Part shown: piece after piece, positions 1 to 64,000 of the stretch
Layout of the letters: each line of letters starts with the position of its first letter
Numbering within the stretch: position 1 is the stretch's first letter
NCBI RefSeq assembly: GCF_018320785.1
Contig: NC_054879.1
Location: 26,584,546 to 26,648,545, forward strand
Reading direction: 5' to 3'
Source of the DNA: Cheilinus undulatus
Taxonomy: Eukaryota
Length of the DNA stretch: 64,000 nt
Program-made: the position numbers and the translations under genes
Notes under the pieces: generated by a model
Told to the model about the DNA's origin: nothing
The model's database searches: none
Seen by the model: only the letters and a program-made list of their open reading frames with translations

Positions 1-1330
1 TTTTCCAGATCCTCCTGAGGTATTCTGAGGTATTGAAACAGGCAAAATCAATACTTGAATGATCCAACTTCTTAAAGTGCACCACCAAATAAAAGACTTT
101 CAAGAAAACTAAAGGGTCAGTTCTCAAAAATGCCCTTTCCATTTATTTTTATTCTGGTTATGGCAGTACAAAAGACACAATTAATGCATTTCGACAAGCA
201 GTCCTTCTCAGTGTTGTCTTCACCCAAATGCATTTCAACAAGCAGCCTTGTCAATGCCGAGGAAGACTGCTTGTTGAAACGTGTTTGTGTCTTTTGTACC
301 ACCTTACCCAGAATTGAAATAACTTGAAAGGCCATTTGTGAATGCAAACCCTACAGTTTTATTGGATTCTGAAGTGTTCCCAGGCCAGATAAGATATGCC
401 ATCTTTCTAGTAACTTCTGGGTCAGGTCTCCTTCAGTTTGGTGTGCCTGGGAGACCTCCACAGAGAGGCAACCTGATCAGATGCCAACACCACTTCAACT
501 GGCTTCTTTCAATCTGACGGAGCAGCAGTGCTACTCCAGTCTAAATCTGCATGTCCATGTTCACCCTATAAGGCTGAGTGCAGCCACTTTCCTGAGGAAA
601 CCCAGGAGTTACTCAAAGTACATCTTCTGCCCCTCAGTATCCTCAGTCCAAGCCCCGTCCCAGGGTGTAGAAGTCCTCCAGTAAAACAATGGAGGCTGTA
701 CCTGTTTCGAGACCACACCCAGTAACTGCAAGAAGACAGTGGACTCCAGATTGCAATTCCATCCATATGTACCAACAACAGTCAGAGCCTTATTCTCAGG
801 CTCACCTGAGGCCACAATAAAAGGCCACACTGTCCAGGACCAGGTTGCAGTCTCAGCAGGCTTAGCAAGTCAGCCAAGACATCCCTCTTCCCAGCAACAT
901 GTTCCAGCTCTTCCTGGTATTGCCAGACCAGGTTGGATATATAGTCCCTCCAGCAAGTCCTGGGTCATCTTGGAGGTCCTATCCTAGTTGCACATGATGG
1001 GGAGGTGACCAGGTGCCATCCTGGTGCTACCCCGTTTGCAAGGTTTGTGAGTATCAAAACACCCACCCTGTCATCCTGGGCTACTCTGGAAGAGAGGTGC
1101 ATCCAGCCCCTTTCCAGAGTTTATGTGTCTGGTGCAAAGCAGTTCATCTCCCACTTAAGCTCCAGCTTCTTCCCTGCCAGAGGGGAGAAAGAAAGCTGAT
1201 CTAAGAATTCTTCCACTGGCCACGACCACTATTGTCCTATTCTGCTGTTGTGCTTGTTTTTCTAAATCTATCCAGTCAATACTGATGTTTACATAGAGTC
1301 TACCATTTGACTGTTTATCTGCTATAAGAA
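1..1330 (-). mobile_element. Non-LTR retrotransposon 3' fragment. The same family recurs downstream of CTLD exon 1 in every lectin copy.
   Basis: The minus strand encodes a LINE ORF2 C-terminal tail (...WNMLLGRG...PDK-KMDGW-like). It is homologous to 10190-11600, 15770-16330, 26215-26530 and 41960-42300. Confidence 0.45.
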
Positions 1331-1354
1331 TTAATAGATCATCATCTTCAACAG

Positions 1355-2950
1355 GAATTCCTCACTAACAACCTCATGGATTGGACTTGGATTGGTCTGA
1401 GTGACAAAGAGAATGAAAGCACCTGGAAATGGACAGATGGCACCCTGCTGACTCAGGGGTAAGGCACACACTGATTTCATATTGTTGGCTGACCGCTGAG
1501 GTCAGCTGTGCAGATGCCTCTCTCTGTGTCTGAGTAAGTAACTGACTGACTAAGTGATGCTACTTTGAGAGCCCCAACATAACACAGTTGGGTTTGCTTG
1601 TACTGAATGTTGGCGGTAATGGCTGCCTCCACTGTGTTAACTAGAGCCATATATACAGAGTTGCGCTATGGGTGGGGTTTAGTTGGACTGAAAGCCCTCT
1701 AATGGCTTCCTACCTTAATACCTTAGATTTAGCTTTAGCCCCATTTTTACCAGAACTGGGACACATTTCTGTATGACAAAGAATAAAACAACCCTGTAAG
1801 ATTTTCATGTTGGGAAAGATGTTTTCACTCCTGTGCCGCCCCGCTTTGGCATGACTATGTGATAGTTATGGGGAAAGGGTCAGTTGTTGTATACAGCTAA
1901 TGAGTTGTTGTGTCCCAGCTAATAATTGCACTAGCAGGCCTGTCATTAGCTGGGACTGAGCCGCAGCTGGCTGTTGTCTGAACCAGACAACGTGTCTAAA
2001 TCCAAACAAGTGCAGAGAGCAACACTGAAAGCTTTCTGTGACTGAAAAAAATATTCTCTCAGTACTAGTCTGTTTCGGCATGGCTTTTCAATCATGGCAG
2101 TGGGCTTGTCCTGCATTGTCCATCGTTAGCTGTTAGTTTGGATGTCACAGTAGGACCGCTGTTCTTGTTCAAACCAGAGAAGAGAGCCACACCGACAGCT
2201 TGTCTTGTGCAAAGGAGAGGTTTTTGCCCATTCCTTTAGTGATGACTCCCCTTCGTGCACTAACAACACAGAATACAGAGAGCGTATTTTCCCCTCCATT
2301 TTCTAACTGCTGCTGAGTCGCTCTGTGTGTATGTCAGTGTTTAACCAATCAGATGCGGTAGAAGAAAAGCAGAAGGGGAGGAGGGATGACGCTGCTCAGG
2401 GCTTCATATACACAGAGGGAGATAGACAGAGAGAGAGGACAACATGTAGCTTTTTACATTTCAGTAACCTCTACAACTACTAACAATCATGACAAAATCA
2501 CTCTGCCAGAACACATTTCAGTCAGGCATTTCAACAGACATCACAGACAGTTGCAGTCAGCCATATACTAAGTTTTAACCTAGTCTTGTTGTTTAAAGTC
2601 TTAGCTTGAACACAGGCACTTACACAGCTCTTGGACTATATATGTGACCAGTAGATTTTCTTTAATCAAGGGATGTAACTCGGTCCCAAATCAAACCAAA
2701 TAGTTAAATTCAGTCAAAGGAACCTTTTTTTTTTCTTTATACACAACGTTACTCTTTTATTGTGAAATCCTGCTAAAGTCACCTTTTAATCTCTTACAGA
2801 TACTGGTTGAGAGGGCAGCCTGATAATGGAGGAGGACATGCAGTATATGGTGAAGAAGACTGTGCTCACTTCAGAAACAATGGTAAAAAAGAGGCGAATT
2901 GGAATGATGTGAAATGTGATTCAACTATGCTGTGGATTTGTGAAAAATAG
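1355..2950 (+). CDS. C-type lectin receptor paralogue, copy 1 (3' part only: CTLD exons 2 and 3; the 5' exons lie upstream of the window)
   Basis: Exon 1355-1458 (acag|GAATTC ... CAGGG|gtaagg; EFLTNNLMDWTWIGLSDKENESTWKWTDGTLLTQG). Exon 2800-2950 (YWLRGQPDNGGGHAVYGEEDCAHFRNNGKKEANWNDVKCDSTMLWICEK, TAG 2948-2950). The QPD, WND and WICEK motifs mark a long-form CTLD. AATAAA at 2973-2978 and 3073-3078. Confidence 0.7.
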
Positions 2951-3072
2951 TTGAGAATTTATGGAGTGTTGAAATAAAACATAACTGATGTTATTTGCAT
3001 CATGAGTTGCTCAAAAAAATGATTTATTCTGGTATTAAGATTATCTGTTGTTCTGTAAAAAATAATAATAAT

Positions 3073-3078
3073 AATAAA
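3073..3078 (+). terminator. polyA signal AATAAA within the conserved 3' UTR element gtactaataaagacc (copy 1). Homologous signals at 28036-28041 (copy 3) and 43848-43853 (copy 4).
   Basis: AATAAA about 110-125 bp downstream of the stop codon in three paralogues, inside a conserved 15-mer. Confidence 0.55.
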
Positions 3079-3351
3079 GACCACTTGTAGACATTTGTCT
3101 CTATCATCATGTCTCTAACTACAGTGGACAGCAAAAGTGGGATTGTTGTGTAGCAGCTGGCTTAAATGACAAACAAAGCATGGAAACAACATGAAAGACT
3201 TAAATCAGGGAGGGGAACTCTCTTTACCAAGAGGGCTGTATTAATGTTATTGCTAATGCCAAAGGGCCAAATTGTTCCAGATATTTGGATATTCTCAATT
3301 TTGACCCTGTGATTACTAATAATTCAATGGATGGAACAATAGGTTGCTTTC

Positions 3352-3403
<52 letters not shown>
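3352..3403. repeat. (AAT)n microsatellite
   Basis: About 17 perfect AAT units. Confidence 0.95.
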
Positions 3404-4144
3404 GTGCTTTGACAATAAGCAGAAACACAAATAAAACAAAGCATCATAACACAAGCAAAGACCATAACAACTACTCAAAACCTCATCAACATGAGATCCC
3501 ATGAAAATAAAGCCAGCAATGTAACTCCAACATTATCATCATCCTAGTAGACCCATGATAGAGCCTGAAAACATGTCAAGTTAGAAGTACATTATGAAAC
3601 CTTGATATATAAAATTCCAGAATAAAATGAAGGACCAAGAATTAAAAAAAAACCCTAAAACCCAGAATAACCTAGACAAATCCAGGCAACACAGGAACCT
3701 AGCTACATAAAAAGAGACCTAAGGACCAGAAATGTATTAAAATAATAGGAAGAGACGGAAAGGAATATGAATCAAAGCAGTAAGAAGTAGAATAAAAGCA
3801 ATTAAAATGTGTAGAGATAGATGAGTCATAATACAAAAATTAGAAAGCTGGTAGTGGTAAAATTCTAGTCATGATAAAATCAAAATAACAATATTAATCA
3901 GCTATAAGGACACAGCAGCATAAATAGGTAAAAAACAGTAAAAGTGGAGGGAGGGTTAAAAGCTCTGAAAATAACTGGGAGAAGAGAAGAGATACAGTTG
4001 CAATGAGAAACAAGCAAGGTAAAAATACAAAGCAGAGAGGAGCAGACATAAAAGCTTTAAGGTAAAATTTCAGGATGCAGAGGAAAATTTAAAAGATAAA
4101 ACTGATAGAGAAAGGGAAGATGGGATAAAAGATTTTAGACGACA

Positions 4145-4804
4145 TTACATAAAAGCAAGTGTATAAAAATGACTTTCATGAAGTGATTTAAAAGATATCA
4201 CTGATTCTGTATGCCTTATCTCCTCTGGCAGGTCGTTCCAAAGTCGAGGCGCCCTGACAGAGAAAGCCCTGTCACCTTTAGTCCTAAGCCTCGACCTTGG
4301 AACGACCAGGAGGCCCCCGGCCGAGGATCTAAGACTGCGGCTTGGCTCATAAGGGTTGAAAAGTTCAGCTAAATAGCTTGGAGCCAGGTCCTTCAGTGCT
4401 TTAAAAGTAAAGAGGAAAATTTTTGAACCAATTCTAAAACTTACAGGGAGCCAGTGTAAGGATGCTAAAATAGGGGTGATGTGATGCCATCTATTAAAAC
4501 CAGTTAGAAGCCTAGCTGCTGCATTCTGGACCAGCTGTAGGTCAGAGAGGGATCTTTGACTGATGCCGCGGGGAGGAGAGTTACAATAATCGAGTCTGGA
4601 GAAGATGAGTACACGGATGACTTTTGTAAGGTCTGCTTGGTTGGGTACAGTTTTTATTGTCGCGATGGTTTGGGTATGGGAAAAGCTTGACTGGACAACT
4701 TTACTGATATGGGATGTGAAGGTAGGATCTGAATCAAATATTACTCCAGGATTTCTGGCTGTGGGTCTGATATTTTCTGAAAGAGTACCAAGACAAGAAA
4801 GCAT
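4145..4804 (-). mobile_element. LINE (L2/CR1-like) ORF2 C-terminal fragment
   Basis: ORF with LHWLPVSFRIGSKIFLFTFKALKDLAPSYLAELFNPYEPSRSLRSS...VPRSRLRTKGDRAFSVRAPRLWNDLPEEIR. This is the stereotyped C-terminal tail of a fish LINE ORF2. Confidence 0.55.
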
Positions 4805-5420
4805 GAGGTTGAAGGAGTTTGAATGTTAAAAAGTATTATTTCTGATTTAGAGTTAATGAGCTAAAGACATGATAATTCCTTGTACTAACATTCATGTTTT
4901 TGAACTCAAATGCAAATACAGATAGTTAATTTATGAGAAACACAGAATTAAATAAATTTTCAGCAGTTTTTTAATGCAGTGAACAGGATGGTTATTATTT
5001 TACTTGCATATTTATCGTTTTACAAGTGCATTTAGTGATGAAAGATTACAGAAGAAGTTCCAGCTAATAAAATCCAAAAAAAAGAGAAGTTAATCAAAGT
5101 AAAAAAAAAAAAAAAATAGAAATAATTTTTTTTTAATAAAATCAGAAATACAAATAAAAGATGAAATAGGAATAAAAATTAAAATGAGATAAATTAGGAG
5201 GTTAAATTCATTTCCATTTTTTAAACACAAAAAAATACATTAGAATAATTATAATAAATACAAAAAAAACATAAAAAGGGTTTTGTTTTGTTTTGTACTC
5301 ATTTTTTAAACTATGATGATGCCTCTGAAAAGAATGGTTTGGTATCTTTCCCTGCAGCCTTCTGTGATTTCCTGTCCTAATTCCCTTATCAGGAAACTAT
5401 TTTTTTCACTTCTGAAACGT

Positions 5421-5431
5421 GTCATTTCCTC
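5421..5431 (+). promoter_or_regulatory. Conserved promoter motif (gtcaTTTCCtc variant) 104 bp upstream of the copy 2 ATG
   Basis: This is a variant of the gacttgtcaCTTCCtc motif shared by all lectin copies. The GGAA core lies on the opposite strand. Confidence 0.4.
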
Positions 5432-5534
5432 ATACATCAAATAAAAAACTTGACCTTAAAACCCAAAGGACTTTTACAGCATTCAAACGCAGTGGACAAT
5501 CCAGAGTGAAGCTTATAGGAAACAGAAGGCATCA

Positions 5535-8500
5535 ATGGAAGAAATGGATGAAATCTACGCCAACATTGATTATGAGAAACCTGACAATGAAAAGACACAG
5601 ACCATCCAGACAAGTAAGAGTCCTCACTATGTCTGAGCTTTGAAGTATATGTATCATCATGCAGCATTGTCTTATATGGTTCTGGCTGTGTTCAGGTCCT
5701 GGAAGCTCATATCAGAGATTTTACAGACCTGTTGTTCTTCTTCTTGGACTGCTAAATTTTCTCCTGCTGGCTGGGATTGTTGGCCTCTGTGTCTGTGAGT
5801 CAGTTTTATTTATCCTAAACCATATTTTTACTTTTGCAGGATGTGTCATGATGTGCACTGCACAAGGATATTTGCTGAGGAAAGATGATCCAGTGTAAAA
5901 ATTGAGACACTGTAGTAGTATTTTCATCTGTATCTGTTTACTTAAGACTGATTCAATTCAGTGATATTTGTTTCATTGCAAGATTTTGCAATACAAGACA
6001 CAATAATGAAGCAGAGAAGATGTTTCATGGTTCATTTATTCTGTGAATAAGGTCAAGAAAGCACTGGGTCCATTCCCTCTTAACAGAGCCATTTACTTTC
6101 TTTGCACAAGCTCATGTGATACCAAAATATGTCATATTCTACAAAACCAGAAGCTGGAGAGAGAGGGAACACATCTGATCATTTCAAAAATGTTTTAATC
6201 CATCAGGTTTTATGATTGAAATCCACAGAATGGGCACAAACACTGTGTTTAAAGCAAGGTTTCAAGGTCGGAGAGAGTGAAAGAGAGCATATGATACAGG
6301 AGTGACCACAGTATCTGAGACCAAGACATGCCTGACACCAGAGTGCAACGAGACTAACCAAGACATTTGGGGGTAGAGACCAAGACAAGCTGAGCCTGAG
6401 ACAAGATCAAGACCATTAAAAAACATTTTAAAAATCATCAAAAGGTTGAACAGTTAAAGAACACTCTCTCTTTTATTTTAGTTTGCTTTGAAAATTATTT
6501 GGCAGCAACAAAACAAGATATCTGCAAAAACAATGCAAAAATCTAGAATCTAAGCAAATTTCTTCAAGGCTCTGAAATGCTCTGCTAGTTTTACACCAGA
6601 TTTTTAGTTTTACACCAGTATAATTGTTGTCTTGTCAGTCCACAGAATATGGACTCCATAGTTTTATGAACTCTCCCATTGATGCTATTTTTTCCCAGGC
6701 TCTTTCTTATTGTTGAATCCTGAACTCTGACATTAACTGAGTCAAGTGAGGCCTGCAGGTCTTTAGATGTTGTTCTGGGTTCTTTTGGGAACCCCTGGAT
6801 GAATCGTCAATGTGGTCTTGGAGTCATTTTGGCAGGCTGGCCACTCCTGAGAAGGAGCCGAAAAATAAATAAATCTGTAGTAGTATTAAAAAGCCACTGA
6901 TAAGTCCAGAATTGTTTTAAATATGTGAATTTTAGATGTTTATCTAGATTTGCCAGTTGAATGAGGCCTATAATAAGAGTTTTTGGTGTCTGAAACATTA
7001 CATCATATGCCCAGCCTGAACAAAATTCAGTAATGTTCCATATCATTTCATGGGAAATAAAGATTTAAAGAAGAGCTTGGTTGCATCTAAGAAAGATGAG
7101 ACTCAAGAATTTTATGACGTAAACGTGCACAGTGGGATATCAATATTATGGCCCCTCTACTAAAACCCTCTCAGGGGCACAGATGGTTCAAATCTGGCCC
7201 TTTCCCATATGTCTCTCCCCGCTCTCTTGTCCCTGTCTCCAACTCCATTGTCCTCCTCTAGCAATAAAGAAACAAAAAAAGCCCAAAAATAAATCTTTTA
7301 AAAAAACCTCTCAGCTGGTGCAGAGGAGGAAGGAACTGAAAGCACTTTCTGTGCCAAGTTGTGGAGTGTTGGGTTGGTGGTCTTGACCAATCTTGATGGA
7401 AAATACCAAGTCCAAGACTGTTATCGAGTACTACAACACTTCAACAAACCATTTATTTTATGTAAACTGGAAAGTAAGTAAACTTTTTTTAAGTAATTGT
7501 TTTGTTTTTTAGTTTACCTCATTTTTTATTTGTGATGATGCCTCTGAAAAGAAAGGCTTGGTATCTTTTCCTGCAGTTTCCTGTGATTTCCTGTACTAAA
7601 TGCCTAATCATCCACATTGGACAGAGCGCTTCATATATTTACTTTTTTTGGACAAGATCATGCAACACAACACTGTGTCATAGTGTAGAAACCAGATGGC
7701 GAGAGAGGGACCACATCTGATCAATTCAGACCTAAGCGGTTGTGATTATAAATTTTGGCCTTAATCTGTAATATTCAAATGATTGTAATCCACCGAAAAA
7801 GCCAAACACTGTGTTAAGAGTGAGTTTTCATGGTTGGAGAGAGAGAAAGAGAACTGCAGCCACTGCTCTGAATGGTCAAACAATCCTCTGAGAATTTGTG
7901 CACTGAAATGACTAAACTAAGCATGTACAATATTGTTTTTCAGTTTTTTGCCAATATCCAAACTCATGTTAGCCAATAGGGATAAATATTTTTTCTATTG
8001 TTATATTCTATGTTGAAACAATACAATAAAAGCCTTTCTTCCTCATTTTACCCTAGCCAAGAGAAATTTAGAGATACTCAGACTTAAACTTAACTTTGAA
8101 TGCAGACTGTTTTTAATTGTTAAATAAACATTTCTCTTCAAATATTTCAGACCAAGCCTCAGTTCATCGTTCATCTGCAGAGCTCTCTGCCACCAAAGCC
8201 AATCTAACTGAGCATCTCCAGGCCAAAGATAACCAGCTGTCCTCACTGACTGAACAGAGGGATCTTCTCAATGTCAGCCTCACTGACATGAGTAAAAAGC
8301 TGGAGAGACTTCAGAGTTTGTCCAAGCAGAGTGAGTTTTCTGCAGGATGGTTTCTGCTCACAGCGGTCTGTGATCAAACCACAGCGTCATTTATGTGTCT
8401 TTTTATGATAAAAGTGAACGACCAATTACCATGAAAATGGTGGTCACTGACTCCAAGTGACATTCGTCATCATGTCAGACTCTTTTACTTCCTTTAAAGG

Positions 8501-11500
8501 AGACATAATCAAAAACATACTTTTCCACAAATATTTGGCTATCTGGAGAAACTACAAACCCACAAAATAAGAAAAAGGCAACCCAGTCCTTTGTTTATGA
8601 TCTTCCTATGTCTGAAAATATGAAATCTGAGGGCCTGGTCAGAGGCTGCACTTGTGTGGAACAACAGAGCTGTACTTGTGTCAGTACACCCTATAGAAGA
8701 GAAGGGTAGGGTGAGATAAAGCTCATTTAAAGAGACACGCATCAAATTGACCCTTTTTTTAGAAAGGCTATCTAAGGATGGTTTAAAAAAGTTGAAAAAA
8801 CTCCATTTGTGCTGATACATATTGTTTTTTACCAAAAACAGCACAGGTGATTTATTTAGACCTAAGGAGGCTGTGGAAAATGGGTATGATACACTATATG
8901 GGCTAAAGTAGGCTGCTGAATGTCAACAGGAACTGTAATGACTGTATTCAAATACATGTAGCCTACTTTAAAATGGAGCTGGCCCCCTTTTACAGCCATA
9001 ACAGCACCCTCTCTTCTTGGAAAGCTTTCCACAAGATTCTGGGGTGTTTCTTTGGGAATTTGAGCCCATTCATTGTGTAGAGTTTTCATAAGTTCAGGTA
9101 CTGATGTTGGTTGAGAAGGACCAGCTAACAATCTTCATTCCTGTTCATGTCAAAGGTGCTTGATGGGGTTGATGTCATGGCTTTGTGAAGGCAAGTCAAC
9201 TTCTTCCACACTCTTTATAGTCCTTGATTTGTGCACTGGGGTATACTCATGTTGGAATAGAAAAGAGCCTTCCCCAAACTGTTGCCACAAAGTTGGAAGC
9301 ATTGTCTAAAATGTCTTGGTATGCTGAAGCATTAAGATTGGTCTTCACTGGAGATAAAGGGCCTAGCCAAAACCCTGATAACCCTGATAAACACCCCCAT
9401 ACCATTGTCTTTCCTCCACTACAACATCATAGTTGAAACAATGCAGTCAGGCAGGTGATGTTCTGAGAGTGTCAGTCAAACCCAGATTCACACATCTGAC
9501 TGCCAAACAGAGGGGTTTGGGATTTTTCACTCAACAGAACACATTTCTGCTCCACAGTCCAGTGTCGATGTGCTTCACACCACTCAACCTGACGCTTGGC
9601 ATTGGACTTGGTGATGTGAGACTTGCTTGAAGCTGTTTGGCCATGAGTACCTGTTCCACGATGCTCCCGCCACAATGTTTTGGGCTTACATTAATGCCAG
9701 TGGACATTTCAATCTCTGTTTCTCTTTATTGAATCAGCAGAGTGCTGACAACTTTTAAGCACCATGAAAAATGAACCAATGAAACATGCTGGTTTTCATT
9801 ACAAATTCCTCACTTAAAATAAGGTTGCAGGGGTTTTCCATAGAAAAGACAGCAACATATGTATTTTATTTGTTGCTGTTTTAGGTCTTTTCTGCTCTCT
9901 GATGTTTGTTTATTATGTTTCACAGAGAAAACTTGTCCTGCAAGATGGAGGATGTTCCATTGTTCCTGTTATTTCTTCTCAGCACGAAAAACCTCTTGGG
10001 ACAGCAGCAGGCAAGACTGCAGGAACAGAGACGCAGATCTTGTGGTCATCGACAGTTCTGAGGAACAGGTAATGTGTTCTTTGCAGAGTTTTACCCATCC
10101 TAATTATAGTTTATATATCAATCTATCCACCTTTTTACGTCTGCTTATCATTGGTCGGATCATAGTGACTAATGACTAAGCAGGTCAACCCCACACATCC
10201 CTCTCCGAAGCAATGTTTTCCATATCCTACTCGACCCAGGGGTTCCTGTAAGTGCTTCTTCCATCAACAATATCCACAGTCCAAGCCCTGTCTTTCCTCA
10301 TCTTCCTAAGGCCTACTGAAAGACTTCCCCCATGCCTCTCCGAGATCCTTCTACAACCGGAATTTTGCTTCCACAATCATTGAGGCTGCAGCCCTCTAAA
10401 CCACTCTGTACCTGACACATTCTTTCACAGAAGCCTGGCCTATCCAAGTCTAAAAGCCCTCTTTTTTCAGCCTGATTGCAGATATCCACCAGTGGGTTCT
10501 TAAGTTGTCGACACAACAGTCACTGATAGTCTTCTTGCTACAACTCCTAGCAGTAACTTCCAAAAAGGGGGAGACTCTGAATATAGACCACTCAGACTCA
10601 ATATCCTCAACCAGGATGCACAAGACATTCTTCCAGAGGTGGGCGTTGAAGACCTCACATGCAAAACGCTCTGCCAGGAGTTCCCAGTTCACCCTCACTA
10701 CCCATTTAGTTAGTCTTCTGCTGTTGGGTACACTTATGACAGCTCTATGCTGGAACATAGTTGGTTTGTAAAAGCCAATCCATGACCAGCATAGAAGTCC
10801 AGTAACAAAGCACCACTTGGGATCAAATCAGACATGTCGTTTCTCTCAATCACACTCCACCAAGTGGTCTATGTCATTACTCATATGGGTGTTTAAGTCC
10901 TGCAGTAGAACAATGGAGGCTGTGCCTGTTTTGAGACCTCACCCACCAATTTCAAGGAGGCCACATACATAATTGTAATAACAACAACAGTCAGAGCGTT
11001 CCTCTCCACGACCCGAGGCCACAAAATGGCGATCCATCTATCCATCCATTTTCTCCGGCTTATCTGGGCCAGGTCACAGTGGCATCAGGCTAAGCAAGTC
11101 AGCCTAGACTTCCCTCTCCCCAGCAACATTTTCCAGCTCTTCCTGGGGGATTCAGAGGTATTGCCTGACTAGGTCAGTTATATCATCCCTCCAGTGAACC
11201 CTGGGTCTACCTTGAAGTCTCCTCTCAGTTAGACATGCTGGGATGACCTCCATGGGAAGGCAACCAGGAGCGCTCCTAATGCAACTGTGAGTGTCCCCAC
11301 ACCCATCCGGGGCCTTATCCTGGGAGAATCTGGAATAGAGGAGCATCCAGCCCTTTTCAGGAGTCCCACAGCCTGTTACATGTCTGGAGGAAAGACCAGC
11401 TATATTTAACTGTTAATGATTCAACTCCCACTCCAGCTCTGGCTTTTCCCCACCAGAGGGGAAATAAAGTTAACCTAAGAATTCTTCTATTCTGCTGTTG

Positions 11501-12214
11501 TGCTTGTTTTTATACACCTTTATTCAGTCAATACTGATGCTTACCTAGACTCTACCATTTGACTTTCTATCTGCTTTAAGTATTTATGTATCATTTGATT
11601 TAAAGAGCGGTTTTGTTGTTGTACATCATAGATTTATTCCACCAAATTACCTGAGCTTTACAGTTATTATAAATGCAGGCTCTCTACCTTCAACAGGAAT
11701 TTCTCACTAACACCCTCAAGGGTTGGGCTTGGATTGGTTTGACTGACAGAGACACTGAAGACACCTGGAAATGGACCGATGGCACTCAGCTGACTCTGAA
11801 GTAAGGCATACAGTGATGTGTTTTGTTGTTGTTTTATGTCTTGAATTCAGGCACATACATAATGATTCCTGTGGCACAGTCATGATTTTTTTTTGTTTTA
11901 TCAAGGCCTTTAACTCAACCCTAAATCAAAGGAAATGTTCAATTTTAAGACCAGCTTGCACACAATACAAAACCTGGTTGGTAAACTGCAGTCAAAGGAG
12001 GCAGTTACTCTTTTAAGGAAAGTGATCATTCCTGTGAAATTCACACTTGTTAACCTCTTTCAGATACTGGGGGCGTGGGCAGCCTGATTCTAATGGAAGA
12101 AATCCCCAATGGGGTGAAGAGGACTGTGTTCATATCATGAACGATCGTGCAAAGGAGGCAAATTGGAATGATATGCGATGTGATCGGTCCATGCTGTGGA
12201 TTTGTGAGAAATAG
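5535..12214 (+). CDS. Type II TM C-type lectin receptor (ASGR/MGL/CD209-like, QPD type), copy 2, apparently intact. Six exons, 251 aa.
   Basis: Exons: 5535-5613 (MEEMDEIYANIDYEKPDNEKTQTIQT), 5696-5794 (TM, PGSSYQRFYRPVVLLLGLLNFLLLAGIVGLCV), 8151-8330 (neck, ASVHRSSAELSATKANLTEHLQAKDNQLSSLTEQRDLLNVSLTDMSKKLERLQSLSKQ), 9926-10068 (KTCPARWRMFHCSCYFFS...DADLVVIDSSEEQ), 11697-11800 (EFLTNTLKGWAWIGLTDRDTEDTWKWTDGTQLTL), 12064-12214 (YWGRGQPDSNGRNPQWGEEDCVHIMNDRAKEANWNDMRCDRSMLWICEK, TAG 12212-12214). GT/AG at every junction. Phases are 1,1,1,0,2. Total CDS length is 756 nt, divisible by 3. Confidence 0.75.
6590..7046 (-). mobile_element. Tc1-like DNA transposon fragment (transposase N-terminal region); near-identical copy at 13370-13840
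   Basis: Minus-strand translation ...SGQPAKMTPRPH...NPEQHLKTCRPHL... matches the Tc1 R-P-x-K-M-T-P-R ... K-N-P-R ... K-D-L-Q pattern. A second copy more than 95% identical lies at 13370-13840. Confidence 0.5.
8850..9760 (-). mobile_element. Tc1-like transposase relic
   Basis: Minus-strand ORFs carry NLVESFPRREGAVMAVKGG and AKRQVEWCEAHRHWTVEQ. These are Tc1 family motifs (LVESMPRR..KAKGG; WAK.H..WT.EQW). Confidence 0.6.
10190..11600 (-). mobile_element. Non-LTR retrotransposon 3' fragment in the CTLD1-CTLD2 intron of copy 2
   Basis: The minus strand reads ...PDKPEKMDGWIDG and upstream ...NMLLGRG, a LINE ORF2 tail. Same family as 1-1330. Confidence 0.45.
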
Positions 12215-13369
12215 TTGAGTGTTTATTAAGCATTGAAAATAATCTAAATGTATCCCTTTTTTTCATTTTGATTTTTAAGGCCAACTTTTAAGTTTCTGAC
12301 CTGATTCTTTTGGTCAATGTGTGAATTATTTCAATATTTGTAGTTTTATAGTCCACACCACCAGGAAGCACCTCACATTTTTTATTTACCCACTTCTATA
12401 AAGTCATAATGTAATTGTGTGTCCTCTTCTTGTGTTTTGTCATTAATTTTCCATCAGAGACATTTTTACAAAGTGATATTCATTGTAAATCATGGACTGT
12501 AAACAGAATTTATGCAGCAGAAGCTTTATATTTATGTGCATATATCAAATTGTATGGCAGAGTTGCTTTAGCTTTGTTTTTATTCATAAAAGAGCAAAAT
12601 TAGCAAATATAACATAATTCAAAATTAAATTACTCTCTGTGGTGCATAGCCTTGCATTGAAGAAGTGTCAATATTTTATTTTGATATAATGTTGATTTTC
12701 ATTCAAAAACTGTTCAGAAAAATGTTTAACAGACAAAGAGTGATGACAATAATGTCTCTTCCACACCTGCCTGCTGCACACTGAAGAAGGGAGAGAGGGA
12801 GCTGCAGACTTAGGATCTCTTTGAGTAGTATGCATTTAAATAAATGGATGAAAATCAATAGTTATGCTGTCTAAATCTTTTTTTTTTAATAAGACCCTAA
12901 CCCAAGACCTGGACCTTGCAGACATACCACCTCCCTTTGTAAGGAAAAGATCCCAGTTTTAAAAAATTTCAGTTATGATTTCATTATCAATCAGGTTAAG
13001 CCTTGTGTGAAGAGGTGGAGCAGCCTGTGAATAACTTGTTAAAAACAATAAAACGATGGATTAAAATCAACTGTAAAAATGTGATATAAATGTCAAAGTT
13101 AGGAGTTTTTAAGGTGAAATTATGAGATAAAGTTGGATTCATGAGTTTAAAGGGGAAAATATGACTTAAAAGTCAAATTCATAAGTTCAAAAGGTAAAAA
13201 TATGAGACAAACGTCAAAATCATTTTGCTTGTTTACAAAATCATGGTTCCATCAATTAAGACAAGTGGTCCAGGTCCTGAAACAGCAAAGCAGCACCAAA
13301 ACTCCACACTACCACCTTCATGTTTGACTGTTGGTATGATGTTCTTTGGATGAAATGCTCTGCTAGTTT

Positions 13370-13840
13370 TACACCAGATTTTTAGTTTTACACCAGTATA
13401 ATTGTTGTCTTGTCAGTCCACAGAATATGGACTCCATAGTTTTATGAACTCTCCCATTGATGCTATTTTTTCCCAGGCTCTTTCTTATTGTTGAATCCTG
13501 AACTCTGACATTAACTGAGTCAAGTGAGGCCTGCAGGTCTTTAGATGTTGTTCTGGGTTCTTTTGGGAACCCCTGGATGAATCGTCAATGTGGTCTTGGA
13601 GTCATTTTGGCAGGCTGGCCACTCCTGAGAAGGAGCCGAAAAATAAATAAATCTGTAGTAGTATTAAAAAGCCACTGATAAGTCCAGAATTGTTTTAAAT
13701 ATGTGAATGTTAGATGTTTATCTAGATTTGCCAGTTGAATGAGGCCTATAATGAGAGATTTTTGTGTCTGAAACATTAGGCACTTGATTGTGAGTTTTCT
13801 GCTGTGTGGTTTCTGCACCCAGCTGTCTGTGATCAAACCA
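13370..13840 (-). mobile_element. Tc1-like fragment, duplicate of 6590-7046
   Basis: Sequence is nearly identical to 6590-7046. Confidence 0.5.
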
Positions 13841-13989
13841 CAGTGTCGTTATTCAGAGAGCAACACTATTGTCGACTACTCCCACTTCTGTTACTTGTTT
13901 TTACCAGTCAGCTTCCCTATGCATTTGTAAATCTTACTGATTATAGAACAGCAAGGGATCTTGGGAGCACGATCTAGGCACTAAAATAA

Positions 13990-14790
13990 CAAATGAACAA
14001 TGGAATACAATCATGCTCAACTTAAAAAAAAATGTTGTTGCTATAAATCGCACAAAATTAAATTTAAAATAATACATAAACTGCAAACTACCCCTTACCA
14101 AAGGAGCAAGTATGATAAGAATTGTTCAGCTTTATGTAAACAATGCAAACATCAAGTGGGTTCTTATGTCCATTTAATGTGGTTGAGTCCAAAGACAAAA
14201 GAAATATTGGGTGGAAGTGTGTGAAATCATTACTAAAATCATAAAAATGACTGTAAAGCCCTGTCCTCTCCGATGTATCTTGGGGTATCTATCACAGATG
14301 GAAAATTAAGACAACATACAAAATTAATATCATTACTATTATATTGTGCAAGACTAACAGTTGTACAACATTGGCTGGTTGACATGGAACCATTTATTTC
14401 TGACTGGTTTAGTAATATTCTGCAATTGTTTCCAATGGAAAGATTAACTTATATCTTAAAAGGAAACATCAATATGTTTCTCAAAATTTGGGACCCCGTG
14501 CTTGATTACATTGGAGAGGACTTAGCTAAAAAAATAATGAAGGCTTTGCCATCATATGATATGACATGATGTACTTGTTGGAACGGTGCTGATCCCGAAG
14601 CATGTGCGTGTGTGGTTGAATGGGTATGATTGTGAATATGAATGATGAGGGTGAATGTGAGGGGTGGGGGGTAGTATTCTTTGTATATTTTATTTGTTTT
14701 GTTTATGTAAGACAATGATTATTATTTATTATGTTTGTGCAGTGACATCTTAATGCACCTGTATGTGAATATAAAAAAAAATAAATGAAA
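13990..14790 (+). mobile_element. L1-like LINE 3' end (ORF2 C-terminus, 3' UTR and A-rich tail)
   Basis: ORFs KFKIIHKLQTTPYQRSKYDKNCSALCKQCKHQVGSYVHLMWLSPKTKEILGGSV and ...WFSNILQLFPMERLTYILKGNINMFLKIWDPVLDYI resemble the L1/Tx1 ORF2 C-terminal cysteine-rich region. There is an A-rich tail near 14770-14790. Confidence 0.55.
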
Positions 14791-14864
14791 AACTAAAATG
14801 AAAGAAAGAATGAATGCAGACAGCTTTTTATTGTTAAATAAACATTTTTCTTCAAATATTTTAG

Positions 14865-15637
14865 ACCGAGCCTCAGTTCATCGTTCATCTGCAGCGCTCT
14901 CTGCCACCAAAGCCAATCTAACCAAGCGTCTTTAGGCCAAAGATCAGCAGCTGTCCTCACTGACTGAACAGAGGGACCTTCTGAATGTCAGCCTCACTGA
15001 CATGAGGAAAGATCTGGAGAGACTTCAGAGTTTGTCCAAACAGAGTGAGTTTTCTGCAGGATGGTTTCTGCACCCAGCTGTCTGTGATCAAACCACAGTG
15101 TCGTTATTCAGAGAGCAACACTATTGTTGACTACTCCCACTTCTGTTACCTGTCTTTACCAGTCAGTTTCCCTATGCATTTGTAAATCTTTTGTTCACTG
15201 AGCTCCTTGTTTTAGGGCTGTTATCTCAGTTGTAAATATCAGCATGAATTTTCATATCTGCTGTTGTCAATGACATGCCAATTATATTGTGATACCCTAA
15301 TTTAAATTACAATACAACTGTTTTAAAGAGTTCTGAGTGGTTCACTGATGAACAGTCTTGAGTACAGACATCTAAAAAACAAAGGTTTTATCTCCTAGAT
15401 CAAACTAGGAGATGGTCTTGGACACATTTTTCAATATTTGTCACTGTTTCTCGGTCTTTTCTGCTCTCTGATGTTTGTTTATCATGTTTTACAGAGAAAA
15501 TTTGCCCTGCAGGATGGAAGATGTTTCATTGTGTCTGTTATTTTTTCTCAACAATTAAAACCTCTTGGGACAGTAGCAGGCAAGACTGCAGAAACAGAGA
15601 AGCAGATCACGTGGTCATCGACATTTCTGAGGAACAG
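14865..15637 (+). pseudogene. Lectin gene fragment: neck pseudo-exon with in-frame TAG plus an intact-looking CTLD exon 1. No 5' exons and no CTLD exons 2-3.
   Basis: 14865-15044 is homologous to the 180-nt neck exon, but CAG has become TAG at 14933-14935. 15495-15637 is a 143-nt CTLD exon 1 with an open frame (EKICPAGWKMFHCVCYFFSTIKTSWDSSRQDCRNREADHVVIDISEEQ). It sits between copy 2's stop and copy 3's ATG, and no CTLD2/3 exons follow it. Confidence 0.6.
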
Positions 15638-16572
15638 GTAATGTGTTCTTTGTGGAGTTTTACACATTCATTCTATAACAGTTAATATATCAATCTATCC
15701 ACCAATCTGCATCAGCTTATCATGGATGGGATCATAGTGGCTGAAGGCTAAGCAGGTCACCCCACATATCCCTCTCCAAAGCAATGTTTTTCAGATCCTC
15801 CTGGGGGATTCTGAGGTAGTCCCAGACCAGATAGGATATAAAATCCCTCTAGCAATGTCTGGGTAGGGACTCCTTCCATTTGGATGTTCCTGGGACACCC
15901 TTACAGGGAGGCAACCTAAAGGCAACTCGAACAGATGCCAGAACCACTTCAGCTGGCTCCTTTCAATTTGAATGGGCAGCAGCACTACTCCAGTCCACAT
16001 CTGCATGTTCAAGTTCACCCTATAAGGCTGAGTGTAGCTACCTTCCTGAGGAAACCCAGGAGTTCCTCAAAAGTGCTTCTTCCATTCCACAATATCTACA
16101 GTCTAAGCCCCATCTTTGCCCCATCTTTCCTCATCCTCCTGAGAGCTACTGAAAGTCTCACAGGCAGAAGCCTCTGCCAGGAGTTCCAGTCTAAGCCTTC
16201 CCCACCATCTGATTCAACCCATCACCAGGTAGTGCAGTCAACAGCTCTTCACTTCTATCATCAATCTTAAGCACAGGGTTTTCTGGTATCAGATAGACTT
16301 ATGACAGCTCTATGCAGGGACATAGTTGGTTTTGGCCAATCCATGACCAGTATAGAAGTCTAGGAACAAAGCATCACTTGTGATCAAAACAAGCGAGAGA
16401 GTGTAATAATTAGAGAGGACTAAAACTGAAAATGTGAATCCATAGTCTTCTGAACTTACGCTAGAGCTTCATTTTATCTTTTCCTGTAACTTCAACCACA
16501 CAGAGATTAAATAATGACAGTTCAAAAAAGATTTCCTGTGATAAATTATTTTCACATTTTTTTTCCACCCCT

Positions 16573-16588
16573 GACTTGTTATTTCCTC
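16573..16588 (+). promoter_or_regulatory. Conserved promoter motif gacttgttatttcctc, 112 bp upstream of the copy 3 ATG
   Basis: Positionally conserved across the paralogues. Confidence 0.4.
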
Positions 16589-16699
16589 ATTTACTGCAAA
16601 GAGATTGCATGAGCTAAAACCAAAAGGCCTTTTCCGTAATTCAAATACAGTGCACGCTGCAGAAAGGACCTTTAGAAACAGATAGCATCTTTCGTGGAA

Positions 16700-19600
16700 A
16701 TGGAGGGAATCTACGCCAATGTCGAACATGATAAGACTGATGAAAACCCTCAGACCATTCAGACAGGTAAGAGTGTTCACTTTGGCTCAGCTGTTTGGGA
16801 ACATGTATTATCATGCAGCGTTATAACTCATGTCATATGGTTTGGTCTGTGTCCAGGTCCTGAAAGCTCACCAAGGAGATTTTACAGACCTGTTGCTCTA
16901 TTTCTGGGACTGCTCAGTGTTCTGCTGCTGGCTGGGATCATCACCCTCAGCATCTTTTGTAAGTCAGTTATAGTCCTTTAAACTTTTTCCGGTTGCCATG
17001 TCAAGATTTGCTCAGTATAAAGATATACACTGTAGAAAGGTTATAATTTTTATTATTATTATCATTATTATTATTATTATCATTATTATTATTATTATTA
17101 TCATTATTATCATTATTATTATTGAAAAAATTAGACAAAATGTAAGCAAGTAGAGAAGATGAAATTATACAATTTGCCCTTGATCTGTCATGTTTCATCA
17201 TTTCAAAATCTACAAAATCTATGTCTGACTGACTGAGTGAGTGACTCTCTTTCAGAGCCATACCATACAGAGTTTCGCTGTGGATGAGGTTTCGTTTTAT
17301 TTCGCTTCTGCCGACCTGCGTTTGCATGACTTTGTGATGGTTACGAGGAAAGGGTTAGTTGCTCTATTAAAACAAGTGCAGAGAGCAACACTGGAAGTTT
17401 TCCATGACAGAAAAGATGTTTTCGCTCTACTCCCGGTTGTTTTTTTATTTCAGCAAAAAAGAGGAGATGTACTGTGTGCTCTCGTTCTGTGGTAAACTCC
17501 AAATTGAAGCCAGGTGCTCTTGTAGAATGAGGAGTATATTCAAAAAACAGGGGAGAGGCCACCGGGGCAATCTTCAGGCACACTCACTCGAGTCAAGGAT
17601 TTAAGTAAAAAGCCTTTAATACATCAGGGTATAACTAATAAAACAATAACAACCACGGGGAAAGCCGACCAGTTTCGACCACGCAGGGTCTTCATCAGGG
17701 CGTGAACAAAACACTGACACAGGTGAGGTTCATTTAGAGAATCATGTAATCTGAAGGCTGAATCCACACCAGCTAGAAGGTACCAGGCTAAAGAAAATCT
17801 CAGAATGAATATATAACCCCCAATAATGGTGAGAAGTTAGGATAAAGACATTATCAAAGAAAAATCATATGAGAGAGTACCAAAGCATGCTATATGTCAC
17901 CAAATGCAGAATATAAGCTAAATTAATGAAAAGATGCAGGAGATACAAATATGCATATGCTAGTACAACATGTACACTTGCACCTACACTAATACATACA
18001 AACATGTATACATATATTCATACCTATAAACACATAAGCATCCATCCACATACTAAAGAAGTTAAGGCTACAGTAAAAATATCTATAGACTTAAGGCAGA
18101 TTTTCAAAAGAAAGGGGGGTAAGATGCTCAAAGAAGGGATGCAACTGAATTCAAACAGAATATCAGTGAAAATTGATAATGTGAGCCGATCTATATACAA
18201 TAAAGACGTACATTTTCACAGAAATATGCTAATCTTACAACAGAGAAATAGATTATTCTAAATTTATAAAGCCATCTTCTATAGAAAAGGTTTGAAATCA
18301 ATCTCCTCATTAAGGCCCAGATAAGTCATAGCACCAAACCTAAAGATCCAAAAGGTCTCTCTTTGAAGCAGTTTTTTTTTAAACAATCACCACCTCTAAC
18401 TGACTGCTCTACTATTTCTAAACCTTCTACCATCAGAAGGCTGTCATTACTTTGATGACATTCCTGAAAATGGCACGCCATAGGGTAGTCCACATTGTTA
18501 GTTTGTATAGCATATTTATGCTCAGCTACCCTATCTTTTTGACGCTTTTTAGTGCGTCCTATGTAAAAACAATTGCAGGGACAGGTGAGGCGGTATACTA
18601 CATATGTTGAATTGCAGTTTATAAAATGTTTAATCTTGTATACCTCTCCTGTTTTTAAGTTTGTAAATTCCTTTTGTTGTATAAGTTTGGGGCAGTGATT
18701 ACAACTACATTTCAGGCATTTAAAGCTTCCAATAGGTCTCTTGAGCCACTGGGCTTCCCTTCTAGCTGGAAGACAGCTATGGGTCAGTTTGTCTTTCAGG
18801 GAGGGAGCTCTTTTGTAATGGAAGCTAGGTGGCTGATCGAATATCTCCTTCAAAGAAGGGTCACTCCTGAGGATGTCCCAGTTGGATAGGATGACATGTT
18901 TAATCTGCCTGGCCTGTTTACTGTAACGTATAACAGCATGTATACCTGACGGGTCTTTTTTTGGTTTATTAGAAGGTTGTAGAAGGTGGTGACATCTGAT
19001 AGAAGCTGCTTTGGTCTGAGCTGTGGAGATAATAGTCTTTTTATATGATCTATCTAAAAAGCGCGTTGTCATGACTTGAGATTATATCTGAAAATCTGAG
19101 TCCTGGTCGCATTTTTTTATTTGTTTGCACAATAAAAGAATTGCTATTGTTTGTACAGCTTTCACAAAGGAGGTACAAATAAGGATTTGTGTAGGTGAGG
19201 TAAGGATACCTGAGAGGGCTTGTAATTAGACCTCACCATGTAAAGTATTCTTCATCACTCACCAATAGTGATAAGCGTAGACGGTCTGTTTCGGTATGTG
19301 TTTGCTGTCATCACGGTGGGGTTGTCTGTACCAAGGGGGCTGCTGCAAATGTTTGCTCAGATGTCGCTGTAAGAAAGTGGCAGTTTAATCAGAACTGGAC
19401 AACATTTCTTTTAAAACCAGAGCAAAGAGCTGCACTGAAAGCTTGTCTTGGCCAGTGTTGGGAAAACTACATTACAATAACACTGTTACTTTTATGGTAA
19501 CTAGTGGTGTAATGCATTTAAAATCATTAACCCTTAGAGGTCCACTGGCCATTTTCTTAATTTTCCGTTGACAAAATAAACCACTCAGAAAATGTATACC

Positions 19601-22600
19601 ATGCTCATGTTTGGTACAATTTTTTTAGCAGTTCCTCAACATTATAAAATGAAAATACTTTTTTTTTTTTTTTTTTAATTTACTGCATTAGATATAGGGC
19701 TTCCAAAAAAAAACAACACCCCACAGAAAAGGATTTTTGAAAATTATTTAAAATGATATATTATCATTTTTAGAAATAAATAATAATATGCTGAAATTAT
19801 GAAAAAATACCAGTGCCAGTCCTGTACATCATGGTCCACTGTCCCCTATGTGTAACATTAGTTTTTATATCAAATTAAAATGTTCTTATTTTTATTTTTA
19901 CTTGGCCTATTAACATCCAACAACAACTGAAAGAAAGCTTAAAGATTATGCTTTCCACATGAAGTGATTGCAATGCAAAATGTAGCTTTGTTTTCATGCT
20001 GTCATGTGACAAAAGTAGTGCATGATGAAATCCAGCCAGCCAATTTAAATCACTTTTTACTCGTTAGTTTTACAGCCAACAACTTGATGATGACTCTTAC
20101 AACACATGTTTCAAAGGAAGCTCTTGATTCCCTGTGAAGCAAAAATCAAAATTTGTGTCCAAAACAACTAGATATGTTGGAATAAAGTCATTCTAATTAT
20201 GTAAAAGACACTAAGACCCATGTGCGACTGAATTTTAGATCTAGACCGTTTGTTTGTTTTTACCCAATGGCTAGGTTTCATTCTAAGTTGGGCAAATGTA
20301 CCCCCCTTTGAAAACTACCATCTTTGTTTCAGGGATGAATTTTACATAATTAGGGAGAAACCCAGCAGCCTGAACAGTTTGGCTTTTGGGAATTCATTAA
20401 AGGGTTGCTTGCAGCTTATGTTGACTTCTGGGAATAAAAACCTCTGGGAGTACAGATTTGTTTAAAAGTCCTCAATTCAATATGAAAAAGAAACTGAACT
20501 CCAAAAGCAAACAGTTATTTTGATAAAGAAACATTATTCTTTGAATTATTTAAGACAGAGATTCAACTCAGAGATACTCAGACTTAAACTTAACTTTGAA
20601 TACAGACAGTTTTTAACTGTTAAATAAACATTTTTCTTCAAATATTTCAGACCTAGCCTCAGTTCATCGTTCATCTGCAGAGCTCTCTGCCACCAAAGCC
20701 AATCTAACCGAGCATCTCCAGGCCAAAGATCAGCAGCTGTCCTCGCTGACTGAACAGAAGGACCTTCTGAATGTCAGCCTCACTGACATGAGGAAAGAGC
20801 TGAAGAGACTGCAGAGTTTGTCCAAACAGAGTGAGTTTCCTGTAGGGTGGTTTCTTCACACAGCTGTCTGTGAACATAGAGCAAACCACAAACCATGTCA
20901 TTATTTAAAGCATAGCATTATTGTTGTCTACTCCTACTTCTGTAGGAAGTAGGAGTAGACAACAATAGAACTGTTTTTACTGTCAGATTCCTTGTGCATT
21001 TGTAAATGTTACGCCTTTTACATTTTCTTCTCATCAAAGCTAACTAATCTTTAGTTTATTTTAAATCAACAATTACCATATCAAATCACTGACTGCAAGC
21101 AACACTCGCCATCATATGAGACTCTTTCACTTCCTTTTAAAGCAGTAGTGCACGGTAGGGTTTCAGTCAGGACCAGCAGTAACCAACCTGCTGGCCCTGA
21201 AACCCCAGCTAAGATTAAGTTCAGTCGATCTCCCTTTTTTCTGCAAACAAACACCTTGGAAAAGGCACCTGAAGCAGGACTGTAACTGGAACAACTCTTG
21301 CTGTCAAATTCACCACCATTCCTATATCTGGATAACAATACGTCATCACATTACACCTGCCCATGGGCCAATCACCTCAGCTCATTTGAATGGCAACACC
21401 CAGGCCAGCACAAGAAACTACACTAGCTCTAGGGCAGGCTGTCAGTATCACATCCAAATTGGATTGACTGATGACACTGTAACTCTATGTTGTAACCCCA
21501 ATATTAACGTCTTACCTCAGCTCAGGGCTAGCAATGCAAGGACCACTGGCCCTAGCAGAGGAAAGGAGCCGAGATGTGTTCAAGATAGGGCTGGAAAATT
21601 AATAGAAAATTACATTAAATCGCAATATGGCCTGCAACAATTTTGAAATCCCAGAAGATGCAATATTTCTTTGACCTGAAATTTGTGTCAAAATAGCTGT
21701 TTTAAACTTTATTTTTGCAATAAAGATGCTATGCATTACATATCATGCAATCATTTTAGTGCCAGTTGTTTTAAGAATAGGCTATAAAAATGTCCTACTT
21801 TCAGTTTTGTACGTTTTTCTTATTATCTCTTATTTCTTATTAAATAAGAGAATATCAAAGCCCCTTTGATGCAACAATTATATCCAGTTTTCAACATTTA
21901 GGGAATCATTGCATATCAAATCGCAATTGCAATGTTGAAAAAAAAATGCAATTAGATTATTTTCCAAAATCGTTCAGCCCGAGTTCAAGACGTAGGAAAT
22001 TTCTGTTCAGCACCACAAAATATAGCCATACATTTTCTGAATAGAGCTGCATCCTGAACAAGTAACAAGTAACAAAGGCACAAACAGATAGTTATTCCAC
22101 GTGACATCCCACTTATTCAACCTCCTAAATTTGACCTGGAGACTGGTCCTCCAAAATGGAAGGAAGTAGAGAATACAGTACGGCACGCAAGATCAGCATT
22201 GGCCCCTGGGCCTAATGGAGTACCGTACAAGCTCGACAAGAATGCATCTGATGTTCTACGCTTTCTTTGGAGGCTCATGAGTATAGTGTGACAGAAAGGA
22301 ATAATACCTAAAGCATGGCAAAAGGCTGGAGGAGTGCTGATTCCCAAAGAGAAGGATGCAACAGACTGAACGTTGAGGGAAAAATCTTTTTCAGCATATT
22401 AGCAAAGAGGCTGTCCACCTACTTGGAGAAGAATAAGTACGTTAACACATCTGTACAGAAAGCTGACATTCCTGGGTTCTCCGGTTGCTTGGAGCACACC
22501 AGTATGATCTGGCACCAGATCCAAGCTGCAAAGAGGGAGAAAAGAGACCTCCACGTCATCTTCCTTGACCTGGCCAATGCCTTTGGTTCAGTTCCCCATA

Positions 22601-25600
22601 ACCTACTCTCGGAATCCTTCAACTTCTTCCACGTACTATCATCTATCACTGCCCTGGTAAAAGCCTACTTCCAAGACCTGCAGCTGTGCTTTACAACAGC
22701 CAACTTCTACATCTTGGCAGCGCTCAAAGGTGGGCATCATTGCTGGCTGCACAATCTCACCTCTGGCCTTCACAATGGCTATGGAGGTCATCATCAGGGC
22801 CTCTAGATGGGTGATGGGTGGGGAGCAAACTAAGAACGGGCACCGCGGTTACTTGGAAAGTTGCAGACGAACATCAAGTGGGCCCAGATGCAAATAAAGC
22901 CCAACAAATCACAAAGCATCTCAATAGTCAAGGGAGAGCTTAAAGACGTGAAGTTCTGCATTGGTGACGACTCCATACCAGCAGTGTCAGAACAGCCAGT
23001 CAAAAGCCTGGGGAGATGGTACAACGCAAACCTCAGCGATAAAAATCAAGTGCAGCAATTGAGGCAGGACATCACCAACGGTCTCAAGAACATCAACAAG
23101 ACCCTACTGCTGGGGAAACTCAAACTCTGGTGCCTGCAATTCGGATTCCTCCCCGGGCTAATGTGGCCACTCACTATCTGCGAGGTCCCAATAACAACAG
23201 TGGAGAAGATGGAGCGAACCATGACTTCATACATGAAGAAATGGCTTAGAGTCCCACAATGTCTTTCCAACATCAGCCTCTATGGCAAAGGGGTCCTTGA
23301 ACTACCTCTCGCAAGCCTAACTGAAGAGTACAAGTGCTCCAAAGTTAGACTACAGATGACATTAAAGCACTCCAGAGATCAGACCATCAGTAGTGCTGCA
23401 CTGCCCCTGGTAACAGGGCGGAAATGGACACCATCCGACGCAGTGCAGGAAGCTACAGCAGCCCTGAAGCACAAAGACATCGTGGGGCATGTACAGCTGG
23501 GAAAAGGAGGAGAGGAAGAGGAGGCTTTGGCCTTGTGGCGAGCAAACCAACTTGGCATAAGGCCTCAGCAGCTGAGAGTAGGAAGCTGGTGGTGGATGAG
23601 GTACGCAGACAAGAGGAAACTGCAAGAAGTGCAAAGGCTGTCTCGCTTGCTAAGCAGGGGCAGTGGATGCGATGGGAAGACCTGCAGAAGAGGAACCTCA
23701 GCTGGAGGGAGCTTTGGGAAATGGAGGCAGGCAACATAAGCTTTATCATCAGAGCCACCTACAATGTGCTCCCATCACCAAAGAATTTCCACCGGTGGTA
23801 TGTTGAGGATCCGACCTGCTCCCTTTGTCCAAGTCCAGCATCTCTCAAGCACATCATGACCGGTTGCAAGACCAGCCTTACACAAGGCTGCTACACCTGG
23901 AGGCACAACCAGGTCCTCAAGAGCCTGGTAGCAGCACTTGAGATCAGGAGGAGTACAACCAACTCCCTGCCCCTGAGAGCAAACAATACCATCAAGGCAC
24001 CAGCGTTTGTCAGGGAGGGACAGGAAAAGCCCAAACATCCCGCCACCAAGCCAGAAACTGGACAACTAGCCTTGGCCTGTGACTGGAAGATGCTTGTGGA
24101 CATTGGCCAACAGTTAGTATTTCCACCTGAGACTGCATCCACCACCCTTAGACCAGACATGGTCCCCTTCACTCAAGTCTGTGTACATCATAGAACTCAC
24201 AGTACCATGGGAGGACTCAGTGGAAGAGGCCTATGAGCAAAAAAAAACTGCGGCACACAGAACTAGCAGCCAATGCAGAACAATGAGGATGGAAGACAAA
24301 ACTCTACCCGGTCAAAGTGGGATGCAGAGGATTTGTCGCTACTTCCACCATCAGACTGCTAAAGGACCTGGGAAGCCATGGACAGGCTCTCCGGCAGATC
24401 ATTAGATCTGTGTCTGAAGCAGCCGAAAGGAGTAGCCAGTAGATATGGCTCAAGCGGAAGGACCCATGCTGGGCTCCAACAACAGCAAGAGGAGCAACAC
24501 ACTAACACTAGCACCTCCTTCCCCACTTGAGAACCCAGAGCAGAACCCCCACGAACAACATCTGTGCATCTCGTGATAGGGAATGGGACACAAGCTCAGG
24601 CCTGATCACCCTGTAGCTGGCCACCTTTGATGAGGCCGAAAAAAAAGGCCAAAATACCCTATGACTCAAAGGTACACTACTGATGATGTGTTCCAAAGTT
24701 ACATCTATCCATATCTGAGGTGCACCTCCAATGGAGCTCTTAACATCGGGGAACCACCAGGAGGAACTACTAGGAGGATTCTGCTCTTAGGTATTGTTGC
24801 ACTGCAATCATGAGTGGTTTCAAGGAAGGTAGTATCGGCATCGTCACTACCTGGAGCTCACATCAACGGAGCCTTGGTCTGTTGAAGGTGGCATGCTGTT
24901 GAGGCTGTGTGGGCCATGTGATAAGATAGGTAAGAGGATGTCTGCGTTTTAGCATGGTGGGTTGTGAGAGCTGGCGTGGAGGGGCAGGCTCTGGGACTCT
25001 AGAGATCACTGTTCAGCCCTCTGGAGGTGTCCGCTCTTAACATCAGGGAACCACCAGGAGGAACTACTAGGAGGACTCCCAGTCACTCTTATTATCAAGG
25101 AAACCCTCAGGTAAGGTAAGTGCATATCCGGTGACACTCTTGATGTTGGGAGTGTCATTGGAGATTCACCTCCTGTGATGCTCTTGGCATCGAGGAACCA
25201 CCAGGAGGAGCCACCAGGAGGAATCACCAGGAAGACTCCCAATCACTCTTAACATTAAGGAAACCCTCAGGCAAAGTGCATACCACCTATTGGCACAATG
25301 GACAGTTTAACATCCGACCCGTGTTTCATGATTCTGATTCCACACAAATTTCAGATTCACTTTTTAATTTTGAAAAATATATCATTTTTAATGGGGCAAG
25401 CAGTGCTAGTGCTGTTGCCACTGACTGCACACCTCTTTTTAAAATTAGCATATCATCAAAAACAAACGTTACAGTATTTACCAAATATGTTTAGGTATGT
25501 GGAGTATCTAACAATCTACAAAATAAGAAAAAAAACAACCCAGTCCTTTCCCATGGTCTTCCTAATCCGACAGTCTGTTTAGACCTGTTAAGAACCTCCA

Positions 25601-27925
25601 TTTGTGCTTTATACATGACGTGTTCTGGCCAAAAACTGGCACAGATATATTTTATTTTGACCTTGACTATGAAAAAGTGACGTGATTTGCTACCTTTAAA
25701 ACTTTGATCTGCTTCTAATGAAGTGTAGTTCCACTTTGGACGAGTGAATCAGTGGGATTCATAGTTTTAGCCATTTTTTTTAAAAGTTATTAAACTGGAT
25801 GCACTAGCCAGGAAGGAGTCAAGACCAGGATAAACTTCTAAAGAGTTCCACCTGAGAAAGGAAAAAGAGGCTCTGTTGTCTCAGTAGACTGTAGCACCAA
25901 ACAGGTGAAATAAGGAGAGGTTCTCAGACACATCTGTCCACATTTGTCATTGTTTCTAGATATTTCCTGCTCTCTATTATTGGTTGTTCATCATATTTTA
26001 CAGAGAAAACTTGCTCTGCAGGATGGAAGAGGTTCGAATGCTCCTGCTATCTCTTCTCAGAGCAGAAAAACTCTTGGGAAGGAAGCAGGCAAGACTGCAG
26101 AAACAGAGACTCAGATCTTGTGGTTATCGAGAGTTCTGGGGAACAGGTAATGTGTTTATATATAAACTATATATAGTTTATATATACACTTATTTTCACC
26201 TTCTTGTCCTGGTCATAGTGGCTGAAGGCTATGCTTGTCACCCCACACATCCCAAAGCAATTTTTTTCCAGCTCCTCTTGGGAGGTTCAGAGTCATTCCC
26301 AGGCCCAGCAAATTCTGGGTCTTTCCTTGGGTACCCTCTGAGACCTCACCAAGGAGGCAACCCAAAGACAAACTGATCAGATGCCTAAGCCAACTTGACT
26401 GGCTCCTTTCAGTTTGAGGGAGCAGTGACTCTACCTCGAGGTGTCCAAATTTATCAAACAAAGCTGAGTCCAGCTGCTGTCCTGGGGAAGTATTTGAATG
26501 ATTTGTAGCCATGATCTAACTCTTTAGTTCACCACCCAAAGTTCATGACCATCTGGGAGGGTTGAAACAATGATCAACTGATAAATTCAGTTTTTCTTCC
26601 AGATCAGATCCCACTGAAGAGCTTTTTGACTACTATAGTGATAAACATAAATATAAAAACAGGATCTCTGCCTTCAACAGGAATTTGTCTCCAACAACAT
26701 TAAGGATTGGGCTTGGATTGGTCTGAGTGACAGAGAGAATGAAAACATCTGGAAATGGACAGATGGCACCCCGCTGACTCAGGGGTAAGGCACACACTGA
26801 TGTTGTTGTTTCATGCCTTAGCTTAAATTTAGGCATAAATATAATGATTCTTGTAGCACAGTCATGATTATTTTACAAATCAATACACAAATAATTCTTC
26901 TACCATATACTTTTTTTTCTTTTTTAATTAATGCCCATCTAAATGAGTCACAAATCAAACCAAAAACTCAATTCTAATTTTAGCATGCACATAAAGCAAA
27001 AACTTGTTGGTTGAAATTAGTCAGAGAAGCATTTTTTTTTTCTTTACTAACAACATGAGGCCCTGTTAAAGGGATATTTCAACATTTTGGCAAATTCGCC
27101 CATTGCCATAATTCCTATAGTCTTAGTTATAGGTTCGTTTCCTTTATTTGTCGGTGCAAGCTGTTTCTAGATCTGGGGGGACTGTTAAACCAGCTGCACC
27201 ACCAAAGCTATTTTAACAAACAGAATTTTTACTTTCCCTCATCAAACTCATAAAATACACAATCCAACAACTCCAAAACGCTCTCTAGACAAGTTGTGAC
27301 CTGCACATTTACTATGCTATGGAATAATGTATAATTATGTAACATTACAAAACATGAAGCAAATACTCGGAACAATTTCTTGATTGAACCACTGGGTGGG
27401 GTGACACAGTGCAGCAGCCATGTCTGGAGTGTAGTTCTGGTTTTGCATTTAACTTTAAAACATCTCCTTCTCATAATGTTCAATGATTATTTCATAGCGT
27501 GATGAATGTACAGGCTACAACTTGTCCACAAGAGTGTTTTGGAGTTGTTGGATTGTGTATTTGATGAGTTTGATGAGGGAAAGCAAGAATTCTGTCTGCT
27601 AAAGTAGTGTTCGCGGTGCAGCTGGTTCAACGGTCCCCCCAGATCTAGAAACAGCTTGCACGAACAACTAAAGGAAACAGACCTATTACTAAGACTATAG
27701 GAATTACGGCAAGGGGCGAATTTGCCAAAATGTTGAAGTATCCCTTTTAAGTCACACTTGTTAACCTCTTACAGATACTGGTGGTCTGGGCAGCCTGATA
27801 ATGGTGGAGGAGATCCACAGTGGGGCGAAGAAGACTGTGTTCATTTAGAAAATCACAGAGGAAAAGAGGCAAACTGGAATGATGTGCGATGTGACAAGTC
27901 ATTGCTTTGGATTTGTGAAAAATAG
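16700..27925 (+). CDS. Type II TM C-type lectin receptor, copy 3, apparently intact (249 aa). It has a large TE-filled intron between the neck and CTLD1 exons.
   Basis: Exons: 16700-16766 (MEGIYANVEHDKTDENPQTIQTG), 16857-16958 (TM), 20651-20830 (neck ...LSKQ), 26004-26146 (KKTCSAGWKRFECSCYLFS...DSDLVVIESSGEQ), 26681-26784 (EFVSNNIKDWAWIGLSDRENENIWKWTDGTPLTQG), 27775-27925 (YWWSGQPDNGGGDPQWGEEDCVHLENHRGKEANWNDVRCDKSLLWICEK, TAG 27923-27925). Total 747 nt, divisible by 3. AATAAA at 28036-28041. Confidence 0.65.
17040..17125. repeat. Compound (ATT)n/(ATC) microsatellite
   Basis: The tattattatt...atcattatt tract. It explains the poly-N/D ORF on the minus strand. Confidence 0.95.
18326..19072 (-). 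mobile_element. Penelope-like element fragment (GIY-YIG endonuclease domain with CCHH zinc finger)
   Basis: 248-aa ORF containing CLKCSCNHCPKL and YVVYRLTCPCNCFYIGRTKKRQKDRVAEHKY, a GIY-YIG motif. Confidence 0.6.
22100..24420 (+). mobile_element. Non-LTR retrotransposon ORF2 (RT) fragment, frameshifted
   Basis: Overlapping ORFs carry RT motifs (IPGFSGCLEHTSMIWHQ, HVIFLDLANAFGSVPHNLL) and a C-terminal CX2C...H region (CSLCPSPASLKHIMTGC). The frame is broken across 22315-24236. Confidence 0.6.
27061..27751. mobile_element. Foldback/MITE-like element with inverted arms of about 240 bp
   Basis: 27061-27300 is the reverse complement of about 27510-27751 at roughly 90% identity. The termini are ccctgttaaagggatatttcaacattttggcaaattcgcc and ggcgaatttgccaaaatgttgaagtatcccttttaa. 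It lies in the CTLD2-CTLD3 intron of copy 3. Confidence 0.6.
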
Positions 27926-29513
27926 CAAAGCATTTATGGATCATTGAAGTAAAATATAATTGAAGTTATTTACAATGTGAATTATTAAATAATGAGTTTT
28001 TTATGTTAATGATCTGTTGTTTTGTAAAAAGTACTAATAAAGACCTCTTGCAGACATTTGACAGCTGTGGTGTCTTGTAAATCATCATGCTACACATGAA
28101 TAACAAAAGTAGCAGAGGACCTTAAACTGATTTAACTCCAGGTATGGCTTAGGAATAGTGTTGTCAAATTAGGATTCACTGACCCTATTTAAAATCATCT
28201 ATTTTCATACATACAGAGGTAAAATTGTTTCCTGATCTCTGGAAAGTTTGTACGTTTGTCTCTCATAGACAGTAGGCTAATCTTACTCTGTTGATGTCGT
28301 ACGGCTATCATCCTCGTCATTAGATGCTTAATAACAACATGCTTGGATATGATTGTTTTACCCCTAAATAACTCCATAATGACTCAGTGTCTCTGCACGC
28401 TGGTTGTGCAATGATAGGCCAACAACACAATAAGGGGAGCATTAAAGCTGTTTTGATTTGCACATTTTAATGTTGAGCTTTAACAAATGATTACATCATA
28501 AAGCTATGTGGCGTGCGAACATGGACCCATATTCAAACATGTTTCTGAGCACCACATGTTGACACTTCTCCTGTATTATCTCATTTAACATGAGCATGGA
28601 GAGGTGCTAAAGAAAACTTGCTTTGGGAATCATGGAGCAGGTGTACCATCCTCTTTTGCCAACATTTTCCTTTTGGGTGTGTTTCAACAAAGTCCAGTTA
28701 TTTTCCAGCTCTGTCACTTTCACTTTCAGTTATAAATAAAAAATTCCCCAGCAGAGTGGCATTGCCGTGGTTGCATTGTTAAAGGAGAGTAAAAATAACT
28801 CTTTTCTACATCATTCCAACATTATAAACACTAGCTGTGCTAAAAAAAAAAAAAAAAAAATTGCAATTGGTGCAAGGTGGGTTTCCTCTGGTAAGAACAA
28901 AGCAGAGTTAACCTCATAGCAGAGCAATGCATGCTGATGAAGAATTTGATCTATGCCTCTCTTAGGAACACCTAAAATCACAGACAAAAACTCTGACTCA
29001 GTGGATAACTTCACTCACGGTGCAAATGTGTCTCACATCAAAAACAACAATCCACCAGAAACATGAGCAAAAATAGCCCAATTAGGATCACTGTACAACA
29101 GACATCTCAACACAAACACAAAACCCATCTAATCTACCAGAAGAAGACATCCAAAGCCAAAGCTTTAAACGTCAAGATGGAAATATTCCTAACAAAAAAA
29201 AAAAAAAAAAAAAAAAAACATTCAGGTGTTGACGTATAAATGGTGTCGAAGATGTGTGACGTCAGTGTCAGTATTTTTCCTCCTTTCATAGTAGTTGTGG
29301 TTTTGAGCTCAGAAAACATCCAGACTACCCTTTTCTTAGTCCTGTCAGCAGCCTTATTGATGCCGCTTCTCATGGAGTATATCTGAGGCACTATCCAAAA
29401 ATGTTTCCTTCGATGATGCCTCCAAAATTCAGTATCTTTTCTTTAACATTGATCACACAGATAATGGATTCTAAAAAGAGTTCCTGTAACTTTTTTTTTT
29501 TTTTTAACTCTGA

Positions 29514-29529
29514 GACTTGTCACTTCCTC
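29514..29529 (+). promoter_or_regulatory. Conserved promoter motif gacttgtcacttcctc (ETS/PU.1-like GAGGAAGTG on the minus strand) upstream of copy X
   Basis: The reverse complement GAGGAAGTGACAAGTC contains the PU.1/ETS consensus core GAGGAAGT. Confidence 0.45.
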
Positions 29530-29601
29530 TTTGATGAAAAAAGGACTTTCTTCACTATTCAAACTTAGTCTGCTCTGCAGATGGGACCTTTTAGGAAACA
29601 G

Positions 29602-32600
29602 ATGGCATCATTTGAGGAAACTGAGGGAATCTACGCCACTATTGACGATGTTAAACCTGTCGATACCAGACCTCCAACCATTTGGACAAGTAAGAGCGTT
29701 CACTTTGACTCAGCTGTTCAAGAACAGGCATTATCATGCAGCATTATTACTCTTCTCATATGGTTCTGTCTGTGTTCAGGTCCTTTTTGGAAACAGATAT
29801 CATTTGATGAAAGTGAAGGAATCTACGCCACTATCGACGATGTAAAACCTGCTGATGTCAGCCCTCCAATCATTTGGATAAGTAAGTATTCAGTTTGAAC
29901 TCAGCTGGTCAGGAACATAAAATTATGCAGCATTATAACTCGTCTCATATGGTTCTGTCTGTGTTCAGGTCCTAGAAGCTCATCAAGGAGATCTTACAGA
30001 CTTGTTGTTCTTCTGGGACTGCTAAATCTTCTCCTTCTGGCTGGGATCATCGGCCTCAGCATCCTCTGTGAGTCTGTTTTACGGACTTTTACGATTGTAA
30101 ACCAAATTTGAACCTTTGCCATGTAATTTATCAAAAAATTAAAGGGAGAGCCGTTCCAGGCATGGAGTGGCAGAAAGGATGATAAAAGTCAACGGAGAGT
30201 AAGCAGGAAGCATCATCATTTCAGCTGAAAATTATCGTCATTTTTGATAGTTACATCTTGATATGTTCACCGTGCTCAGTACAGATCCTAATCAGATTGT
30301 TTATAGAAATGTTTGGAGTTGTAACAATGCCATGCAGTCAGATCCGGGTAGATTACAGCCATGTTGGGTAACAGTAACCTAGCTAGCCACAATGGCAGGT
30401 TGAATTTATCAGTGTCACAGCTTAAGCTCTACTCTGACCATGCTTGTCTGCTAGCCCTGATGATTTAGATCAGGGGACATCAACTATATTTAAACAAGGG
30501 CCAACGTTTTCCCATACAGGCACTTTGGGGGCCAAACTTTATTTAAAACCATTTATAAATTGGTCTAGTTAATGTTTTTTTGTTGAAATATTTTTATTTT
30601 CTTTCGAATTCATGTAATTTTAAGGCTCTAACAGTGAGATCAGTCTCCATATTGCAGCCAGCCACAAGGAGGCAATTGAGATATTCTAGCTGAATATTTC
30701 AGTGGCTGTGATATTGTCCATCGCTAGGTTTGACGCTAATATGTCGTGTAGTGACGGCAAAACACGTGAAGCCAAGAGTTGACAGAAAACGACAGTTTAA
30801 ATCATGAATGGACTGATAAATATGTGTTTAATATGCATCATGTTTGCTAATAATGGCTGACAGGTGGATGTCTGAAAAATGGATGAAACAAAGTCATTCC
30901 TGATTAAACTTTCAATCTTAATTGTTCCTGAAGTTGTTTTAATAGCTCTAGGGAGTTTGTTTAAAGAAATGGGAAAAAAGACACCTGAAATACTACAACA
31001 TATTTTTTCCTCTGAACATGTTCTTAATTTCATAATGATCTGGGGGCCGGATGTGGCCCCCGGACCACCAGTTGATGATCACTGATTTAGATGCTTGTTG
31101 AAGTGAGGCCGTTCAGCACATACAAGTCTCAAATCTACCCCAGAATAACTGGAACGTGGCTGGTCTCATCATCCATTCGAGGGTTTTTACGCAGTACCAA
31201 GAGCTTTCATGCTGTATAACAATGACCCACACAAATGCCACACTCACTGACATACACACACACGGATGTGCTGTTAATATAGACTGAAGGATTTCATCTG
31301 TTTAGGGAAAATGTTTCAGACTGTTAGAGGACAAACACAGGCCTGAACTCTGTCGCTGTCAGAGGGAAAATATGAGATGTTCTTGTAATCTGCTGTAGTT
31401 TTTTTTCCTGACAAACAGTTGACAGTATTTTAATATTAGCATAAATGTAATACCCATTGAAGGGAATAAAAATATCTAAGAGTAATTGACAGCATAGATG
31501 ACCGTCTCTAACAATGAAGTATGACACACATCTCTGTAGTGTGCTGCCTTATTTTCACTGGGAGAAGTGTGCTATTAAGAGGAGAGATAATATTGATCAT
31601 TTTGATGAGGGAAGATAAAGAATGTGTGTCATGTCATACCATATGTACCAAATTTGGCATGTAGCACATAGTTTCCAAACACCAAAAATGTGGCTAGTGG
31701 AGCTACAGCATGCCTAGCAAGTTCGCAAAACACTAGCCACCATGGCGAGAGAGCAAAATCATTAATGCTAAGCCCTGTGGGTGTGTGTGTATACAGGATG
31801 GCTCTTTTCCCTTAATAAATGACATCATTATTTACAAATTATTTCTATTTACTCTGGTTAACCTCGTCCAATATTAAAATTTGTTGATGATCTGAAAGAT
31901 TAAAGTGTAATAAAATTAAGAAAATCTGTGAGAGTCACAGCACTGTATATCATCAGAAACAGTGTGACTGTTCTTTTAAGAAAATTTAAAGACGCTGATC
32001 AGACAGGAGCATTCAACCCTACCTCTGTATTTCCTGTTTTTTGTTGTTGTCAGTTTTTTTTTGTCGTGTCATTCAGACATGTTAATCCAGTTATGAAATC
32101 GGACATTTCTCTTTTAAAAAGTTCCAGTCACAGTGATGGAAAGGCGTCGATGAGACCTTGACCTGAAGCTCTCTTTCTGTCCATGCATCATGGAACCATC
32201 TGCTGCTGAGCCGCACAAGCCTGAGTGGTGTAAAATCAGCCAATAAGGCCAATGTTCAGACCTGAAAGCTGTGTTGTTATAATGCCTTTACTTTTTCAAT
32301 GGGAACACTGAAGTTTATGTTTTTATTAGCATCATAAACTTTATCAATAAAAGTGCGAAGGCCAAGGACAGTCTCCTGACTCTGAATCATTTAGGTTGGG
32401 TAATTTGGATCAGTTTTAGGGTCATGCTTATAAGGCCCACTTATAATGTCATATCTGCTCAAAGAAACATAGAGTAAGCCTCATTTAGATGCACACAGTT
32501 CACCCTGTTAAAGAAATCTTTTTCTTTGTATTATTTCAGACCGAGATTCAGCTCATCATGCATCTGCAGAGCTATCCGCCATTAAAGCCAAGCTAACTGA

Positions 32601-32742
32601 GCATCTTCAGGTCAAAGATGAGCAGCTGTCCTCACTGACTGTACAGCAGAACCTTCTGGATGTCACACTCACCAATATGAACAAAGAGCTGCAGAGTCGT
32701 CTGCGGGGTGATGCTTGTGTACAGATGTATTTATTCGATTAG
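29602..32742 (+). CDS. Truncated lectin paralogue (copy X): duplicated cytoplasmic-motif exon, TM exon and neck exon that reads through to a stop. No CTLD exons. Possible CTLD-less product or a pseudogene.
   Basis: Exons: 29602-29689 (MASFEETEGIYATIDDVKPVDTRPPTIWT; an upstream in-frame ATG at 29581 is also possible), 29780-29881 (SPFWKQISFDESEGIYATIDDVKPADVSPPIIWI, a second copy of the motif fused to a TM-exon-like 5' end), 29969-30067 (TM, SPRSSSRRSYRLVVLLGLLNLLLLAGIIGLSIL), 32540-32742 (neck; the canonical CAGA|gtgagt donor is lost, and the frame runs on to TAG at 32740-32742). AATAAA at 32862-32867. No CTLD exon is seen before copy 4 starts at 36667. The frame from the ATG to the stop is 492 nt, about 163 aa. 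Confidence 0.45.
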
Positions 32743-32861
32743 GTCTAGGAGGGTCACAGTGTTATTAGTCAGAGAGCATAACACTATTGTCAATCTGCCA
32801 GGGCTGCTTCTAGCCAAAGTGAGGCCCTGAGCAGACTCTAGTAAAAAGTCCCCCTCCACTA

Positions 32862-32867
32862 AATAAA
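32862..32867 (+). terminator. polyA signal AATAAA 120 bp downstream of the read-through stop of truncated copy X
   Basis: aaataaag at 32861-32868. Confidence 0.35.
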
Positions 32868-35800
32868 GTAAATTATACAATCAAAAACAAACAAAAAACA
32901 AATGAACAAAAAACACTTCAGCTTGTTTATTTGTGAAAATTATATCAAACTTTATACTGGAGCCCCTCACTCATATTCTGGGCTGATCTCTGTGTCTTTC
33001 CCAAAAGACCAGAAAAAAGAAAAAAATATTATACCTTTATTTGAAACCAGTGACCAGTGCAATATTCCAAGCTATCATCTTACATCAATTTTAACTTTTT
33101 TTTTTTTTTTTTTAAACGTTGAAACGTTTAATTTATAATACAGGGTTGCTTCACACTTTTACACATGAAATTTAAATATTTTTAATACTTTATTAAGACC
33201 TGAACTCAAAAATTTTATGGCACATTTTGCACAGAAAAAAGTAAAAGCGTGTTAGATTTCATGGTACACTGGACAAGGATAGAGTTTTTGATTTAATGCT
33301 CTGTTTATGAAATGTCAACTGGAGTAGAACAAAAAAGTTTCTTGGTCATAAACATCTGAGTTTGATTATTTAGCAGTTTTAAAGCCTCCACTCTATCGGG
33401 GCTGACACGCAGACAGAATGTGCATGTAGCACTGCTGTAAATGCTTTTAACTCTGACATGGACAAACATGAACGTACAAGTCAATGTGCCGTCTGATATT
33501 TAAGACCTCTCACTGGTTAAGACTTTTGATGGCCTTAAATTTCAGAAGTCCAATTGAAGACTTTTTAAGGATACACTGCAAACCTGATAATAGAGCTGGA
33601 ACTCATTTACAAAAAAATACAATTTCTCTGGAACATCAGTGTGGATTTAGAAAGATCATTCTACCTGTGTGGCATTTTGTCAGGCAGCTCTTAATTTTGA
33701 TAAATATGCACTGAGCATTTTTTCAGATTTGTCAAAAGCATTTGGCATGGTCAGTGATTAATTCTGTTTGCTAAATTACAACACCATGGGTTTCACTGAA
33801 CCAGTCACATAAGTACCACAAGGATCTGTATTAGGACCTTTATTGTTTCTTATTCACATGAAGGATTTTTCATTAGTTTGTAATTGCTCTTCTCCTATTT
33901 TTTTTTTTTTTTTTTGCTGATGATACCAACATGATTTTATCACACAGTGGCTTACATACCCTATTTAATAATACAAATCCAAATGAGGAATTGGTGTTGA
34001 AGTTACAAAATGATTTAAAAATCTTAATTATAAAGTCAAACTTCATAGTATTTGCAAGAAGAGGCAGGAGTTAGATGTCCTAGTGGACAAGAACTTAAGT
34101 TGGAAATATCACATTTTTTTTTTATCCACAAAAAAGGACCTTTTGCAAAAAAGCCTTGTTTATTCACCTTGTGTTATTATCAGCGTCAGTTTTATCAAAA
34201 CTGGGACACATTTCTTTATACAATGAAGAGCTATAAACTTCATTGAAAGCTTTAGATGGCAGAAAAAAGGTTTTACTGCCCTTCTGCTGACCTGCTTCAG
34301 CATAAGTTTGCAATAGTTACAGGAGAAGGGGGATGTAGTGTGGGTCTGTTTATACAATGGGAGCTGGTGGAGCAGTTAGCTCGGCTGTGGCATTGGTATA
34401 GCGTTGGTTTAGTCAGAACTGGACCACATAGCTTTATTAAAACAAGAGCAAAGAGACCCACTGTAAGCTCCTATTGATGGAGAAGACGACCGGCCACAGC
34501 ATTTAATCCACATCATCATCCACAGTTCCAAAACTACGGTAGCATTTGTCAGGAGGTTTGTTGCAGAGCTGCGTATGCGTGCTACTATGTCACATGCTTT
34601 GTCGCTCTGATTGGCTCGTGATGACTGGGACAGAGAAAACGTTCGTACAATCACCTTCCAAGAATTTTTTTGGAAAAGTCCTGCCCTTCCCAAATGCTTT
34701 CTATGGAAGCTTTCCCAGATAAATTTGAAATATCCACTCAATGGATAAATGAAACACTCTATCTGCCGTGTCAGACTGGTTTAGTCCTCAAACTGCCTTC
34801 AATTTTACTTTCTGCAAAAACGTTTTGTAAGATTGCCAACTTTCCTTTATTCATTCAACAGAAGCTTCTGCCCCCTCTTCAAAAATCTCAACGTCCTTTC
34901 AGTTTATGATCCAAACATTCACGTGGGTATCTATACAAATATATGTTCTTCCCTTTGTCTTTACCATCATCATTTAGTAACTAGTTTGAATTAAATTCAC
35001 AGTCATGTATATACTTCCAGAGGGTTCATCATCTTCATCTTCCCTTTGATAAAAGTGAAAATGGTCAGTTTTTCATTTGTTATCATTGTGTAAAATATGG
35101 AATGCTTTTAGTTTTCCTCAATTAATAAAGCTTAAATTTTCATGTTTTAAGTTTGTTCTTTTGTTAATTTATTGTTGTTTATATAGTTTCTCATTTCTGT
35201 TGCTTATTCTCATGTTTATCAACACTTTTTAGTACATATTAGGGCTGTCAAAAGATTAAAACTGTAATTGCAATTAATGTCAGAATTTCTGTACTTAGTC
35301 GCAAAGTTTCACCTTTTTTATCGAATTTTAAAATTACACTATTTTTCATTTTAAACTTTTTTCATGGCTGGATGTTTCTACTGTCTTAAACTTAGTGTAA
35401 TTGACTTCCTGTTTGGGTACACACCTACTTTCAGAGGTGTATTGAAGTTTTGATATTCATTTCACCATGGAAAAACAGACTTGCTATGGATTGAAAATGA
35501 AATAAGCGATCCTTAAAGGTGTAGATGATTTTTTCGTGTCTACTGAGTTCTCAGCAAGTTAGCTTACAGTGAACGAGACCTCAAAGAGCAGTGGGGGACT
35601 TATTTTACATCACTGGCTGCAGGGAGACACTGGTGCAGCCTTAACCAAAGTAAGTTGAAAGTGACAATTAAGCATGCAATAAAAAAATATCAGTGCACTT
35701 ATTGTGGATCTAAATTAATTGAGATTAACTAACTAAATAAATTTTAAAAACTTAATGAAATAATACTGCCACAGACCCATTATCCAGCAAAACTAACTTT

Positions 35801-36550
35801 AACCTGAGAAATTTTAATTTTAAAACAGCTGATGTGCAAGAGGAAGTTCGAGGTTTATTACTTCAGTCAGGAACACTCTCATCATACATACAACCATCTT
35901 CTTGCAACATGGATATACACGCAGGGATAGCTCTGCTCAGGAGATTCTCCCTGGGTTTGTTAGCAGCATGCTTTGATTTTCCAGGGAGCACAGCCAGAAA
36001 CTTCCATATGGATTGATGTATTTATGGCAATTCTTATTGAATACAATAGAATTACTTTAAAAAAAATTCATCTTTAGTAGCAATCTCAATGAGCGCGCAA
36101 CAAGCTTTATGCTATAAAGGAGGAGGCTGGGGTGGAGGAGGTAAAGCTTTGTCATCAGCAGCGGCGTGGTACATCAGCATTAATGCAAGCAAGGATTAGT
36201 GAGAAGTACATCCTTTTAAAAATACACAGCTGTGTTCAGAGAAAGAGCTGTGAGTGGCTGTAGTGAGTGGGTGGGGGTGATAACTAGGACTAGCTGGCTG
36301 TCAGCTGTGGCTCAGGATGTCAGAACCAGCACGAGAACTTAGTTTTATTATAAATTCACAAACTAAACAATGGCAAAAGTAGAAGTTTGAAAAGGTTGCA
36401 GGTTGTAGAAAGAATATATAATTTACAAATGTGACACCCAAGTAAAGTTAAAGTTTAGTTAGTGTTGTATTTACCTTGATCATATTCATCATTCTGTTGC
36501 TGATCTGATGCAAAGAGACAGCAAAAAAAGAAAGCAAACAAATATACTCA

Positions 36551-36566
36551 GACTTGTCACTTCCTC
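36551..36566 (+). promoter_or_regulatory. Conserved promoter motif gacttgtcacttcctc, 101 bp upstream of the copy 4 ATG
   Basis: Identical 16-mer to the one at 29514. Confidence 0.45.
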
Positions 36567-36666
36567 ATTTTTTTCTGATGAATAAAAATGCAAGAACTTA
36601 AAACCTAGAAGACTTTCTCTGCAGTCACATTGGCCCACACTGCAGACAGGACCTTTTAGGTCAGAG

Positions 36667-39600
36667 ATGGCATCACTCATGGAAATGGAGGGAATTTACG
36701 TCAATATTGGAAGTGCTGCTGATGTCAGACCTCCGACCATTCAGACAAGTAAGAGTATTCCCTTTGACTCAGCTGTTCAGGAATAGCTATTATCTTGCAG
36801 CATTTTAAATCTCATGCGGTTTGGTCTGTGTTCAGGTCCTGAAAGCTCACCAAGGAGATTTGACAGACCTGTTGCTGTTTTTCTGGGGCTGCTGAATGTA
36901 ATCCTGTTGGCTGGGATCATTGGCCTCAGCTTCCACTGTGAGTTATTTTATTTTTAGCACCACTTTAAAAAGAACCTACAGCTTCCAGGCTTCAGTTTGT
37001 TTGACTTCCTGATAAAGGCTTGATGCCGAAACGCGTTGAAGTGTGTTTTTAGGTCAACTCTTGACCATTCCATGAAAATAAAGACATTTTAATGCTTGTA
37101 AAGAGAGTCCACAATGTAATAAATCCCTTTAACTTTGAATTACAAACAAAATTATTTTTAGAAACAAATAAGTAAATCTGAATATGACATAAAAATCAAT
37201 ATACAAATATGAACAATGTTAACGTCAAAGACAGTAACAACAAGAGTGGAGCACTTACTACAGGGGTCATCAACTAAATTACTACAAGGCCCAGCTTTTC
37301 CCTGATGGACACTTTATGGGCCAGACTTTAAAATAACCTAAAATAAAGGGGGTCAAACAGCCAGTTGGTAAGGCCGCGCCCCATGCACACAGGAGGTGCA
37401 GGTTCAGATCTAGCCTGTGGCTCTTTTACTCTTTCGTCTTTCTATGAATGCTCTGTTAGTTTTACTCCATATGTCACAGGACGAACACCTTCCAAAAAGT
37501 TCAGCTTTTGTCTGGTCAGTCCACAGAACATTTTATCAAAAGTCTTGGGGATCATCAAAATGTTTTTAATCAAATGTGAGACAAGCCTTTGTGTTGTTGT
37601 TGGTCCACAGTGGTTGGATGCCATTTTTGCCCAGTCTCTGTCTTATTGTCAAACCATGAGTCAAGTGAGGCCTACAGGTCTTTAGGTCTTCTGGGTTCGA
37701 GTTGTTTTGGTGGGCCGACCACTGTTCCAAGTTTTCTCCATTTGTGGATAATGGCTCTCACTGTGGTTCACTGGAGTGCCAAAGCCAAACCCTTTCCAGG
37801 CTGATAGATGTCAGTGTCTTTGTTTCTCATGTGTTCTTGAATTTCTTTAGATGGCGCCATGTTGGGCTGCTTTTTGAGATCTTTTCGTCTATTTGACTTT
37901 GTTAGACAGGTTCTGTTTAAAGGACTTCTTGATTCGACAGATCTGGCAGTAATCAGGCCTGGGTGTGGCTAGTGTAACTGAACTCAGCTTTTCAAATAAT
38001 GTGGTTGATCACAGTTAATCCATGATTTTACTCTGGGGATCAGTTACTTTTTCACGTACTTTTTCAAGTCTGGATGGCTTTTTGTGTTCACCCTAGTTAT
38101 CTTTGTCTGATATCAAAATAAGTTTAATGACCTGAAACATTTAAGTGTGAGAAAACTAAGAAACAAGGGAGGGGAGGCGAACACTTTTCACAGCATTGTA
38201 TATCATTAGAAACACTTTAATTACACCTTTTATACAATTTAAAGACTCAGGAACATTCACCTCTATTTCCTCTATTTCCTGTTGTGTTGTTTCTTTGTCA
38301 TGTCATTCAGATACGTTAATTCAGTTATGAAATCAGGCGTGACTGTTAAAAGAGGAAGTTCCAGTCATTGCGGGTGAGATCGATGATGGAAAGGCACTGA
38401 TAAAACTTTGAGAATATAGTGTTTACCTTTTCTTAGTGATCGAAGCCTGAGTGGCGTAAAATGAGCTGATATAATTGGATATGGTTCCAGTCTACCCTTG
38501 CAAAGCAGATGGGTTTGCCAGACTCCATGTCTGCCATCAGACAAATCCATCTAGGAAAGCTCTAATCCACAACATTTGTGGTGAGCAGACACTGGTGTGG
38601 CCTATCAGCATTATCTGGGGAGAACAAGGCTGTAGTAATGGTTAGGGTTAAGCCATTCACACAGGATAAGCGAAGCTTGTTATATACTCAAATTTACAGA
38701 CATTTCTGAAGGAAACTATACAGGTACTGTATAGAAGCAGAAATGATAACACAATGTTTTTTCTAGCGTAAACTATTAAAGTTTACTGCAGGAACGGAGG
38801 CTCCAGCCGACTGTCAAAACTCAGATACAGGAGGAACAATGCAGATTCCATCCTGGCTGTGGGACAGTGGCCCAGCTCTTTACTCTCACAGGACTTCTTG
38901 AGGGAGTGTGGGAGTTTGCTAATCCACTCTAAATGTGTTTCGTGGGCAAGGCTTATGGTCATGTCCTTCAGGGGGAGTCATGTGAGACCAAAAACACTAT
39001 TTCTAACCTATATGTGTCAAAAAGTTTGTTAACAATCTCCTATGCAGGCTTTTTTTTTTTTTTTTTTTGATCAGGAAAAGCTGCAAGAACCGTAACAAAC
39101 ATAATTACCACTCTAAATTACAGAGATGCTGATTGGTACAGAATAAGTATTGCCTTTGGACCTCTGTGTGTGCTGTAATATGGTGGGTAATTAACCCTGG
39201 CATTTTTTCTCTGCATTCTGTTGAAGAAACATTTTTCTTTGATTATTTCAGCACATCATGTATCTGCAGAGCTCTCCACCATCAAAGCCAATCTGACTGA
39301 GCAGCTTGAGGTCAAAGATCAGCAGCTGTCTTCACTGAATGAACAGAGGGACCTTCTGAATGTCAAATTCACCAACATGAGGAAAGAGCTGTCTCAAAAG
39401 AGTGAGTTCTACCAAAGCTAACTGATCTCTTAAGTTTCTTTTTTATGATTAAAGTTCATGACCAACTATCATGTCCAGCGCGGTGATTGGCTCCAAAGTT
39501 ACATTAATCACCATTCTAGTAACTTTCACTTCCTTTAAAGGGTAAAGTGAAAATAGAGGAAACACTATTCCAACTCTGTTAGCTGTTTTCAAATCAAAAT

Positions 39601-42600
39601 ATTACAAATCTGTAAATATTACACAATTACAAAACACCTATTTTTAAAACAGAAATGTCAAAATTGTGTAAAATTATGTTTGGTAATGCACTTGTCGAAG
39701 CTGTCACTTAACCAATGCGACATGGCATGAAGCCGATCAGTCCGTGGCACTGCTGGGGGTGTTCTGAAGCATAGGTTGCTCTGAAAGCAGCCTGTCTTTA
39801 TTGTTGAGTCTGATTTCTCTCATCTTCCTCTTGACATTTCCCCAGAGATTCTCTGTGGTGCTCAGGTCAGGCCAGTTGGCTGGCCAGTCAAACACAGTAA
39901 TACAACCAGTCTCTGGCAGTTATGGCTTCACTGTGGGCAGGTGCCAAGTCCTGCTGGAAAAGGAAATCAGTATCTCCATAAATTCTCTCTGCAGATAGAA
40001 GCACAAAGTGTTTTATAATCTCCTGGCAGATGGCTGACAGTGCTGACTCTGGACTTGACAATGACCAGTGGACCAACAGCAGCAGATGGCATGGCACCCC
40101 AAACATCACTGACTGTGGAAACTGAAGCTTTAAGCTGCAATCATCAAGAGTAAAACAAAAAAGTCTTTGGAATATTCCACTTTGTGTGCAATGGAACCAG
40201 AGTATATGTAGGTCCAACAAACAAAATGTAACATTCCTGTTTACTACAGTTACTACACGCATTCAAAGTGTCAATTACAGATGAACAGCCTTGAGTACAA
40301 ACATCTGTAAAACACAGATCTTATCTCTTAGATCAAAGTAGGAAGTGGTCTTTGACACATATTTCCACTCTTGATAACATCTCTAGGTCTTTTCTGCTCT
40401 CTAATGTTGTTTGTTCATCATATTTTACAGAAAAAACTTGTCCTGCAGGATGGAAGATGTTCCAGGGTTCCTGTTATTTCTTCTCAACGCTTAAAAAGAC
40501 TTGGGAGGAGAGCAGGAAAGACTGCACAGACAAAGATGCAGATCTTGTGATCATTCGTAGTTTTGAGGAACAGGTAATGTGGTCTTTGTGGAGTTTCACA
40601 TTTCATCCCCTGAGCAATACTTTTCAGCTCCTCCTGGGAAATTCTGGGGGATCCCCAGGTGGGATATACAAAGTATGGCTATCAAAAACAAGACTAATGC
40701 TGTAATACAATTTTATTGAAGATAAATCTTTTTCTTTGATTAGCCCACCACAAATGTGGCAGACACAGCGCTCCTGCCCTGCCCTTCCCAAACACTTTCT
40801 ATGGGAGCTTTTCCAGATAAATATGAAGTATATCCATGCAATGGATATTTGAAACAGTCAATCTGGCGTGTCAGGTGTCAGCAAGTTTGGCACACACTTT
40901 TGTCATGTTCAAATTTTCATGCATAATTTCCCAACTGTCTTTATCAATGGAGAGCTACCATTCTTATACTGAGTCATTAATCATTTCAAATAATTTGTTC
41001 AATTTGTTGAATGTCTTAAGACATTTTGATGTGCATGGGTACCCAGAGCGCTCATGATCTCGGACATCCTCTCTGCCTTCACTAAATCTTTTGTGCCATT
41101 CATAATTTTTAAGCCAATCATTTTCTGACAGAGCAGAACACATGCCCTTCAACTGGTAGTTAGCAGTGACGTTATGCCTCGTTTAGAAGTGGTAAGGACG
41201 ATACATAAAAAGAACCGTATCACTCAGATCTTAAGTAGCCACAAAGACAATGTTTTAAAGTTTGAACAAAAAGAATGATGTATTAACATAGATTAATTTA
41301 AGCTCACACAGACAAGGAAAGTTACCTCAGGGTGAGACACTTCAAAGGGATATTTCTGTATTTTTGAAGTTGAATTGTATGAGATACTTGGTGATAGTAA
41401 TGCAGTAGGGGTTTTCTAAAGGGGGCCGTCAAGGGGCCACAGTACTCATAGAGAGGCCAAGTATTTTTCCAACATCCTTTTTTTGGTAAGGTGTATACAT
41501 TTCACCAGTCATACCTTGTTCAAACACTTAATGTAATTTTAAAAAAAGCTTAGCTAAACTCCTTACAAATGTAATTGGAATTTTTACTGTGCATAGACAA
41601 AACACTTTCAAACACTCACAGCAGGTGAGCAACTCCAGCAGATATACACTTTTTTTAAAGCCTTAAATGGGTTAACGTTACCGTTAACTAATGTTAGCTA
41701 CTGCCTCTTAATTTAATGTTTGTCAAACTTAAGTGACAGCAGTGAGTAAATGGGGCATTATTGACTTACTAAAAAACTCCACAAGATGTCGGCTACCATC
41801 TCTTATCTGTGTAGAAAAACTCTTCTTGGTGGTATCATCCAAACCTTCTTCTCATCATTCTCATCATCATTCCTGTACAAAGGATAGATGAGTGACAGGA
41901 CAGGAGCACTAAAGGGGGCCAATCAGATTTCAGCTGCGGCCAAAGGCCCTGTGGCCCCGCCCCTAGAACCGCCCCTGCTATTAGGCTCCAGAGTTTTCAG
42001 CATAGACTCTTAAAAGAATTGGATATGCCTGGAGGACCTCCAGGGGGAGGCACCCTGATGCAAACCCTGTCAAGGGCGCACTTCTGGCGCTCAGCTTAGC
42101 GCTTGTGTGTAACCAAACATCCCTTTCTTGTGCCTCATCCTGGGCAACTGGGCAAGAGCATCCAGCCCCTCTTCAGGTGTTTGGTTCCTGACATGTCTGG
42201 TGTAAAGTCCAAGTATTTCTAGCTGGGAGTGGTCCACCCTGACTTCAACTCCACTGCTTCCCTACCAGAGAGAGAAATGAAAGATAATAAATACTCTGTC
42301 CTCATTGTGTGTGATTGTCTGTACACAAATCGACAGATAGCTAACAGACTGAAGAGACGTCAGAAGCTGGAGTAAAGTTGTAAGGTCTTTACTGTTGCTG
42401 TCATTCTCTTTCGTTTACATTTTGTAAAACTGAAAAAATACAAATAATTCTGTATCAGTTATATGATGCAATTAAATACACATCATACATGCATACAAAA
42501 CAGCTGCTGCATAAATGTACTGTACAAGAATATCAATCAAAAATTAGGTTCATATATAACTGAAACACTGCAAACAGTCATAAATTCAACATAAATCAGT

Positions 42601-43739
42601 AGCCGTGCTATATGCAAATTAAAGCTATCAAAACTAGCATAGGAAAAAACTAGCATCATGTACGGCCATCTCTCAGCATCATTAGCTCACTTCTAAATTT
42701 TTATTTATGGCAATATGAAACATAAACAACAGAGATGAATCAACATAATAAGCCACAAGTGAAAAATAAACTTGCAAGCGATGCTTTCAGAAATGGGGAA
42801 GGAAAGAAAGGCAGCTGATGAAGCAGGCTGACCGCATGGCAACGTCTCCCAACTACAGCGCCTACTGTGACTCAGCTAAGTCACGTGACCAAATGAACCA
42901 ATCAGATCTGATGGCAAACTACACTACAGAAATTCAATTACCTTAAATAACCAAAAGGGGGAGACAGATACTAAAACATCACACTATTGTTATAACACAT
43001 GACAGATAATCTCAGGATTTTTCTATTGGCCACTGAAACTTTTAATATTATTGTGCTTTTCGTTGTCCTTGCTTTCCTATATTTATGTTGTTAATAATAA
43101 TGTTTAAGTTGAATTCCACAATTCTACATTTTTTTTTGTCATAAGAATTTATAAATCATTTGATTTAAGAGACATATTTATAAATTTTCCATTTCCAGGA
43201 ATGAATGAGTTAAAGACATAAATATAAAAGCAGGATCTCCACCCTTTAACAGGAATTTCTCACTAACAACAGAAAGGATTGGACATGGATTGGCCTGAGT
43301 GACAAAGAGAATGAAGGCATCTGGAAATGGACGGACGGCTCCCTACTGACTCAGGAGTAAGGCACATGGAGATAATATGTCTTAGCTTGAATTAAGGCAC
43401 ATTGGCATTGATTCTCGTAAATTATTTTTGACCTGTTTATTTTCTGTTTTTCAAAGCCTATTTAAAAGAATCAGTCCTTTTTAACTAATTTAACTAACTT
43501 GTTGATTAGATTCACTCACAGCAGCCTTTTTTAAATAAACACTCTTTTAAGAAAAGCTATAAATCCTCTTAAATTCACACTAGTTCACCTCTTACAGATT
43601 CTGGTTCAAAGGGCAGCCTGATAATGGTGAAGGACATCCCAAACTGGGTGAAGAAGACTGTGTTCATTTCAGAAAAACAGACAAAAGGTGGAATGATCGG
43701 GGATGCAACGTGCCCATGCATTGGATTTGTGAGAAATAG
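36667..43739 (+). CDS. Type II TM C-type lectin receptor, copy 4, apparently intact (240 aa, shorter neck)
   Basis: Exons: 36667-36748 (MASLMEMEGIYVNIGSAADVRPPTIQT), 36836-36937 (TM), 39252-39401 (neck, 150 nt), 40431-40573 (KKTCPAGWKMFQGSCYFFSTLKKTWEESRKDCTDKDADLVIIRSFEEQ), 43253-43356 (EFLTNNRKDWTWIGLSDKENEGIWKWTDGSLLTQ), 43598-43739 (EFWFKGQPDNGEGHPKLGEEDCVHFRKTDKRWNDRGCNVPMHWICEK, TAG 43737-43739). Total 723 nt, divisible by 3. AATAAA at 43848-43853. Confidence 0.7.
37440..38210 (-). mobile_element. Tc1-like element relic in the TM-to-neck intron of copy 4, ending in a Tc1 ITR terminus
   Basis: A minus-strand ORF resembles Tc1 transposase. The terminus ...gaggggaggcgaacacttttcacagcattgta matches the canonical Tc1 ITR (tacagtgc...gtatt..cccc). 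Orthologous insertions lie at 48300-48775 and about 31905. Confidence 0.5.
39720..40270 (-). mobile_element. Tc1/mariner transposase fragment (DDE region)
   Basis: Minus-strand ORF ...DTDFLFQQDLAPAHSEAITARDW is the Tc1 FQQDN.P.H motif. Related sequence occurs at 51650-51870. Confidence 0.5.
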
Positions 43740-43999
43740 TTCTGAAATTATTAAGCATTCAAGTCAAACATAATTGATGTTACATTGTGTGACATTCAAA
43801 AAATCAGGTTTGTTGTTAAAATTGACTGTAGTTTTGTATAAGGTACTAATAAAGACCTCCTGCTGACATTTGACACCTGTGATGTCTCTAACTACATTGG
43901 ATGGCAAAACTTTGAGTGTTGACATGAAGCTACAATGCATTTGAATCAGCAGCTGTGCTGAAGGTGTAATTTAGACCTATACATGTTAGAAAGAGGAAC

Positions 44000-44800
44000 A
44001 GAAAAAATTAGCCTTGTCAACAAAAATGATCACTCAGTTTATTCATTAAACAAACAGGAGCTTCAGTCAAGTGTAGAAGAACCATGCACAGCCACAACAG
44101 CCTGGCACCTCCTCCTCATGCTGGTCACACACCGCTGTGCAATCGCATCATCATTCTCCAACCCACATTTGTCACAAGTCAGCCAATGTGGTTGTGTTGT
44201 CCACTCTGGTTTGAACAGCATACCTAAGCTGATCCTACAAGTGTTTAATGGGGTTAAGGTCAGGACTGCTGCTGCCTCTCCACTCCCAAATTCTTGACGT
44301 AGTCTCTAATCCCACTCTGTGGGGGTGAGCGTTGTCATCTTGGAGTTTAGAGTTCAGTCCAAGACTGTGGAGATGTGGGATTACCGCTGGTTGCAGAACC
44401 CCATCTCGATACCTCTCTGCATTGAGACTGCCTCCAATGATGACGAGTCTCGTTTTTCCAGTGAGGGAGATGCCGCCCCACACCATCACACCGCCTCCAC
44501 CAAAAGATGTTTCTCTATCAGTGCAGCAACCAGCATAGCGTTGTCCATGTCTTCGACACACTTTGACCCCACTATCCAACTGACGTGGTCTGAATCTGTA
44601 CTCATCGTTGAACATAATGTTCCTCCACATCAGGGTTGTCCACATCAGGGGGCCAAATGTGTCCCGTGGTCCAATTTTGATTGGCCTGCAGCAAAATCTA
44701 GAGGTAAAATGAAATATGGCCCACATTTGAACATGAAGCTTTTGTGAGACTGTATTGTGCTTCATAGTTTCAGCACAATACAGTGCTACCATTTATTTTA
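44000..44800 (-). mobile_element. Tc1/mariner transposase relic (DDE catalytic domain)
   Basis: 185-aa minus-strand ORF: VMVWGGISLTGKTRLVII...QDDNAHPHR...SSPDLNPIKHL. Confidence 0.6.
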
Positions 44801-46002
44801 TTTAACCTTTATTTACCCAGATTAAACCCATTGAGATCGAGATCTCTTTTACAAGGGTGACCTGGCCAAGAGGTCAGCAGCACACATCACAATATAATAC
44901 ATTTCAGTAACAGATTGAATTTATAAATAAATTAAAACAAATAGTAATAATGCTTATTCAGTAAACATTTCAACAAAAATAATTTATCAATGTGTTTTTT
45001 GTGGCTGTACTGTACAAAGCAAAAATATTGGTAATCAAAATAATAATCTTTTGTTTTCTAACTCCCTGATGAGTTTCAGTGGCAAAACCAGGACTGATAA
45101 TATTCCAGGGGCTGAGCCTGTGGCAGCTAGGGCCAAACAGGGACCCCTGAAATCTGATTAGCATCCCCAAAAAAACTGAAAATGATTGTCTTCTTACTCT
45201 GTAAGCCATTAAATCAAGTGTTTAGCATTAGTTCAGGCAGGCCATGGAGTCAAGCCCAGATCAGCTGATCTAATGCAAGCCCTCATCGGCTGATGGCCAG
45301 CTGATTAGCTGTAAGAAGGCCAATGGACAATCGCTCTCATGCTGCCTTATTTATACTGCTCTTGATCGACTACACTCTGTAGCTCTCTCTGCAAGCTGCT
45401 CTTTAAACCCTCCTCCACCCCAGCTCCTCCTTCATTCTGTTTCTGTCTTACTCAGTGTCATTCATTTGTCACTGACACCTGCTCTGCTCTGGAGTTTTTG
45501 CTGCTTCTCTTCCTGCCTTAGGCTTTCCTTATCAGCACAGGAAGAGCTGGAATAATTGCTGTTACTGATACTTTCCATGCAGATTTATGGAAGGGTAGGG
45601 GGATCCCAGAACAGCCACATCACCAAACAGAAATATCAGCAATAAGTTCTCAATGATAACTGCTTATAAAGAAATAATTATTGCTGCAAATTATGTGTTT
45701 CTTCACTGAACTAGCCATTTAAGCAAACTCAGTCACTAAGCATATCTCAACTTACATTATACTGGTTTTACAAACTTCCACATACCTTACCTTGTGTGGC
45801 CCCAATATCCTTATATATTTTTCTGTATGTGGCCCTCAGTGTAAAATGTTTGGACAACCCTGCTTTAAACACTATGATCTGCACTAACATTATGTGGATA
45901 TCGACCATGGAAATGTGACGGATAAAGGCATCAGATTGTAGCCCAATCACAGGTCACAACAGATCTGAAAAAATGGGCCCAAAATTTGTAAAGACCTTCA
46001 GA

Positions 46003-46927
46003 CTTGTTAACTCATTGAGTGCCAGCCCTTTTATAGTGGCTTGTGCCAGCGTTTTTGGCAATTTTGAGTCATCTTTGAAGACCGACAAAATATTTTGTAC
46101 TATGATTCTGAAAACACTAAATAACTCAAATGAAAGAAGAAACTCTCTATTTCATAATGGAAAAAAATGTTTGTTTGTAGCTTGTTCCGTTCTTGATTTA
46201 TCTTAAGTTGAATTGTGGCTAGTTTCACCAAAAAGACCACTTTTTTCTAGAAAGCTGAGAAAAATGCATTTTTGTGAAAGAAAGTCGGTCAAGCAGAACA
46301 GTGATTTGAATGTTATAATTTTGCCTTCAGTGACATTATAGACATCTGAAAATTGTATTACGAATGTTATTCTATTGTAAAATAAATAACAATGCTTCCA
46401 GTCACTGTCATGTCATTCACACTCTGGAACTGGACGGCCTCCACGGGACCCGCCTATACACCCATGTCCTCTCCTGCTTGTTGCTGTATTCATCCAGCTG
46501 GTGAGAGGCTGCCTTATTTCTCCGACGCACGGGGGGAAACTTCACGGCATTCTTTAGCCTCTTGACCGTATAGACAGATGAATAAAAGCGCCGATCCCTG
46601 GATTCGCTGTCGTTAAGTTCAGTGTCGGTTTCATTGAGTAAGCGATTTCTTAGGCAAAAGTTTGAAGTTTCTTCCAGCGTCTAAGTTAGAACTTTTGGCT
46701 TAGATTACCTCCGTAACGATCGCTCTGCTCTTTGATCCCAGGGTCTCCACCTCTGATGTTTGATCTACTGTCACATCGACTGTAGTGTCCCTCACAGGGA
46801 GCGTGAGAGCGCCCCCTTGTGCCAGCCGCCAAAAAAACACTTTGACGTATATATATGTCTATGGCACTCAAGCATTGGTTTTTAAATGACATATATATAC
46901 GTCAATGGCACTCAATGAGTTAACATG
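46003..46927. mobile_element. Candidate non-autonomous DNA transposon with terminal inverted repeats of about 21 bp
   Basis: Left end cttgttaactcattgagtgcc (46004-46023) and right end ggcactcaatgagttaacatg (46907-46927) are reverse complements with one mismatch. The interior has no coding capacity. Confidence 0.3.
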
Positions 46928-47638
46928 TACACAGGTGCTAAACTCAAGCTGTTGAGGCTTGACCACCACACACCCGGTCTAAAAGAGTCAGAAGAAGACA
47001 GCCTAAATCAGTGGTTCTCACAGGACTAGCATCAGGACCCACCACCAGAGAGGTAAAGGTTTCTATGTTTTGCAATCATATCTAAATGCTTTTAATGGAA
47101 AATGGTGCAATATGGATAGAATAAAAGATGCAATGGAACAAAGGGGCAGAGACCTTTCCTTCAAAATAAAGGCACATCATATATTTTTTTCCAGGCACAC
47201 TTTAAACCTCATAATGGAAATGTTGTTTACAAGTTACTCCCGAGGAAAAAAAATCAGGTGTTAACGGATGGTGTTGGTGATGTGAGATCTCAGATGTCAC
47301 TTCCGTTATGTTTTTTAGTCATAGAAGCCGTGGTTTTGTGTGTTAAAAACATTCAGACTGCCTCTTTGCTAGTCCTATCAGCAGCTTCAGTGATGACATG
47401 TCACACAAAAAAATCTTGAATATTTATCATACTGACATCGACCTGACGTGAAGAGAGAGGAAAAGAGAAAAAAAAAATGTTTAAAGCGATCCCCCCAAGT
47501 GAAGAGGCCCTTACGTGCTGTGCATGGTCTGCGTATAGGGAGGGGCAGCCCGACTTCTGCTCTTTTTACTGTCAGTTTCTTTATACATTTGCAATTTTAA
47601 TTGATTAAAAAAAGGTCCTGTTTTTTTTCAAATTCAGA

Positions 47639-47654
47639 GACTAGTCACTTCCTC
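47639..47654 (+). promoter_or_regulatory. Conserved promoter motif gactagtcacttcctc, 101 bp upstream of the copy 5 ATG
   Basis: Same motif and spacing as the other copies. Confidence 0.45.
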
Positions 47655-47754
47655 AATCGATGAAAAAAAAAAACATACATTTGAACCCCAAAAGACTTCC
47701 TCCTCAGTCATAGTAGTCCACGCTGCTGACAGTACCTTTAAGGAAACAGATAAA

Positions 47755-50700
47755 ATGGCATCATTTCATAAAACTGAGGAAATCTACGTCAATGCTGAAG
47801 ATATAAAACCTGTTGATATCAGACCTCCGACTATTCAGACAAGTAAGAGTATTTACTTTGACTCAGCTGTTCAGGAACATGTATTATAATACGGCATTAT
47901 AACTCGTCTTATATGATTCTGTCTGTGTTCAGGTCCTGGAAGCTCACATGGGAGATTTTACAGACCTGTTGTTCTTTTCCTGGGGCTGCTCAGTATCATC
48001 CTGCTGGCTGGGATCATCGGCCTTGGCGTCCTCTGTGAGTCAGTTTTACTTACTTCTGCTCTGATGTTAAATCATATTTAAACCTTTGCAAGTGTCCTAA
48101 GTATGAAGATATTTACTGGATAAATTAAATAAAGTCTGAATTCTGAGATTAACGTGAGAATTCTGAAATTAATCTCAGAATTAGAAAAAAAAAAATTGGA
48201 CCTCAAAATTTTTTTGGTGGCCCTAACCCTCTTTAGAGTAATCCTATAACAAGAAAATTGTTGCACAAGCTTGTGCACCAAGTCTGATGCATTTATTTTT
48301 CTGTTCATTAACCCTTTCCAGACAGATAAAGGCCCGTGTTTTTGTGTCTCATCTGTTTTTAAATTTCTTTAGATGGCACCATGAGGCGTTTCTTTTTGAG
48401 ATCTTTTAGCCTTATTCATGTTGTCAGACAGGTTCTATTTAAGGGATTTCTGGATTCAGCAGTTCTGGCAGTAATCAGGCCTGGGTGTGGCTAATGAAAC
48501 TGAACTCAGGTTTCCAAAACATTTGGTTGATCACAGTTAATTCATGATTTAACAAGGGGGAGCAATTACTTTTCCAGATAGAGGCAGGTACGTTTAGATG
48601 GCTTTTTTCCCTTAGCAAATGAAATCATTTAAAAACTGCTTTTTTTTTTATCAACTTGGGTTAACTTCATCTAATATCAAAATTTGCTTTAAAACCTGAA
48701 ACACATGTGTGTGAAAATATGAAAAAAAAATGGATTCAGGAAGGGGGCAAATACTTTTTCACAGCACTGTAGATCATCAGAGACAGTTGATTTGGCCTTT
48801 TAGAAAATGTAAAGACAGGAACATTCAGCTCTACTTCTTGTGTTTCCACTTCTGTTGCATTTGTTATTTTTTGTCATGTCATCCAGATATGTTAATTGAG
48901 TTATGAAATTGGACATGATTCTCTCAGAAGAAGAAGTCCAGTCACTGTGAATGAGACGGATGATTGAAAGGCGTTGATAAAACCTTGAAGAGATAGCCTG
49001 TTACCGTTTACATGCAGAGTTTCTCTCCTTCATATGAAAGTGAAGAGCTCTTCAATATGAACTAGATACCGGTCCCACACACAAATTTGGCTTGGCCCCT
49101 GAAAAACCCAGAGAGTGGGCCCTCCACAGCTGGGATTTATTTATACCAATGCATGTCTATTAGATCAGTAGCATTAATGCTAGCGTCCTGGCTAACAGTT
49201 TCCTCAGGTTGGAGCTGAAAGGTGTCTCGAGCTATTATTGGGTTCTGATGTTGGTATTATTTTTATCACCACCTTTTTTTTGCCACTTTTCACCTTTTAG
49301 GCACTTTTTTGCCAATTACTGCAACTTGTTTAGGCCATTTTTAACCCATTTAACATTTTTGCCATTTTTGATCCATTTTCACCCCTTTTTGTCCAGTTTA
49401 ACGGTTTGCTGCTTTTCACCAATTTTTTGCCTCTTTTTGCCCATTTTTGCGTGGTTTCACGCCACTTGTTGACTGTTTTTGTCACTTTACTCCTATTTAG
49501 CAACTTTTTTTTGCAAATAACTACAACATCTTTGGCCATTTCCCCCCCGATTTTTGCCACTTTTGCCCATTTTCAGCACTTTTTGCTATTTTGGCACATT
49601 TTTGATCTTTGTAAGGCACTTTTTTGCCAATGATTGCAACTTCTCTTTACTAATTTTAAACCATTTTACCACTTATTGCCCTTTTTTGCCACTTTTAACC
49701 CATCTTTACCACCTTATGTCCATATTTGCAATGTTTTGCCCCTTTATTGCCACTTTATGCCCATTCGTTTCCCCCCCTTTTCCATTTTAGCTGCCTTTTG
49801 GTATTTTTACCCATTTTTGCCTCTTTTTGTCTAATTTAAAACTTTTTGCTGCTTGTTTACCATTTTTTAACCGCTTTTTGTCACTTCCTGGCCCATTTTG
49901 TCACCATTCACCTTTTTTAGCCACTTTTTGCCAATTACTGCAACTTCTTTTGGCCCCTTTTAACCCACTTTTTACCACTTTTTTCCTTTGTGTTAACCCA
50001 TTTAGCCATTGTATTGACATTTTAACCATTTTTTGCCACTTTTAACCAATTTCTTGTCTATTTTTGAAAATTATTTCATGTTTTCCCATCCAGACCACTG
50101 ATCAAGGCTTTGTAGATGATGCTGTGATCCCTGTGGAGACTGTAGATGTCCTTGTGAGGGCTCTTAACTTGCTGAGTGAGGAGGCTGAAATGTTGGGAAT
50201 GCATGTCTCCTTGGTCAAAACAAAGATCCAGGCTTTGGGAATGCTTTGGATGCTATCATCGACTCTGTGTCTGTGAATTGTGAGAGCATGAAAGTTGCAG
50301 TTCGCCTACCTTGGCACTGTAATTCATTGATCCACTGGCTGCAAGGCTGAGATCAGCCACAGACTTGTGCATGGGGTGATGAGTTTGCTGACCAAGATGT
50401 TGTGGCATTCCAGGTATCTGAGCATGAAAGGCAGAGTCTTTCAGTCCCTGGTCCTCCAGGTCTTACCCTACTCTTGTGAGGCCTGGACCTATGGCCAGAG
50501 CACCCTGACTGGACTCCTTTGTGACAACTTTTTTTGGGGGGTTCTGTTGGAAAGACTGTGTATTGAATGCTGACGTCCTTGGGAGAGCAGAGAAGGAAAA
50601 GGGTCAGCTGCTTGATACAGGGACGGCTGCTCCGCTTTTATGTGGTCCTGGCATGCTTTCCCAACCTGATCCAGCTAATTACATACTAGGTGCCTAGGAT

Positions 50701-53700
50701 CTGGTGGGCTGGTCCAGACACAGGGGGACACCTTGCATGGCATGGCAGCTCAGAGGATACCTGGAGAAATGGGGCGTAGACCTGGAAGACAGCCATCAGG
50801 AAGAGCAGTACGGGACCGGGGTTGACACAGCGAAGTGCAGAACTGGCATATGCTCTCATACCTGACCTGATATGATCCTTCCACTCAGTTTATTATGGAT
50901 CAATCTTCTGCAGAGATGGAGAAGCTATCAAATAAAGGCAAAATGCCCAAAAATAATCCTTTGATTATGTTATGATTTCAGACATGAAAGCATAATTTTA
51001 AACCTTTACTTTTTAAAGGGAAAACAGTATTTTAGGTGTTCTTTAGCATTTAAATAGGAAAAAAAGGAGTTAGTAAATGTAGCAAAGTCTCCTGACTGAA
51101 TCATTTAGGGTAGGTCAACTGGATCAGTTTTAGACCCAGGCTCATAAGATCCACTTATAATGCTATATCTGCTCAAAACTAAAATAAGTCTTATTTTGCA
51201 TGCACACAGTTCATTCTGTTCCTTTGTATTATTTCAGACCTAGTCTCAGCTCATCATGCATCTGTGGAGCTCTCCACCATCAAAGCCAATCTGACTGTGC
51301 AACTTCAGGTCAAAGATCAGCAGCTGTCCACACTGACTGAACAGAGGGACCTTCTGAATGTCAGCCTCACCAACATTAGGAAAAACCTAATGAGTTTGTC
51401 CAAACAGAGTAAGTCTTCTGCTGGTCTGCAAACATATAAAAAATTTTATATTGTGAGAAAGTTCATTTTTCCTGTGATTTGATTCAAGAAGTGAAATGTT
51501 GATGATTACAGCTCACTAAAATCAAAATCCAAAATTGAAATATTGGAATATAACAAAGCATACAACGAAACAGGATTTTTTATGCAGAAATGTTGACCTT
51601 CTAGAAAATCATGCTCATTTAAGCACTAAGTAGTTGTTGTTCCTTTTAATAAATTATTGGATCTATATGCGACATGCACAGAGCCATTCAGTCCGTGGCA
51701 CTGCTTGGGTGTTATGAAGCCCAGGTTGCTTTGATAGCAGCCTTCAGCTCATCTGTATTGTTGAGTCTGGTGTCTCTCATCTTCATCTTGATATTTCCTC
51801 AGAGATTCTCTATGGGGTTCAGGTCAGACCAGTCGGCTGGCTAATCATCACAGTAACACCATGTCTGGTTATTCAGTCAGGACCACTTTGTCAAGAAACA
51901 CTCAAGATTTGTGGCTATAAATATTTCTTTATAAGCATTTAAGTTTTTTTTACGTCTGCCTACTCCTTTTTGAACATGTAAATGTGTGACAAATGCAAGA
52001 TATTATCAACAGTCTATCTATTGGGGTTTTTTGGGTTAACTTTTTCCTTTTTTTTTTTTTCTGCAAACGCATGGGTGACTGTATTTGTTATGGTGACAAT
52101 CTCGGATTTTTTTTTTAAATACTTTTTTCAATTATTATTATTATTTTCACTTCTATACATGTTCAAAATAAATAAAGATGAAAAACGAAAAATGAAACGA
52201 AAATTTATTAGCATTCATTGCTGTTATTTATATTTGGTGGTGTTCTGGGATCCCCCCGCCCTTCTACGATGCTTGGAAAGCATTAAGCAGGAGCAGCACA
52301 TGTTCCTGCTCTTCTTATGCTGATAAGCACATTATTATTTCTTGATTAATATGTCAAATTATAGTTTTTTACTTGCATTCCTGAACAGAAAAATTAGTTT
52401 TAGTGGTTGAATGTTATGCTTGATTAATTTCTGGCTTCTCGGAGAAGCCCAGTGAGCCGGCTCAAATTTGGGTATAAAAAGGTAAATTCATTTTGAAATT
52501 CCTCATTCCTGTTCAAAATGGTAAAACATGGAGAGCTCACTGAAAATGAAAGAGTCCGCATTAAAGCACTTCATGATGCTGGATGGTCTCTAAGACAAAT
52601 ATGACAGGTGGTCTAATAAATTTGTTAAGCGCTGTATGTAAGGTACATCAAAAGATGTTACTACACTGAGAGATAAGTTATATCAATATGCCTTTTTTAC
52701 ATCTGAATTTGTTTGGTTGGTGAACAAATATTAAAATAAGATGGCTATGGTAAGTGTTATCAGCAGCCACGAGTAGCTAACTCTTATCACAGTCAACTTA
52801 AATTTTTAACTTATCACACATTATCAACTCAATGCATGACAAAAATATGTTAAAGAGCTGATTGAAAGTTTATTTTAAATAGAAATATTTACAAAAGGCA
52901 TCTGTCCTTTCTTTTCTTATTCACAAATTGTCATAGTACGGTACTTAGAAGTATATTTAAAAGTAAAAAAAAAACAATGCTGTGTACACTAAACATTGAA
53001 AATGGTAGTGGTTGGAATAAGAACACTTGTAAGTTGTCTTGTGAAAATTTTCTGAGAATAACTGTGTATTCTGTGCCATAAAATCGATCTGATCTGTTGC
53101 TACTATGAGTTGGATTTTTAACTGTTGCCCTGACAAGAAGTAACTTTTAATGGCACTTTCTGAAGGGATATTTTGACATCAGTAATCTCAAGACTTTGTC
53201 GAATATGTACAGAATTAAACAACAGAAAAATACATTTGAAATATTTGTCTTTTCTTTGCAGAGAGTCATAAGGTGGTGGCACCCTAGTGCCCCCTATTGA
53301 CCAGCCGTCCCTAATCATCAGTCAGAAGCTTAACATGAGTAGTGCAACAGGTCGTTGAATACTGCAGCAGTAAACTTAGCAAAACAGACTCTGTCTGAGC
53401 GCCACAGAGTCCATTGTTGGAACCAGAAACCAAGGTTATAGACCCAGTTACATGTACCCTGTTTTCTGACAGCAGGCAGAGCAGAGACTCACACTCGCTC
53501 AGTGTTTTAAATATGGATGTACTTAAAGAAGACGAGACATAGTTTGACTTTACTGAAGCAGCTCTTTATATTTCAGTCTGTTGTAAACAGTGTTTAGGTA
53601 GTTTCAAAATAATCTAAAGGTTTTTTATTATTATTATTGTAATTGTACCATTGAGTGCATAGTGTAGTAAAATAAAGATCTGGACTATTAAAATAAAAGG

Positions 53701-55466
53701 TTTGATGTGAAGACCATTAAAATGTACAGTTTGAGTCAAAGTTAGACAAGACAAACTGTGCAAGCACTATTCAGTCCAAGAGTAGTTAGTTTAAAGGAGA
53801 CATATTATACCCTTTTAAGACAAGCTTAAATTGGTCTAAGAGGTCCCCAAAACATGTCTGTGAAGTTTGTTGCTGAAAGAAACACCCCATTATAGGATTT
53901 TTGTACATTTAAACCCCCCTCTATTACAGCCCTTCTCAGAACGAGCCGTTTCTGTGTCTGTGGCTTTAAATGGTAATTAGCTCCGCCCCTGACCACACCC
54001 CTTTCAGGATATGGATGCAGTACTCCTGGGACTACAGATACTTTTATCCAAAGGTTAAAACTTGACCATCAACCTCCCAGACTGTAGTCAGCAGGATAAC
54101 CCATTGAGCTATCCAGTATCTCAACTGGTAGTTGAGAGGACCACTAGAGGAGGGCAGAACTTTCCTCCAATGGGGGGAGGGCCAACCAAACCTGGAGGCG
54201 GGTGCTTACACTCCTGGTGACCTCACCAGGAGTAAAATCTGAGAACAGCTTGTTTGAGCACACATTTTCTGAAAGGTGGAGAAAGAGAGGGGGAGAGGGA
54301 ATGGATTTTTCTGGTATTTGAGGGGATTGTGGACAGACCAGGGGCACATATTTGTGTTAGAAAAGCCTGAAAAAGTGATTTTTGCATATGTCTCCCATGT
54401 ATTTTTTTTCCTAAATTTAAAAAAGTGTAAAATCTTGTATCGTCTCTTCTCGTCTCGTGAGATAAGAATCTTGTCACACCCCTAAGTTTTACACACATTT
54501 TCAAATTCAAATGTACGTCGCTTTGGAGAAAAGCGTCTGCTAAATGACATTGTAATAATTTGTAATTGTAATTTTCCTCATTTGCCATTGTTTCTGTGTC
54601 CAATCTGCTCTCTTATGCTGTTTTTTCATCATATTTTACAGTGAAAACTTGTCCTGCAGGATGGAAGATGTTCCAGTGTTCCTGTTATTTCTTCTCAACA
54701 CATAAAAACACTTGGAATGAATGCAGGAAAGACTGCCAAGACAAAGACGCAGATCTTGTCATCATCAACAGTCCTGAGGAAGAGGTAATGTGTACTTTGT
54801 GGAGTCTTTGTGGAGCAAATCTGTTCAGGCCTAGATCTCCCAAGCAATACTTTCCAGCTCCTCCTGGGAGATTTCACATCGCTTGTCTGCTATTAGAAAT
54901 TATTGATAATTTTATTTAAGAGAAGTATTCTTAGAGTACATTATGTATAATAGAGTTAAAACACAAATATAAATGAAGGATCTCCACCTTCAACAGGAAT
55001 TCCTCACTAACAACATTAAGGGAAGTACTTGGATTGGTCTCAGTGACCAAGAGAAGGAAGGCACCTGGAAATGGACGGATGGCACCCAGCTGACTATGGC
55101 GTAAGGCACACACTGATATAAACATTTATATTTTCCTTTTTTAAAGCCTGCTAAAATAAATCAGTCCCAAATGAAAGCAAATTTTCAATTTAAAATACAG
55201 TGTGCATGGAAAGAAAAATCTTGTCCCCATTTTTATTTTGTATTTCGTTATTTCTAAACCTCTCTCTTTGAGCAGAAGTCATACATCCTGTCAAGTCACA
55301 CTTGTTAACCTCTTGCAGGTACTGGTGGAGAGGGCAGCCTGATAATGGTGGAGGAAATCCCCAATATGGTGAAGAAGACTGTTGTCATTTTGCTACATAC
55401 AAAAAAGAGGCAAAATGGAATGATCTGAGATGTGATACGCCTCTGCTGTGGGTTTGTGAAAAATAA
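47755..55466 (+). CDS. Type II TM C-type lectin receptor, copy 5, apparently intact (251 aa)
   Basis: Exons: 47755-47842 (MASFHKTEEIYVNAEDIKPVDIRPPTIQT), 47933-48034 (TM), 51238-51408 (neck, 171 nt), 54642-54784 (MKTCPAGWKMFQCSCYFFSTHKNTWNECRKDCQDKDADLVIINSPEEE), 54997-55100 (EFLTNNIKGSTWIGLSDQEKEGTWKWTDGTQLTMA), 55319-55466 (YWWRGQPDNGGGNPQYGEEDCCHFATYKKEAKWNDLRCDTPLLWVCEK, TAA 55464-55466). Total 756 nt, divisible by 3. Confidence 0.65.
48300..48775 (-). mobile_element. Tc1-like element end (ITR), orthologous to the copy 4 intron insertion
   Basis: ...ggaagggggcaaatactttttcacagcactgta is a Tc1 ITR terminus. The flanks are homologous to 37840-38210. Confidence 0.45.
49250..50060 (+). repeat. 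Degenerate tandem array (unit about 20-40 bp, TTTTGCCACTTTTAACCCAT-like), T-rich on the + strand
   Basis: It has hundreds of bp of ttttgcca / ttttaaccca / ttttcacc periodicity. The ORFs listed here come from low-complexity sequence. Confidence 0.8.
50064..50600 (+). mobile_element. LINE RT fragment
   Basis: The ORF GFVDDAVIPVETVDVLVRALNLLSEEAEMLGMHVSLVKTKIQALG matches RT motifs C to E, followed by the thumb region. Confidence 0.5.
52440..52620 (+). mobile_element. Tc1/mariner transposase N-terminal (HTH) fragment
   Basis: Reads MVKHGELTENERVRIKALHDAGWSLRQI. Confidence 0.35.
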
Positions 55467-58400
55467 TTTAAAAAATCATTGAGCACTGAATAATACAGCA
55501 TAATTTCTACAGTGGGTTATTCATAAGCAAGAGTTACAGCAATTCTAAAATTAAGTACTGTACAAAATTTGAGGATATTGTGCCATGTATACATCGTACC
55601 CTGTTTTCTGACTGTTGCACACTACCTGTGCAGGTGTGACTTAAACTTTTCATTTTACTTTTGAAACTTTGAAATATATAGAATCTGGTTTGCTTTGGTC
55701 CAGATAGAGTGAGTGACAACCAGGCTGCTGCACCTGCAATGGGTCAGTTTGTGAATCAGTGTGACATGGCTGCAGTGTCTAAACACATCGACTAAAACTA
55801 TGGCTGAAATGTCCAACAGCCTTTTTTTCCATGAGCATAACAAGACTAAGACTAGCCAAAAATAGATCTGTAATGACTAAAACTGACTAAACAGAAGTTT
55901 AGTTTTCATCAAGATGACTAAAACTAGACTGAAATATAATTTAGTCTTTGTCGGGCATTCAAAATCCATAAAATCTGTAAAAAAAAACAAAAAAAAAACA
56001 ATGCATCTTTACCCCTTCTGCCCCCTAGCTGTTGAAAGCAGGGACCCCAGATTTGGCAGAGTGCAAAGGTCAATCCAATGTCTACCTCTTAGCCCTTCCC
56101 CTTGGTTTTGCTTGTTCACGTTAGGTGAAGGAGTATCCTAATTCTCTTTTGATCAAGTGCTCGGGCTAAGGCCAGGGCTACATAGCCCTCGAAACTAAGA
56201 TTTTTCAGGACCACACTTGAAACCAAGGGGTATGAAAAATTAGATTGTTCGATGAGGCTGCAGCTGTAGCTCAGCTTTATTGTGCCATATCTCAATAGTG
56301 ACGATGGCATTTAATAGTGTTGAGTCCAAAATAATTAATAGTGGTCCCCTTTTCTCAGATTTAACAAACTCCCAAGGTTTGTGTTGTGAAGTTAACATGA
56401 CAGACACCTGCACAGATATGATATAGCGATTAGAAACTGGGATACTAGCAGCTGATTTTTCACTTTTACAGGGACATGGAAATGTTTTCTTGTAAATACA
56501 GGTTTATGAGATTTGAAGATCTTTGCATTCTATGTTTATTTACATTTTAACAGCGCTCCAACTTTTTCAGAATTGGTGTTGTATTTTTTGCTATGTTGCT
56601 GCCAACATGTACAAAACAACAAATATGTATTTTAGTCATAAACATGATCATGAGCTACTTCATTTGTCTGATGATGACAAATTCAATAAACCAAATGCCA
56701 CCCACATGCAACATAATACTCAATAAAGGCATTTCATTCTTAAATTTTGTTTGACTGGAGTAATTGTCCTTTAGTGTGGAAGGAAGCCTCTAGTATATGA
56801 CAATGCTTTAAGATTTATAAATGAATTTGTAGAATAAGACACCTTAGAGGTTAAAGCAAGAGTAGGTAATTTTTTTAGCAGAAACCACTACTTTTTAAAT
56901 ATTCCATTTTGATCAAATGTCTGTACAACCATAAACAGCTCTTGGTAAGAGGAGTAAAATGAGACTATAGCCAGATCTCTGTGTTTCCATATGCCTCTGA
57001 AATCAGCAGCCAAAAATCCTCCACTGCTCCAGGTATCACCAACCAATCAGCTCCACCTCTGACTTCATCACAATGATTGGTTGAGGGGCAGGGCTTACTC
57101 CCTCGCCCTGATTTGTTGAGTAGCTTAACACTTCGTGAGCGTGCTGGAGCAGTAGACCAGGACAATGGCTGCCACTGGCTGACAGAGGTAACTGACAGAA
57201 AAGAGACAAGATTCTACTTCTTTCTTTTACCCAAACAGCCATCTAGCATACCAGAAAGAACACAATTAAAATGCAGAAAACACTCTGAGGGAGGACTGTG
57301 CATAAAATAAAACAAGGGTAAACATAACGCACCATATGACCGGTGGAGGACACTTCTAGATCTGAATAGTTTCAATCCGATGCGTTGCTGATTCCGTCTC
57401 TCCTAGGCAGATAGCTGGCTTTTTTCTTTCTCTTGCTTTGTTGTTTCTCTTTGTTGTCAATTTGTATAAATGTCACCTGCTGTATGCTGTAGCTTTGCTG
57501 AGGCCTGCTAGCCCGTGGCATTGCGTAGCCTTGTTGACCAGTGAAATGTGAGGCCTGCTGTGGGTTTATTACTCCAAGTTAGGAGGATTTATTGCCAGGG
57601 GAAATCTAGACCATGATTTCTTAGAAAAGGCAACATTCTCCTGCTCATATCCTGTACTTACCTTGGTAGCTTGCTTAGCTTGGATGTGGTTTTAAAATAA
57701 ATAGGTCGAGAAAAATATTACTTTTATTAGAAAGGTAAGTCGGTTTCAGTTCTCTGCCTTTATCCTAATTTTAAAGTACCATCATGTTGTGATATAGAAT
57801 AACTGACAGGGAATTTACTGATTTTATTGGGTTAGAGAACCTATTTAAATTGACATAAATGATTCCATTGTTGTCATCATAGCATGCGTTAACTGGAGGT
57901 TAAGTTTTATAGAAAATGTGTACATAGGTTCTACTCTCATCTTTTATGCAGCATTGCATTCGGTGATATATTATGCAAAGTGACAATGATCTGTGACGTA
58001 ACAGAGGAGGACAATTATTTTTACAAATTTATTTGAAGAGTGGTTTGGAACAAATAAATTGAACATCTATTTATGTTTAAATTTTACTGCACATCTATCG
58101 GTAGATTAAAAGTGTAAGAAATCCACATCAAGTGAACAAAAAAAGTATAACAAATGTTGAAATTGCACATGGTAAAACTACGCTCTGCATATAAAGTACA
58201 TTCAAGTGTAATGCTAAAGTTTAAAACAGAAGTAAGAAAAACATCCATAAGTAAATATACAGTAGAGAAGAAAATATATTCATTTAACATATTGGGAGGG
58301 GCTGTGTTGATGCTCAAAATCTCTCACAGACTGATGTTTGCCAAAAGTTACCAACTGCAGCTTAAATTAAAAACTGATTTAAAATGACTTTTTTAATCGT

Positions 58401-58884
58401 TTTTAGATGTAAATGTGCACTGTCTGCAGCTGAAAGAGTTCATGAGCTGATGTTGCATTTGGTGTGACCAGTAATATCAACATGTATCAGACAGGATCTG
58501 AGAGAAGACATTCTCACACCTTTAAAGAGGAAGAGGCTGCTGTTTAACATGCTGTCTTAGAGGAAAGCTAAGCTCAAAGATTAGACCAAAAGACAAGCCA
58601 CAGTTGCACTTATCCATTAAAATGTGTCGATTAAACAAAATGAAGTCAAACTCCTTGGAGACAGGAGTGACAGCAGCCTGAGAAAACTTTCTTACTTACA
58701 AGCAGAGGTCTGACTCTTTTAAGGAGATGCTACAGCAGACAGTGCATGTCCAGAGTTACAAACATTACTTCCATATACTCTCCAGCTATATGGTCAAGAG
58801 CAGCAAACACAGACTTAAGCTGGCCATACACCAAGGTCGCCCAGAAGAGGGGGATTAAAGATGGAGCTGATGAAGTTGGTTAAA

Positions 58885-59750
58885 TAGGGCGGAAATTGCA
58901 AAATTAATTAAAGGGTGATAAAAAGAAGGGGCAAAAAAGGGCTCAAAGTGGCAGAAAACTGGCAAAAATAAAAGAAAATGGGTAAAAAGTTAGTTCAAAT
59001 GGAATAAAATGCAAAAACGAGGAATAAATGCTAATATTGGGCAAAAAGTGGACAGAATGGGTTTGAAAGGGGAAAAAATTAGTTAAAATTAGGAAAAGAA
59101 ATGGCAATAATGAGCCACAGGTGGCAAAAAAAAGTAGCAAAATTAGAAAAATCAAAAGAATAGGTAAACAGTCGCAAAAAGGGCAAAGAAGTGACAAAAT
59201 GGCCAAGAAGTTGCCTAATTTGATAAATATGTTTTTAAAGGGTTAAAATTGGTTTAATAAGGTGAAAAGAAGTGGCAACAATGGGCCACAGGTGAAAAAC
59301 AGTGGCAAAAATAAGAAAAAATTGGTTAAAAGTTGCAAAAAGAATTGGAAAAGTGGGCCGAAGGCAGCAAAATGTGGTTTTGTAGCAAAACAGTTGAAAA
59401 AATCCATGACAAGTTGCAAAAAGAAGTAGCACAGTGAGCAAAAAACAGCAACAGTGGGTTCAAACTGCAAAAGGGGTTGAATCTGGGAGATAATAGACTA
59501 ACAATGTGTGACAAGTGGCATAACAATGAGTTAAAAGTAACAAAAATGACTGATAAGTAGCAAAATGGTTTATACGTTGCCAGAAGAATTGTAAAGTTGG
59601 GCCATGAGTGGCAAAATGCAGTTTAGTGGCAAAACAGAGGAAAATGCATGGAAAGTTGCTAAAAAAAATGGCAAAAGTAGAAAATGGGTTTAAGTGGCAT
59701 AAATGCAGCAAAAATGAGCAATACATGGCAAAAAAAGAGGTTTGATTAAA
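58885..59750 (-). repeat. The same tandem-array family in inverted orientation (TGGCAAAA / GGGTTAAAA units)
   Basis: It is the reverse complement of the array at 49250-50060. Confidence 0.8.
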
Positions 59751-60105
59751 AACAGAAATTTAGATTTTTTTCTGAATTTTTTTTTCACAGGCCCAGTGTG
59801 AACTAATCTCATTCATACACATCCATGCATCACTCATGAAGCAGTGGGAGTAATTTGGGCTTAAGTGTCCAGCCCGAGGAAACATCTTGAGCAGCTCGGG
59901 ATCAAATCCATGACCTTCCAGTAGTGAGACAACAGATTCAACTAAAAATGATCCTTCTGCAGCAAAACCAGTCAGTCAGAGCATGGAAACCATACATCAC
60001 TGCATGCATTTATGGGATTTATTTCTCAGCTGGTAATGGTTGGAGGGAACAGTGCAGTAGACCTGTTAAATGGGCACACAGGGAGTTTGTATAGTTATGC
60101 TGGAT

Positions 60106-62029
60106 TCAAGTGGTTGTTAGGGGCCATCTGGACCAAAAAAGCCAGGGCCAAGTTGTGTTCCTGCTCTGCTCTGGTTCAGTCAAGTAGAAATCTGAGGCTG
60201 AAATTCTCCACCAGATCTCCAAACCTTCATCTTTGTCATAGTTAGTAGCCTCACCGTTAATGTTCAGTCTCAGTTCATGTTCCCTTATCACTCTGAGCAT
60301 GGGCTCACAGATTACCTTTGTTTTTTCTCTTGCTATTGTTGTCAGCTCATCACTTAAATGGCAGCTCACTTGCTCTTTCAGAATATCTTCATAAACCATT
60401 CTGTAATGAGGACACTCCAGTTTGGTAGGGCAATTTTTTCTCCAGGTCCTATGTCTGGTACAGGAAGCACTGATGAATTCTGCAAGGATCCATAATACAA
60501 GGAGAGAACTGATGGCAATGAGGCCGTAGTTCTGAAAAACAACCCAAACCCAAAAGGTTAATTTTAACAGATAAGTACCAAATAATGGATGAAGTACCAA
60601 TGTGTGCTGTCCAGTGTTTGTTTTTGCACTATATATTCATCATCTGCTATAGTTTACAATACTGAGCTACTTAAGATGTAGCACTGGCTGTTTGGTGCAA
60701 GCCTTTACAAATATTTTCCACATTTTGCACACTTAAATGTTGAATGTTTCTTCAATGAAAAGTCAGCAGTTTAACAGCAGCCTTTTCACAAAATGGAGCA
60801 GGGGGGTGCAAAGCTTACCTGTCTATCCTAAAACAGTGAAGCTATGCACGGTGGAGGGTTTCAGCTAAACAGCTGGCTGCTCTATGAGTTGAGGGTGAAA
60901 ACAGGAGAAAAACAGACTAATATCCCCTTAAATAGGGATATTTGGACTCAACAGAGATTGATATTGTTTCCTGGACCACTGACATAGATATGTGGCCTAA
61001 AATCTGGTTTCCTGGCGTCTATGTGAACCTGATTTCAATAATAGAGCCTGAAAGAACTGATGTTTCATCAGTGGTGGATGTGAAACTAACATAATTATGT
61101 CTTATTAAGAAGCTTTAGATCAGTTAAATTGCGACTATCCTGTCCCTGACCTCTCCAGGCAGTTCCTTTGACCACATGGCTTAGTTTTTAGTTTTTGCTC
61201 TGATATGCATTGTCAGCTGTAAGACCTTCTATAGAGAGGTGTGTGCCTTTCTAAATCATGCTGGCAGTGAAGCATAATTTAACACATTTACCTGTCTAAT
61301 TAAGAGAATTCTACAATTTAATTTCAGACCAATTTGTCCCACTGTAAAAATAAAAATAAAGATTGCCCTTTAGCTGACCAAAGCTGACCGTCCCTGCTCA
61401 ATCCACAACAAAAATTAGCTAGTTAACTGTGAGCTTTCTTCGTTTCTCAGAATAAAAGATTTGTCAGAAGCTTCTGAGTTATTTCAGATCTCAAATAACT
61501 TATTCCACTGTTAGTTTTTCTTAGTAGCTTTGCTAACATATTGGAAAAATATATATATACTCACAAGTGATGCCGTCTTATGTCCAGCTGTTATTTGGTT
61601 CTCCAGGTCGGTTAGATTCTTCTTACAAGGAATTCCAGTTTCCAAGTGGTTCAGGTTTGTCAGCAGGCACACGTACCAGTCTCCATCAAAAAGAACTGCA
61701 GCAAACCACACAACACCCAGACTAAGATAGTCCAGGAACAACTGTAAAAGCTTTAAAAAGCAATTGTTGCATCCATGACAACACCAGCGTGAAAAAATCC
61801 TCCTTCGATGGATGGGCTCAGTGGCGTGGACAAACCAGACAAGGATCACAGGAGGAAGAAGAATGTATAAGACTCTATTTTGATGTGAACCTGGGATGCA
61901 TAAGCAAACAAACTGCATGTTGAATGTGTACTCCAGAAGGATGAAGACGATGATCAGCAGGAATGTGCTCACAGCATTTGTGATGACTGCAACAAGTGTG
62001 TGGGGGAAATCATAGGTAAGGTGAGGCAT
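60106..62029 (-). CDS. CALHM/FAM26-family (calcium homeostasis modulator-like) channel gene with two coding exons, about 296 aa
   Basis: Exon 1 is 61565-62029 (minus strand). It starts MPHLTYDFPHTLVAVITN and contains FVCLCIPGSHQNRVLYILLPPVILVWFV and VVWFAAVLFDGDWYVCLL. These align with the CALHM1 segments [29 protein letters not shown] and VVWVAVTLLDGKCFLCAF. The donor is CTT|gtgagt. Exon 2 is 60106-60531, with acceptor tttttcag|AACTACGGC (NYGLIAISSLLVLWILAEFISASCTRHRTW...) and a fourth TM segment. The two-exon structure is typical of CALHM genes. Confidence 0.5.
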
Positions 62030-64000
62030 GCTGACCAGGAAATATCAGAAGTCTGACCGAAAATGACGGATTAAAATTTTCTGGAGCTCTGGAGCTGCTC
62101 TGGTTCCTCTGGAAAACCAAAGATGAAGCCCTCTCAGTCAGCCTGAGTAAATAGAAACTAAACAGGAGTGCCACCAGTATATGCCCGCCTTTGGTGGTTT
62201 TAAAAAGATGATGCCATGCTTTCACTTCCTAACAAAAAAAAGGAAACAAGAGGAATTTCCCAGGTAACTTTTATTGAGCGGACATAAAGAAAAAGATCCT
62301 CATTTTGACCACAAATCATTGTATAACAAGTATCCCACTGAGAAAACATATTTGAGCAGTGGCCCTACCAATGGATAAAAAGCAAAAAATGCCCCCTTTA
62401 GCTCTACTGATGGATAAAATGTGATCAAATGCCAATCACAGGTGTCCTTCCAGTAGATTTCTTGTGTTAAAATGCACTTGTAGATTCCCTTTAAGATATT
62501 TGGAAAAAGTGTTTAAGTGGCTTCTGGGTATCTTTCCACTGGAGAAAACATGAAGAACCTTCTCAGGTGCCCTTAAAATGGATAAGAAGTGATGAAATAC
62601 CTTCTGTGGTGCCATAACGATGGAAAAATGGAAGTATCTGAAAGGTTTTCAAAAATTTTATTTAAGGATGTCAGAGATTTCATTAGCATAGAAGAATTAA
62701 CTAGACATTCCTGAAATTTCCTTGAAATTCCAAAAATCTCCCTACAATTTTCACAAAAAATTCCAGCAAATTCCTGAAAAAAATCGGGCACTTTCCCCAA
62801 AATTTCAAGACAAATTCTAAACAAATTCCCCCAAACTTTCAAGCAAATTCACACAAGTTTAACACATTGATTTATTCAAAACCACATGGAAAGTTAAGGA
62901 AAATCTCCAACCATAAGGGAAAATTTTTTTAAAAAATTTCAAACTAATTCCCCCCAAAAATCCTGAAAATTCAAGTCATTTTGAAGGAACCCCTCCCCCC
63001 AAAATATCAAAACAAATACCTGAAACTTTAAAAAAAAATCCCCAAATTCTCATTAAAATACCAAAAATGTTAAAATTTCAAAGTAAACTCTCCAAGCATC
63101 CCAAGCAAGTTAGTTCTGGACATTTTTTCCATATTGTAGATAAGCCATAATGTAACAGTGTCCTCATATTTACATGCTGTGTCTCAGGAGGTTAAGAGCC
63201 CTGTCAGGTGCCCTTCCCATTGGTCTGTTGCCTTCTTAGCTGCCTTTGCAATGGGTAACATTTAATTATTTACCCTCTCCTTTACCTTTCCAATGAAAAA
63301 AGTGCAATTGTCATTATGGAGTTTAATATGAAATTTCTTCATGGATTACAAAACTGAAAAGAATAAAGAAATAAAAATATTTGTCAAATGATATCTTACT
63401 ATACCACCTATAGGCCATGTATATTCAGCATTACAGCTCAGCTTGCTGAGAGGCAATGTCCATGAACATCAGCAGTCTTAGACTCTTAACCCCTTAACGC
63501 CTGTTGTCACATATTTGAGACATACTTTTATGGTACCTCTATCTAATCAATATGCTCAATAAATTACTCAAAAAAAATCTGAATACAATCTGATAAATGA
63601 TAAAAATGCCCTCAAGTGGATTATCAGTTACCAAAAATACCTAATGAATGAAATGAGATACTAAAAATATATTTGTTAAATTTGATGGAAATTTGGATTT
63701 TTTAAGATTTCAGTAGAAAGTTAAATGAACATTTCACTTCCAAAAAATTAGAATTTTCTGGCTATTATTAGTGTTTTCAGGCTTTAAGGGGTTAATTCTG
63801 GAAATAACCTTTTTGCCTGAAATACACCATAATATAAGTCTTACATTTTTCATCATGGAAAAAAACATACAGAAAGATGAAGCACAAGAAATAGGAGACA
63901 TGTTAAATTAAATTTTACATATTTTAAGTTACACAAAACCTCTTTTATGAAAGCACTGTCTAATCCTAATCCTAACCCCACAAAAAATTGAAAATATGCC

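What the first reader, a model, noticed from the sequence alone, without database searches (positions are those of the whole stretch)
1355..55466. Head-to-tail tandem array of at least six QPD-type type II C-type lectin receptor paralogues
Four intact and three partial gene units on the same strand share the same six-exon architecture and splice phases. This makes a roughly 10 kb repeat unit that is expanding by unequal crossing-over. All copies keep QPD...WND (galactose/GalNAc-type calcium site 2) and the six CTLD cysteines. The long loop between QPD and WND differs in every copy (NGGGHAVYGEEDCAHFRNNGKKEA, SNGRNPQWGEEDCVHIMNDRAKEA, NGGGDPQWGEEDCVHLENHRGKEA, NGEGHPKLGEEDCVHFRKTDKR, NGGGNPQYGEEDCCHFATYKKEA). 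Neck length also varies (180, 180, 150 and 171 nt). This pattern suggests ligand-specificity diversification of an innate immune receptor family.
Basis: partly seen in the sequence, partly recalled or inferred. Interest (0 to 1): 0.6.

Follow-up and report, generated by a model that had tools for sequence, protein, structure and literature searches.

The report
Tandem C-type lectin receptor genes, wrasse
This is a real head-to-tail cluster of five intact and two broken genes for membrane-anchored sugar-binding immune receptors in the humphead wrasse, but the genes are already annotated, such clusters are well known in fish, and there is no evidence that the variable loop is under positive selection.

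Summary
On the + strand there are four complete six-exon genes (251, 248, 240 and 251 aa, all GT-AG, no internal stops). A fifth gene (U0) runs off the window start. Two units are true fragments: U2 (exons 3-4, in-frame stop) and U4 (exons 1-3, no lectin exons).

The four models are 100% identical to NCBI proteins of Cheilinus undulatus named "CD209 antigen-like protein A/C", and U0's exons match the C-terminus of a fifth. Each encodes a type II membrane protein: a tail with a conserved E-I-Y-x-N-V/I motif, one TM helix, a coiled-coil neck, and a long-form C-type lectin domain with an intact calcium site 2 (QPD, E, WND).

- Copies are old (dS about 0.3-0.5; introns mostly unalignable), so this is not an actively expanding 10-kb repeat.
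- Only the sub-loop before WND and three residues before QPD are hypervariable.
- NGGGxPxWGEEDC is a conserved family signature.
- The galactose-stacking Trp of ASGR/MGL (QPDxW) is absent, so Gal/GalNAc specificity is unproven.

Tandem expansion of DC-SIGN-like lectins in teleosts has been described since 2004. Ordinary; low interest.

The parts
1355..1458 (+). U0 exon 5 (CTLD exon 2) of a gene whose exons 1-4 lie upstream of the window
   Evidence: Acceptor and donor contexts match the other units. The translation matches the C-terminal part of annotated protein P0022. Upstream DNA at 663-1342 is homologous to U1 intron 4.
2800..2950 (+). U0 exon 6 (CTLD exon 3 with QPD...WND and the stop codon)
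   Evidence: The loop NGGGHAVYGEEDCAHFRNNGKKEA is identical to the P0022 C-terminus.
5535..12214 (+). U1, intact six-exon gene, 251 aa. Exons 5535-5613, 5696-5794, 8151-8330, 9926-10068, 11697-11800, 12064-12214.
   Evidence: All junctions GT-AG and no internal stop. Identical to NCBI protein P0003, 'CD209 antigen-like protein C'. Pfam Lectin_C E = 8.6e-23.
14865..15637 (+). U2, gene fragment or pseudogene: exon 3 copy (14865-15044, in-frame TAG) and exon 4 copy (15495-15637). No exons 1, 2, 5 or 6.
   Evidence: It is 92-94% identical to exon 3 of U1/U3 and 87% to exon 4 of U1. A second copy of the intron-3 start lies at 13790-13937.
16700..27925 (+). U3, intact six-exon gene, 248 aa. Exons 16700-16766, 16857-16958, 20651-20830, 26004-26146, 26681-26784, 27775-27925. 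Its 5.2-kb intron 3 carries a retroelement remnant.
   Evidence: Identical to NCBI protein P0002. RVT_1 hit at 22315-22806. AlphaFold2 model has pLDDT 84.
29602..32707 (+). U4, 5' half-gene. Exon 1 at 29602-29689 (an upstream in-frame ATG lies at 29581). A fused duplicate of exon 1 at 29780-29881, in phase, with AG/GT sites. Exon 2 (TM) at 29969-30067 and exon 3 (neck) at 32540-32707. No CTLD exons follow.
   Evidence: The ORF is open through exons 1-3, and its phase is compatible with U5 exon 4. Homology to U5/U6 ends just after exon 3.
36667..43739 (+). U5, intact six-exon gene, 240 aa. Exons 36667-36748, 36836-36937, 39252-39401, 40431-40573, 43253-43356, 43598-43739. It has the shortest neck (150 nt) and the shortest loop B.
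   Evidence: Identical to NCBI protein P0004.
47755..55466 (+). U6, intact six-exon gene, 251 aa. Exons 47755-47842, 47933-48034, 51238-51408, 54642-54784, 54997-55100, 55319-55466.
   Evidence: 100% identity and 100% coverage to NCBI 'CD209 antigen-like protein A [Cheilinus undulatus]', P0001.
6573..7000 (+). 428-bp segment in U1 intron 2 that is 99% identical to 13351-13778 in the U2 region. A recent local duplication or conversion tract.
13351..13778 (+). Second copy of the 428-bp segment. It abuts a stray copy of the intron-3 start (13790-13937).

Best explanation
The region is a head-to-tail cluster of group II (DC-SIGN/CLEC4/ASGR-like) C-type lectin receptor genes on a chromosome of the humphead wrasse, Cheilinus undulatus. 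It holds five intact genes, one of them running off the window, plus two decayed partial duplicates.

Each gene uses the standard type II receptor plan: exon 1 for the cytoplasmic tail, exon 2 for the signal-anchor TM helix, exon 3 for the alpha-helical coiled-coil neck, and exons 4-6 for the CTLD.

The likely function is inferred, not shown. The proteins sit on leukocyte or endothelial membranes as neck-mediated oligomers. They bind glycans through the calcium ion at site 2, where Q-P-D, E and N-D are all retained. They then either internalise cargo or signal through the strongly conserved N-terminal E-E/G-I-Y-x-N-V/I tyrosine motif, which resembles a hemITAM or YxxPhi motif.

The paralogues arose by old tandem duplications, probably within the Cheilinus lineage. 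Since then they have diverged under moderate purifying selection (omega about 0.5). Amino-acid change is fastest in two patches flanking the primary sugar site. Occasional unequal exchange or gene conversion produced the fragments and some locally homogenised exons.
For: Shown:
- Exon models with GT-AG junctions and conserved phases.
- Four models are identical to NCBI-annotated C. undulatus proteins, and the two U0 exons match the C-terminus of a fifth.
- Pfam Lectin_C in each model.
- One strong hydrophobic segment (KD 2.7-2.9) with K/R on its N-terminal flank, NLT/NVS sequons, and 8-12 of 16-19 a/d heptad positions hydrophobic in the neck.
- The AlphaFold2 model has a disordered tail, one continuous helix over residues 32-115, and a CTLD with pLDDT above 90.
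- Foldseek matches Mincle, SRCL, MGL, DC-SIGN(R) and ASGR CRDs at TM about 0.9 and 35-40% identity.
- The site-2 ligands E218, D219, N234, D235 and P206 are invariant or at least 90% conserved in 72 relatives. Tail residues I4, Y5 and N7 are at least 90% conserved inside an otherwise variable tail.
- Divergence: dS 0.3-0.5, omega 0.42-0.78 by region, exon identities of 75-88% with a 92-94% cluster for exon 3 of U1/U2/U3.
- The five copies group together in an NJ tree.
- Tandem expansion of this subgroup in teleosts is documented (PMC514892).
Against: - No expression, glycan-binding or signalling data were available here.
- NCBI models are predictions, so identity to them does not by itself prove the exon joins.
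- Monophyly of the five copies has only 47% bootstrap support, and gene conversion could mimic it.
- The canonical galactose-stacking Trp is missing, so the sugar preference is open.
- U6 has YVNA, which lacks a bulky hydrophobic residue at Y+3, so not all copies need signal alike.
Confidence: 0.88

Rival explanations
1. The QPD-to-WND loop is being driven apart by diversifying (positive) selection for new ligand specificities, as in an arms-race immune receptor family.
For: - Amino-acid divergence is concentrated next to the sugar site. Loop B plus the three residues before QPD have pN 0.386 against 0.156 elsewhere in exons 5-6 (permutation P = 0.0005).
- Family-wide entropy is 2.85 bits in loop B and 3.1-3.9 bits at positions 202-204, against a CTLD mean of 1.26.
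- Loop B also varies in length, from 7 to 15 residues after EDC.
Against: - Omega for the whole loop is 0.54 against 0.47 for the scaffold, and N:S is 29:11 against 48:20, Fisher p = 1.0.
- Omega for the hypervariable patches is 0.68, below 1 and not unusual among random column sets (P = 0.24).
- The cytoplasmic tail is at least as fast (omega 0.78).
- The pattern fits relaxed constraint on a surface loop equally well.
- Only five sequences and about 13 codons are informative, so power is low.
Confidence: 0.25
2. The array is a young repeat that is actively expanding, generated by recurrent unequal crossing-over between roughly 10-kb units. Copy number would therefore be unstable.
For: - There are two partial units (U2, U4), an internal duplication of U4 exon 1 at 85% identity, and a 428-bp pair at 99% identity.
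- A stray copy of the intron-3 start lies beside the 428-bp segment.
- Exon 3 of U1/U2/U3 is 92-94% identical while their CTLD exons are 75-84% identical.
Against: - Intact genes differ by dS of about 0.3-0.5.
- Introns and intergenic DNA are mostly unalignable, and different transposon remnants occupy different units.
- Unit lengths differ (6.7, 11.2, 7.1 and 7.7 kb for the intact genes).
- No long, highly identical tracts exist that could sustain frequent non-allelic recombination.
Confidence: 0.15
3. The proteins are galactose/GalNAc-specific receptors functionally equivalent to ASGR or MGL (CLEC10A), clearing desialylated glycoproteins or recognising Tn-type antigens.
For: - QPD and WND are kept in all five copies and in 80 of 120 homologues.
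- The QPD-to-EDC loop has the same 10-residue length as in ASGR2.
- The His after EDC-x is kept (EDCxH), and an aromatic residue is conserved at QPD+8 in 68 of 74 cases.
- MGL and ASGR are among the top fold matches.
Against: - Position QPD+2, which aligns with the Trp of ASGR2's QPDNW (the galactose-stacking Trp of ASGR/MGL by my recollection), is Gly here and in 76 of 80 QPD homologues.
- The +8 aromatic also occurs in EPN members (4 of 5), so it is not tied to QPD.
- Close labrid relatives switch to EPN (P0011).
- Mincle, an EPN receptor, is an equally good or better fold match.
- Published fish lectins show that motif-based specificity calls are unreliable. An EPN fish DC-SIGN was inhibited by both mannose and galactose (PMC11084180).
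Confidence: 0.3
4. The repeated units are an assembly artefact (collapsed or falsely duplicated haplotypes) or a set of dead pseudogenes.
For: Two units are clearly non-functional fragments.
Against: - The intact copies differ by 12-25% in exons and have distinct introns and transposon content, so they are not duplicated haplotypes.
- Four complete ORFs and the two visible U0 exons are open with conserved splice sites. Omega of about 0.5 shows purifying selection.
Confidence: 0.02

Closest known systems
Teleost 'DC-SIGN subgroup' of group II CTLD receptors. These appear as fish 'CD209 antigen-like protein A/C/E' or 'CLEC4E-like' annotations, and as the Fugu DC-SIGN-F2 to F5 tandem cluster of Zelensky & Gready 2004 (PMC514892).
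   Same: - Type II topology, a single C-terminal long-form CTLD, and calcium site 2 retained.
- No one-to-one mammalian orthologue, and tandem duplication as the mode of expansion.
- The wrasse proteins are 50-66% identical to dozens of percomorph members and share the NGGGxPxWGEEDC signature and the MEEIYxNV tail.
   Different: Nothing of kind. This is simply the Cheilinus undulatus instance, with its own set of five paralogues and two fragments.
Mammalian Dectin-2/APLEC cluster (CLEC4A-E, CLEC6A; includes Mincle and DCIR)
   Same: - A head-to-tail cluster of small type II lectin receptor genes.
- A six-exon plan of tail, TM, neck and three CTLD exons. The mammalian plan is from my knowledge and was not tested here.
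- The Mincle CRD is the top structural match (TM 0.89-0.90, 37% identity).
   Different: - The mammalian members are EPN-type, while these are QPD.
- Mincle and Dectin-2 signal through FcR-gamma, paired via a TM arginine (my knowledge). The wrasse TM cores have no charged residue.
- DCIR has an ITIM, whereas here Y-2 is E or G, so the ITIM consensus is not met.
ASGR1/ASGR2 and MGL (CLEC10A), the galactose/GalNAc-type group II receptors
   Same: - QPD...WND.
- A 10-residue QPD-to-EDC loop and the EDCxH His.
- A coiled-coil neck and a tyrosine-based tail motif.
   Different: - The stacking Trp at QPD+2 is absent, and an aromatic residue sits at +8 instead.
- The segment before WND is up to 4 residues longer.
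- Identity is 36-38%, no closer than to EPN receptors.
Human CD209 (DC-SIGN), the name used in the annotation
   Same: Type II receptor with a neck and a C-terminal CTLD. CRD fold TM about 0.85 and 35% identity.
   Different: - DC-SIGN is EPN-type with a neck of tandem 23-residue repeats and di-leucine and tri-acidic tail motifs (my knowledge).
- Here the neck is a single 150-180-nt exon, Tandem Repeats Finder reports no array in any neck exon, the motif is QPD, and the tails contain no LL (sequences).
- The name reflects best-hit transfer, not orthology.

Membership tests
C-type lectin-like domain (Pfam PF00059) | Significant match to the Lectin_C profile above the gathering score | tested here: met
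   81.6, 74.2, 84.9 and 80.5 bits against a cutoff of 22.6, covering profile positions 2-107 of 107.
Long-form CTLD | Six cysteines: the C0-C0' N-terminal pair plus C1-C4 and C2-C3 | tested here: met
   All six are invariant in the 72-sequence alignment (C120, C131, C148, C220, C238, C246) and present in every wrasse copy. U1, U3 and U6 carry extra Cys.
Group II CTLD receptors (type II TM + neck + one CTLD) | No signal peptide, one signal-anchor TM helix with the N-terminus inside, a helical neck and a C-terminal CTLD | tested here: met
   One KD19 window scores 2.7-2.9, with 2-3 K/R on its N flank and 0-1 on its C flank. Sequons lie only C-terminal to the TM, and the neck shows a heptad pattern. 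AlphaFold2 predicts a helix over residues 32-115 followed by the CTLD. Topology itself was not tested experimentally.
Group II CTLD receptors (type II TM + neck + one CTLD) | CTLD encoded by three exons, with separate exons for tail, TM and neck | tested here: met
   Exon models. Phases are identical in all units.
Calcium-dependent carbohydrate-binding CRD | Five site-2 ligands: the two polar residues of the xPx tripeptide, a Glu before the C2 cysteine, and the Asn-Asp of WND | tested here: met
   QPD, E of EEDC and WND are present in all five copies. P206, E218 and D235 are invariant, and D219 and N234 are at least 90% conserved, in 72 relatives. Actual calcium or sugar binding is not testable here.
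Galactose-type CRD of the ASGR/MGL kind | QPD tripeptide | tested here: met
Galactose-type CRD of the ASGR/MGL kind | Trp two residues after QPD (QPDxW) that stacks on the galactose ring, held in place by the following Gly-rich loop | tested here: not met
   In the alignment to ASGR2 (8urf), QPDNWHGHELGGSEDC aligns with QPDNGGGDPQWGEEDC. Position +2 is Gly in 76 of 80 QPD homologues and never Trp. An aromatic residue at +8 is conserved, but its geometry could not be measured because no model coordinates are exposed.
Galactose-type CRD of the ASGR/MGL kind | Measured preference for Gal/GalNAc | not testable with these tools
   Needs recombinant protein and glycan assays.
CD209 / DC-SIGN orthologue | EPN mannose/fucose-type site and a neck of tandem 23-residue repeats | tested here: not met
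   The site is QPD, not EPN. No tandem repeat is reported within any neck exon. The neck is a single exon of 50-60 codons.
FcR-gamma-coupled CLEC4 receptors (Mincle/Dectin-2 type) | Positively charged residue inside the TM helix and a short tail without a tyrosine motif | tested here: not met
   The TM cores (for example VVLLLGLLNFLLLAGIVGL) have no charged residue, and the tails carry a conserved Tyr motif.
ITIM-bearing lectin receptors (DCIR type) | [SIVL]-x-Y-x-x-[ILV] in the tail | tested here: not met
   Y-2 is E or G in every copy (QEIYANI, DEIYANI, EGIYANV, EGIYVNI, EEIYVNA).
hemITAM-bearing lectin receptors (Dectin-1, CLEC-2, DNGR-1 type) | A single Y-x-x-[LI] near the N-terminus, preceded by acidic residues | tested here: inconclusive
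   The acidic-(I)-Y-x-N-[IV] pattern is present in U0, U1, U3, U5 and both U4 copies, while U6 has YVNA. I4, Y5 and N7 are at least 90% conserved in the family. The Asn at Y+2 is not part of the hemITAM consensus. These CTLDs are group II, not the group V Dectin-1 cluster. Syk recruitment is not testable here.

The most novel reading that the evidence does not exclude
The percomorph family represented here may be a distinct sub-class of sugar-binding CRD. In it, a conserved QPD-N-G-G-G-x-P-x-[W/Y]-G-E-EDC loop would present its aromatic platform from position +8 instead of the ASGR/MGL +2 position. Two hypervariable patches (three residues before QPD, and loop B before WND) would tune extended-site specificity between paralogues. 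The receptor would signal by itself through a conserved EEIYxNV hemITAM-like tail. The orphan 5' half-gene U4, whose duplicated exon 1 could encode two such tyrosine motifs in tandem and which is phase-compatible with U5 exon 4, could supply an alternative signalling module to the neighbouring lectin gene.
Probability: 0.15. Interest if true: 0.4.

Novelty: already known. Interest (0 to 1): 0.15.

Why it matters
It matters little beyond routine annotation. The genes are already in RefSeq for this species, and tandemly expanded DC-SIGN-like lectin receptors are a long-recognised feature of teleost genomes.

The useful outcome is a set of corrections:
- The 'CD209-like' label is nominal.
- The 'QPD = galactose' call is not secured, because the canonical stacking Trp is missing.
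- The long loop is mostly conserved; only a short sub-loop and three pre-QPD residues vary.
- The proposed signature of positive selection is not there with the data in hand.

If someone wanted to study how fish lectin receptor repertoires tune glycan recognition, this compact five-gene set with defined variable patches would be a convenient test panel.

Tried and rejected
1. The look-up of encoding contigs for P0022 and P0001, to see the array beyond the window edges: nothing on record. The full extent of the array is therefore unknown.

2. A search for hidden CTLD exons in U2 and U4, and downstream of U6, with a sensitive tblastn (word size 2): none found.

3. Pairwise NG86 dN/dS, parsimony-style N:S counts and a column-permutation test: no excess omega in the loop. 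Synonymous sites in the loop are few, and one pair is saturated (pS 0.74-0.80). The test has low power, and I do not treat it as proof of absence.

4. Measuring where the +8 Trp sits relative to the calcium site in the AlphaFold2 model: not possible, because coordinates are not exposed.

5. A PDB query with only the sugar-site segment, meant to bring up galactose-type CRDs: only three weak hits, but one (ASGR2) gave the useful residue-by-residue alignment.

6. Literature searches for this species' lectins and for hemITAM in teleost lectins: nothing specific.

7. Pfam on the long intronic and intergenic ORFs: only one RVT_1 hit. I read the others as degenerate transposon remnants, from sequence look alone and not tested.

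8. A prokaryotic or viral reading of the window was dismissed at once. The sequence has spliced genes with GT-AG introns and matches fish proteins.


Full report
**Observation**

A self-BLAST of the window shows five families of exon-sized islands at 75-94% identity. They recur in a fixed order (A, B, C, D, E) and are embedded in DNA that otherwise does not align.

DNA alignments of each family expose conserved acceptor and donor contexts. From these I derived exon coordinates and assembled four complete coding sequences:
- U1 5535-12214 (251 aa)
- U3 16700-27925 (248 aa)
- U5 36667-43739 (240 aa)
- U6 47755-55466 (251 aa)

Each has six exons, GT-AG at all five introns, identical intron phases and no internal stop. 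Neck exons measure 180, 180, 180, 168, 150 and 171 nt across the six copies of that exon. The finding's limits coincide with the first base of U0 exon 5 (1355) and the last base of the U6 stop codon (55466).

**Corrections to the unit count**

A sensitive tblastn with the four proteins finds no further lectin exons anywhere in the window.

U0 (exon 5 at 1355-1458, exon 6 at 2800-2950) is cut off by the window edge. DNA upstream of it aligns to intron 4 of U1. Its translation is the exact C-terminus of an annotated 216-aa protein, P0022. U0 is therefore a fifth intact gene and not a fragment.

The true fragments are U2 and U4. U2 has an exon 3 copy with an in-frame TAG and an exon 4 copy. U4 has exon 1, a fused in-phase duplicate of exon 1, exon 2 and exon 3, all open, with no CTLD exons. 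U4's homology to its neighbours stops just after exon 3.

**Identity**

A protein database search with U6 returns a 100%-identical, full-length NCBI protein, 'CD209 antigen-like protein A [Cheilinus undulatus]', on a 49.1-Mb sequence. U3, U1 and U5 are identical to P0002, P0003 and P0004, named 'CD209 antigen-like protein C'. The window is thus humphead wrasse genomic DNA, and all five genes are already annotated.

More than a hundred percomorph proteins are 43-66% identical. Their names vary between CD209-like A/C/E, CLEC4E-like, CLEC10A-like and ASGR2-like, which shows that the names are best-hit transfers.

**Protein anatomy**

Pfam finds one Lectin_C domain per protein, with E = 1e-20 to 1e-24. 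Each protein has the following features:
- a single strongly hydrophobic segment (Kyte-Doolittle 2.7-2.9 over 19 residues)
- basic residues on the N-terminal side of that segment
- NLT/NVS sequons only on its C-terminal side
- a neck in which 8-12 of 16-19 a/d heptad positions are hydrophobic

An AlphaFold2 model of U3, built on a 72-sequence alignment, has mean pLDDT 84. It shows a disordered tail (residues 1-29), one continuous helix (32-115) and a CTLD with pLDDT above 90.

Foldseek against the PDB gives Mincle, SRCL, MGL/CLEC10A, DC-SIGN(R), ASGR1/2, langerin, CD23 and a Takifugu 'Mincle'. All are at 30-40% identity with target TM about 0.8-0.9, and no single mammalian receptor stands out. 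Sequence search of the PDB agrees.

The calcium site-2 ligands (QPD, the Glu of EEDC, and WND) are present in all five copies and are invariant or nearly so in the family.

In the tail, I4, Y5 and N7 of the consensus MEEIYxNV are at least 90% conserved although the rest of the tail is variable. The motif does not fit the ITIM consensus, because Y-2 is E or G. It resembles the acidic-YxxL/I hemITAM (from my knowledge, DNGR-1 has EEEIYTSL) or a YxxPhi sorting signal. That reading is inference only.

I codon-aligned the five copies and computed Nei-Gojobori estimates by region.

| Region | Pooled omega |
|---|---|
| Cytoplasmic tail | 0.78 |
| TM | 0.42 |
| Neck | 0.54 |
| CTLD scaffold | 0.47 |
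| QPD-to-WND loop | 0.54 |

Minimum substitution counts give N:S of 29:11 in the loop and 48:20 in the rest of exons 5-6 (Fisher p = 1.0). Variable columns number 18 of 24 in the loop against 29 of 59 (p = 0.05).

Family-wide entropy shows that the loop is not uniformly variable:
- NGGGDPQWGE: 1.06 bits, more conserved than the CTLD average of 1.26
- Segment between EDCxH and WND (loop B): 2.85 bits
- Three residues before QPD: 3.1-3.9 bits

On just those hypervariable patches within the array, pN is 0.386 against 0.156 (permutation P = 0.0005). Omega is 0.68, below 1 and unremarkable among random column sets (P = 0.24).

What remains is faster amino-acid change beside the sugar site, and relaxed constraint explains that equally well. 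Power is low, with five sequences, about 13 informative codons and partly saturated synonymous sites.

**Age and dynamics of the array**

Exon identities among intact genes are mostly 75-88%, dS is about 0.3-0.5, and introns barely align. Different retroelement or transposon remnants sit in different units. These are old duplicates, not a currently expanding 10-kb repeat.

There is still evidence of later local exchange:
- Exon 3 and its flanks are 92-94% identical among U1, U2 and U3, while the CTLD exons of the same genes are 75-84% identical.
- A 428-bp intronic segment is duplicated at 99% identity, and a stray copy of the intron-3 start lies next to it.
- Exon 1 is duplicated within U4.

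In an NJ tree with other labrids and percomorphs the five copies form one clade, but with only 47% bootstrap support. A lineage-specific origin is therefore likely but not secure, and gene conversion could contribute to the grouping.

**Sugar specificity**

QPD/WND is the majority state in the family: 80 of 120 homologues, with 16 EPN/WND, and close labrid relatives have EPN.

Aligned to the ASGR2 CRD, the QPD-to-EDC loop has the same length. The Trp at QPD+2, which in ASGR/MGL stacks on galactose (established structural knowledge, not tested here), is Gly in the wrasse proteins. It is also Gly in 76 of 80 QPD homologues.

An aromatic residue is conserved at +8 in 68 of 74 QPD members, but it also occurs in EPN members (4 of 5). 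It may therefore be structural and not galactose-specific. The segment before WND is up to four residues longer than in ASGR2.

Published work on fish lectins shows that motif-based calls can fail. An EPN-type bass DC-SIGN was inhibited by both mannose and galactose (PMC11084180). I therefore treat 'Gal/GalNAc-type' as a hypothesis with roughly 30% support.

**Comparison with what is known**

Zelensky and Gready (2004, PMC514892) reported several relevant points:
- It has no one-to-one mammalian orthologues.
- It expanded by tandem duplication, with four genes in one cluster.
- Related cichlid genes form clusters of ten or more.

The wrasse array is another instance of exactly this. It also parallels the mammalian Dectin-2/APLEC cluster in gene plan and arrangement. 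It differs from those receptors in three ways: QPD instead of EPN, no charged TM residue for FcR-gamma pairing, and a tail tyrosine motif of its own. It is not a DC-SIGN orthologue, since it has no EPN, no repeat neck and no di-leucine motif.

**Verdict**

The feature is real and accurately located, but ordinary and already annotated. The evolutionary and specificity interpretations are only partly supported.

Surroundings: downstream of the array, on the - strand, lies a CALHM-family ORF. The window holds no other lectin exons.

Noticed in passing
window 61511-62029 (- strand); possibly also 60106-60600 (-): A 172-aa ORF downstream of the array is 47-54% identical to fish proteins carrying Pfam PF14798 (calcium homeostasis modulator, CALHM), for example 'si:dkeyp-122a9.2' of Toxotes jaculatrix. 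It is the flanking gene on the opposite strand. Pfam did not hit the ORF itself at E <= 0.01.
   Followed up: partly
window 29581-29881: Within U4 a duplication of about 195 bp fuses the start of exon 2 to a second copy of exon 1. This creates a potential in-phase extra exon (29780-29881, with AG/GT sites). If spliced in, the tail would carry two EGIYATI motifs about 30 residues apart. U4 exons 1-3 are all open and phase-compatible with exon 4 of the next gene, U5.
   Followed up: partly
window 6573-7000 and 13351-13778: These two 428-bp segments are 99% identical, far more similar than anything else in the array. One lies in U1 intron 2 and the other at the 5' edge of the U2 fragment, directly followed by a stray copy of the first 60-150 bp of intron 3 (13790-13937). 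The sequence looks like a Tc1/mariner remnant (by eye, not tested). Shared truncated ends suggest a recent local duplication or conversion instead of two separate insertions.
   Followed up: partly
window 22315-24236 (+), in U3 intron 3: This is a GC-rich block (GC 0.46-0.49 against about 0.38 elsewhere). It has overlapping ORFs of 163-292 aa, and one matches Pfam RVT_1 (E = 1.4e-6, just under the gathering score). It is a degraded non-LTR retroelement and accounts for the unusually long 5.2-kb intron.
   Followed up: partly
window 18326-19072 (-), 39888-40262 (-), 44235-44792 (-), 4145-4804 (-): Further long ORFs in introns and intergenic DNA have no Pfam hit at E <= 0.01. By eye they resemble a GIY-YIG-type (Penelope-like) endonuclease, Tc1/mariner transposase remnants and a LINE reverse-transcriptase tail. 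Different units carry different remnants.
   Followed up: no
P0022 (annotated product of the U0 gene; its 3' exons are at window 1355-2950): The only returned isoform of the U0 gene (216 aa) joins the cytoplasmic exon directly to the neck and lacks the TM exon. If real, this would be a cytosolic or otherwise non-membrane isoform. It may instead be a prediction artefact.
   Followed up: no
window 58001-60000: A strong purine bias on the + strand (GC skew +0.21, AT skew +0.26 over 2 kb) lies between the array and the CALHM-like ORF. A mirror-image pyrimidine-rich stretch at 48001-50000 (AT skew -0.22) in U6 intron 2 contains diverged repeats of about 300 bp (49263-50085).
   Followed up: no
homologues P0117, P0118 (Merluccius polli): Two hake relatives of this lectin family carry immunoglobulin domains (PF07679, PF13927, PF00047) together with the CTLD. 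This is an unusual Ig + type II lectin combination that may be a gene-model fusion.
   Followed up: no

What the first reader, a model, noticed from the sequence alone, without database searches (positions are those of the whole stretch)
16700..16766. Conserved acidic-Gly/Glu-Ile-Tyr-x-x-Val/Ile cytoplasmic motif, more hemITAM-like than ITIM-like
Every first coding exon encodes the same tyrosine motif: DEIYANI at 5535-5613, EGIYANV at 16700-16766, EGIYATI at 29602-29689, EGIYVNI at 36667-36748 and EEIYVNA at 47755-47842. Position -2 relative to Tyr is Gly or Glu rather than Ile/Val/Leu/Ser, so the canonical ITIM pattern (I/V/L/S)xYxx(L/V/I) is not met. Acidic residues plus G/E-I-Y-x-x-hydrophobic resembles the hemITAM of CLEC9A (EEIYTSL), Dectin-1 and CLEC-2 (DEDGYxxL). 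It is also a YxxPhi endocytosis signal. This points to an activating Syk-coupled or endocytic function rather than an inhibitory one.
Basis: inference. Interest (0 to 1): 0.6.

Follow-up and report, generated by a model that had tools for sequence, protein, structure and literature searches.

The report
Conserved tyrosine signal in fish lectin receptors
The short tyrosine motif is real and strongly conserved at the cytoplasmic N-terminus of a tandem family of wrasse C-type lectin receptors, but it looks like the uptake/adaptor-docking signal of mammalian MGL/ASGR1 with a Grb2-type Tyr-x-Asn core, not a true hemITAM.

Summary
All five coordinate pairs are exact first coding exons: each starts at an ATG, ends before a GTAAGA donor and is in phase 1. 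The window is Cheilinus undulatus DNA carrying a tandem array of type II C-type lectin genes. My model at 16700 is 100% identical to NCBI 'CD209 antigen-like protein C'. The lectin domains carry QPD and WND, so they are group II (ASGR/MGL-like), not Dectin-1/CLEC9A-like.

Across 120 fish homologues the tail consensus is M-E-E-I-Y-x-N-V-E.
- ITIM matches: 0 of 107.
- Leu at +3, which defines a hemITAM: 2 of 107, and in none of the window copies.
- Asn at +2: 100 of 107.

Tyr sits at residue 5, as in mammalian ASGR1 (YQDL) and MGL (YENF). Codons vary synonymously between species, so the constraint is on the peptide.

Best reading, all inferred: a Tyr5-type YxxPhi internalisation signal that, once phosphorylated in its EEIY context, becomes a pYxN(V) docking site for Grb2-family adaptors. 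Whether the receptor activates or inhibits cannot be deduced. This is a new member of a known kind, of modest interest.

The parts
16700..16766 (+). Gene 2, coding exon 1: MEGIYANVEHDKTDENPQTIQT, the N-terminal cytoplasmic tail with Tyr5 (Y-A-N-V)
   Evidence: ATG to GTAAGA donor, phase 1. It is part of a 248-aa model 100% identical to NCBI CD209 antigen-like protein C of Cheilinus undulatus.
16857..16958 (+). Gene 2, exon 2: juxtamembrane RRFYRP plus an uncharged transmembrane anchor, VALFLGLLSVLLLAGIITLSIF
   Evidence: AG/GT borders and reading frame. There is no charged residue in the membrane segment, so no FcR-gamma/DAP12-type pairing signature (read directly from the sequence).
20651..20830 (+). 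Gene 2, exon 3: neck (stalk) region between the membrane anchor and the lectin domain
   Evidence: The exon is conserved among the paralogues.
26004..27925 (+). Gene 2, three lectin-domain exons (26004-26146, 26681-26784, 27775-27925) carrying QPD and WND
   Evidence: Pfam Lectin_C, E=1.6e-20. Best matches among solved structures are DEC-205, mannose receptor, mincle, DC-SIGNR, langerin, MGL and ASGR1. QPD and WND were read.
5535..5613 (+). Gene 1, coding exon 1: MEEMDEIYANIDYEKPDNEKTQTIQT (Y-A-N-I, with a second Tyr at +5). The gene spans 5535-12214.
   Evidence: It maps to NCBI protein P0002 exon by exon.
29602..29689 (+). Gene 3 (truncated copy), exon 1: MASFEETEGIYATIDDVKPVDTRPPTIWT (Y-A-T-I, Asn at +2 lost)
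   Evidence: No lectin-domain exons lie downstream and no annotated protein was found.
29780..29881 (+). Gene 3, duplicated in-frame exon '1b': PFWKQISFDESEGIYATIDDVKPADVSPPIIWI, a second copy of the motif
   Evidence: AG acceptor, GTAAGT donor, 102 nt so it preserves the phase, and no stop codon. Whether it is spliced in is unknown.
36667..36748 (+). Gene 4, coding exon 1: MASLMEMEGIYVNIGSAADVRPPTIQT (Y-V-N-I). The gene spans 36667-43739.
   Evidence: It maps to NCBI protein P0018.
47755..47842 (+). Gene 5, coding exon 1: MASFHKTEEIYVNAEDIKPVDIRPPTIQT (Y-V-N-A). The gene spans 47755-55466.
   Evidence: It maps to NCBI protein P0006.
1352..2947 (+). Last two lectin-domain exons of an upstream paralogue (gene 0). 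Its first exon, MAEMQEIYANIEDE, lies outside the window.
   Evidence: Exact peptide matches to NCBI protein P0022.
14822..15637 (+). Pseudogene fragment: a neck exon with an in-frame stop, plus a first lectin-domain exon
   Evidence: tblastn with P0006.

Best explanation
The motif is the conserved N-terminal cytoplasmic tyrosine signal of a teleost family of type II, group II (ASGR/MGL/CD209-like, QPD-type) C-type lectin receptors. Here the family is present as a tandem array in the humphead wrasse. The family consensus is M-E-E-I-Y5-x-N-V/I-E.

It most likely works in two ways.
(1) Unphosphorylated, Y-x-x-V/I about 30 residues from the membrane acts as a YxxPhi clathrin/AP-2 internalisation signal. 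Tyr5 of mammalian ASGR1 (YQDL) and MGL/CLEC10A (YENF) does the same.
(2) After receptor clustering, the Tyr is phosphorylated. It sits in the acidic-acidic-Ile context that I recall as favoured by Src-family kinases. It then becomes a pY-x-N-(V) docking site for a Grb2-family SH2 adaptor (Grb2, Gads or Grap), which couples the receptor to Ras/ERK or other Grb2-borne effectors.

The membrane anchor has no charged residue, so the receptor must signal through its own tail.

Shown here: the exon and gene structure, the identity of the family, the conservation pattern, and the failure to fit ITIM and YxxL. Inferred: AP-2 binding, phosphorylation, the Grb2 partner, and the sign of the signal.
For: Gene model and identity. 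Group II lectin domain with QPD and WND; the profile-profile match to mammalian MGL/ASGR lectin domains has E=3.9e-41.

Conservation in 107 homologues: E/D at -3 in 100, E/D at -2 in 94, Ile at -1 in 92, Asn at +2 in 100, Val or Ile at +3 in 84.

Entropy: Asn7 0.32 bit, Glu2 0.71, Ile4 0.73, against 2-3.4 bits for most of the rest of the tail.

Codons for E, I, Y, N and V vary synonymously between wrasse, bass, mackerel and cichlid, so the constraint is on the peptide.

All four annotated intact genes in the window, plus the upstream paralogue, keep Asn at +2. The only copies that lost it (YATI) belong to the truncated, unannotated gene 3.

Of the ten full-family sequences that lost the Tyr, six have also lost the Asn.

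IYxN[VIF] also occurs in Cypriniformes, Characiformes (DIYENF), Osmeriformes and Gadiformes.

Mammalian MGL/ASGR1 tails read M-x-x-x-Y5-E-[N/D/K]-[F/L]. YENF and YQDL are endocytosis motifs, and Y5 phosphorylation is needed for internalisation and signalling (PMC7404283).

YXN, YVNV and YENL are classical Grb2 sites (PMC2194190). The Grb2 SH2 domain prefers pYXNV, and an N-to-D change at +2 abolishes binding (PMC5302901).
Against: There is no experimental datum for any fish member. Literature searches found nothing on this motif.

Profile-profile alignment does not align the tails of fish and mammalian proteins, and Pfam Lectin_N is not detected in the fish protein. Equating the motif with mammalian Tyr5 therefore rests on position only.

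Gene 5 and 9 of 107 homologues have Ala at +3, which is poor for AP-2.

A review links the mammalian YENF motif to Syk rather than Grb2.

Glu at position 2 may be partly explained by the G at +4 of the start context (ATGG in all five).
Confidence: 0.5

Rival explanations
1. It is only a YxxPhi endocytosis or sorting signal, read by AP-2 mu2 without phosphotyrosine signalling, as classically described for ASGR1 Tyr5.
For: The Tyr is at residue 5, as in ASGR1 and MGL. The lectin domain is a QPD-type endocytic one. Position +3 is hydrophobic (L, I, V, M or F) in 88 of 107. YQDL and YENF are called endocytosis motifs.
Against: It does not explain why Asn at +2 (100 of 107) and Glu-Glu-Ile upstream are better conserved than the Phi position itself (entropy 0.32-1.04 against 1.56 bits). 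Ala at +3 is tolerated in gene 5 and in 9 homologues while Asn is kept.
Confidence: 0.22
2. One reading: a hemITAM-like motif that recruits Syk through its tandem SH2 domains from clustered receptors and activates the cell, as in CLEC9A (EEIYxSL), Dectin-1 and CLEC-2.
For: An upstream E-E-I-Y also occurs in CLEC9A (MHEEEIYRSLQWD). One review describes MGL's YENF as a hemITAM and links it to Src/Syk, PLC-gamma-2, ERK and CREB (PMC7404283). Three of the five listed copies have Ile at +3.
Against: The defining YxxL is missing. No window copy has Leu at +3, and only 2 of 107 homologues do; Val dominates with 70. The tri-acidic DED/EEE run is reduced to one or two acidic residues in the window copies. 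The lectin domain is group II with Ca/sugar ligands, not group V. The conserved Asn at +2 plays no part in any hemITAM definition.
Confidence: 0.15
3. It is a docking site for another SH2 protein that gives inhibition or modulation. Candidates are Csk (pY-[A/S/T]-[N/K/R/Q]-[V/I/M]) or SAP/EAT-2 (the motif resembles the ITSM TIYAQV of SLAM). The candidate motifs are recalled from my own knowledge, not tested.
For: Y-A-N-V/I fits the recalled Csk SH2 preference. E-I-Y-A-N-V differs from the SLAM ITSM T-I-Y-A-Q-V at two positions. Grb2 sites themselves can serve inhibition, as in CD22 pYENV.
Against: Position +1 is variable (A 44, V 24, E 9, and others), whereas Csk would want a small residue there. 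Thr at -2, which defines the ITSM, is replaced by Glu, Asp or Gly. There is no direct evidence.
Confidence: 0.1
4. The conservation is not due to a peptide signal at all. It reflects nucleotide-level constraints (start-codon context, 5' regulatory sequence) or N-terminal processing of Met-Glu termini.
For: All five starts are ATGG. Exon 1 and its non-coding flanks are similarly conserved among the window paralogues (75% mean identity).
Against: Synonymous third-base differences at the E, I, Y, N and V codons between species, with unchanged amino acids. In three wrasse genes the motif has moved to residues 8-11 behind an extended N-terminus and is still kept. Conservation holds across several teleost orders.
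Confidence: 0.03

Closest known systems
Tyr5 motif of mammalian macrophage galactose lectin MGL/CLEC10A (YENF; YENL in other mammals)
   Same: Both are type II group II lectins with a QPD galactose-type domain. Both have Tyr at residue 5, Asn at +2 and a hydrophobic residue at +3. Several primates, including human, have a second Tyr at +5 (MTRTYENFQY), like fish MEEIYANVEY. The mammalian motif is described as an endocytic motif and a signalling tyrosine. A characiform homologue even reads DIYENF.
   Different: Fish have acidic-acidic-Ile upstream where mammals have T/K-x-T/K. Fish have Val or Ile at +3 where mammals have Phe or Leu. Asn at +2 is near-invariant in fish but is N, D or K in mammalian MGL/ASGR1. 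Pfam Lectin_N is present in the mammalian proteins but not detected in the fish protein. The tails do not align in profile-profile comparison.
ASGR1 (hepatic lectin H1) Tyr5 internalisation signal, YQDL
   Same: The position at residue 5 of a type II QPD-type lectin receptor, and the YxxPhi form.
   Different: ASGR1 has Asp at +2 and Leu at +3, with no acidic-Ile context.
Grb2-family SH2 docking sites pYxN: LAT YVNV/YENL, CD22 YENV
   Same: Y-[A/V]-N-[V/I] matches the 'classical' YXN motif and the preferred pYXNV. Asn at +2 is the best-conserved flanking residue.
   Different: Those sites lie in adaptors or type I receptors and are usually several per tail. Here there is a single site at the extreme N-terminus of a lectin receptor. 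Binding has not been tested.
hemITAM of CLEC9A, Dectin-1 and CLEC-2
   Same: A single Tyr near the N-terminus of a type II lectin-like receptor, with acidic residues upstream. CLEC9A shares E-E-I-Y.
   Different: A hemITAM requires YxxL. Here +3 is Val, Ile or Ala. hemITAM receptors are group V, non-Ca lectin-like domains; these are group II with QPD and WND.

Membership tests
ITIM | [S/I/V/L]-x-Y-x-x-[I/V/L]: a hydrophobic residue or Ser at -2 | tested here: not met
   Position -2 is Gly or Glu in all window copies. 0 of 107 homologues fit.
hemITAM | A single cytoplasmic YxxL (ExYxxL / DEDGYxxL) | tested here: not met
   Position +3 is I, V, I, I, I and A in the six window copies. Leu occurs in 2 of 107 homologues and Val in 70. 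Definitions come from the PMC9287148 abstract and PMC2562446.
hemITAM | An acidic cluster just upstream of the Tyr | tested here: inconclusive
   The family consensus is E-E-I-Y (two acidic residues). The window copies have DE, EG, EG, EG and EE. This is weaker than the DED or EEE of the mammalian receptors.
hemITAM | Carried by a group V (NK-complex, Dectin-1 cluster) lectin-like domain that lacks Ca/sugar ligands | tested here: not met
   QPD and WND are present in every paralogue. The best structural relatives are group II and group VI lectins.
hemITAM | The phosphorylated motif recruits Syk through both SH2 domains | not testable with these tools
   This needs a phosphopeptide pull-down or Syk-deficient cells.
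YxxPhi AP-2 sorting signal | Tyr with a bulky hydrophobic residue (L/I/M/F/V) at +3 | tested here: met
   Met in 4 of the 5 listed exons; gene 5 has Ala. Met in 88 of 107 homologues.
YxxPhi AP-2 sorting signal | The motif is cytosolic and at least about 7 residues from the membrane | tested here: met
   In gene 2, Tyr5 lies about 30 residues before the anchor, which starts near residue 35. The distance rule is from my own knowledge.
Grb2-family SH2 site (pYxN) | Asn at +2 | tested here: met
   Met in 4 of the 5 listed exons, and in all four annotated intact genes plus the upstream paralogue. Only the truncated gene 3 has Thr. Met in 100 of 107 homologues. Motif definition.
Grb2-family SH2 site (pYxN) | The Tyr is phosphorylated in vivo and binds the SH2 domain | not testable with these tools
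   No phosphoproteomic or binding data are available.
Hepatic-lectin family (ASGR1/ASGR2/MGL) | A type II receptor with a QPD/WND lectin domain homologous to ASGR/MGL | tested here: met
   hhalign of fish against mammalian MGL/ASGR profiles gives probability 100% and E=3.9e-41 over the lectin domain. QPD and WND.
Hepatic-lectin family (ASGR1/ASGR2/MGL) | The N-terminal 'Lectin_N' region (Pfam PF03954) and an alignable tail | tested here: not met
   Only Lectin_C was found at E<=0.01, whereas the mammalian proteins carry PF03954. The tails are not aligned by hhalign. The match of Tyr at residue 5 is positional only.
CD209/DC-SIGN (the NCBI automatic name) | A mannose-type EPN motif in the lectin domain (own knowledge) | tested here: not met
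   All paralogues read QPD. The name is an automatic label.

The most novel reading that the evidence does not exclude
Teleost group II lectin receptors carry a self-contained signalling module, EEIY-x-N-V: a tyrosine-kinase substrate site fused to a Grb2-family docking site. This would be a further way for C-type lectin receptors to signal, distinct from hemITAM/Syk, ITIM/SHP and FcR-gamma pairing. Because mammalian MGL keeps Y-E-N-F/L at the same residue, the same logic could reinterpret MGL's 'hemITAM-like' YENF as an ancestral Grb2 site that is older than the split of ray-finned fish and tetrapods.
Probability: 0.3. Interest if true: 0.5.

Novelty: new member of a known kind. Interest (0 to 1): 0.3.

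Why it matters
Fish genomes hold large tandem families of these lectin receptors. They are named only by automatic similarity (CD209-like, CLEC4E-like, CLEC10A-like), which suggests signalling modes they do not have. These receptors have no EPN motif, no charged anchor for FcR-gamma, no ITIM and no YxxL.

Recognising a near-invariant EEIY-x-N-V tail gives a concrete, testable hypothesis for how they internalise ligands and signal. It also gives a simple sequence rule for sorting signalling-competent paralogues from those that have lost the Tyr (13 of 120 in this sample). Finally, it offers an evolutionary angle on the debated role of Tyr5 (YENF) in human MGL, a target for vaccine delivery.

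Tried and rejected
- **Tail alignment.** Profile-profile alignment of fish against mammalian MGL/ASGR families was meant to show homology of the tails. Only the lectin domain aligned.
- **Exhaustive representative search with the gene 2 protein.** The top hits were mostly multi-domain mannose-receptor-like proteins. Only the short hits were useful, for taxonomic breadth.
- **Literature searches** for a fish hemITAM, CD209 tail motif, illr genes or the literal peptide found no description of this motif.
- **DNA alignment of the six exon-1 copies.** The paralogues are too similar in their non-coding flanks (75%) to separate peptide from nucleotide constraint. Codons from three other species were used instead.
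- **Search for an annotated product of gene 3.** None was found, so the double-motif tail remains hypothetical.
- **Tandem Repeats Finder at score 150** returned nothing.
- **Pfam scan of seven long ORFs** gave only a weak reverse-transcriptase hit.
- **Readings rejected.** ITIM: 0 of 107 fit. ITSM: no Thr at -2. FcR-gamma/DAP12 pairing: no charged residue in the anchor. The CD209 identity: QPD, not EPN.
Full report
**What is there**

The window is eukaryotic, teleost DNA. At 16700-16766 an ATG opens the reading frame MEGIYANVEHDKTDENPQTIQT, which ends at a GTAAGA donor. Joining it to five downstream exons with AG/GT borders gives a 747-nt ORF of 248 aa. The exons are 16857-16958, 20651-20830, 26004-26146, 26681-26784 and 27775-27925. 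The protein has a short cytoplasmic tail, an uncharged membrane anchor, a neck (stalk) region and one C-type lectin domain (Pfam Lectin_C, E=1.6e-20). It is 100% identical to NCBI 'CD209 antigen-like protein C' of Cheilinus undulatus, the humphead wrasse.

Each runs from an ATGG start to a GTAAGA donor and is in phase 1. Three of them map exon by exon to further NCBI proteins of the same fish:
- P0002, gene 1, 5535-12214
- P0018, gene 4, 36667-43739
- P0006, gene 5, 47755-55466

A sixth paralogue ends at 1352-2947. Its first exon (MAEMQEIYANIEDE) lies upstream of the window.

The copy at 29602 is different:
- It is followed by an in-frame duplicated exon (29780-29881) carrying a second EGIYATIDDVKP.
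- A membrane-anchor exon and a neck exon follow, but no lectin-domain exons.
- No annotated protein corresponds to it. It is probably a truncated copy.

A further pseudogene fragment lies at 14822-15637.

**What kind of receptor**

Every paralogue has QPD and WND in the long loop of the lectin domain. These are the Ca/galactose-type ligands of group II receptors such as ASGR and MGL. This differs from the EPN of CD209 and mincle, and from group V receptors, which lack such ligands (own knowledge of the families). The best matches among solved structures are DEC-205, mannose receptor, mincle, DC-SIGNR, langerin, MGL and ASGR1. A profile of 46 fish homologues matches a profile of 35 mammalian MGL/ASGR proteins at E=3.9e-41 over the lectin domain. 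The anchors of all paralogues lack charged residues (read), so there is no sign of pairing with FcR-gamma or DAP12. The NCBI names (CD209-like, CLEC4E-like) are automatic labels.

**The motif across species**

Of the 120 best homologues, all from teleosts, 107 have an N-terminal Tyr, and 95 of those have it at residue 5. Counts around the Tyr:

| Position | Residue | Count (of 107) |
|---|---|---|
| -3 | Glu/Asp | 100 |
| -2 | Glu/Asp | 94 |
| -2 | Gly | 7 |
| -1 | Ile | 92 |
| +2 | Asn | 100 |
| +3 | Val | 70 |
| +3 | Ile | 14 |
| +3 | Ala | 9 |
| +3 | Leu | 2 |
| +4 | Glu/Asp | 91 |
| +5 | Tyr | 50 |

In the 95 sequences with Tyr5, the entropy values are:

| Position | Entropy (bits) |
|---|---|
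| Asn7 | 0.32 |
| Glu2 | 0.71 |
| Ile4 | 0.73 |
| Glu3 | 1.04 |
| Val8 | 1.56 |
| most of the rest of the tail | 2-3.4 |

Further points:
- **Codons.** Codons differ synonymously between wrasse, largemouth bass, chub mackerel and a cichlid (GAA/GAG, ATC/ATT, TAT/TAC, AAT/AAC, GTT/GTC) while the peptide stays the same. Selection therefore acts on the peptide.
- **Taxonomic breadth.** More divergent relatives from Cypriniformes, Characiformes, Osmeriformes and Gadiformes also carry IYxN[V/I/F]. The motif is teleost-wide.
- **Loss of the Tyr.** Thirteen of the 120 lack a Tyr in the usual place. Three of these have unrelated N-termini and one (P0074) starts directly at MYANIEYD. Ten sequences have replaced Tyr5 with Ser, Asn, Cys or His (one of them has a Tyr further along, so one search counts it among the 107). 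Six of these ten have also lost the Asn.
- **Window copies.** Within the window, the four annotated intact genes and the upstream paralogue all keep Asn at +2. Only the truncated gene 3 has Thr.

The ITIM is correctly excluded: 0 of 107 fit. The YxxPhi form is met by 4 of the 5 listed exons and 88 of 107 homologues.

The hemITAM reading fails its defining feature. hemITAMs are single YXXL motifs (PMC9287148 abstract). CLEC9A's motif is described as EXYXXL within MHEEEIYRSLQWD (PMC2562446). No window copy has Leu at +3, and only 2 of 107 homologues do. The receptors are also not group V. The shared E-E-I-Y is better read as a kinase context. By my own recollection, acidic residues with Ile at -1 are the classic Src-family substrate preference. 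The only related datum I retrieved is that EEEIYFFF is an optimal peptide substrate for the tyrosine kinase CSK (PMC11048185).

- YVNV and YENL of LAT are 'classical Grb2-binding motifs (YXN)' (PMC2194190).
- Grb2's SH2 domain has 'a preference for pYXNV', and N830D in CD22 abolishes binding (PMC5302901).

**Closest mammalian counterpart**

My recalled human CLEC10A sequence proved 100% identical to the database entry. The N-termini of 120 mammalian MGL/ASGR1 proteins read M-x-x-x-Y5-E-[N/D/K]-[F/L]-Q. A review states that YENF (MGL) and YQDL (ASGR1) are endocytosis motifs and that Y5 phosphorylation is required for internalisation and signalling. It adds that YENF has also been described as a hemITAM feeding a Src/Syk, PLC-gamma-2, ERK, CREB and IL-10 pathway (PMC7404283).

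The fish motif shares the residue number, the Asn, a hydrophobic +3 and often a second Tyr at +5 (MEEIYANVEY against MTRTYENFQY). Homology of the tails could not be shown. hhalign aligns only the lectin domain, and Pfam Lectin_N is not detected in the fish protein.

**Most likely mechanism (inferred)**

The motif is probably a Tyr5-type YxxPhi internalisation signal. On phosphorylation it would become a pYxN(V) docking site for Grb2-family adaptors. The sign of the output cannot be read from the sequence, because CD22's pYENV-Grb2 site serves inhibition.

The rivals are a pure endocytosis signal, a degenerate hemITAM coupled to Syk, a Csk or SAP-type site, and non-peptide constraints. They are weighed in the report sections above. 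None is excluded without binding experiments.

**Verdict**

The motif is real, strongly conserved and apparently undescribed: no paper in the searchable library mentions it. It is still an instance of known kinds of short tyrosine signals on a known receptor class. I rate it a new member of a known kind, of modest interest.

Noticed in passing
window 29780-29881 (with 29602-29689): Gene 3 has an in-frame tandem duplication of the first-exon sequence, bounded by AG and GTAAGT. If spliced in, the tail would carry two EGIYATIDDVKP motifs about 34 residues apart. Double or multiple IY motifs also occur in homologues from other fish: Anoplopoma P0036/P0058 (MEEIYANVEY...MEEIYVNAEY) and Osmerus P0300 (four or more DDIYAxPDMTQKVK repeats). 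Exon-1 duplication therefore seems recurrent.
   Followed up: partly
window 29602-32700: Gene 3 has exons 1, 1b, 2 and 3 but no lectin-domain exons before gene 4 starts at 36667. No annotated protein matches it. It is either a truncated pseudogene or a set of alternative 5' exons for gene 4. It is also the only copy with Thr instead of Asn at +2.
   Followed up: partly
window 16884-16895 and the equivalent sites in genes 1, 3 and 5: A second cytoplasmic Tyr sits right at the membrane border (RRFYRPV, QRFYRPV, GRFYRPV, RRSYRLV). Most other percomorphs have His here (RRFHGAV), but Tyr occurs in the wrasses and in a few other fishes. It has the form YxxV but is probably too close to the membrane for AP-2.
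   Followed up: no
family-wide; window 5565-5576 (gene 1 only): Half of the homologues have a second Tyr five residues after the first, followed by x-K-P (VEYDKP / IDYEKP). This has the YxxP form favoured by Crk/Nck/Abl-type SH2 domains (own knowledge). In the window only gene 1 keeps it; the others have His, Asp or Ser.
   Followed up: no
window 5535, 29602, 36667, 47755: Several wrasse paralogues have an N-terminal extension, so the Tyr is at residue 8-11 instead of 5. In genes 3 and 5 the ancestral start codon is ACT (Thr) and an upstream ATG (MASF...) is used. In genes 1 and 4 both ATGs are present, so the true start is ambiguous, but the motif is included either way.
   Followed up: partly
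window 14822-15637: A pseudogene fragment of the same family lies between genes 1 and 2. It consists of a neck exon with an in-frame stop and an intact-looking first lectin-domain exon.
   Followed up: partly
window 22315-24236 (+), 18326-19072 (-), 4145-4804 (-), 44235-44792 (-): Long ORFs that look like transposable-element remnants lie in introns and intergenic DNA. 22315-22806 gives a weak reverse-transcriptase hit (RVT_1, E=1.4e-6, below the curated cut-off). The 22-26 kb G+C-rich block in intron 3 explains why gene 2 is longer than its paralogues. The others gave no Pfam hit.
   Followed up: partly
window 60106-60600 and 61511-62029 (- strand): Two ORFs of 164 and 172 aa on the minus strand lie downstream of the lectin array. 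The second looks like a multi-pass membrane protein. Neither has a Pfam match at E<=0.001, and their identity is unknown.
   Followed up: partly
window 59000-59750: A purine-rich stretch (A about 45%, C about 10%) of degenerate short repeats (GTGGCAAAAA / AATGGG-like) produces the strong GC and AT skew seen in the composition profile. Tandem Repeats Finder at score 150 did not report it.
   Followed up: no

What the first reader, a model, noticed from the sequence alone, without database searches (positions are those of the whole stretch)
29514..29529. The 16-mer gacttgtcaCTTCCtc is conserved about 100 bp upstream of every lectin ATG, an ETS/PU.1-type site
It occurs at 5421, 16573, 29514, 36551 and 47639. 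Spacing to the ATG is 101-112 bp for copies 2-5 and 73 bp for copy X (52 bp if the upstream ATG at 29581 is used). No TATA box is evident. The reverse complement GAGGAAGTGACAAGTC carries the PU.1 core GAGGAAGT found in TATA-less myeloid promoters. It was retained through the duplications while the flanking DNA diverged. This predicts myeloid or dendritic-cell-restricted expression, as seen for mammalian CLEC4, CLEC10A and CD209 genes.
Basis: partly seen in the sequence, partly recalled or inferred. Interest (0 to 1): 0.55.

Follow-up and report, generated by a model that had tools for sequence, protein, structure and literature searches.

The report
Conserved PU-box in fish lectin promoters
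A short ETS-type (PU.1-like) transcription-factor site sits about 100 bp upstream of the start codon of every C-type lectin receptor gene in this wrasse gene cluster, and of their relatives in six other fish species, so it looks like a real promoter element of an already well-known kind.

Summary
The window is a tandem cluster of CD209/CLEC4-like type II C-type lectin genes from the humphead wrasse, Cheilinus undulatus. My spliced gene models equal RefSeq proteins exactly. The motif exists, once per first coding exon (5 of 5) and nowhere else at up to 3 mismatches. The 16-mer is exact in only two copies. The others carry 1, 2 and 3 mismatches, and the first copy is at 5416, not 5421. Three copies read GAGGAAGT on the antisense strand. 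The two 5' copies read GAGGAAAT.

In 19 homologous promoters from seven percomorph species, a sense-strand CTTCC core lies 78-130 bp upstream of the ATG. ACTTCCTCA is the best conserved non-coding block (column identity 0.94-0.97 against a 0.54 background). No column shuffle reached that value (0 of 20,000).

The G two bases before GGAA fits class III ETS factors (PU.1, Spi-B, Spi-C). The promoters have no canonical TATA box and are CpG-poor.

The most likely reading is a proximal-promoter PU box, as in mammalian DC-SIGN, FcγRI and CSF1R. The binding factor, the TSS and the expressing cell type remain untested.

"Copy X" is not a separate gene. It is an alternative promoter and first-exon cassette of the next lectin gene.

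This is an ordinary kind of element, well supported, and of modest interest.

The parts
5416..5431 (+). PU-box copy of gene G1 (XP_041662853). AACGTGTCATTTCCTC; antisense GAGGAAAT, a weakened variant.
   Evidence: It ends 104 bp before ATG 5535.
16573..16588 (+). PU-box copy of gene G2 (XP_041662856/7). GACTTGTTATTTCCTC; antisense GAGGAAAT, a weakened variant.
   Evidence: It ends 112 bp before ATG 16700.
29514..29529 (+). PU-box of the 'copy X' cassette. Antisense AAAGAGGAAGTGACAAG, the fullest match to the PU.1 consensus recalled from memory.
   Evidence: It ends 52 bp before ATG 29581 and 73 bp before ATG 29602.
36551..36566 (+). PU-box copy of gene G4 (XP_041663334). Exact 16-mer; antisense TGAGGAAGTGACAAG.
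   Evidence: It ends 101 bp before ATG 36667.
47639..47654 (+). PU-box copy of gene G5 (XP_041662299). GACTAGTCACTTCCTC; antisense TGAGGAAGTGACTAG.
   Evidence: It ends 101 bp before ATG 47755.
47695..47702 (+). Second exact ACTTCCTC in the G5 promoter, 48 bp downstream of the first. The other paralogs have the degenerate ACTTTCTC here.
   Evidence: Channa argus paralogs also carry two PU boxes, 17 bp apart.
36640..36645 (+). CTGCAG, the core of the second conserved promoter/5'UTR block (GCTGCAGAG in the cross-species consensus), shown here for G4. Its homologues are at 5499-5504 (ATCCAG), 16657-16662, 29575-29580 and 47723-47728 (CTGCTG).
   Evidence: second best conserved 9-column block (0.87 in 15 promoters, 0.92 in 7); it is a poor splice acceptor, and the AG is absent in G5.
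5535..5613 (+). First coding exon of G1 (cytoplasmic tail, MEEMDEIYANI...).
   Evidence: model; identical to a RefSeq protein.
16700..16766 (+). First coding exon of G2 (MEGIYANV...).
29581..30067 (+). Alternative 5' cassette ('copy X'): exon 1 at 29581-29689, duplicated exon 1' at 29780-29881 (a second EGIYATIDDV motif) and a TM exon at 29969-30067. It splices to the G4 neck exon at 39252.
   Evidence: the spliced model translates exactly to RefSeq XP_041663335 (P0123).
36667..36748 (+). First coding exon of G4 (MASLMEMEGIYVNI...).
47755..47842 (+). First coding exon of G5 (MASFHKTEEIYVNA...).

Best explanation
The element is a proximal-promoter ETS site of the PU-box type. It reads GAGGAAGT on the antisense strand and ACTTCCTC on the sense strand. 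It belongs to the 5' cassette (promoter, cytoplasmic-tail exon, TM exon) of teleost CD209/CLEC4-like type II C-type lectin receptor genes.

Shown:
- It is present once per first coding exon in the wrasse cluster.
- It is the most conserved non-coding block upstream of the ATG in seven percomorph species.
- It always has the same orientation and lies 78-130 bp before the ATG.
- The promoters lack a canonical TATA box and are CpG-poor.

Inferred:
- A Spi-family factor (teleost Spi1/PU.1, or possibly Spi-B or Spi-C) binds it.
- As in mammalian TATA-less myeloid promoters, that factor nucleates the pre-initiation complex a few tens of bp downstream.
- The TSS probably lies near the conserved CAGTCC / GCTGCAGAG block, which would give a 5'UTR of roughly 35-50 nt.
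- Expression would then be restricted to PU.1-expressing leukocytes (macrophages, dendritic-like cells, possibly B cells).
- The two copies with GGAAAT (G1, G2) are predicted to be weaker or differently regulated sites.
For: -: five matches, one per exon 1, against 0.6 expected. Exact ACTTCCTC occurs at only 0.05-0.07 per kb per strand in 237 kb of fish sequence, and 4 of the window's 6 copies lie in these promoters.
- 19 of 19 homologous promoters have the CTTCC (or TTTCC) core on the sense strand at -78 to -130 from the ATG. The species are C. undulatus, Notolabrus celidotus, Labrus mixtus, Acanthochromis polyacanthus, Channa argus, Scomber scombrus and Epinephelus coioides.
- ACTTCCTCA is the best conserved 9-column block, at 0.94 for 15 promoters and 0.97 for one promoter per species, against a 0.54 mean. 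In 20,000 column shuffles, none reached it.
- within the window the motif is an island of identity (0.86-0.91) between flanks at 0.57-0.58.
- (Wei 2010, PMC2905244): G at -2 before GGAA in 16 of 19 primary sites, which is the class III (SPI1/SPIB/SPIC) signature.
- (PMC4334403): GAGGAA is the primary motif of PU.1 ChIP peaks.
- no TATAWA, GC 0.35-0.39 and CpG o/e 0.16-0.61. This matches the TATA-less, non-CpG-island, purine-rich macrophage promoter class (PMC11077085; FcγR1b PU.1 + Inr, PMC2191524).
- Precedents: PU.1 drives DC-SIGN/CD209 (Dominguez-Soto 2005, cited in PMC11432452) and Dectin-1 (PMC4910222). A percomorph PU.1 activates a macrophage promoter through Ets motifs (PMC8766968).
Against: - No binding, expression or TSS data could be obtained. 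C. undulatus is not indexed in the contig look-up.
- GAGGAAGT is also bound in vitro by other ETS proteins (own knowledge), so the factor assignment rests on one flank position.
- Two of the five window copies carry GGAAAT. Three of the 19 primary sites have CAGGAA.
- No real SPI1 weight matrix could be run (matrices not held).
- The distance to the TSS is unknown, and an upstream non-coding exon cannot be strictly excluded.
Confidence: 0.6

Rival explanations
1. It is a functional promoter ETS site, but it is bound by a non-Spi ETS factor (for example Ets1/2, Fli1/Erg, Elf1, Gabpa, Etv6), perhaps together with a bZIP partner on the adjacent TGAC half-site. Expression would then not be specifically myeloid.
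For: The GGAAGT core is shared by most ETS classes. Three primary sites are CAGGAAGT, which suits class I/II. The 3' flank GGAAGTGACAAGT is identical in three distant species. It resembles the ETS/AP-1 composite AGGAAGTGACTAA of the polyoma enhancer (from memory).
Against: 16 of 19 sites have G at -2 (GAGGAA, GGGGAA or GCGGAA), the class III preference. None has the CCGGAA of class I/II. No full AP-1 heptamer is present in any window copy.
Confidence: 0.2
2. The ATG exon is not the first exon. Transcription starts at an upstream non-coding exon, and CTGCAG about 25-40 bp before the ATG is a splice acceptor. The motif would then be intronic, acting as an intronic enhancer or an internal promoter.
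For: CTGCAG is strongly conserved. G2 has two RefSeq proteins with identical sequence, which implies transcripts that differ outside the coding sequence.
Against:: pyrimidine content upstream of the candidate is 0.50-0.65, at or below the lowest true acceptors of these genes (mean 0.67). An AG lies within the 20 nt upstream in every copy. G5 has CTGCTG, so there is no AG at that position, and G1 has ATCCAG.
Confidence: 0.1
3. The motif is itself transcribed and acts at the TSS or in the RNA, as a pyrimidine-rich initiator (TCT/TOP-like) or a 5'UTR pyrimidine element, rather than as an ETS site.
For: On the sense strand it is a pyrimidine run starting with C (CTTCCTC). Its orientation is invariant in 19 of 19 promoters.
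Against: The base before the C is a purine in all 19 primary sites (A in 17, G in 2), whereas TCT/TOP initiators need pyrimidines at -1 and -2 (own knowledge). Receptor genes are not TOP mRNAs. The conserved letters match an ETS site base for base, including the G at -2 and the GT after GGAA.
Confidence: 0.06
4. There is no function: the identity is only what recent tandem duplication or gene conversion left behind.
For: Intron 1 of the five paralogs is 0.81 identical, almost as high as the motif.
Against: The same core sits at the same position in six other species from different percomorph families, while everything around it has diverged. No column shuffle reached that level of conservation (0 of 20,000).
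Confidence: 0.03

Closest known systems
PU.1 site of the human CD209 (DC-SIGN) proximal promoter (Dominguez-Soto et al. 2005, J Biol Chem 280:33123; cited in PMC11432452)
   Same: Same gene family (the wrasse genes are annotated CD209 antigen-like). A PU.1-type ETS site in the proximal promoter is proposed to give tissue-specific expression in myeloid antigen-presenting cells.
   Different: No sequence homology of the promoters was tested, because the paper itself is not held. Binding and function are shown for the human gene and only inferred here. The fish genes are co-orthologues of the CLEC4/CD209 group in general, not of DC-SIGN specifically.
TATA-less PU.1 + initiator promoter of human FcγR1b (PMC2191524), and the TATA-less, non-CpG-island, purine-rich macrophage promoters such as Csf1r and Tlr9 (PMC11077085)
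   Same: No canonical TATA box, CpG-poor, and a PU box close to where transcription is expected to start. An Inr-like CAGT lies downstream of the site in most copies (read from the alignment).
   Different: The TSS is not mapped here, so the site-to-TSS distance is unknown. It would be about 55-65 bp if the TSS is at the CAGTCC block, which is further than the site 'adjacent to the start sites' in FcγR1b.
Ets motifs of the large yellow croaker cathepsin S promoter, bound and activated by teleost PU.1a/PU.1b (PMC8766968)
   Same: A percomorph fish, a macrophage-expressed gene, and (G/A)GAA Ets motifs in the promoter that depend on PU.1.
   Different: A different gene with four dispersed motifs. 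That work has experimental ChIP and luciferase evidence, which is lacking here. Here a single site (sometimes doubled) is conserved across species.
ETS-IRF composite element (EICE, GGAAnnGAAA; PMC4334403)
   Same: It starts with the same GGAAGT and is used by PU.1 and Spi-B. The window sites read GGAAGTGACA, one base away from GGAAGTGAAA.
   Different: None of the 19 promoters has GAAA at the IRF position, so the element is not an EICE.

Membership tests
Class III ETS (SPI1/PU.1, SPIB, SPIC) binding site ('PU box') | GGAA core | tested here: met
   All 5 window copies and all 19 promoters carry TTCC on the sense strand, which is GGAA on the antisense strand.
Class III ETS (SPI1/PU.1, SPIB, SPIC) binding site ('PU box') | G at position -2 before GGAA (GAGGAA), which separates class III from classes I and II (Wei 2010) | tested here: met
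   5 of 5 window copies read GAGGAA. 16 of 19 primary sites across species have G at -2. The three exceptions read CAGGAA.
Class III ETS (SPI1/PU.1, SPIB, SPIC) binding site ('PU box') | GT after the core (GGAAGT) | tested here: inconclusive
   Met at 29514, 36551 and 47639. Not met at 5416 and 16573 (GGAAAT). In the other species, 11 of 14 primary sites read GGAAGT and 3 read GGAAGC.
Class III ETS (SPI1/PU.1, SPIB, SPIC) binding site ('PU box') | A-rich 5' flank (AAAGAGGAAGTG; consensus recalled from memory) | tested here: inconclusive
   The full AAAGAGGAAGTGA occurs only at 29514. The other copies have A/T-rich flanks: AATGAGG, ATTGAGG, TATGAGG. No weight matrix was available.
Class III ETS (SPI1/PU.1, SPIB, SPIC) binding site ('PU box') | Occupied by a Spi-family protein in vivo or in vitro | not testable with these tools
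   This needs EMSA, ChIP or CUT&Tag in teleost leukocytes.
TATA-less, non-CpG-island, PU.1-dependent myeloid promoter | No TATA box | tested here: met
   No TATAWA lies between motif and ATG in any copy. Only ATAAAA/TTAAAA strings occur, in G1 and G4.
TATA-less, non-CpG-island, PU.1-dependent myeloid promoter | Not a CpG island | tested here: met
   GC is 0.35-0.39 and CpG o/e is 0.16-0.61 from 200 bp before the motif to 200 bp past the ATG.
TATA-less, non-CpG-island, PU.1-dependent myeloid promoter | PU box close to the mapped TSS | not testable with these tools
   No transcript 5' ends were available. C. undulatus is not in the contig index.
TATA-less, non-CpG-island, PU.1-dependent myeloid promoter | Myeloid or antigen-presenting-cell-restricted expression | not testable with these tools
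   No expression data were available.
ETS-IRF composite element (EICE) | GGAAnnGAAA | tested here: not met
   0 of 19 promoters; the window copies read GGAAGTGACA, GGAAATGACA or GGAAATAACA.
ETS/AP-1 composite (RAS-responsive element) | AP-1 heptamer TGA(C/G)TCA abutting the ETS core | tested here: not met
   Only a TGAC half-site follows GGAAGT or GGAAAT in 4 of 5 copies (TGACAAG, TGACTAG, TGACACG). No full heptamer is present.
TCT / 5'TOP initiator | Pyrimidines at -2 and -1 before the initiating C | tested here: not met
   The base before CTTCC or TTTCC is a purine in all 19 primary sites: A in 17, G in 2.

The most novel reading that the evidence does not exclude
The PU box and the GCTGCAGAG block may form an ancient bipartite core-promoter module. 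It would be roughly 100 million years old, a figure based on percomorph divergence that was not computed here. The module travels as one unit with the cytoplasmic-tail and TM exons. In the wrasse, a truncated duplicate of this 5' cassette ('copy X', 29514-30067) has been captured as an alternative promoter and first exons of the next lectin gene. One ectodomain can then be made with two different signalling tails (one or two EGIYxxI motifs) under separately evolving PU-box promoters. Promoter-plus-tail cassette shuffling would thus be a way for fish lectin receptor clusters to diversify signalling.
Probability: 0.3. Interest if true: 0.45.

Novelty: new member of a known kind. Interest (0 to 1): 0.3.

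Why it matters
It gives a concrete, testable cis-regulatory handle for a large and poorly characterised family of teleost C-type lectin receptors. A 9-bp element conserved across percomorph fishes predicts dependence on Spi1/PU.1 and leukocyte-restricted expression. It could also serve as a compact myeloid promoter module for fish transgenesis. The natural GGAAGT to GGAAAT variants in two paralogs offer a built-in test of site strength. Conceptually it extends a well-known mammalian rule, PU.1 sites in TATA-less promoters of myeloid lectin and Fc receptor genes, to fish. It does not reveal a new mechanism.

Tried and rejected
- Transcript or genome context for C. undulatus through the look-up of encoding contigs (P0002, P0123, P0121, P0126): nothing on record. 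The G0 promoter, which lies upstream of the window, and the transcript 5' ends could therefore not be examined.
- A catfish relative for deeper conservation (P0054): not on record, so conservation outside Percomorpha is untested.
I used the published class rules instead.
- The DC-SIGN/PU.1 paper itself: not held, so it is cited only through a review.
- The large yellow croaker CTLR cDNA paper, read for 5'UTR length: it concerns a different lectin subfamily (EPD motif, short tail) and gives no 5'UTR figure, so it was dropped.
- EICE reading: rejected, no GAAA half-site.
- CTGCAG as a splice acceptor: considered and judged unlikely.
- TOP/TCT initiator reading: rejected on the -1 purine.
- Literature search for a described PU box in teleost CLR promoters: nothing found in the held library.

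Full report
**What the window is.**
Stop-to-stop ORFs and tblastn with fish lectin proteins show a tandem array of type II C-type lectin genes on the + strand. Each gene has six coding exons: cytoplasmic tail, TM, neck and three CTLD exons carrying a QPD motif. A protein search put the closest relatives in wrasses. One hit, Cheilinus undulatus XP_041662855, is identical to the partial gene at the left edge of the window.

I built spliced models with GT-AG introns for four complete genes:
- G1: ATG 5535, stop 12214.
- G2: ATG 16700, stop 27925.
- G4: ATG 36667, stop 43739.
- G5: ATG 47755, stop 55466.

All four are letter-for-letter identical to C. undulatus RefSeq proteins annotated 'CD209 antigen-like protein A/C'. 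The window is therefore humphead wrasse chromosomal DNA.

**The observation.**
The 16-mer occurs five times at up to 3 mismatches, always on the + strand, against 0.6 expected. The copies are:

| Position | Mismatches |
|---|---|
| 29514 | 0 |
| 36551 | 0 |
| 47639 | 1 |
| 16573 | 2 |
| 5416 (not 5421) | 3 |

Each copy lies upstream of one of the five copies of the first coding exon, and there is no orphan motif.

Only three copies carry GAGGAAGT on the antisense strand. G1 and G2 are sister paralogs and share a C-to-T change that gives GAGGAAAT.

Among the five paralogs the 16-mer is 0.86 identical and the 11-mer GTCAYTTCCTC is 0.91 identical. The 20 columns upstream are 0.57 identical and the 40 columns downstream 0.58, both with many gaps. 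Intron 1 is also 0.81 identical, so identity among paralogs alone is weak evidence for selection.

**Cross-species test.**
I fetched genomic loci of related lectin genes from six other percomorphs:
- Notolabrus celidotus
- Labrus mixtus
- Acanthochromis polyacanthus
- Channa argus
- Scomber scombrus
- Epinephelus coioides

I located every homologous first coding exon (M-E-E-I-Y-x-N...) in these loci. All 19 promoters, counting the 5 from the window, have a CTTCC or TTTCC core on the sense strand 78-130 bp before the ATG. Most read exactly ACTTCCTC.

In the alignment of 15 promoters the best conserved 9-column non-coding block is ACTTCCTCA, at 0.94. With one promoter per species it is 0.97, against a mean column identity of 0.54. 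None of 20,000 column shuffles produced a window that good.

Exact ACTTCCTC occurs at only 0.05-0.07 per kb per strand in the 237 kb examined. Four of the six copies in the window lie in these promoters. The element is under constraint.

**What kind of site.**
On the antisense strand the consensus is (T/A)TGAGGAAGT(G/A/C)A. Wei et al. 2010 (PMC2905244) define class III ETS factors (SPI1, SPIB, SPIC) by a preference for G at -2 before GGAA. Here 16 of 19 primary sites have that G, none has the CCGGAA of classes I and II, and three have CAGGAA.

GAGGAA is the primary motif in PU.1 ChIP peaks, and PU.1 and Spi-B share it (PMC4334403). The copy at 29514 reads AAAGAGGAAGTGA, which is the full PU.1 consensus as I recall it.

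No site has the GGAAnnGAAA ETS-IRF composite.

The 3' flank GGAAGTGACAAGT is identical in the wrasse, a damselfish and a snakehead. This hints at a partner on the TGAC half-site, but there is no full AP-1 heptamer.

Channa paralogs carry two PU boxes 17 bp apart, and wrasse G5 has a second exact ACTTCCTC 48 bp downstream of the first.

**Promoter context.**
There is no TATAWA between motif and ATG, only A-rich strings. GC is 0.35-0.39 and CpG o/e is 0.16-0.61. This is the TATA-less, non-CpG-island, purine-rich class described for macrophage genes such as Csf1r, Tlr9 and FcγR1b (PMC11077085; PMC2191524).

A second conserved block, GCTGCAGAG, lies about 25-40 bp before the ATG (0.87-0.92). I tested whether it could be a splice acceptor, which would make the motif intronic:
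- The upstream pyrimidine content is at or below that of the weakest real acceptors of these genes.
- An AG lies just upstream in every copy.
- G5 has CTGCTG at that position.

So the ATG exon is probably the first exon. The TSS probably lies between the PU box and this block, and an Inr-like CAGT precedes the block in most sequences. That step is inference, because no transcript 5' ends could be obtained.

**Mechanism proposed.**
A Spi-family factor binds the PU box and, in the absence of a TATA box, helps to position the initiation complex. That would tie expression to PU.1-expressing leukocytes. This is what is known for mammalian DC-SIGN (Dominguez-Soto 2005, via PMC11432452), Dectin-1 (PMC4910222) and FcγR1b. 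A percomorph PU.1 activates a macrophage promoter through Ets motifs (PMC8766968). The binding factor, the TSS and the cell type are inferred, not shown.

**Rivals.**

| Rival | Confidence | Main argument |
|---|---|---|
| Another ETS factor binds, with or without a bZIP partner | 0.2 | Disfavoured by the G at -2 |
| Intronic position behind an upstream non-coding exon | 0.1 | Disfavoured by the poor acceptor |
| Transcribed pyrimidine element or TCT initiator | 0.06 | Disfavoured by the purine at -1 |
| Passive leftover of duplication | 0.03 | Refuted by the cross-species data |

'Copy X' has no CTLD exons of its own. Its parts are exon 1 (29581-29689), a duplicated exon 1' (29780-29881, carrying a second EGIYATIDDV motif) and a TM exon (29969-30067). 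Spliced to the neck exon of G4 at 39252, they reproduce RefSeq isoform XP_041663335 exactly. The PU box at 29514 therefore marks an alternative promoter of G4, not a fifth gene.

**Verdict.**
The ETS/PU-box interpretation is well supported at the sequence and conservation level and untested at the protein and expression level. The kind of element is well known in mammals. I found no description of it for teleost lectin promoters in the held literature. I rate it a new member of a known kind, with modest interest.

Noticed in passing
window 29514-30067 and 39252: 'Copy X' is a truncated duplicate whose promoter, exon 1, duplicated exon 1' and TM exon serve as an alternative 5' cassette of the downstream gene G4 (RefSeq XP_041663335). 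The same lectin ectodomain then gets a tail with two EGIYATIDDV tyrosine motifs instead of one. The cassette's own neck-exon remnant (32545-32694) is skipped.
   Followed up: yes
window 36640-36645 (homologues 5499-5504, 16657-16662, 29575-29580, 47723-47728); L001-L007 promoters: A second conserved block, GCTGCAGAG(C)nGAC, lies about 25-40 bp upstream of the ATG in all seven species (column identity 0.87-0.92). It is unlikely to be a splice acceptor. It may mark the TSS or 5'UTR, or be another factor site.
   Followed up: partly
window 5614-5695, 16767-16856, 29690-29779, 36749-36835, 47843-47932 (intron 1 of each copy): Intron 1 is more alike among the five paralogs (0.81) than the coding exon 1 before it (0.73). 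This suggests diversifying or relaxed evolution of the cytoplasmic tail, or gene conversion or constraint in the small intron. A RefSeq isoform of G0 skips the TM exon (XP_041662855).
   Followed up: partly
window 5526-5537, 16682-16702, 29581-29604: Start-codon drift. The ATGGCA start shared by the copy-X cassette, G4 and G5 (probably ancestral within the cluster) is mutated in G1 (AAGGCA) and G2 (ATAGCA), which start at a downstream ATG. The copy-X cassette gained an in-frame upstream ATG at 29581.
   Followed up: partly
window 14873-15637: A lectin pseudogene fragment lies between G1 and G2. It consists of a neck exon with an in-frame stop plus the first CTLD exon, and has no 5' cassette and no PU box.
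   Followed up: partly
L002 about 9840 and 17340; L003 about 7960; compare window 5385, 16545, 29480: Labrus and Notolabrus promoters carry TTCCTGTGGT, with a RUNX-like TGTGGT, about 45 bp upstream of the PU box. The wrasse copies keep only TTCCTGT(C/G/A), so the RUNX core is not conserved in this window.
   Followed up: no
L005 3483 and 17382: In Channa argus the called CDS starts at 3690 and 17589 appear mis-annotated. A homologous MEEIY exon 1 with its own double PU box lies about 200 bp upstream of each.
   Followed up: partly
window 4148-4825 (- strand): A 226-aa open frame resembling a retrotransposon reverse-transcriptase C-terminal region lies in the G0-G1 intergenic space. G+C-rich stretches at about 22000-26000 inside the long G2 intron may also be repeats.
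   Followed up: no
window 5535-5613 and paralogous first exons: The cytoplasmic tails carry an acidic E-E/G-I-Y-x-N-I/V motif. It resembles the hemITAM of mammalian CLEC9A and CLEC-2 (from memory) rather than a canonical ITIM, because position -2 from the tyrosine is not I, V, L or S.
   Followed up: no

What the first reader, a model, noticed from the sequence alone, without database searches (positions are those of the whole stretch)
29602..29881. Internal exon duplication gives copy X two tandem copies of the tyrosine motif
The exon at 29780-29881 begins like a TM exon (GTCCT... after the ttcag acceptor) but then re-encodes SFDESEGIYATIDDVKPADVSPPIIW. It ends in the same phase-1 G/A|gtaag donor as exon 1. 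The exon is 102 nt and keeps phase, so splicing 1 to 1' to TM would produce a tail with two EGIYATIDD motifs about 37 residues apart. This is an exon-shuffling event that could turn a hemITAM-like tail into a two-tyrosine ITAM-like tail, though the spacing is longer than the classical 6-12 residues.
Basis: seen in the sequence. Interest (0 to 1): 0.7.

Follow-up and report, generated by a model that had tools for sequence, protein, structure and literature searches.

The report
Duplicated tail exon in fish lectin receptor
A 192-base tandem duplication in a humphead wrasse C-type lectin receptor locus created an extra in-frame exon, so one predicted (already RefSeq-annotated) isoform carries two copies of its cytoplasmic tyrosine motif; it is a real but ordinary exon duplication, not an ITAM.

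Summary
Window 29584-29778 and 29779-29973 are two tandem copies (about 84% identical) of a unit holding the leader, the tail exon and intron 1. This creates a 102-nt phase 1-1 exon (29780-29881) with intact splice sites.

The window is Cheilinus undulatus. Joining 29581-29689, 29780-29881, 29969-30067 and four downstream exons reproduces RefSeq XP_041663335.1 (282 aa) exactly. That model carries two EGIYATIDDVKP motifs at Y18 and Y52, so the predicted product is already in a public database.

"Copy X" is not a complete gene. It has no lectin-domain exons. In the RefSeq model its tail and transmembrane exons act as an alternative 5' cassette of the next gene downstream (36.7-43.7 kb).

Both motif copies differ by three synonymous changes only, while their flanks carry 10 of 11 changes as replacements. 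Both acceptor regions are identical. This points to use of the exon.

The ITAM reading fails: 30 residues separate the two YATI motifs, against 6-12 in an ITAM. The motif corresponds in position to the family's N-terminal EEIY-x-N-V motif, which resembles the Y5 endocytic/hemITAM motif of CLEC10A and ASGR1. Similar double tails occur in sablefish, stickleback and salmonid homologues. Transcript evidence could not be examined. Interest is low to moderate.

The parts
29584..29778 (+). Tandem duplication unit 1: most of the leader, tail exon 1 and intron 1
   Evidence: Self-blastn pairs 29584-29784 with 29779-29973 at 83.7% identity, E = 9e-54. Alignment A1.
29779..29973 (+). Tandem duplication unit 2: exon 1' and intron 1', ending in the first 5 nt of the TM exon. 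The junction shows CCT microhomology.
   Evidence: The three junction contexts are ...GGGACCTTTTAGG...AGGTCCTTTTTGG and ...AGGTCCTAGAAGC.
29581..29689 (+). Tail exon 1 of the copy X cassette. The CDS starts at ATG 29581 in the RefSeq model; a second in-frame ATG lies at 29602. It encodes the first motif, EGIYATIDDVKP (Y18). Phase 0 to 1, donor CAA|gtaaga.
   Evidence: Concatenated exons translate exactly to P0121. Sequence.
29690..29779 (+). Intron 1 (90 nt). It is open in frame. Its last 26 nt (polypyrimidine tract and acceptor) are identical to those of intron 1'.
29780..29881 (+). Exon 1', the duplicated tail exon (102 nt, phase 1 to 1). It encodes SPFWKQISFDESEGIYATIDDVKPADVSPPIIWI with the second motif (Y52). 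Donor TAA|gtaagt.
   Evidence: It is included in RefSeq XP_041663335.1. The motif codons differ from exon 1 by 3 synonymous changes only.
29882..29968 (+). Intron 1' (87 nt), a copy of intron 1
   Evidence: Intron alignment gives 76 matches, 9 mismatches and 7 gap columns.
29969..30067 (+). Transmembrane exon of the copy X cassette (99 nt, phase 1 to 1): SPRSSSRRSYRLVVLLGLLNLLLLAGIIGLSIL. No charged residue lies in the membrane span.
   Evidence: Homologous to the TM exons of the paralogues.
32540..32707 (+). Neck exon of copy X. It has an intact ORF and splice sites (168 nt, phase 1 to 1) but is skipped in the RefSeq isoform.
   Evidence: It is absent from P0121.
36667..36937 (+). The downstream gene's own tail exon (36667-36748, single motif MEGIYVNI) and TM exon (36836-36937). 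These are used by isoform X1 only.
   Evidence: My gene model is 100% identical to P0003 = XP_041663334.1.
39252..39401 (+). Neck exon shared by isoforms X1 and X2. It is the acceptor of the 9184-nt intron that starts at 30067.
40431..43739 (+). The three CTLD exons shared by both isoforms (40431-40573, 43253-43356, 43598-43739), with QPD and WND sugar/Ca2+ site motifs
   Evidence: Pfam Lectin_C at residues 175-282, E = 5e-24.

Best explanation
The window holds a tandem array of type II, group II C-type lectin receptor genes of the humphead wrasse, annotated 'CD209 antigen-like'.

Copy X (29.5-32.7 kb) is the surviving 5' half of one paralogue: tail, TM and neck exons, with the lectin-domain exons lost. 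Inside it, a microhomology-flanked tandem duplication of about 192 bp copied the leader, the tail exon and intron 1. Because the unit ends 5 nt into the TM exon, the copy inherited the intron-1 acceptor in front and the exon-1 donor behind. The result is a new 102-nt symmetric (phase 1-1) internal exon.

Transcripts that start at the copy X cassette splice exon 1 to exon 1' to the TM exon. They then jump 9.2 kb to the neck and lectin-domain exons of the next gene. This gives an alternative N-terminal isoform, RefSeq XP_041663335.1. Its roughly 79-residue cytoplasmic tail carries two identical E-G-I-Y-A-T-I-D-D-V-K-P motifs 34 residues apart.

Shown here: the duplication, the reading frame, the splice signals, the identity with the RefSeq model, and sequence constraint on both motif copies.

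Inferred: the model rests on transcript evidence, and each motif acts as an independent tyrosine-based docking or sorting site (Yxx-hydrophobic, hemITAM-like half-site). On that view the duplication doubles site valency per chain in an oligomeric receptor rather than creating a classical ITAM. The change from the family's Y-x-N-V to Y-A-T-I happened before the duplication. It would remove the Grb2-type pYxN determinant, an inference from the general SH2 consensus.
For: 1. Species and genes. P0001 and P0002 (C. undulatus 'CD209 antigen-like protein C') match window genes g2 and g1 by eye over their tail and TM exons. My model of g4 equals XP_041663334.1 at 100%.
2. Cluster mate P0121 = XP_041663335.1 (282 aa) has the double tail. 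Window exons 29581-29689 + 29780-29881 + 29969-30067 + 39252-39401 + 40431-40573 + 43253-43356 + 43598-43739 translate to it exactly.
3. No homologous protein that could have served as a template carries this exon 1'. Its presence in an alternative-isoform model is therefore most simply explained by transcript alignments. This is an inference from how Gnomon builds variants.
4. Constraint on the motif. In the window defined beforehand by family conservation, there are 3 synonymous and 0 replacement differences. The flanks have 1 synonymous and 10 replacement differences. My hand calculation of Fisher's exact test on these counts gives p = 0.011. Simulation gives P = 0.0066 that the motif stays unchanged.
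5. The last 26 nt of both introns are identical, although the rest differs at 9 of 59 aligned positions. Both donors are GTAAG.
6. All N-terminal exons are phase 1-1. RefSeq also has an isoform of g0 that skips the TM exon (P0018 against P0122). Many homologues have duplicated neck exons. Exon gain and loss is therefore habitual in this family.
7. Independent double tails occur in Anoplopoma (P0036, P0049, P0068), Gasterosteus (P0100) and salmonids (P0111, P0117, P0120).
Against: - No RNA data could be examined, and XP_041663335.1 is a computational model.
- Neither protein is on record in the contig index.
- No transcript-derived (Logan) protein with the double tail appeared.
- The cassette has lost its own lectin-domain exons, and its neck exon is skipped. 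A decaying gene remnant would look the same.
- dN/dS over the whole exon is 0.62 on only 14 differences. The flanks look unconstrained.
- Absence of stop codons is uninformative (P = 0.56 by chance).
- No biochemical function has been shown for this motif in any fish receptor found in the literature searches.
Confidence: 0.6

Rival explanations
1. Decaying relic. Copy X is a truncated pseudogene fragment and exon 1' is a neutral by-product. Any transcript that joins it to the downstream gene is rare read-through noise, and the RefSeq isoform has no biological role.
For: - No CTLD exons follow the cassette.
- Its own neck exon is not used in the model.
- Other orphan exon fragments lie in the array at 14822-15118 and 15494-15649.
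- Replacement changes dominate in the motif flanks.
- An open frame is expected by chance (P = 0.56).
Against: - Both 12-residue motif copies are identical in protein, with only synonymous differences (hand-calculated Fisher p about 0.01, counts).
- Both acceptor regions and both donors are preserved at roughly 11-14% overall divergence.
- The cassette is incorporated in a RefSeq isoform with a complete open frame.
Confidence: 0.27
2. Functional ITAM-like tail. The two YATI motifs on one chain are bound together by the tandem SH2 domains of a Syk-family kinase, so the duplication turned a hemITAM into an ITAM equivalent.
For: - There are two Y-x-x-I half-sites with upstream acidic residues.
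- I at +3 fits YxxL/I better than the family's V.
- hemITAM receptors are thought to engage Syk through two half-sites on separate chains. PMC7404283 reports that CLEC-2 clustering (dimerization) is required for hemITAM phosphorylation.
- Salmon receptors of this family are described as having 'one or two ITAMs' (PMC6400144).
Against: - Thirty residues lie between the motifs, against 6-12 in the ITAM definition.
- The double tails of other fishes have 20-21 residues between motifs and often lack L/I at +3 (YVNA, YAVP, YVSA).
- An Ile directly before the Tyr limits activating signalling in DNGR-1 (PMC12669754).
- There are no binding data.
Confidence: 0.1
3. Assembly artefact: a falsely expanded repeat.
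For: None beyond the tandem arrangement. Tandem Repeats Finder did not report the 192-bp pair.
Against: - The copies differ at about 14% of exon and 11% of intron positions, and by several indels, including a 3-nt codon deletion.
- The window has no gaps.
- Assembly errors produce near-identical copies.
Confidence: 0.02

Closest known systems
CLEC10A (MGL) and ASGR1 N-terminal tyrosine motif (YENF / YQDL at Tyr5)
   Same: - Both are type II group II lectin receptors.
- CLEC10A is the best single-domain PDB sequence match of the CTLD (6py1, 108 bits).
- The wrasse CTLD has QPD and WND.
- The family tail starts M-E-E-I-Y5-[AV]-N-[VI]. This is a Tyr at position 5 in a Y-x-N-hydrophobic context like YENF.
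- YENF is described as an endocytic motif and also as a hemITAM that signals through Src/Syk (PMC7404283).
   Different: - Copy X has YATI (T, not N, at +2) and two copies of the motif.
- An N-terminal extension places the first Tyr at 11 or 18.
- No functional data exist for the fish motif.
DNGR-1 (CLEC9A) hemITAM, EEEI-Y-x-x-L
   Same: Acidic residues followed by Ile directly before the Tyr, near the N-terminus of a type II lectin receptor. The family consensus is E-E-I-Y. In DNGR-1 this Ile recruits SHIP1 and limits activation (PMC12669754).
   Different: - DNGR-1 belongs to the group V Dectin-1 cluster, not group II.
- The fish motif has V/I rather than L at +3, and mostly N at +2.
- Copy X reads E-G-I-Y, so the acidic residues sit at -3, -5 and -6 rather than -2 to -4.
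Canonical ITAM (YxxL/I-x6-12-YxxL/I) of FcR-gamma, DAP12 and CD3
   Same: Two YxxI half-sites lie on one cytoplasmic chain. They were produced by duplication of an exon that carries one half-site.
   Different: The spacing is 30 residues. The motifs sit on the receptor itself rather than on an adaptor. Tandem-SH2 binding is untested.
Double-tail homologues in other teleosts (RefSeq models of Anoplopoma fimbria, Gasterosteus aculeatus and salmonids)
   Same: They belong to the same receptor family and carry two N-terminal tyrosine motifs in series in front of the TM segment. Sablefish and stickleback share the junction ...NQT-A-M..., which implies one older tail-exon duplication.
   Different: - These are independent events with different junctions. 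The second copy keeps its Met and only 2 nt of leader.
- Y-to-Y distance is 22-25 residues.
- The motifs are of the Y-x-N type or degenerate, not YATI.
Neck-repeat expansion in DC-SIGN/DC-SIGNR-type receptors
   Same: The shared principle is in-frame repetition of N-terminal modules that changes receptor architecture. Many fish homologues show 2-6 repeated neck units.
   Different: Here the repeated module is the cytoplasmic signalling exon, not the extracellular neck.

Membership tests
Tandem exon duplication | Two adjacent homologous exons with homologous flanking intron sequence | tested here: met
   83.7% identity over 202 columns covering exon plus intron, E = 9e-54.
Tandem exon duplication | The new exon is symmetric, in frame, and has intact splice sites | tested here: met
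   102 nt, phase 1 to 1. The 15-nt acceptor context printed is identical to that of the TM exon, and the donor is gtaagt. One search shows 20 identical nt.
Tandem exon duplication | Both exons are included together in a mature mRNA | not testable with these tools
   Only indirect evidence: RefSeq model XP_041663335.1 contains both. No RNA reads are available.
ITAM | Two YxxL/I motifs in one cytoplasmic chain | tested here: met
   YATI at residues 18-21 and 52-55 of P0121.
ITAM | Six to twelve residues between the two YxxL/I motifs | tested here: not met
   Thirty residues (22-51) lie between I21 and Y52.
ITAM | The doubly phosphorylated motif binds the tandem SH2 domains of Syk/ZAP-70 | not testable with these tools
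   Needs biochemistry.
hemITAM (Dectin-1, CLEC-2, DNGR-1, SIGNR3, CLEC10A) | A single YxxL in the N-terminal tail of a type II C-type lectin receptor | tested here: inconclusive
   The motif is YxxI, not YxxL, and is present twice. The topology is type II, with the basic stretch RSSSRRSYR before the TM segment.
hemITAM (Dectin-1, CLEC-2, DNGR-1, SIGNR3, CLEC10A) | An acidic stretch (DED or EEE) immediately upstream, followed by G or I before the Tyr | tested here: inconclusive
   The sequences are EETEGIY and DESEGIY. Acidic residues sit at -3, -5 and -6, G at -2 and I at -1. The reference motifs DEDG-Y and EEEI-Y are from PMC12669754.
hemITAM (Dectin-1, CLEC-2, DNGR-1, SIGNR3, CLEC10A) | Syk recruitment after Src-family phosphorylation | not testable with these tools
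   Needs experiments.
ITIM | [S/I/V/L]-x-Y-x-x-[I/V/L] | tested here: not met
   Position -2 is G in copy X and E or D in the family.
Grb2-type SH2 site (pY-x-N) | Asn at +2 after the Tyr | tested here: not met
   The family has N at +2 in 95 of 103 proteins. Copy X has T in both copies, the only T in the set.
Yxx-hydrophobic endocytic signal (as in ASGR1 YQDL and CLEC10A YENF) | Y-x-x-bulky hydrophobic residue in the cytoplasmic tail | tested here: met
   YATI occurs twice. AP-2 binding and internalisation were not tested.
Group II C-type lectin receptor (ASGR / CLEC10A / DC-SIGN type) | Type II membrane protein with a neck and one C-terminal Ca2+-type CTLD | tested here: met
   - Pfam Lectin_C, E = 5e-24.
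- Best single-CTLD PDB matches are CLEC10A, DC-SIGNR, DC-SIGN and ASGR2.
- QPD and WND are present.
- Lectin_N gives a weak match below its cut-off.
Adaptor-coupled CLR (Mincle / Dectin-2 type) | A positively charged residue in the membrane span for pairing with FcR-gamma or DAP12 | tested here: not met
   The TM segment LVVLLGLLNLLLLAGIIGLSIL has no R or K.

The most novel reading that the evidence does not exclude
One lectin ectodomain is wired by alternative promoters to two different signalling tails. One is a single Y-x-N (Grb2-type) tail, isoform X1. The other is a duplicated Y-A-T-I tail, isoform X2. In X2 the two half-sites, alone or across the oligomer, recruit Syk-family tandem SH2 domains. 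That would make it a living example of an ITAM-like module arising by duplication of a half-site exon.
Probability: 0.1. Interest if true: 0.6.

Novelty: new member of a known kind. Interest (0 to 1): 0.3.

Why it matters
If the isoform is expressed, it is a clean and datable example of how symmetric (phase 1-1) exons let immune receptors change the number of signalling motifs. It also shows how one sugar-binding domain can be coupled to different cytoplasmic tails through alternative 5' cassettes. The same kind of tail doubling appears in several fish lineages, so the family could serve as a natural series for asking what motif number and spacing do to lectin receptor trafficking and signalling. 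The mechanism itself is textbook exon duplication, and the protein is already in RefSeq as a prediction. The finding therefore refines annotation and evolutionary understanding rather than revealing a new kind of system.

Tried and rejected
- Tandem Repeats Finder did not report the 192-bp pair: two copies at about 84% identity fall below its score. Blastn and MAFFT were used instead.
- The first homologue search, with the spliced copy X N-terminus, returned only g1 and g2. It missed the RefSeq isoform because that protein sits inside the 90% cluster of isoform X1. It was found only by listing cluster members.
- My guessed chimeras (copy X exons 1-3 joined to the downstream exon 4, or to exon 3, with or without 1') were not in the collection. 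The real model skips the copy X neck exon and starts at the upstream ATG.
- Contig look-ups for P0001 and P0121 found nothing on record, so gene ranges and transcript contigs could not be inspected.
- A sensitive tblastn search for CTLD exons 4-6 between 30.1 and 36.6 kb gave only chance-level hits. Blastn found only a 95-nt remnant.
- Full-text search for the literal motif strings (EEIYANV and similar) returned only irrelevant papers.
- Searches for hemITAM or tail motifs in teleost lectins gave no functional study of this motif.
- I considered ITIM, ITSM, adaptor coupling through a charged TM residue, and a Grb2 site for copy X. All were rejected on sequence.
- Absence of a stop codon was rejected as evidence, because the chance probability is 0.56.
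- I did not run structure prediction or the exhaustive representative search. The tail is short and probably disordered, and a 30-residue match cannot reach significance in 1.8 billion sequences.
Full report
**What is in the sequence**

The window is vertebrate genomic DNA with small exons and GT-AG introns. Between 29581 and 30067 three exons lie close together.
- Exon 1 (29581 or 29602 to 29689) encodes (MGPFRKQ)MASFEETEGIYATIDDVKPVDTRPPTIWT and ends CAA|gtaaga.
- A 102-nt exon (29780-29881) encodes SPFWKQISFDESEGIYATIDDVKPADVSPPIIWI and ends TAA|gtaagt.
- The transmembrane exon (29969-30067) follows.

The two downstream exons sit behind identical acceptor contexts. All three junctions are phase 1.

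Self-blastn pairs 29584-29784 with 29779-29973 at 83.7% identity, E = 9e-54 (alignment). The duplicated unit is therefore about 192 bp. It comprises the leader, exon 1 and intron 1, and stops 5 nt into the TM exon. The three junction contexts share a CCT microhomology. In the second copy the ATG has become ATA and one codon is deleted. Only the motif spacing is slightly off: 34 residues from tyrosine to tyrosine, not about 37.

**Not an assembly artefact**

The two units differ at 14 of 99 aligned exon positions and 9 of 85 aligned intron positions, plus seven gap columns. The window has no N. Assembly errors would give near-identical copies.

**Genomic context**

The window carries a head-to-tail array of type II C-type lectin receptor genes, all on the + strand. 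The basic plan has six exons: tail, TM, neck and three CTLD exons.

| Gene | Position |
|---|---|
| g0 | ends at 2947 |
| g1 | 5.5-12.2 kb |
| g2 | 16.7-27.9 kb |
| copy X | 29.6-32.7 kb |
| g4 | 36.7-43.7 kb |
| g5 | 47.8-55.5 kb |

Protein searches identify the species as Cheilinus undulatus. P0001 and P0002 correspond to g2 and g1. P0003 (XP_041663334.1) is 100% identical to my model of g4. P0004 corresponds to g5, and P0122/P0018 to g0.

Copy X has tail, tail', TM and neck exons (32540-32707). No CTLD exon follows. A sensitive tblastn search with the CTLD exons of three paralogues finds nothing better than E = 0.15 between 30.1 and 36.6 kb. Blastn finds only a 95-nt remnant at 34680-34774 that resembles g4 intron 4. 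Whole-protein tblastn confirms the gap. Copy X is therefore a 5' gene fragment, not a complete gene.

**The key result**

Listing the 90% cluster of P0003 revealed a second member, P0121 = XP_041663335.1, 'CD209 antigen-like protein A isoform X2', 282 aa. Its accession is consecutive with that of isoform X1.

Concatenating these window exons and translating gives P0121 exactly:

29581-29689 + 29780-29881 + 29969-30067 + 39252-39401 + 40431-40573 + 43253-43356 + 43598-43739

RefSeq therefore already models a transcript that starts in the copy X cassette and includes exon 1'. It uses the copy X TM exon and skips the copy X neck exon. It then splices over a 9184-nt intron into the neck and CTLD exons of g4. 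The product has YATI at 18-21 and 52-55.

Copy X is thus best described as an alternative 5' cassette (tail plus TM) of the downstream gene. That gene's own tail, in isoform X1, has a single MEGIYVNI motif.

I could not inspect the evidence behind the model. No homologous protein contains this exon 1', so a homology-guided model would not have included it. That argues for transcript alignments as the source. This is an inference from how NCBI's pipeline builds alternative variants.

**Is the extra exon used? Indirect tests**

1. Motif conservation.
   - A window was defined beforehand from conservation across 103 family members, positions -3 to +7 around the Tyr.
   - Within the 12-residue motif EGIYATIDDVKP that spans this window, the two copies are identical in protein and differ by three synonymous substitutions (GAG/GAA, ATT/ATC, GTT/GTA).
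   - The flanks carry one synonymous and ten replacement differences.
   - My hand calculation of Fisher's exact test on these counts gives p = 0.011.
   - Randomly placing 14 substitutions leaves the motif unchanged in 0.66% of simulations.
2. Splice signals. The last 26 nt of both introns are identical, while the remainder differs at 9 of 59 aligned positions. Both donors are GTAAG.
3. Introns of 90 and 87 nt with identical acceptors make inclusion the default expectation. This is inference.

Against these points: the whole-exon dN/dS is 0.62 on few sites, the flanks look unconstrained, and the open frame is not informative (P = 0.56).

**What the motif is**

Across 103 homologues the tail begins M-E-E-I-Y-[AV]-N-[VI]-E-Y-D-K. 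N is at +2 in 95 of 103. Copy X is the only member with T at +2. Both of its copies share this and also a Q-to-W change further on, so these changes predate the duplication.

The CTLD is closest, among single-domain solved structures, to CLEC10A, followed by DC-SIGNR, DC-SIGN and ASGR2. It carries QPD and WND. Pfam confirms Lectin_C.

CLEC10A and ASGR1 have a Tyr5 motif, YENF and YQDL respectively. It acts as an endocytic signal and, for CLEC10A, is also called a hemITAM that signals through Src/Syk (PMC7404283). The fish M-E-E-I-Y5-A-N-V is positionally and chemically the counterpart of that motif.

The acidic-acidic-Ile-Tyr arrangement also recalls the DNGR-1 hemITAM (EEEI-Y). There the Ile recruits SHIP1 and dampens activation (PMC12669754).

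The motif is not an ITIM, because position -2 is G, E or D. The TM segment has no charged residue for adaptor pairing. In copy X the Grb2-type Asn is lost.

**ITAM reading**

An ITAM needs 6-12 residues between its two YxxL/I motifs. Here there are 30. The defining spacing is therefore not met, and I do not file this tail as an ITAM.

It remains possible that two half-sites on one flexible tail, or on neighbouring chains of an oligomer, co-engage a Syk-family kinase. hemITAM receptors are thought to do this across separate chains; PMC7404283 reports that CLEC-2 clustering is required for phosphorylation of its hemITAM. That idea is speculative.

**Comparison with other fishes**

Double tails are not unique to the wrasse.
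- Three sablefish models (P0036, P0049, P0068) read MEEIYANV...NQTA-MEEIYVNA...
- A stickleback model (P0100) has the same NQTA-M junction. This implies one older tail-exon duplication in their common lineage.
- Salmonid members (P0111, P0117, P0120) carry EDIYAVP and VDIYVSA about 24 residues apart. A carp study mentions 'one or two ITAMs' for salmon receptors (PMC6400144).
- Many homologues have 2-6 repeated neck units.
- RefSeq isoform X2 of g0 skips the TM exon in frame.

The family's run of phase 1-1 N-terminal exons makes such gains and losses easy. The wrasse event is an independent instance with its own junction and a derived motif.

**Verdict**

The duplication is real. The two-motif protein is already present in RefSeq as a prediction. 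The ITAM interpretation fails its defining test.

The most likely function is a doubling of an endocytic/hemITAM-like tyrosine site on an alternative N-terminal isoform of the downstream lectin (confidence about 0.6). The main rival is a non-functional relic whose splice product is noise (about 0.27).

This is a new member of a known kind, with modest interest. RNA junction counts at 29689^29780, 29881^29969 and 30067^39252 would settle it.

Noticed in passing
window 14822-15118 and 15494-15649 (+): Orphan copies of a neck exon and of the first CTLD exon lie between g1 and g2 (65-79% identical to P0001/P0002). No tail, TM or later CTLD exons accompany them. This is a second partial gene fragment in the array.
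   Followed up: partly
g0, window 1-2947; proteins P0122 and P0018: RefSeq isoform X2 of g0 (XP_041662855.1, 216 aa) skips the transmembrane exon in frame. It would give a lectin with neither a membrane anchor nor a signal peptide.
   Followed up: partly
window about 16680-16700 (g2) and 5520-5545 (g1): The start codon conserved in copy X, g4 and g5 (ATGGCATCA) reads ATAGCATC in g2 and AAGGCATCA in g1. The RefSeq proteins start at downstream Met residues (MEGIYANV, MEEMDEIY). This puts the Tyr at position 4-7, as in most other fishes.
   Followed up: partly
window 29569-29895 and 16676-16978 (+): Intron 1 is open in frame in copy X (90 nt) and in g2, so single ORFs run through exon, intron and exon. 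Retention would insert a hydrophobic 30-residue stretch (…LSCSIITLLIWFCLCS). A run of 30 codons without a stop is expected by chance about a quarter of the time.
   Followed up: no
window 29570-29580, and equivalent sites at 36640-36649 and about 16660: A conserved pyrimidine-rich CTGCAG lies directly upstream of the tail exon in several paralogues and looks like a 3' splice site. The 'first' coding exon may be preceded by an unannotated non-coding exon. Paralogue homology extends only about 40-60 nt further upstream.
   Followed up: no
window 34680-34774 (+): A 95-nt stretch is 85.6% identical to g4 40778-40874, which lies in intron 4 about 200 nt after the first CTLD exon. It is probably the last remnant of copy X's lost 3' half.
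   Followed up: partly
window 48000-50100 (g5, intron after the TM exon): The region has strong negative AT skew (-0.22) and internally repeated ORF-like segments (49164-49469, 49521-49787, 49791-50042). It is probably a minisatellite or a transposon insertion.
   Followed up: no
window 22000-26000 and 58000-60000: There is a GC-rich block (0.46-0.49, AT skew +0.2) inside the long g2 intron. A strongly skewed block (GC skew +0.21, AT skew +0.26) lies downstream of g5. Neither was examined.
   Followed up: no
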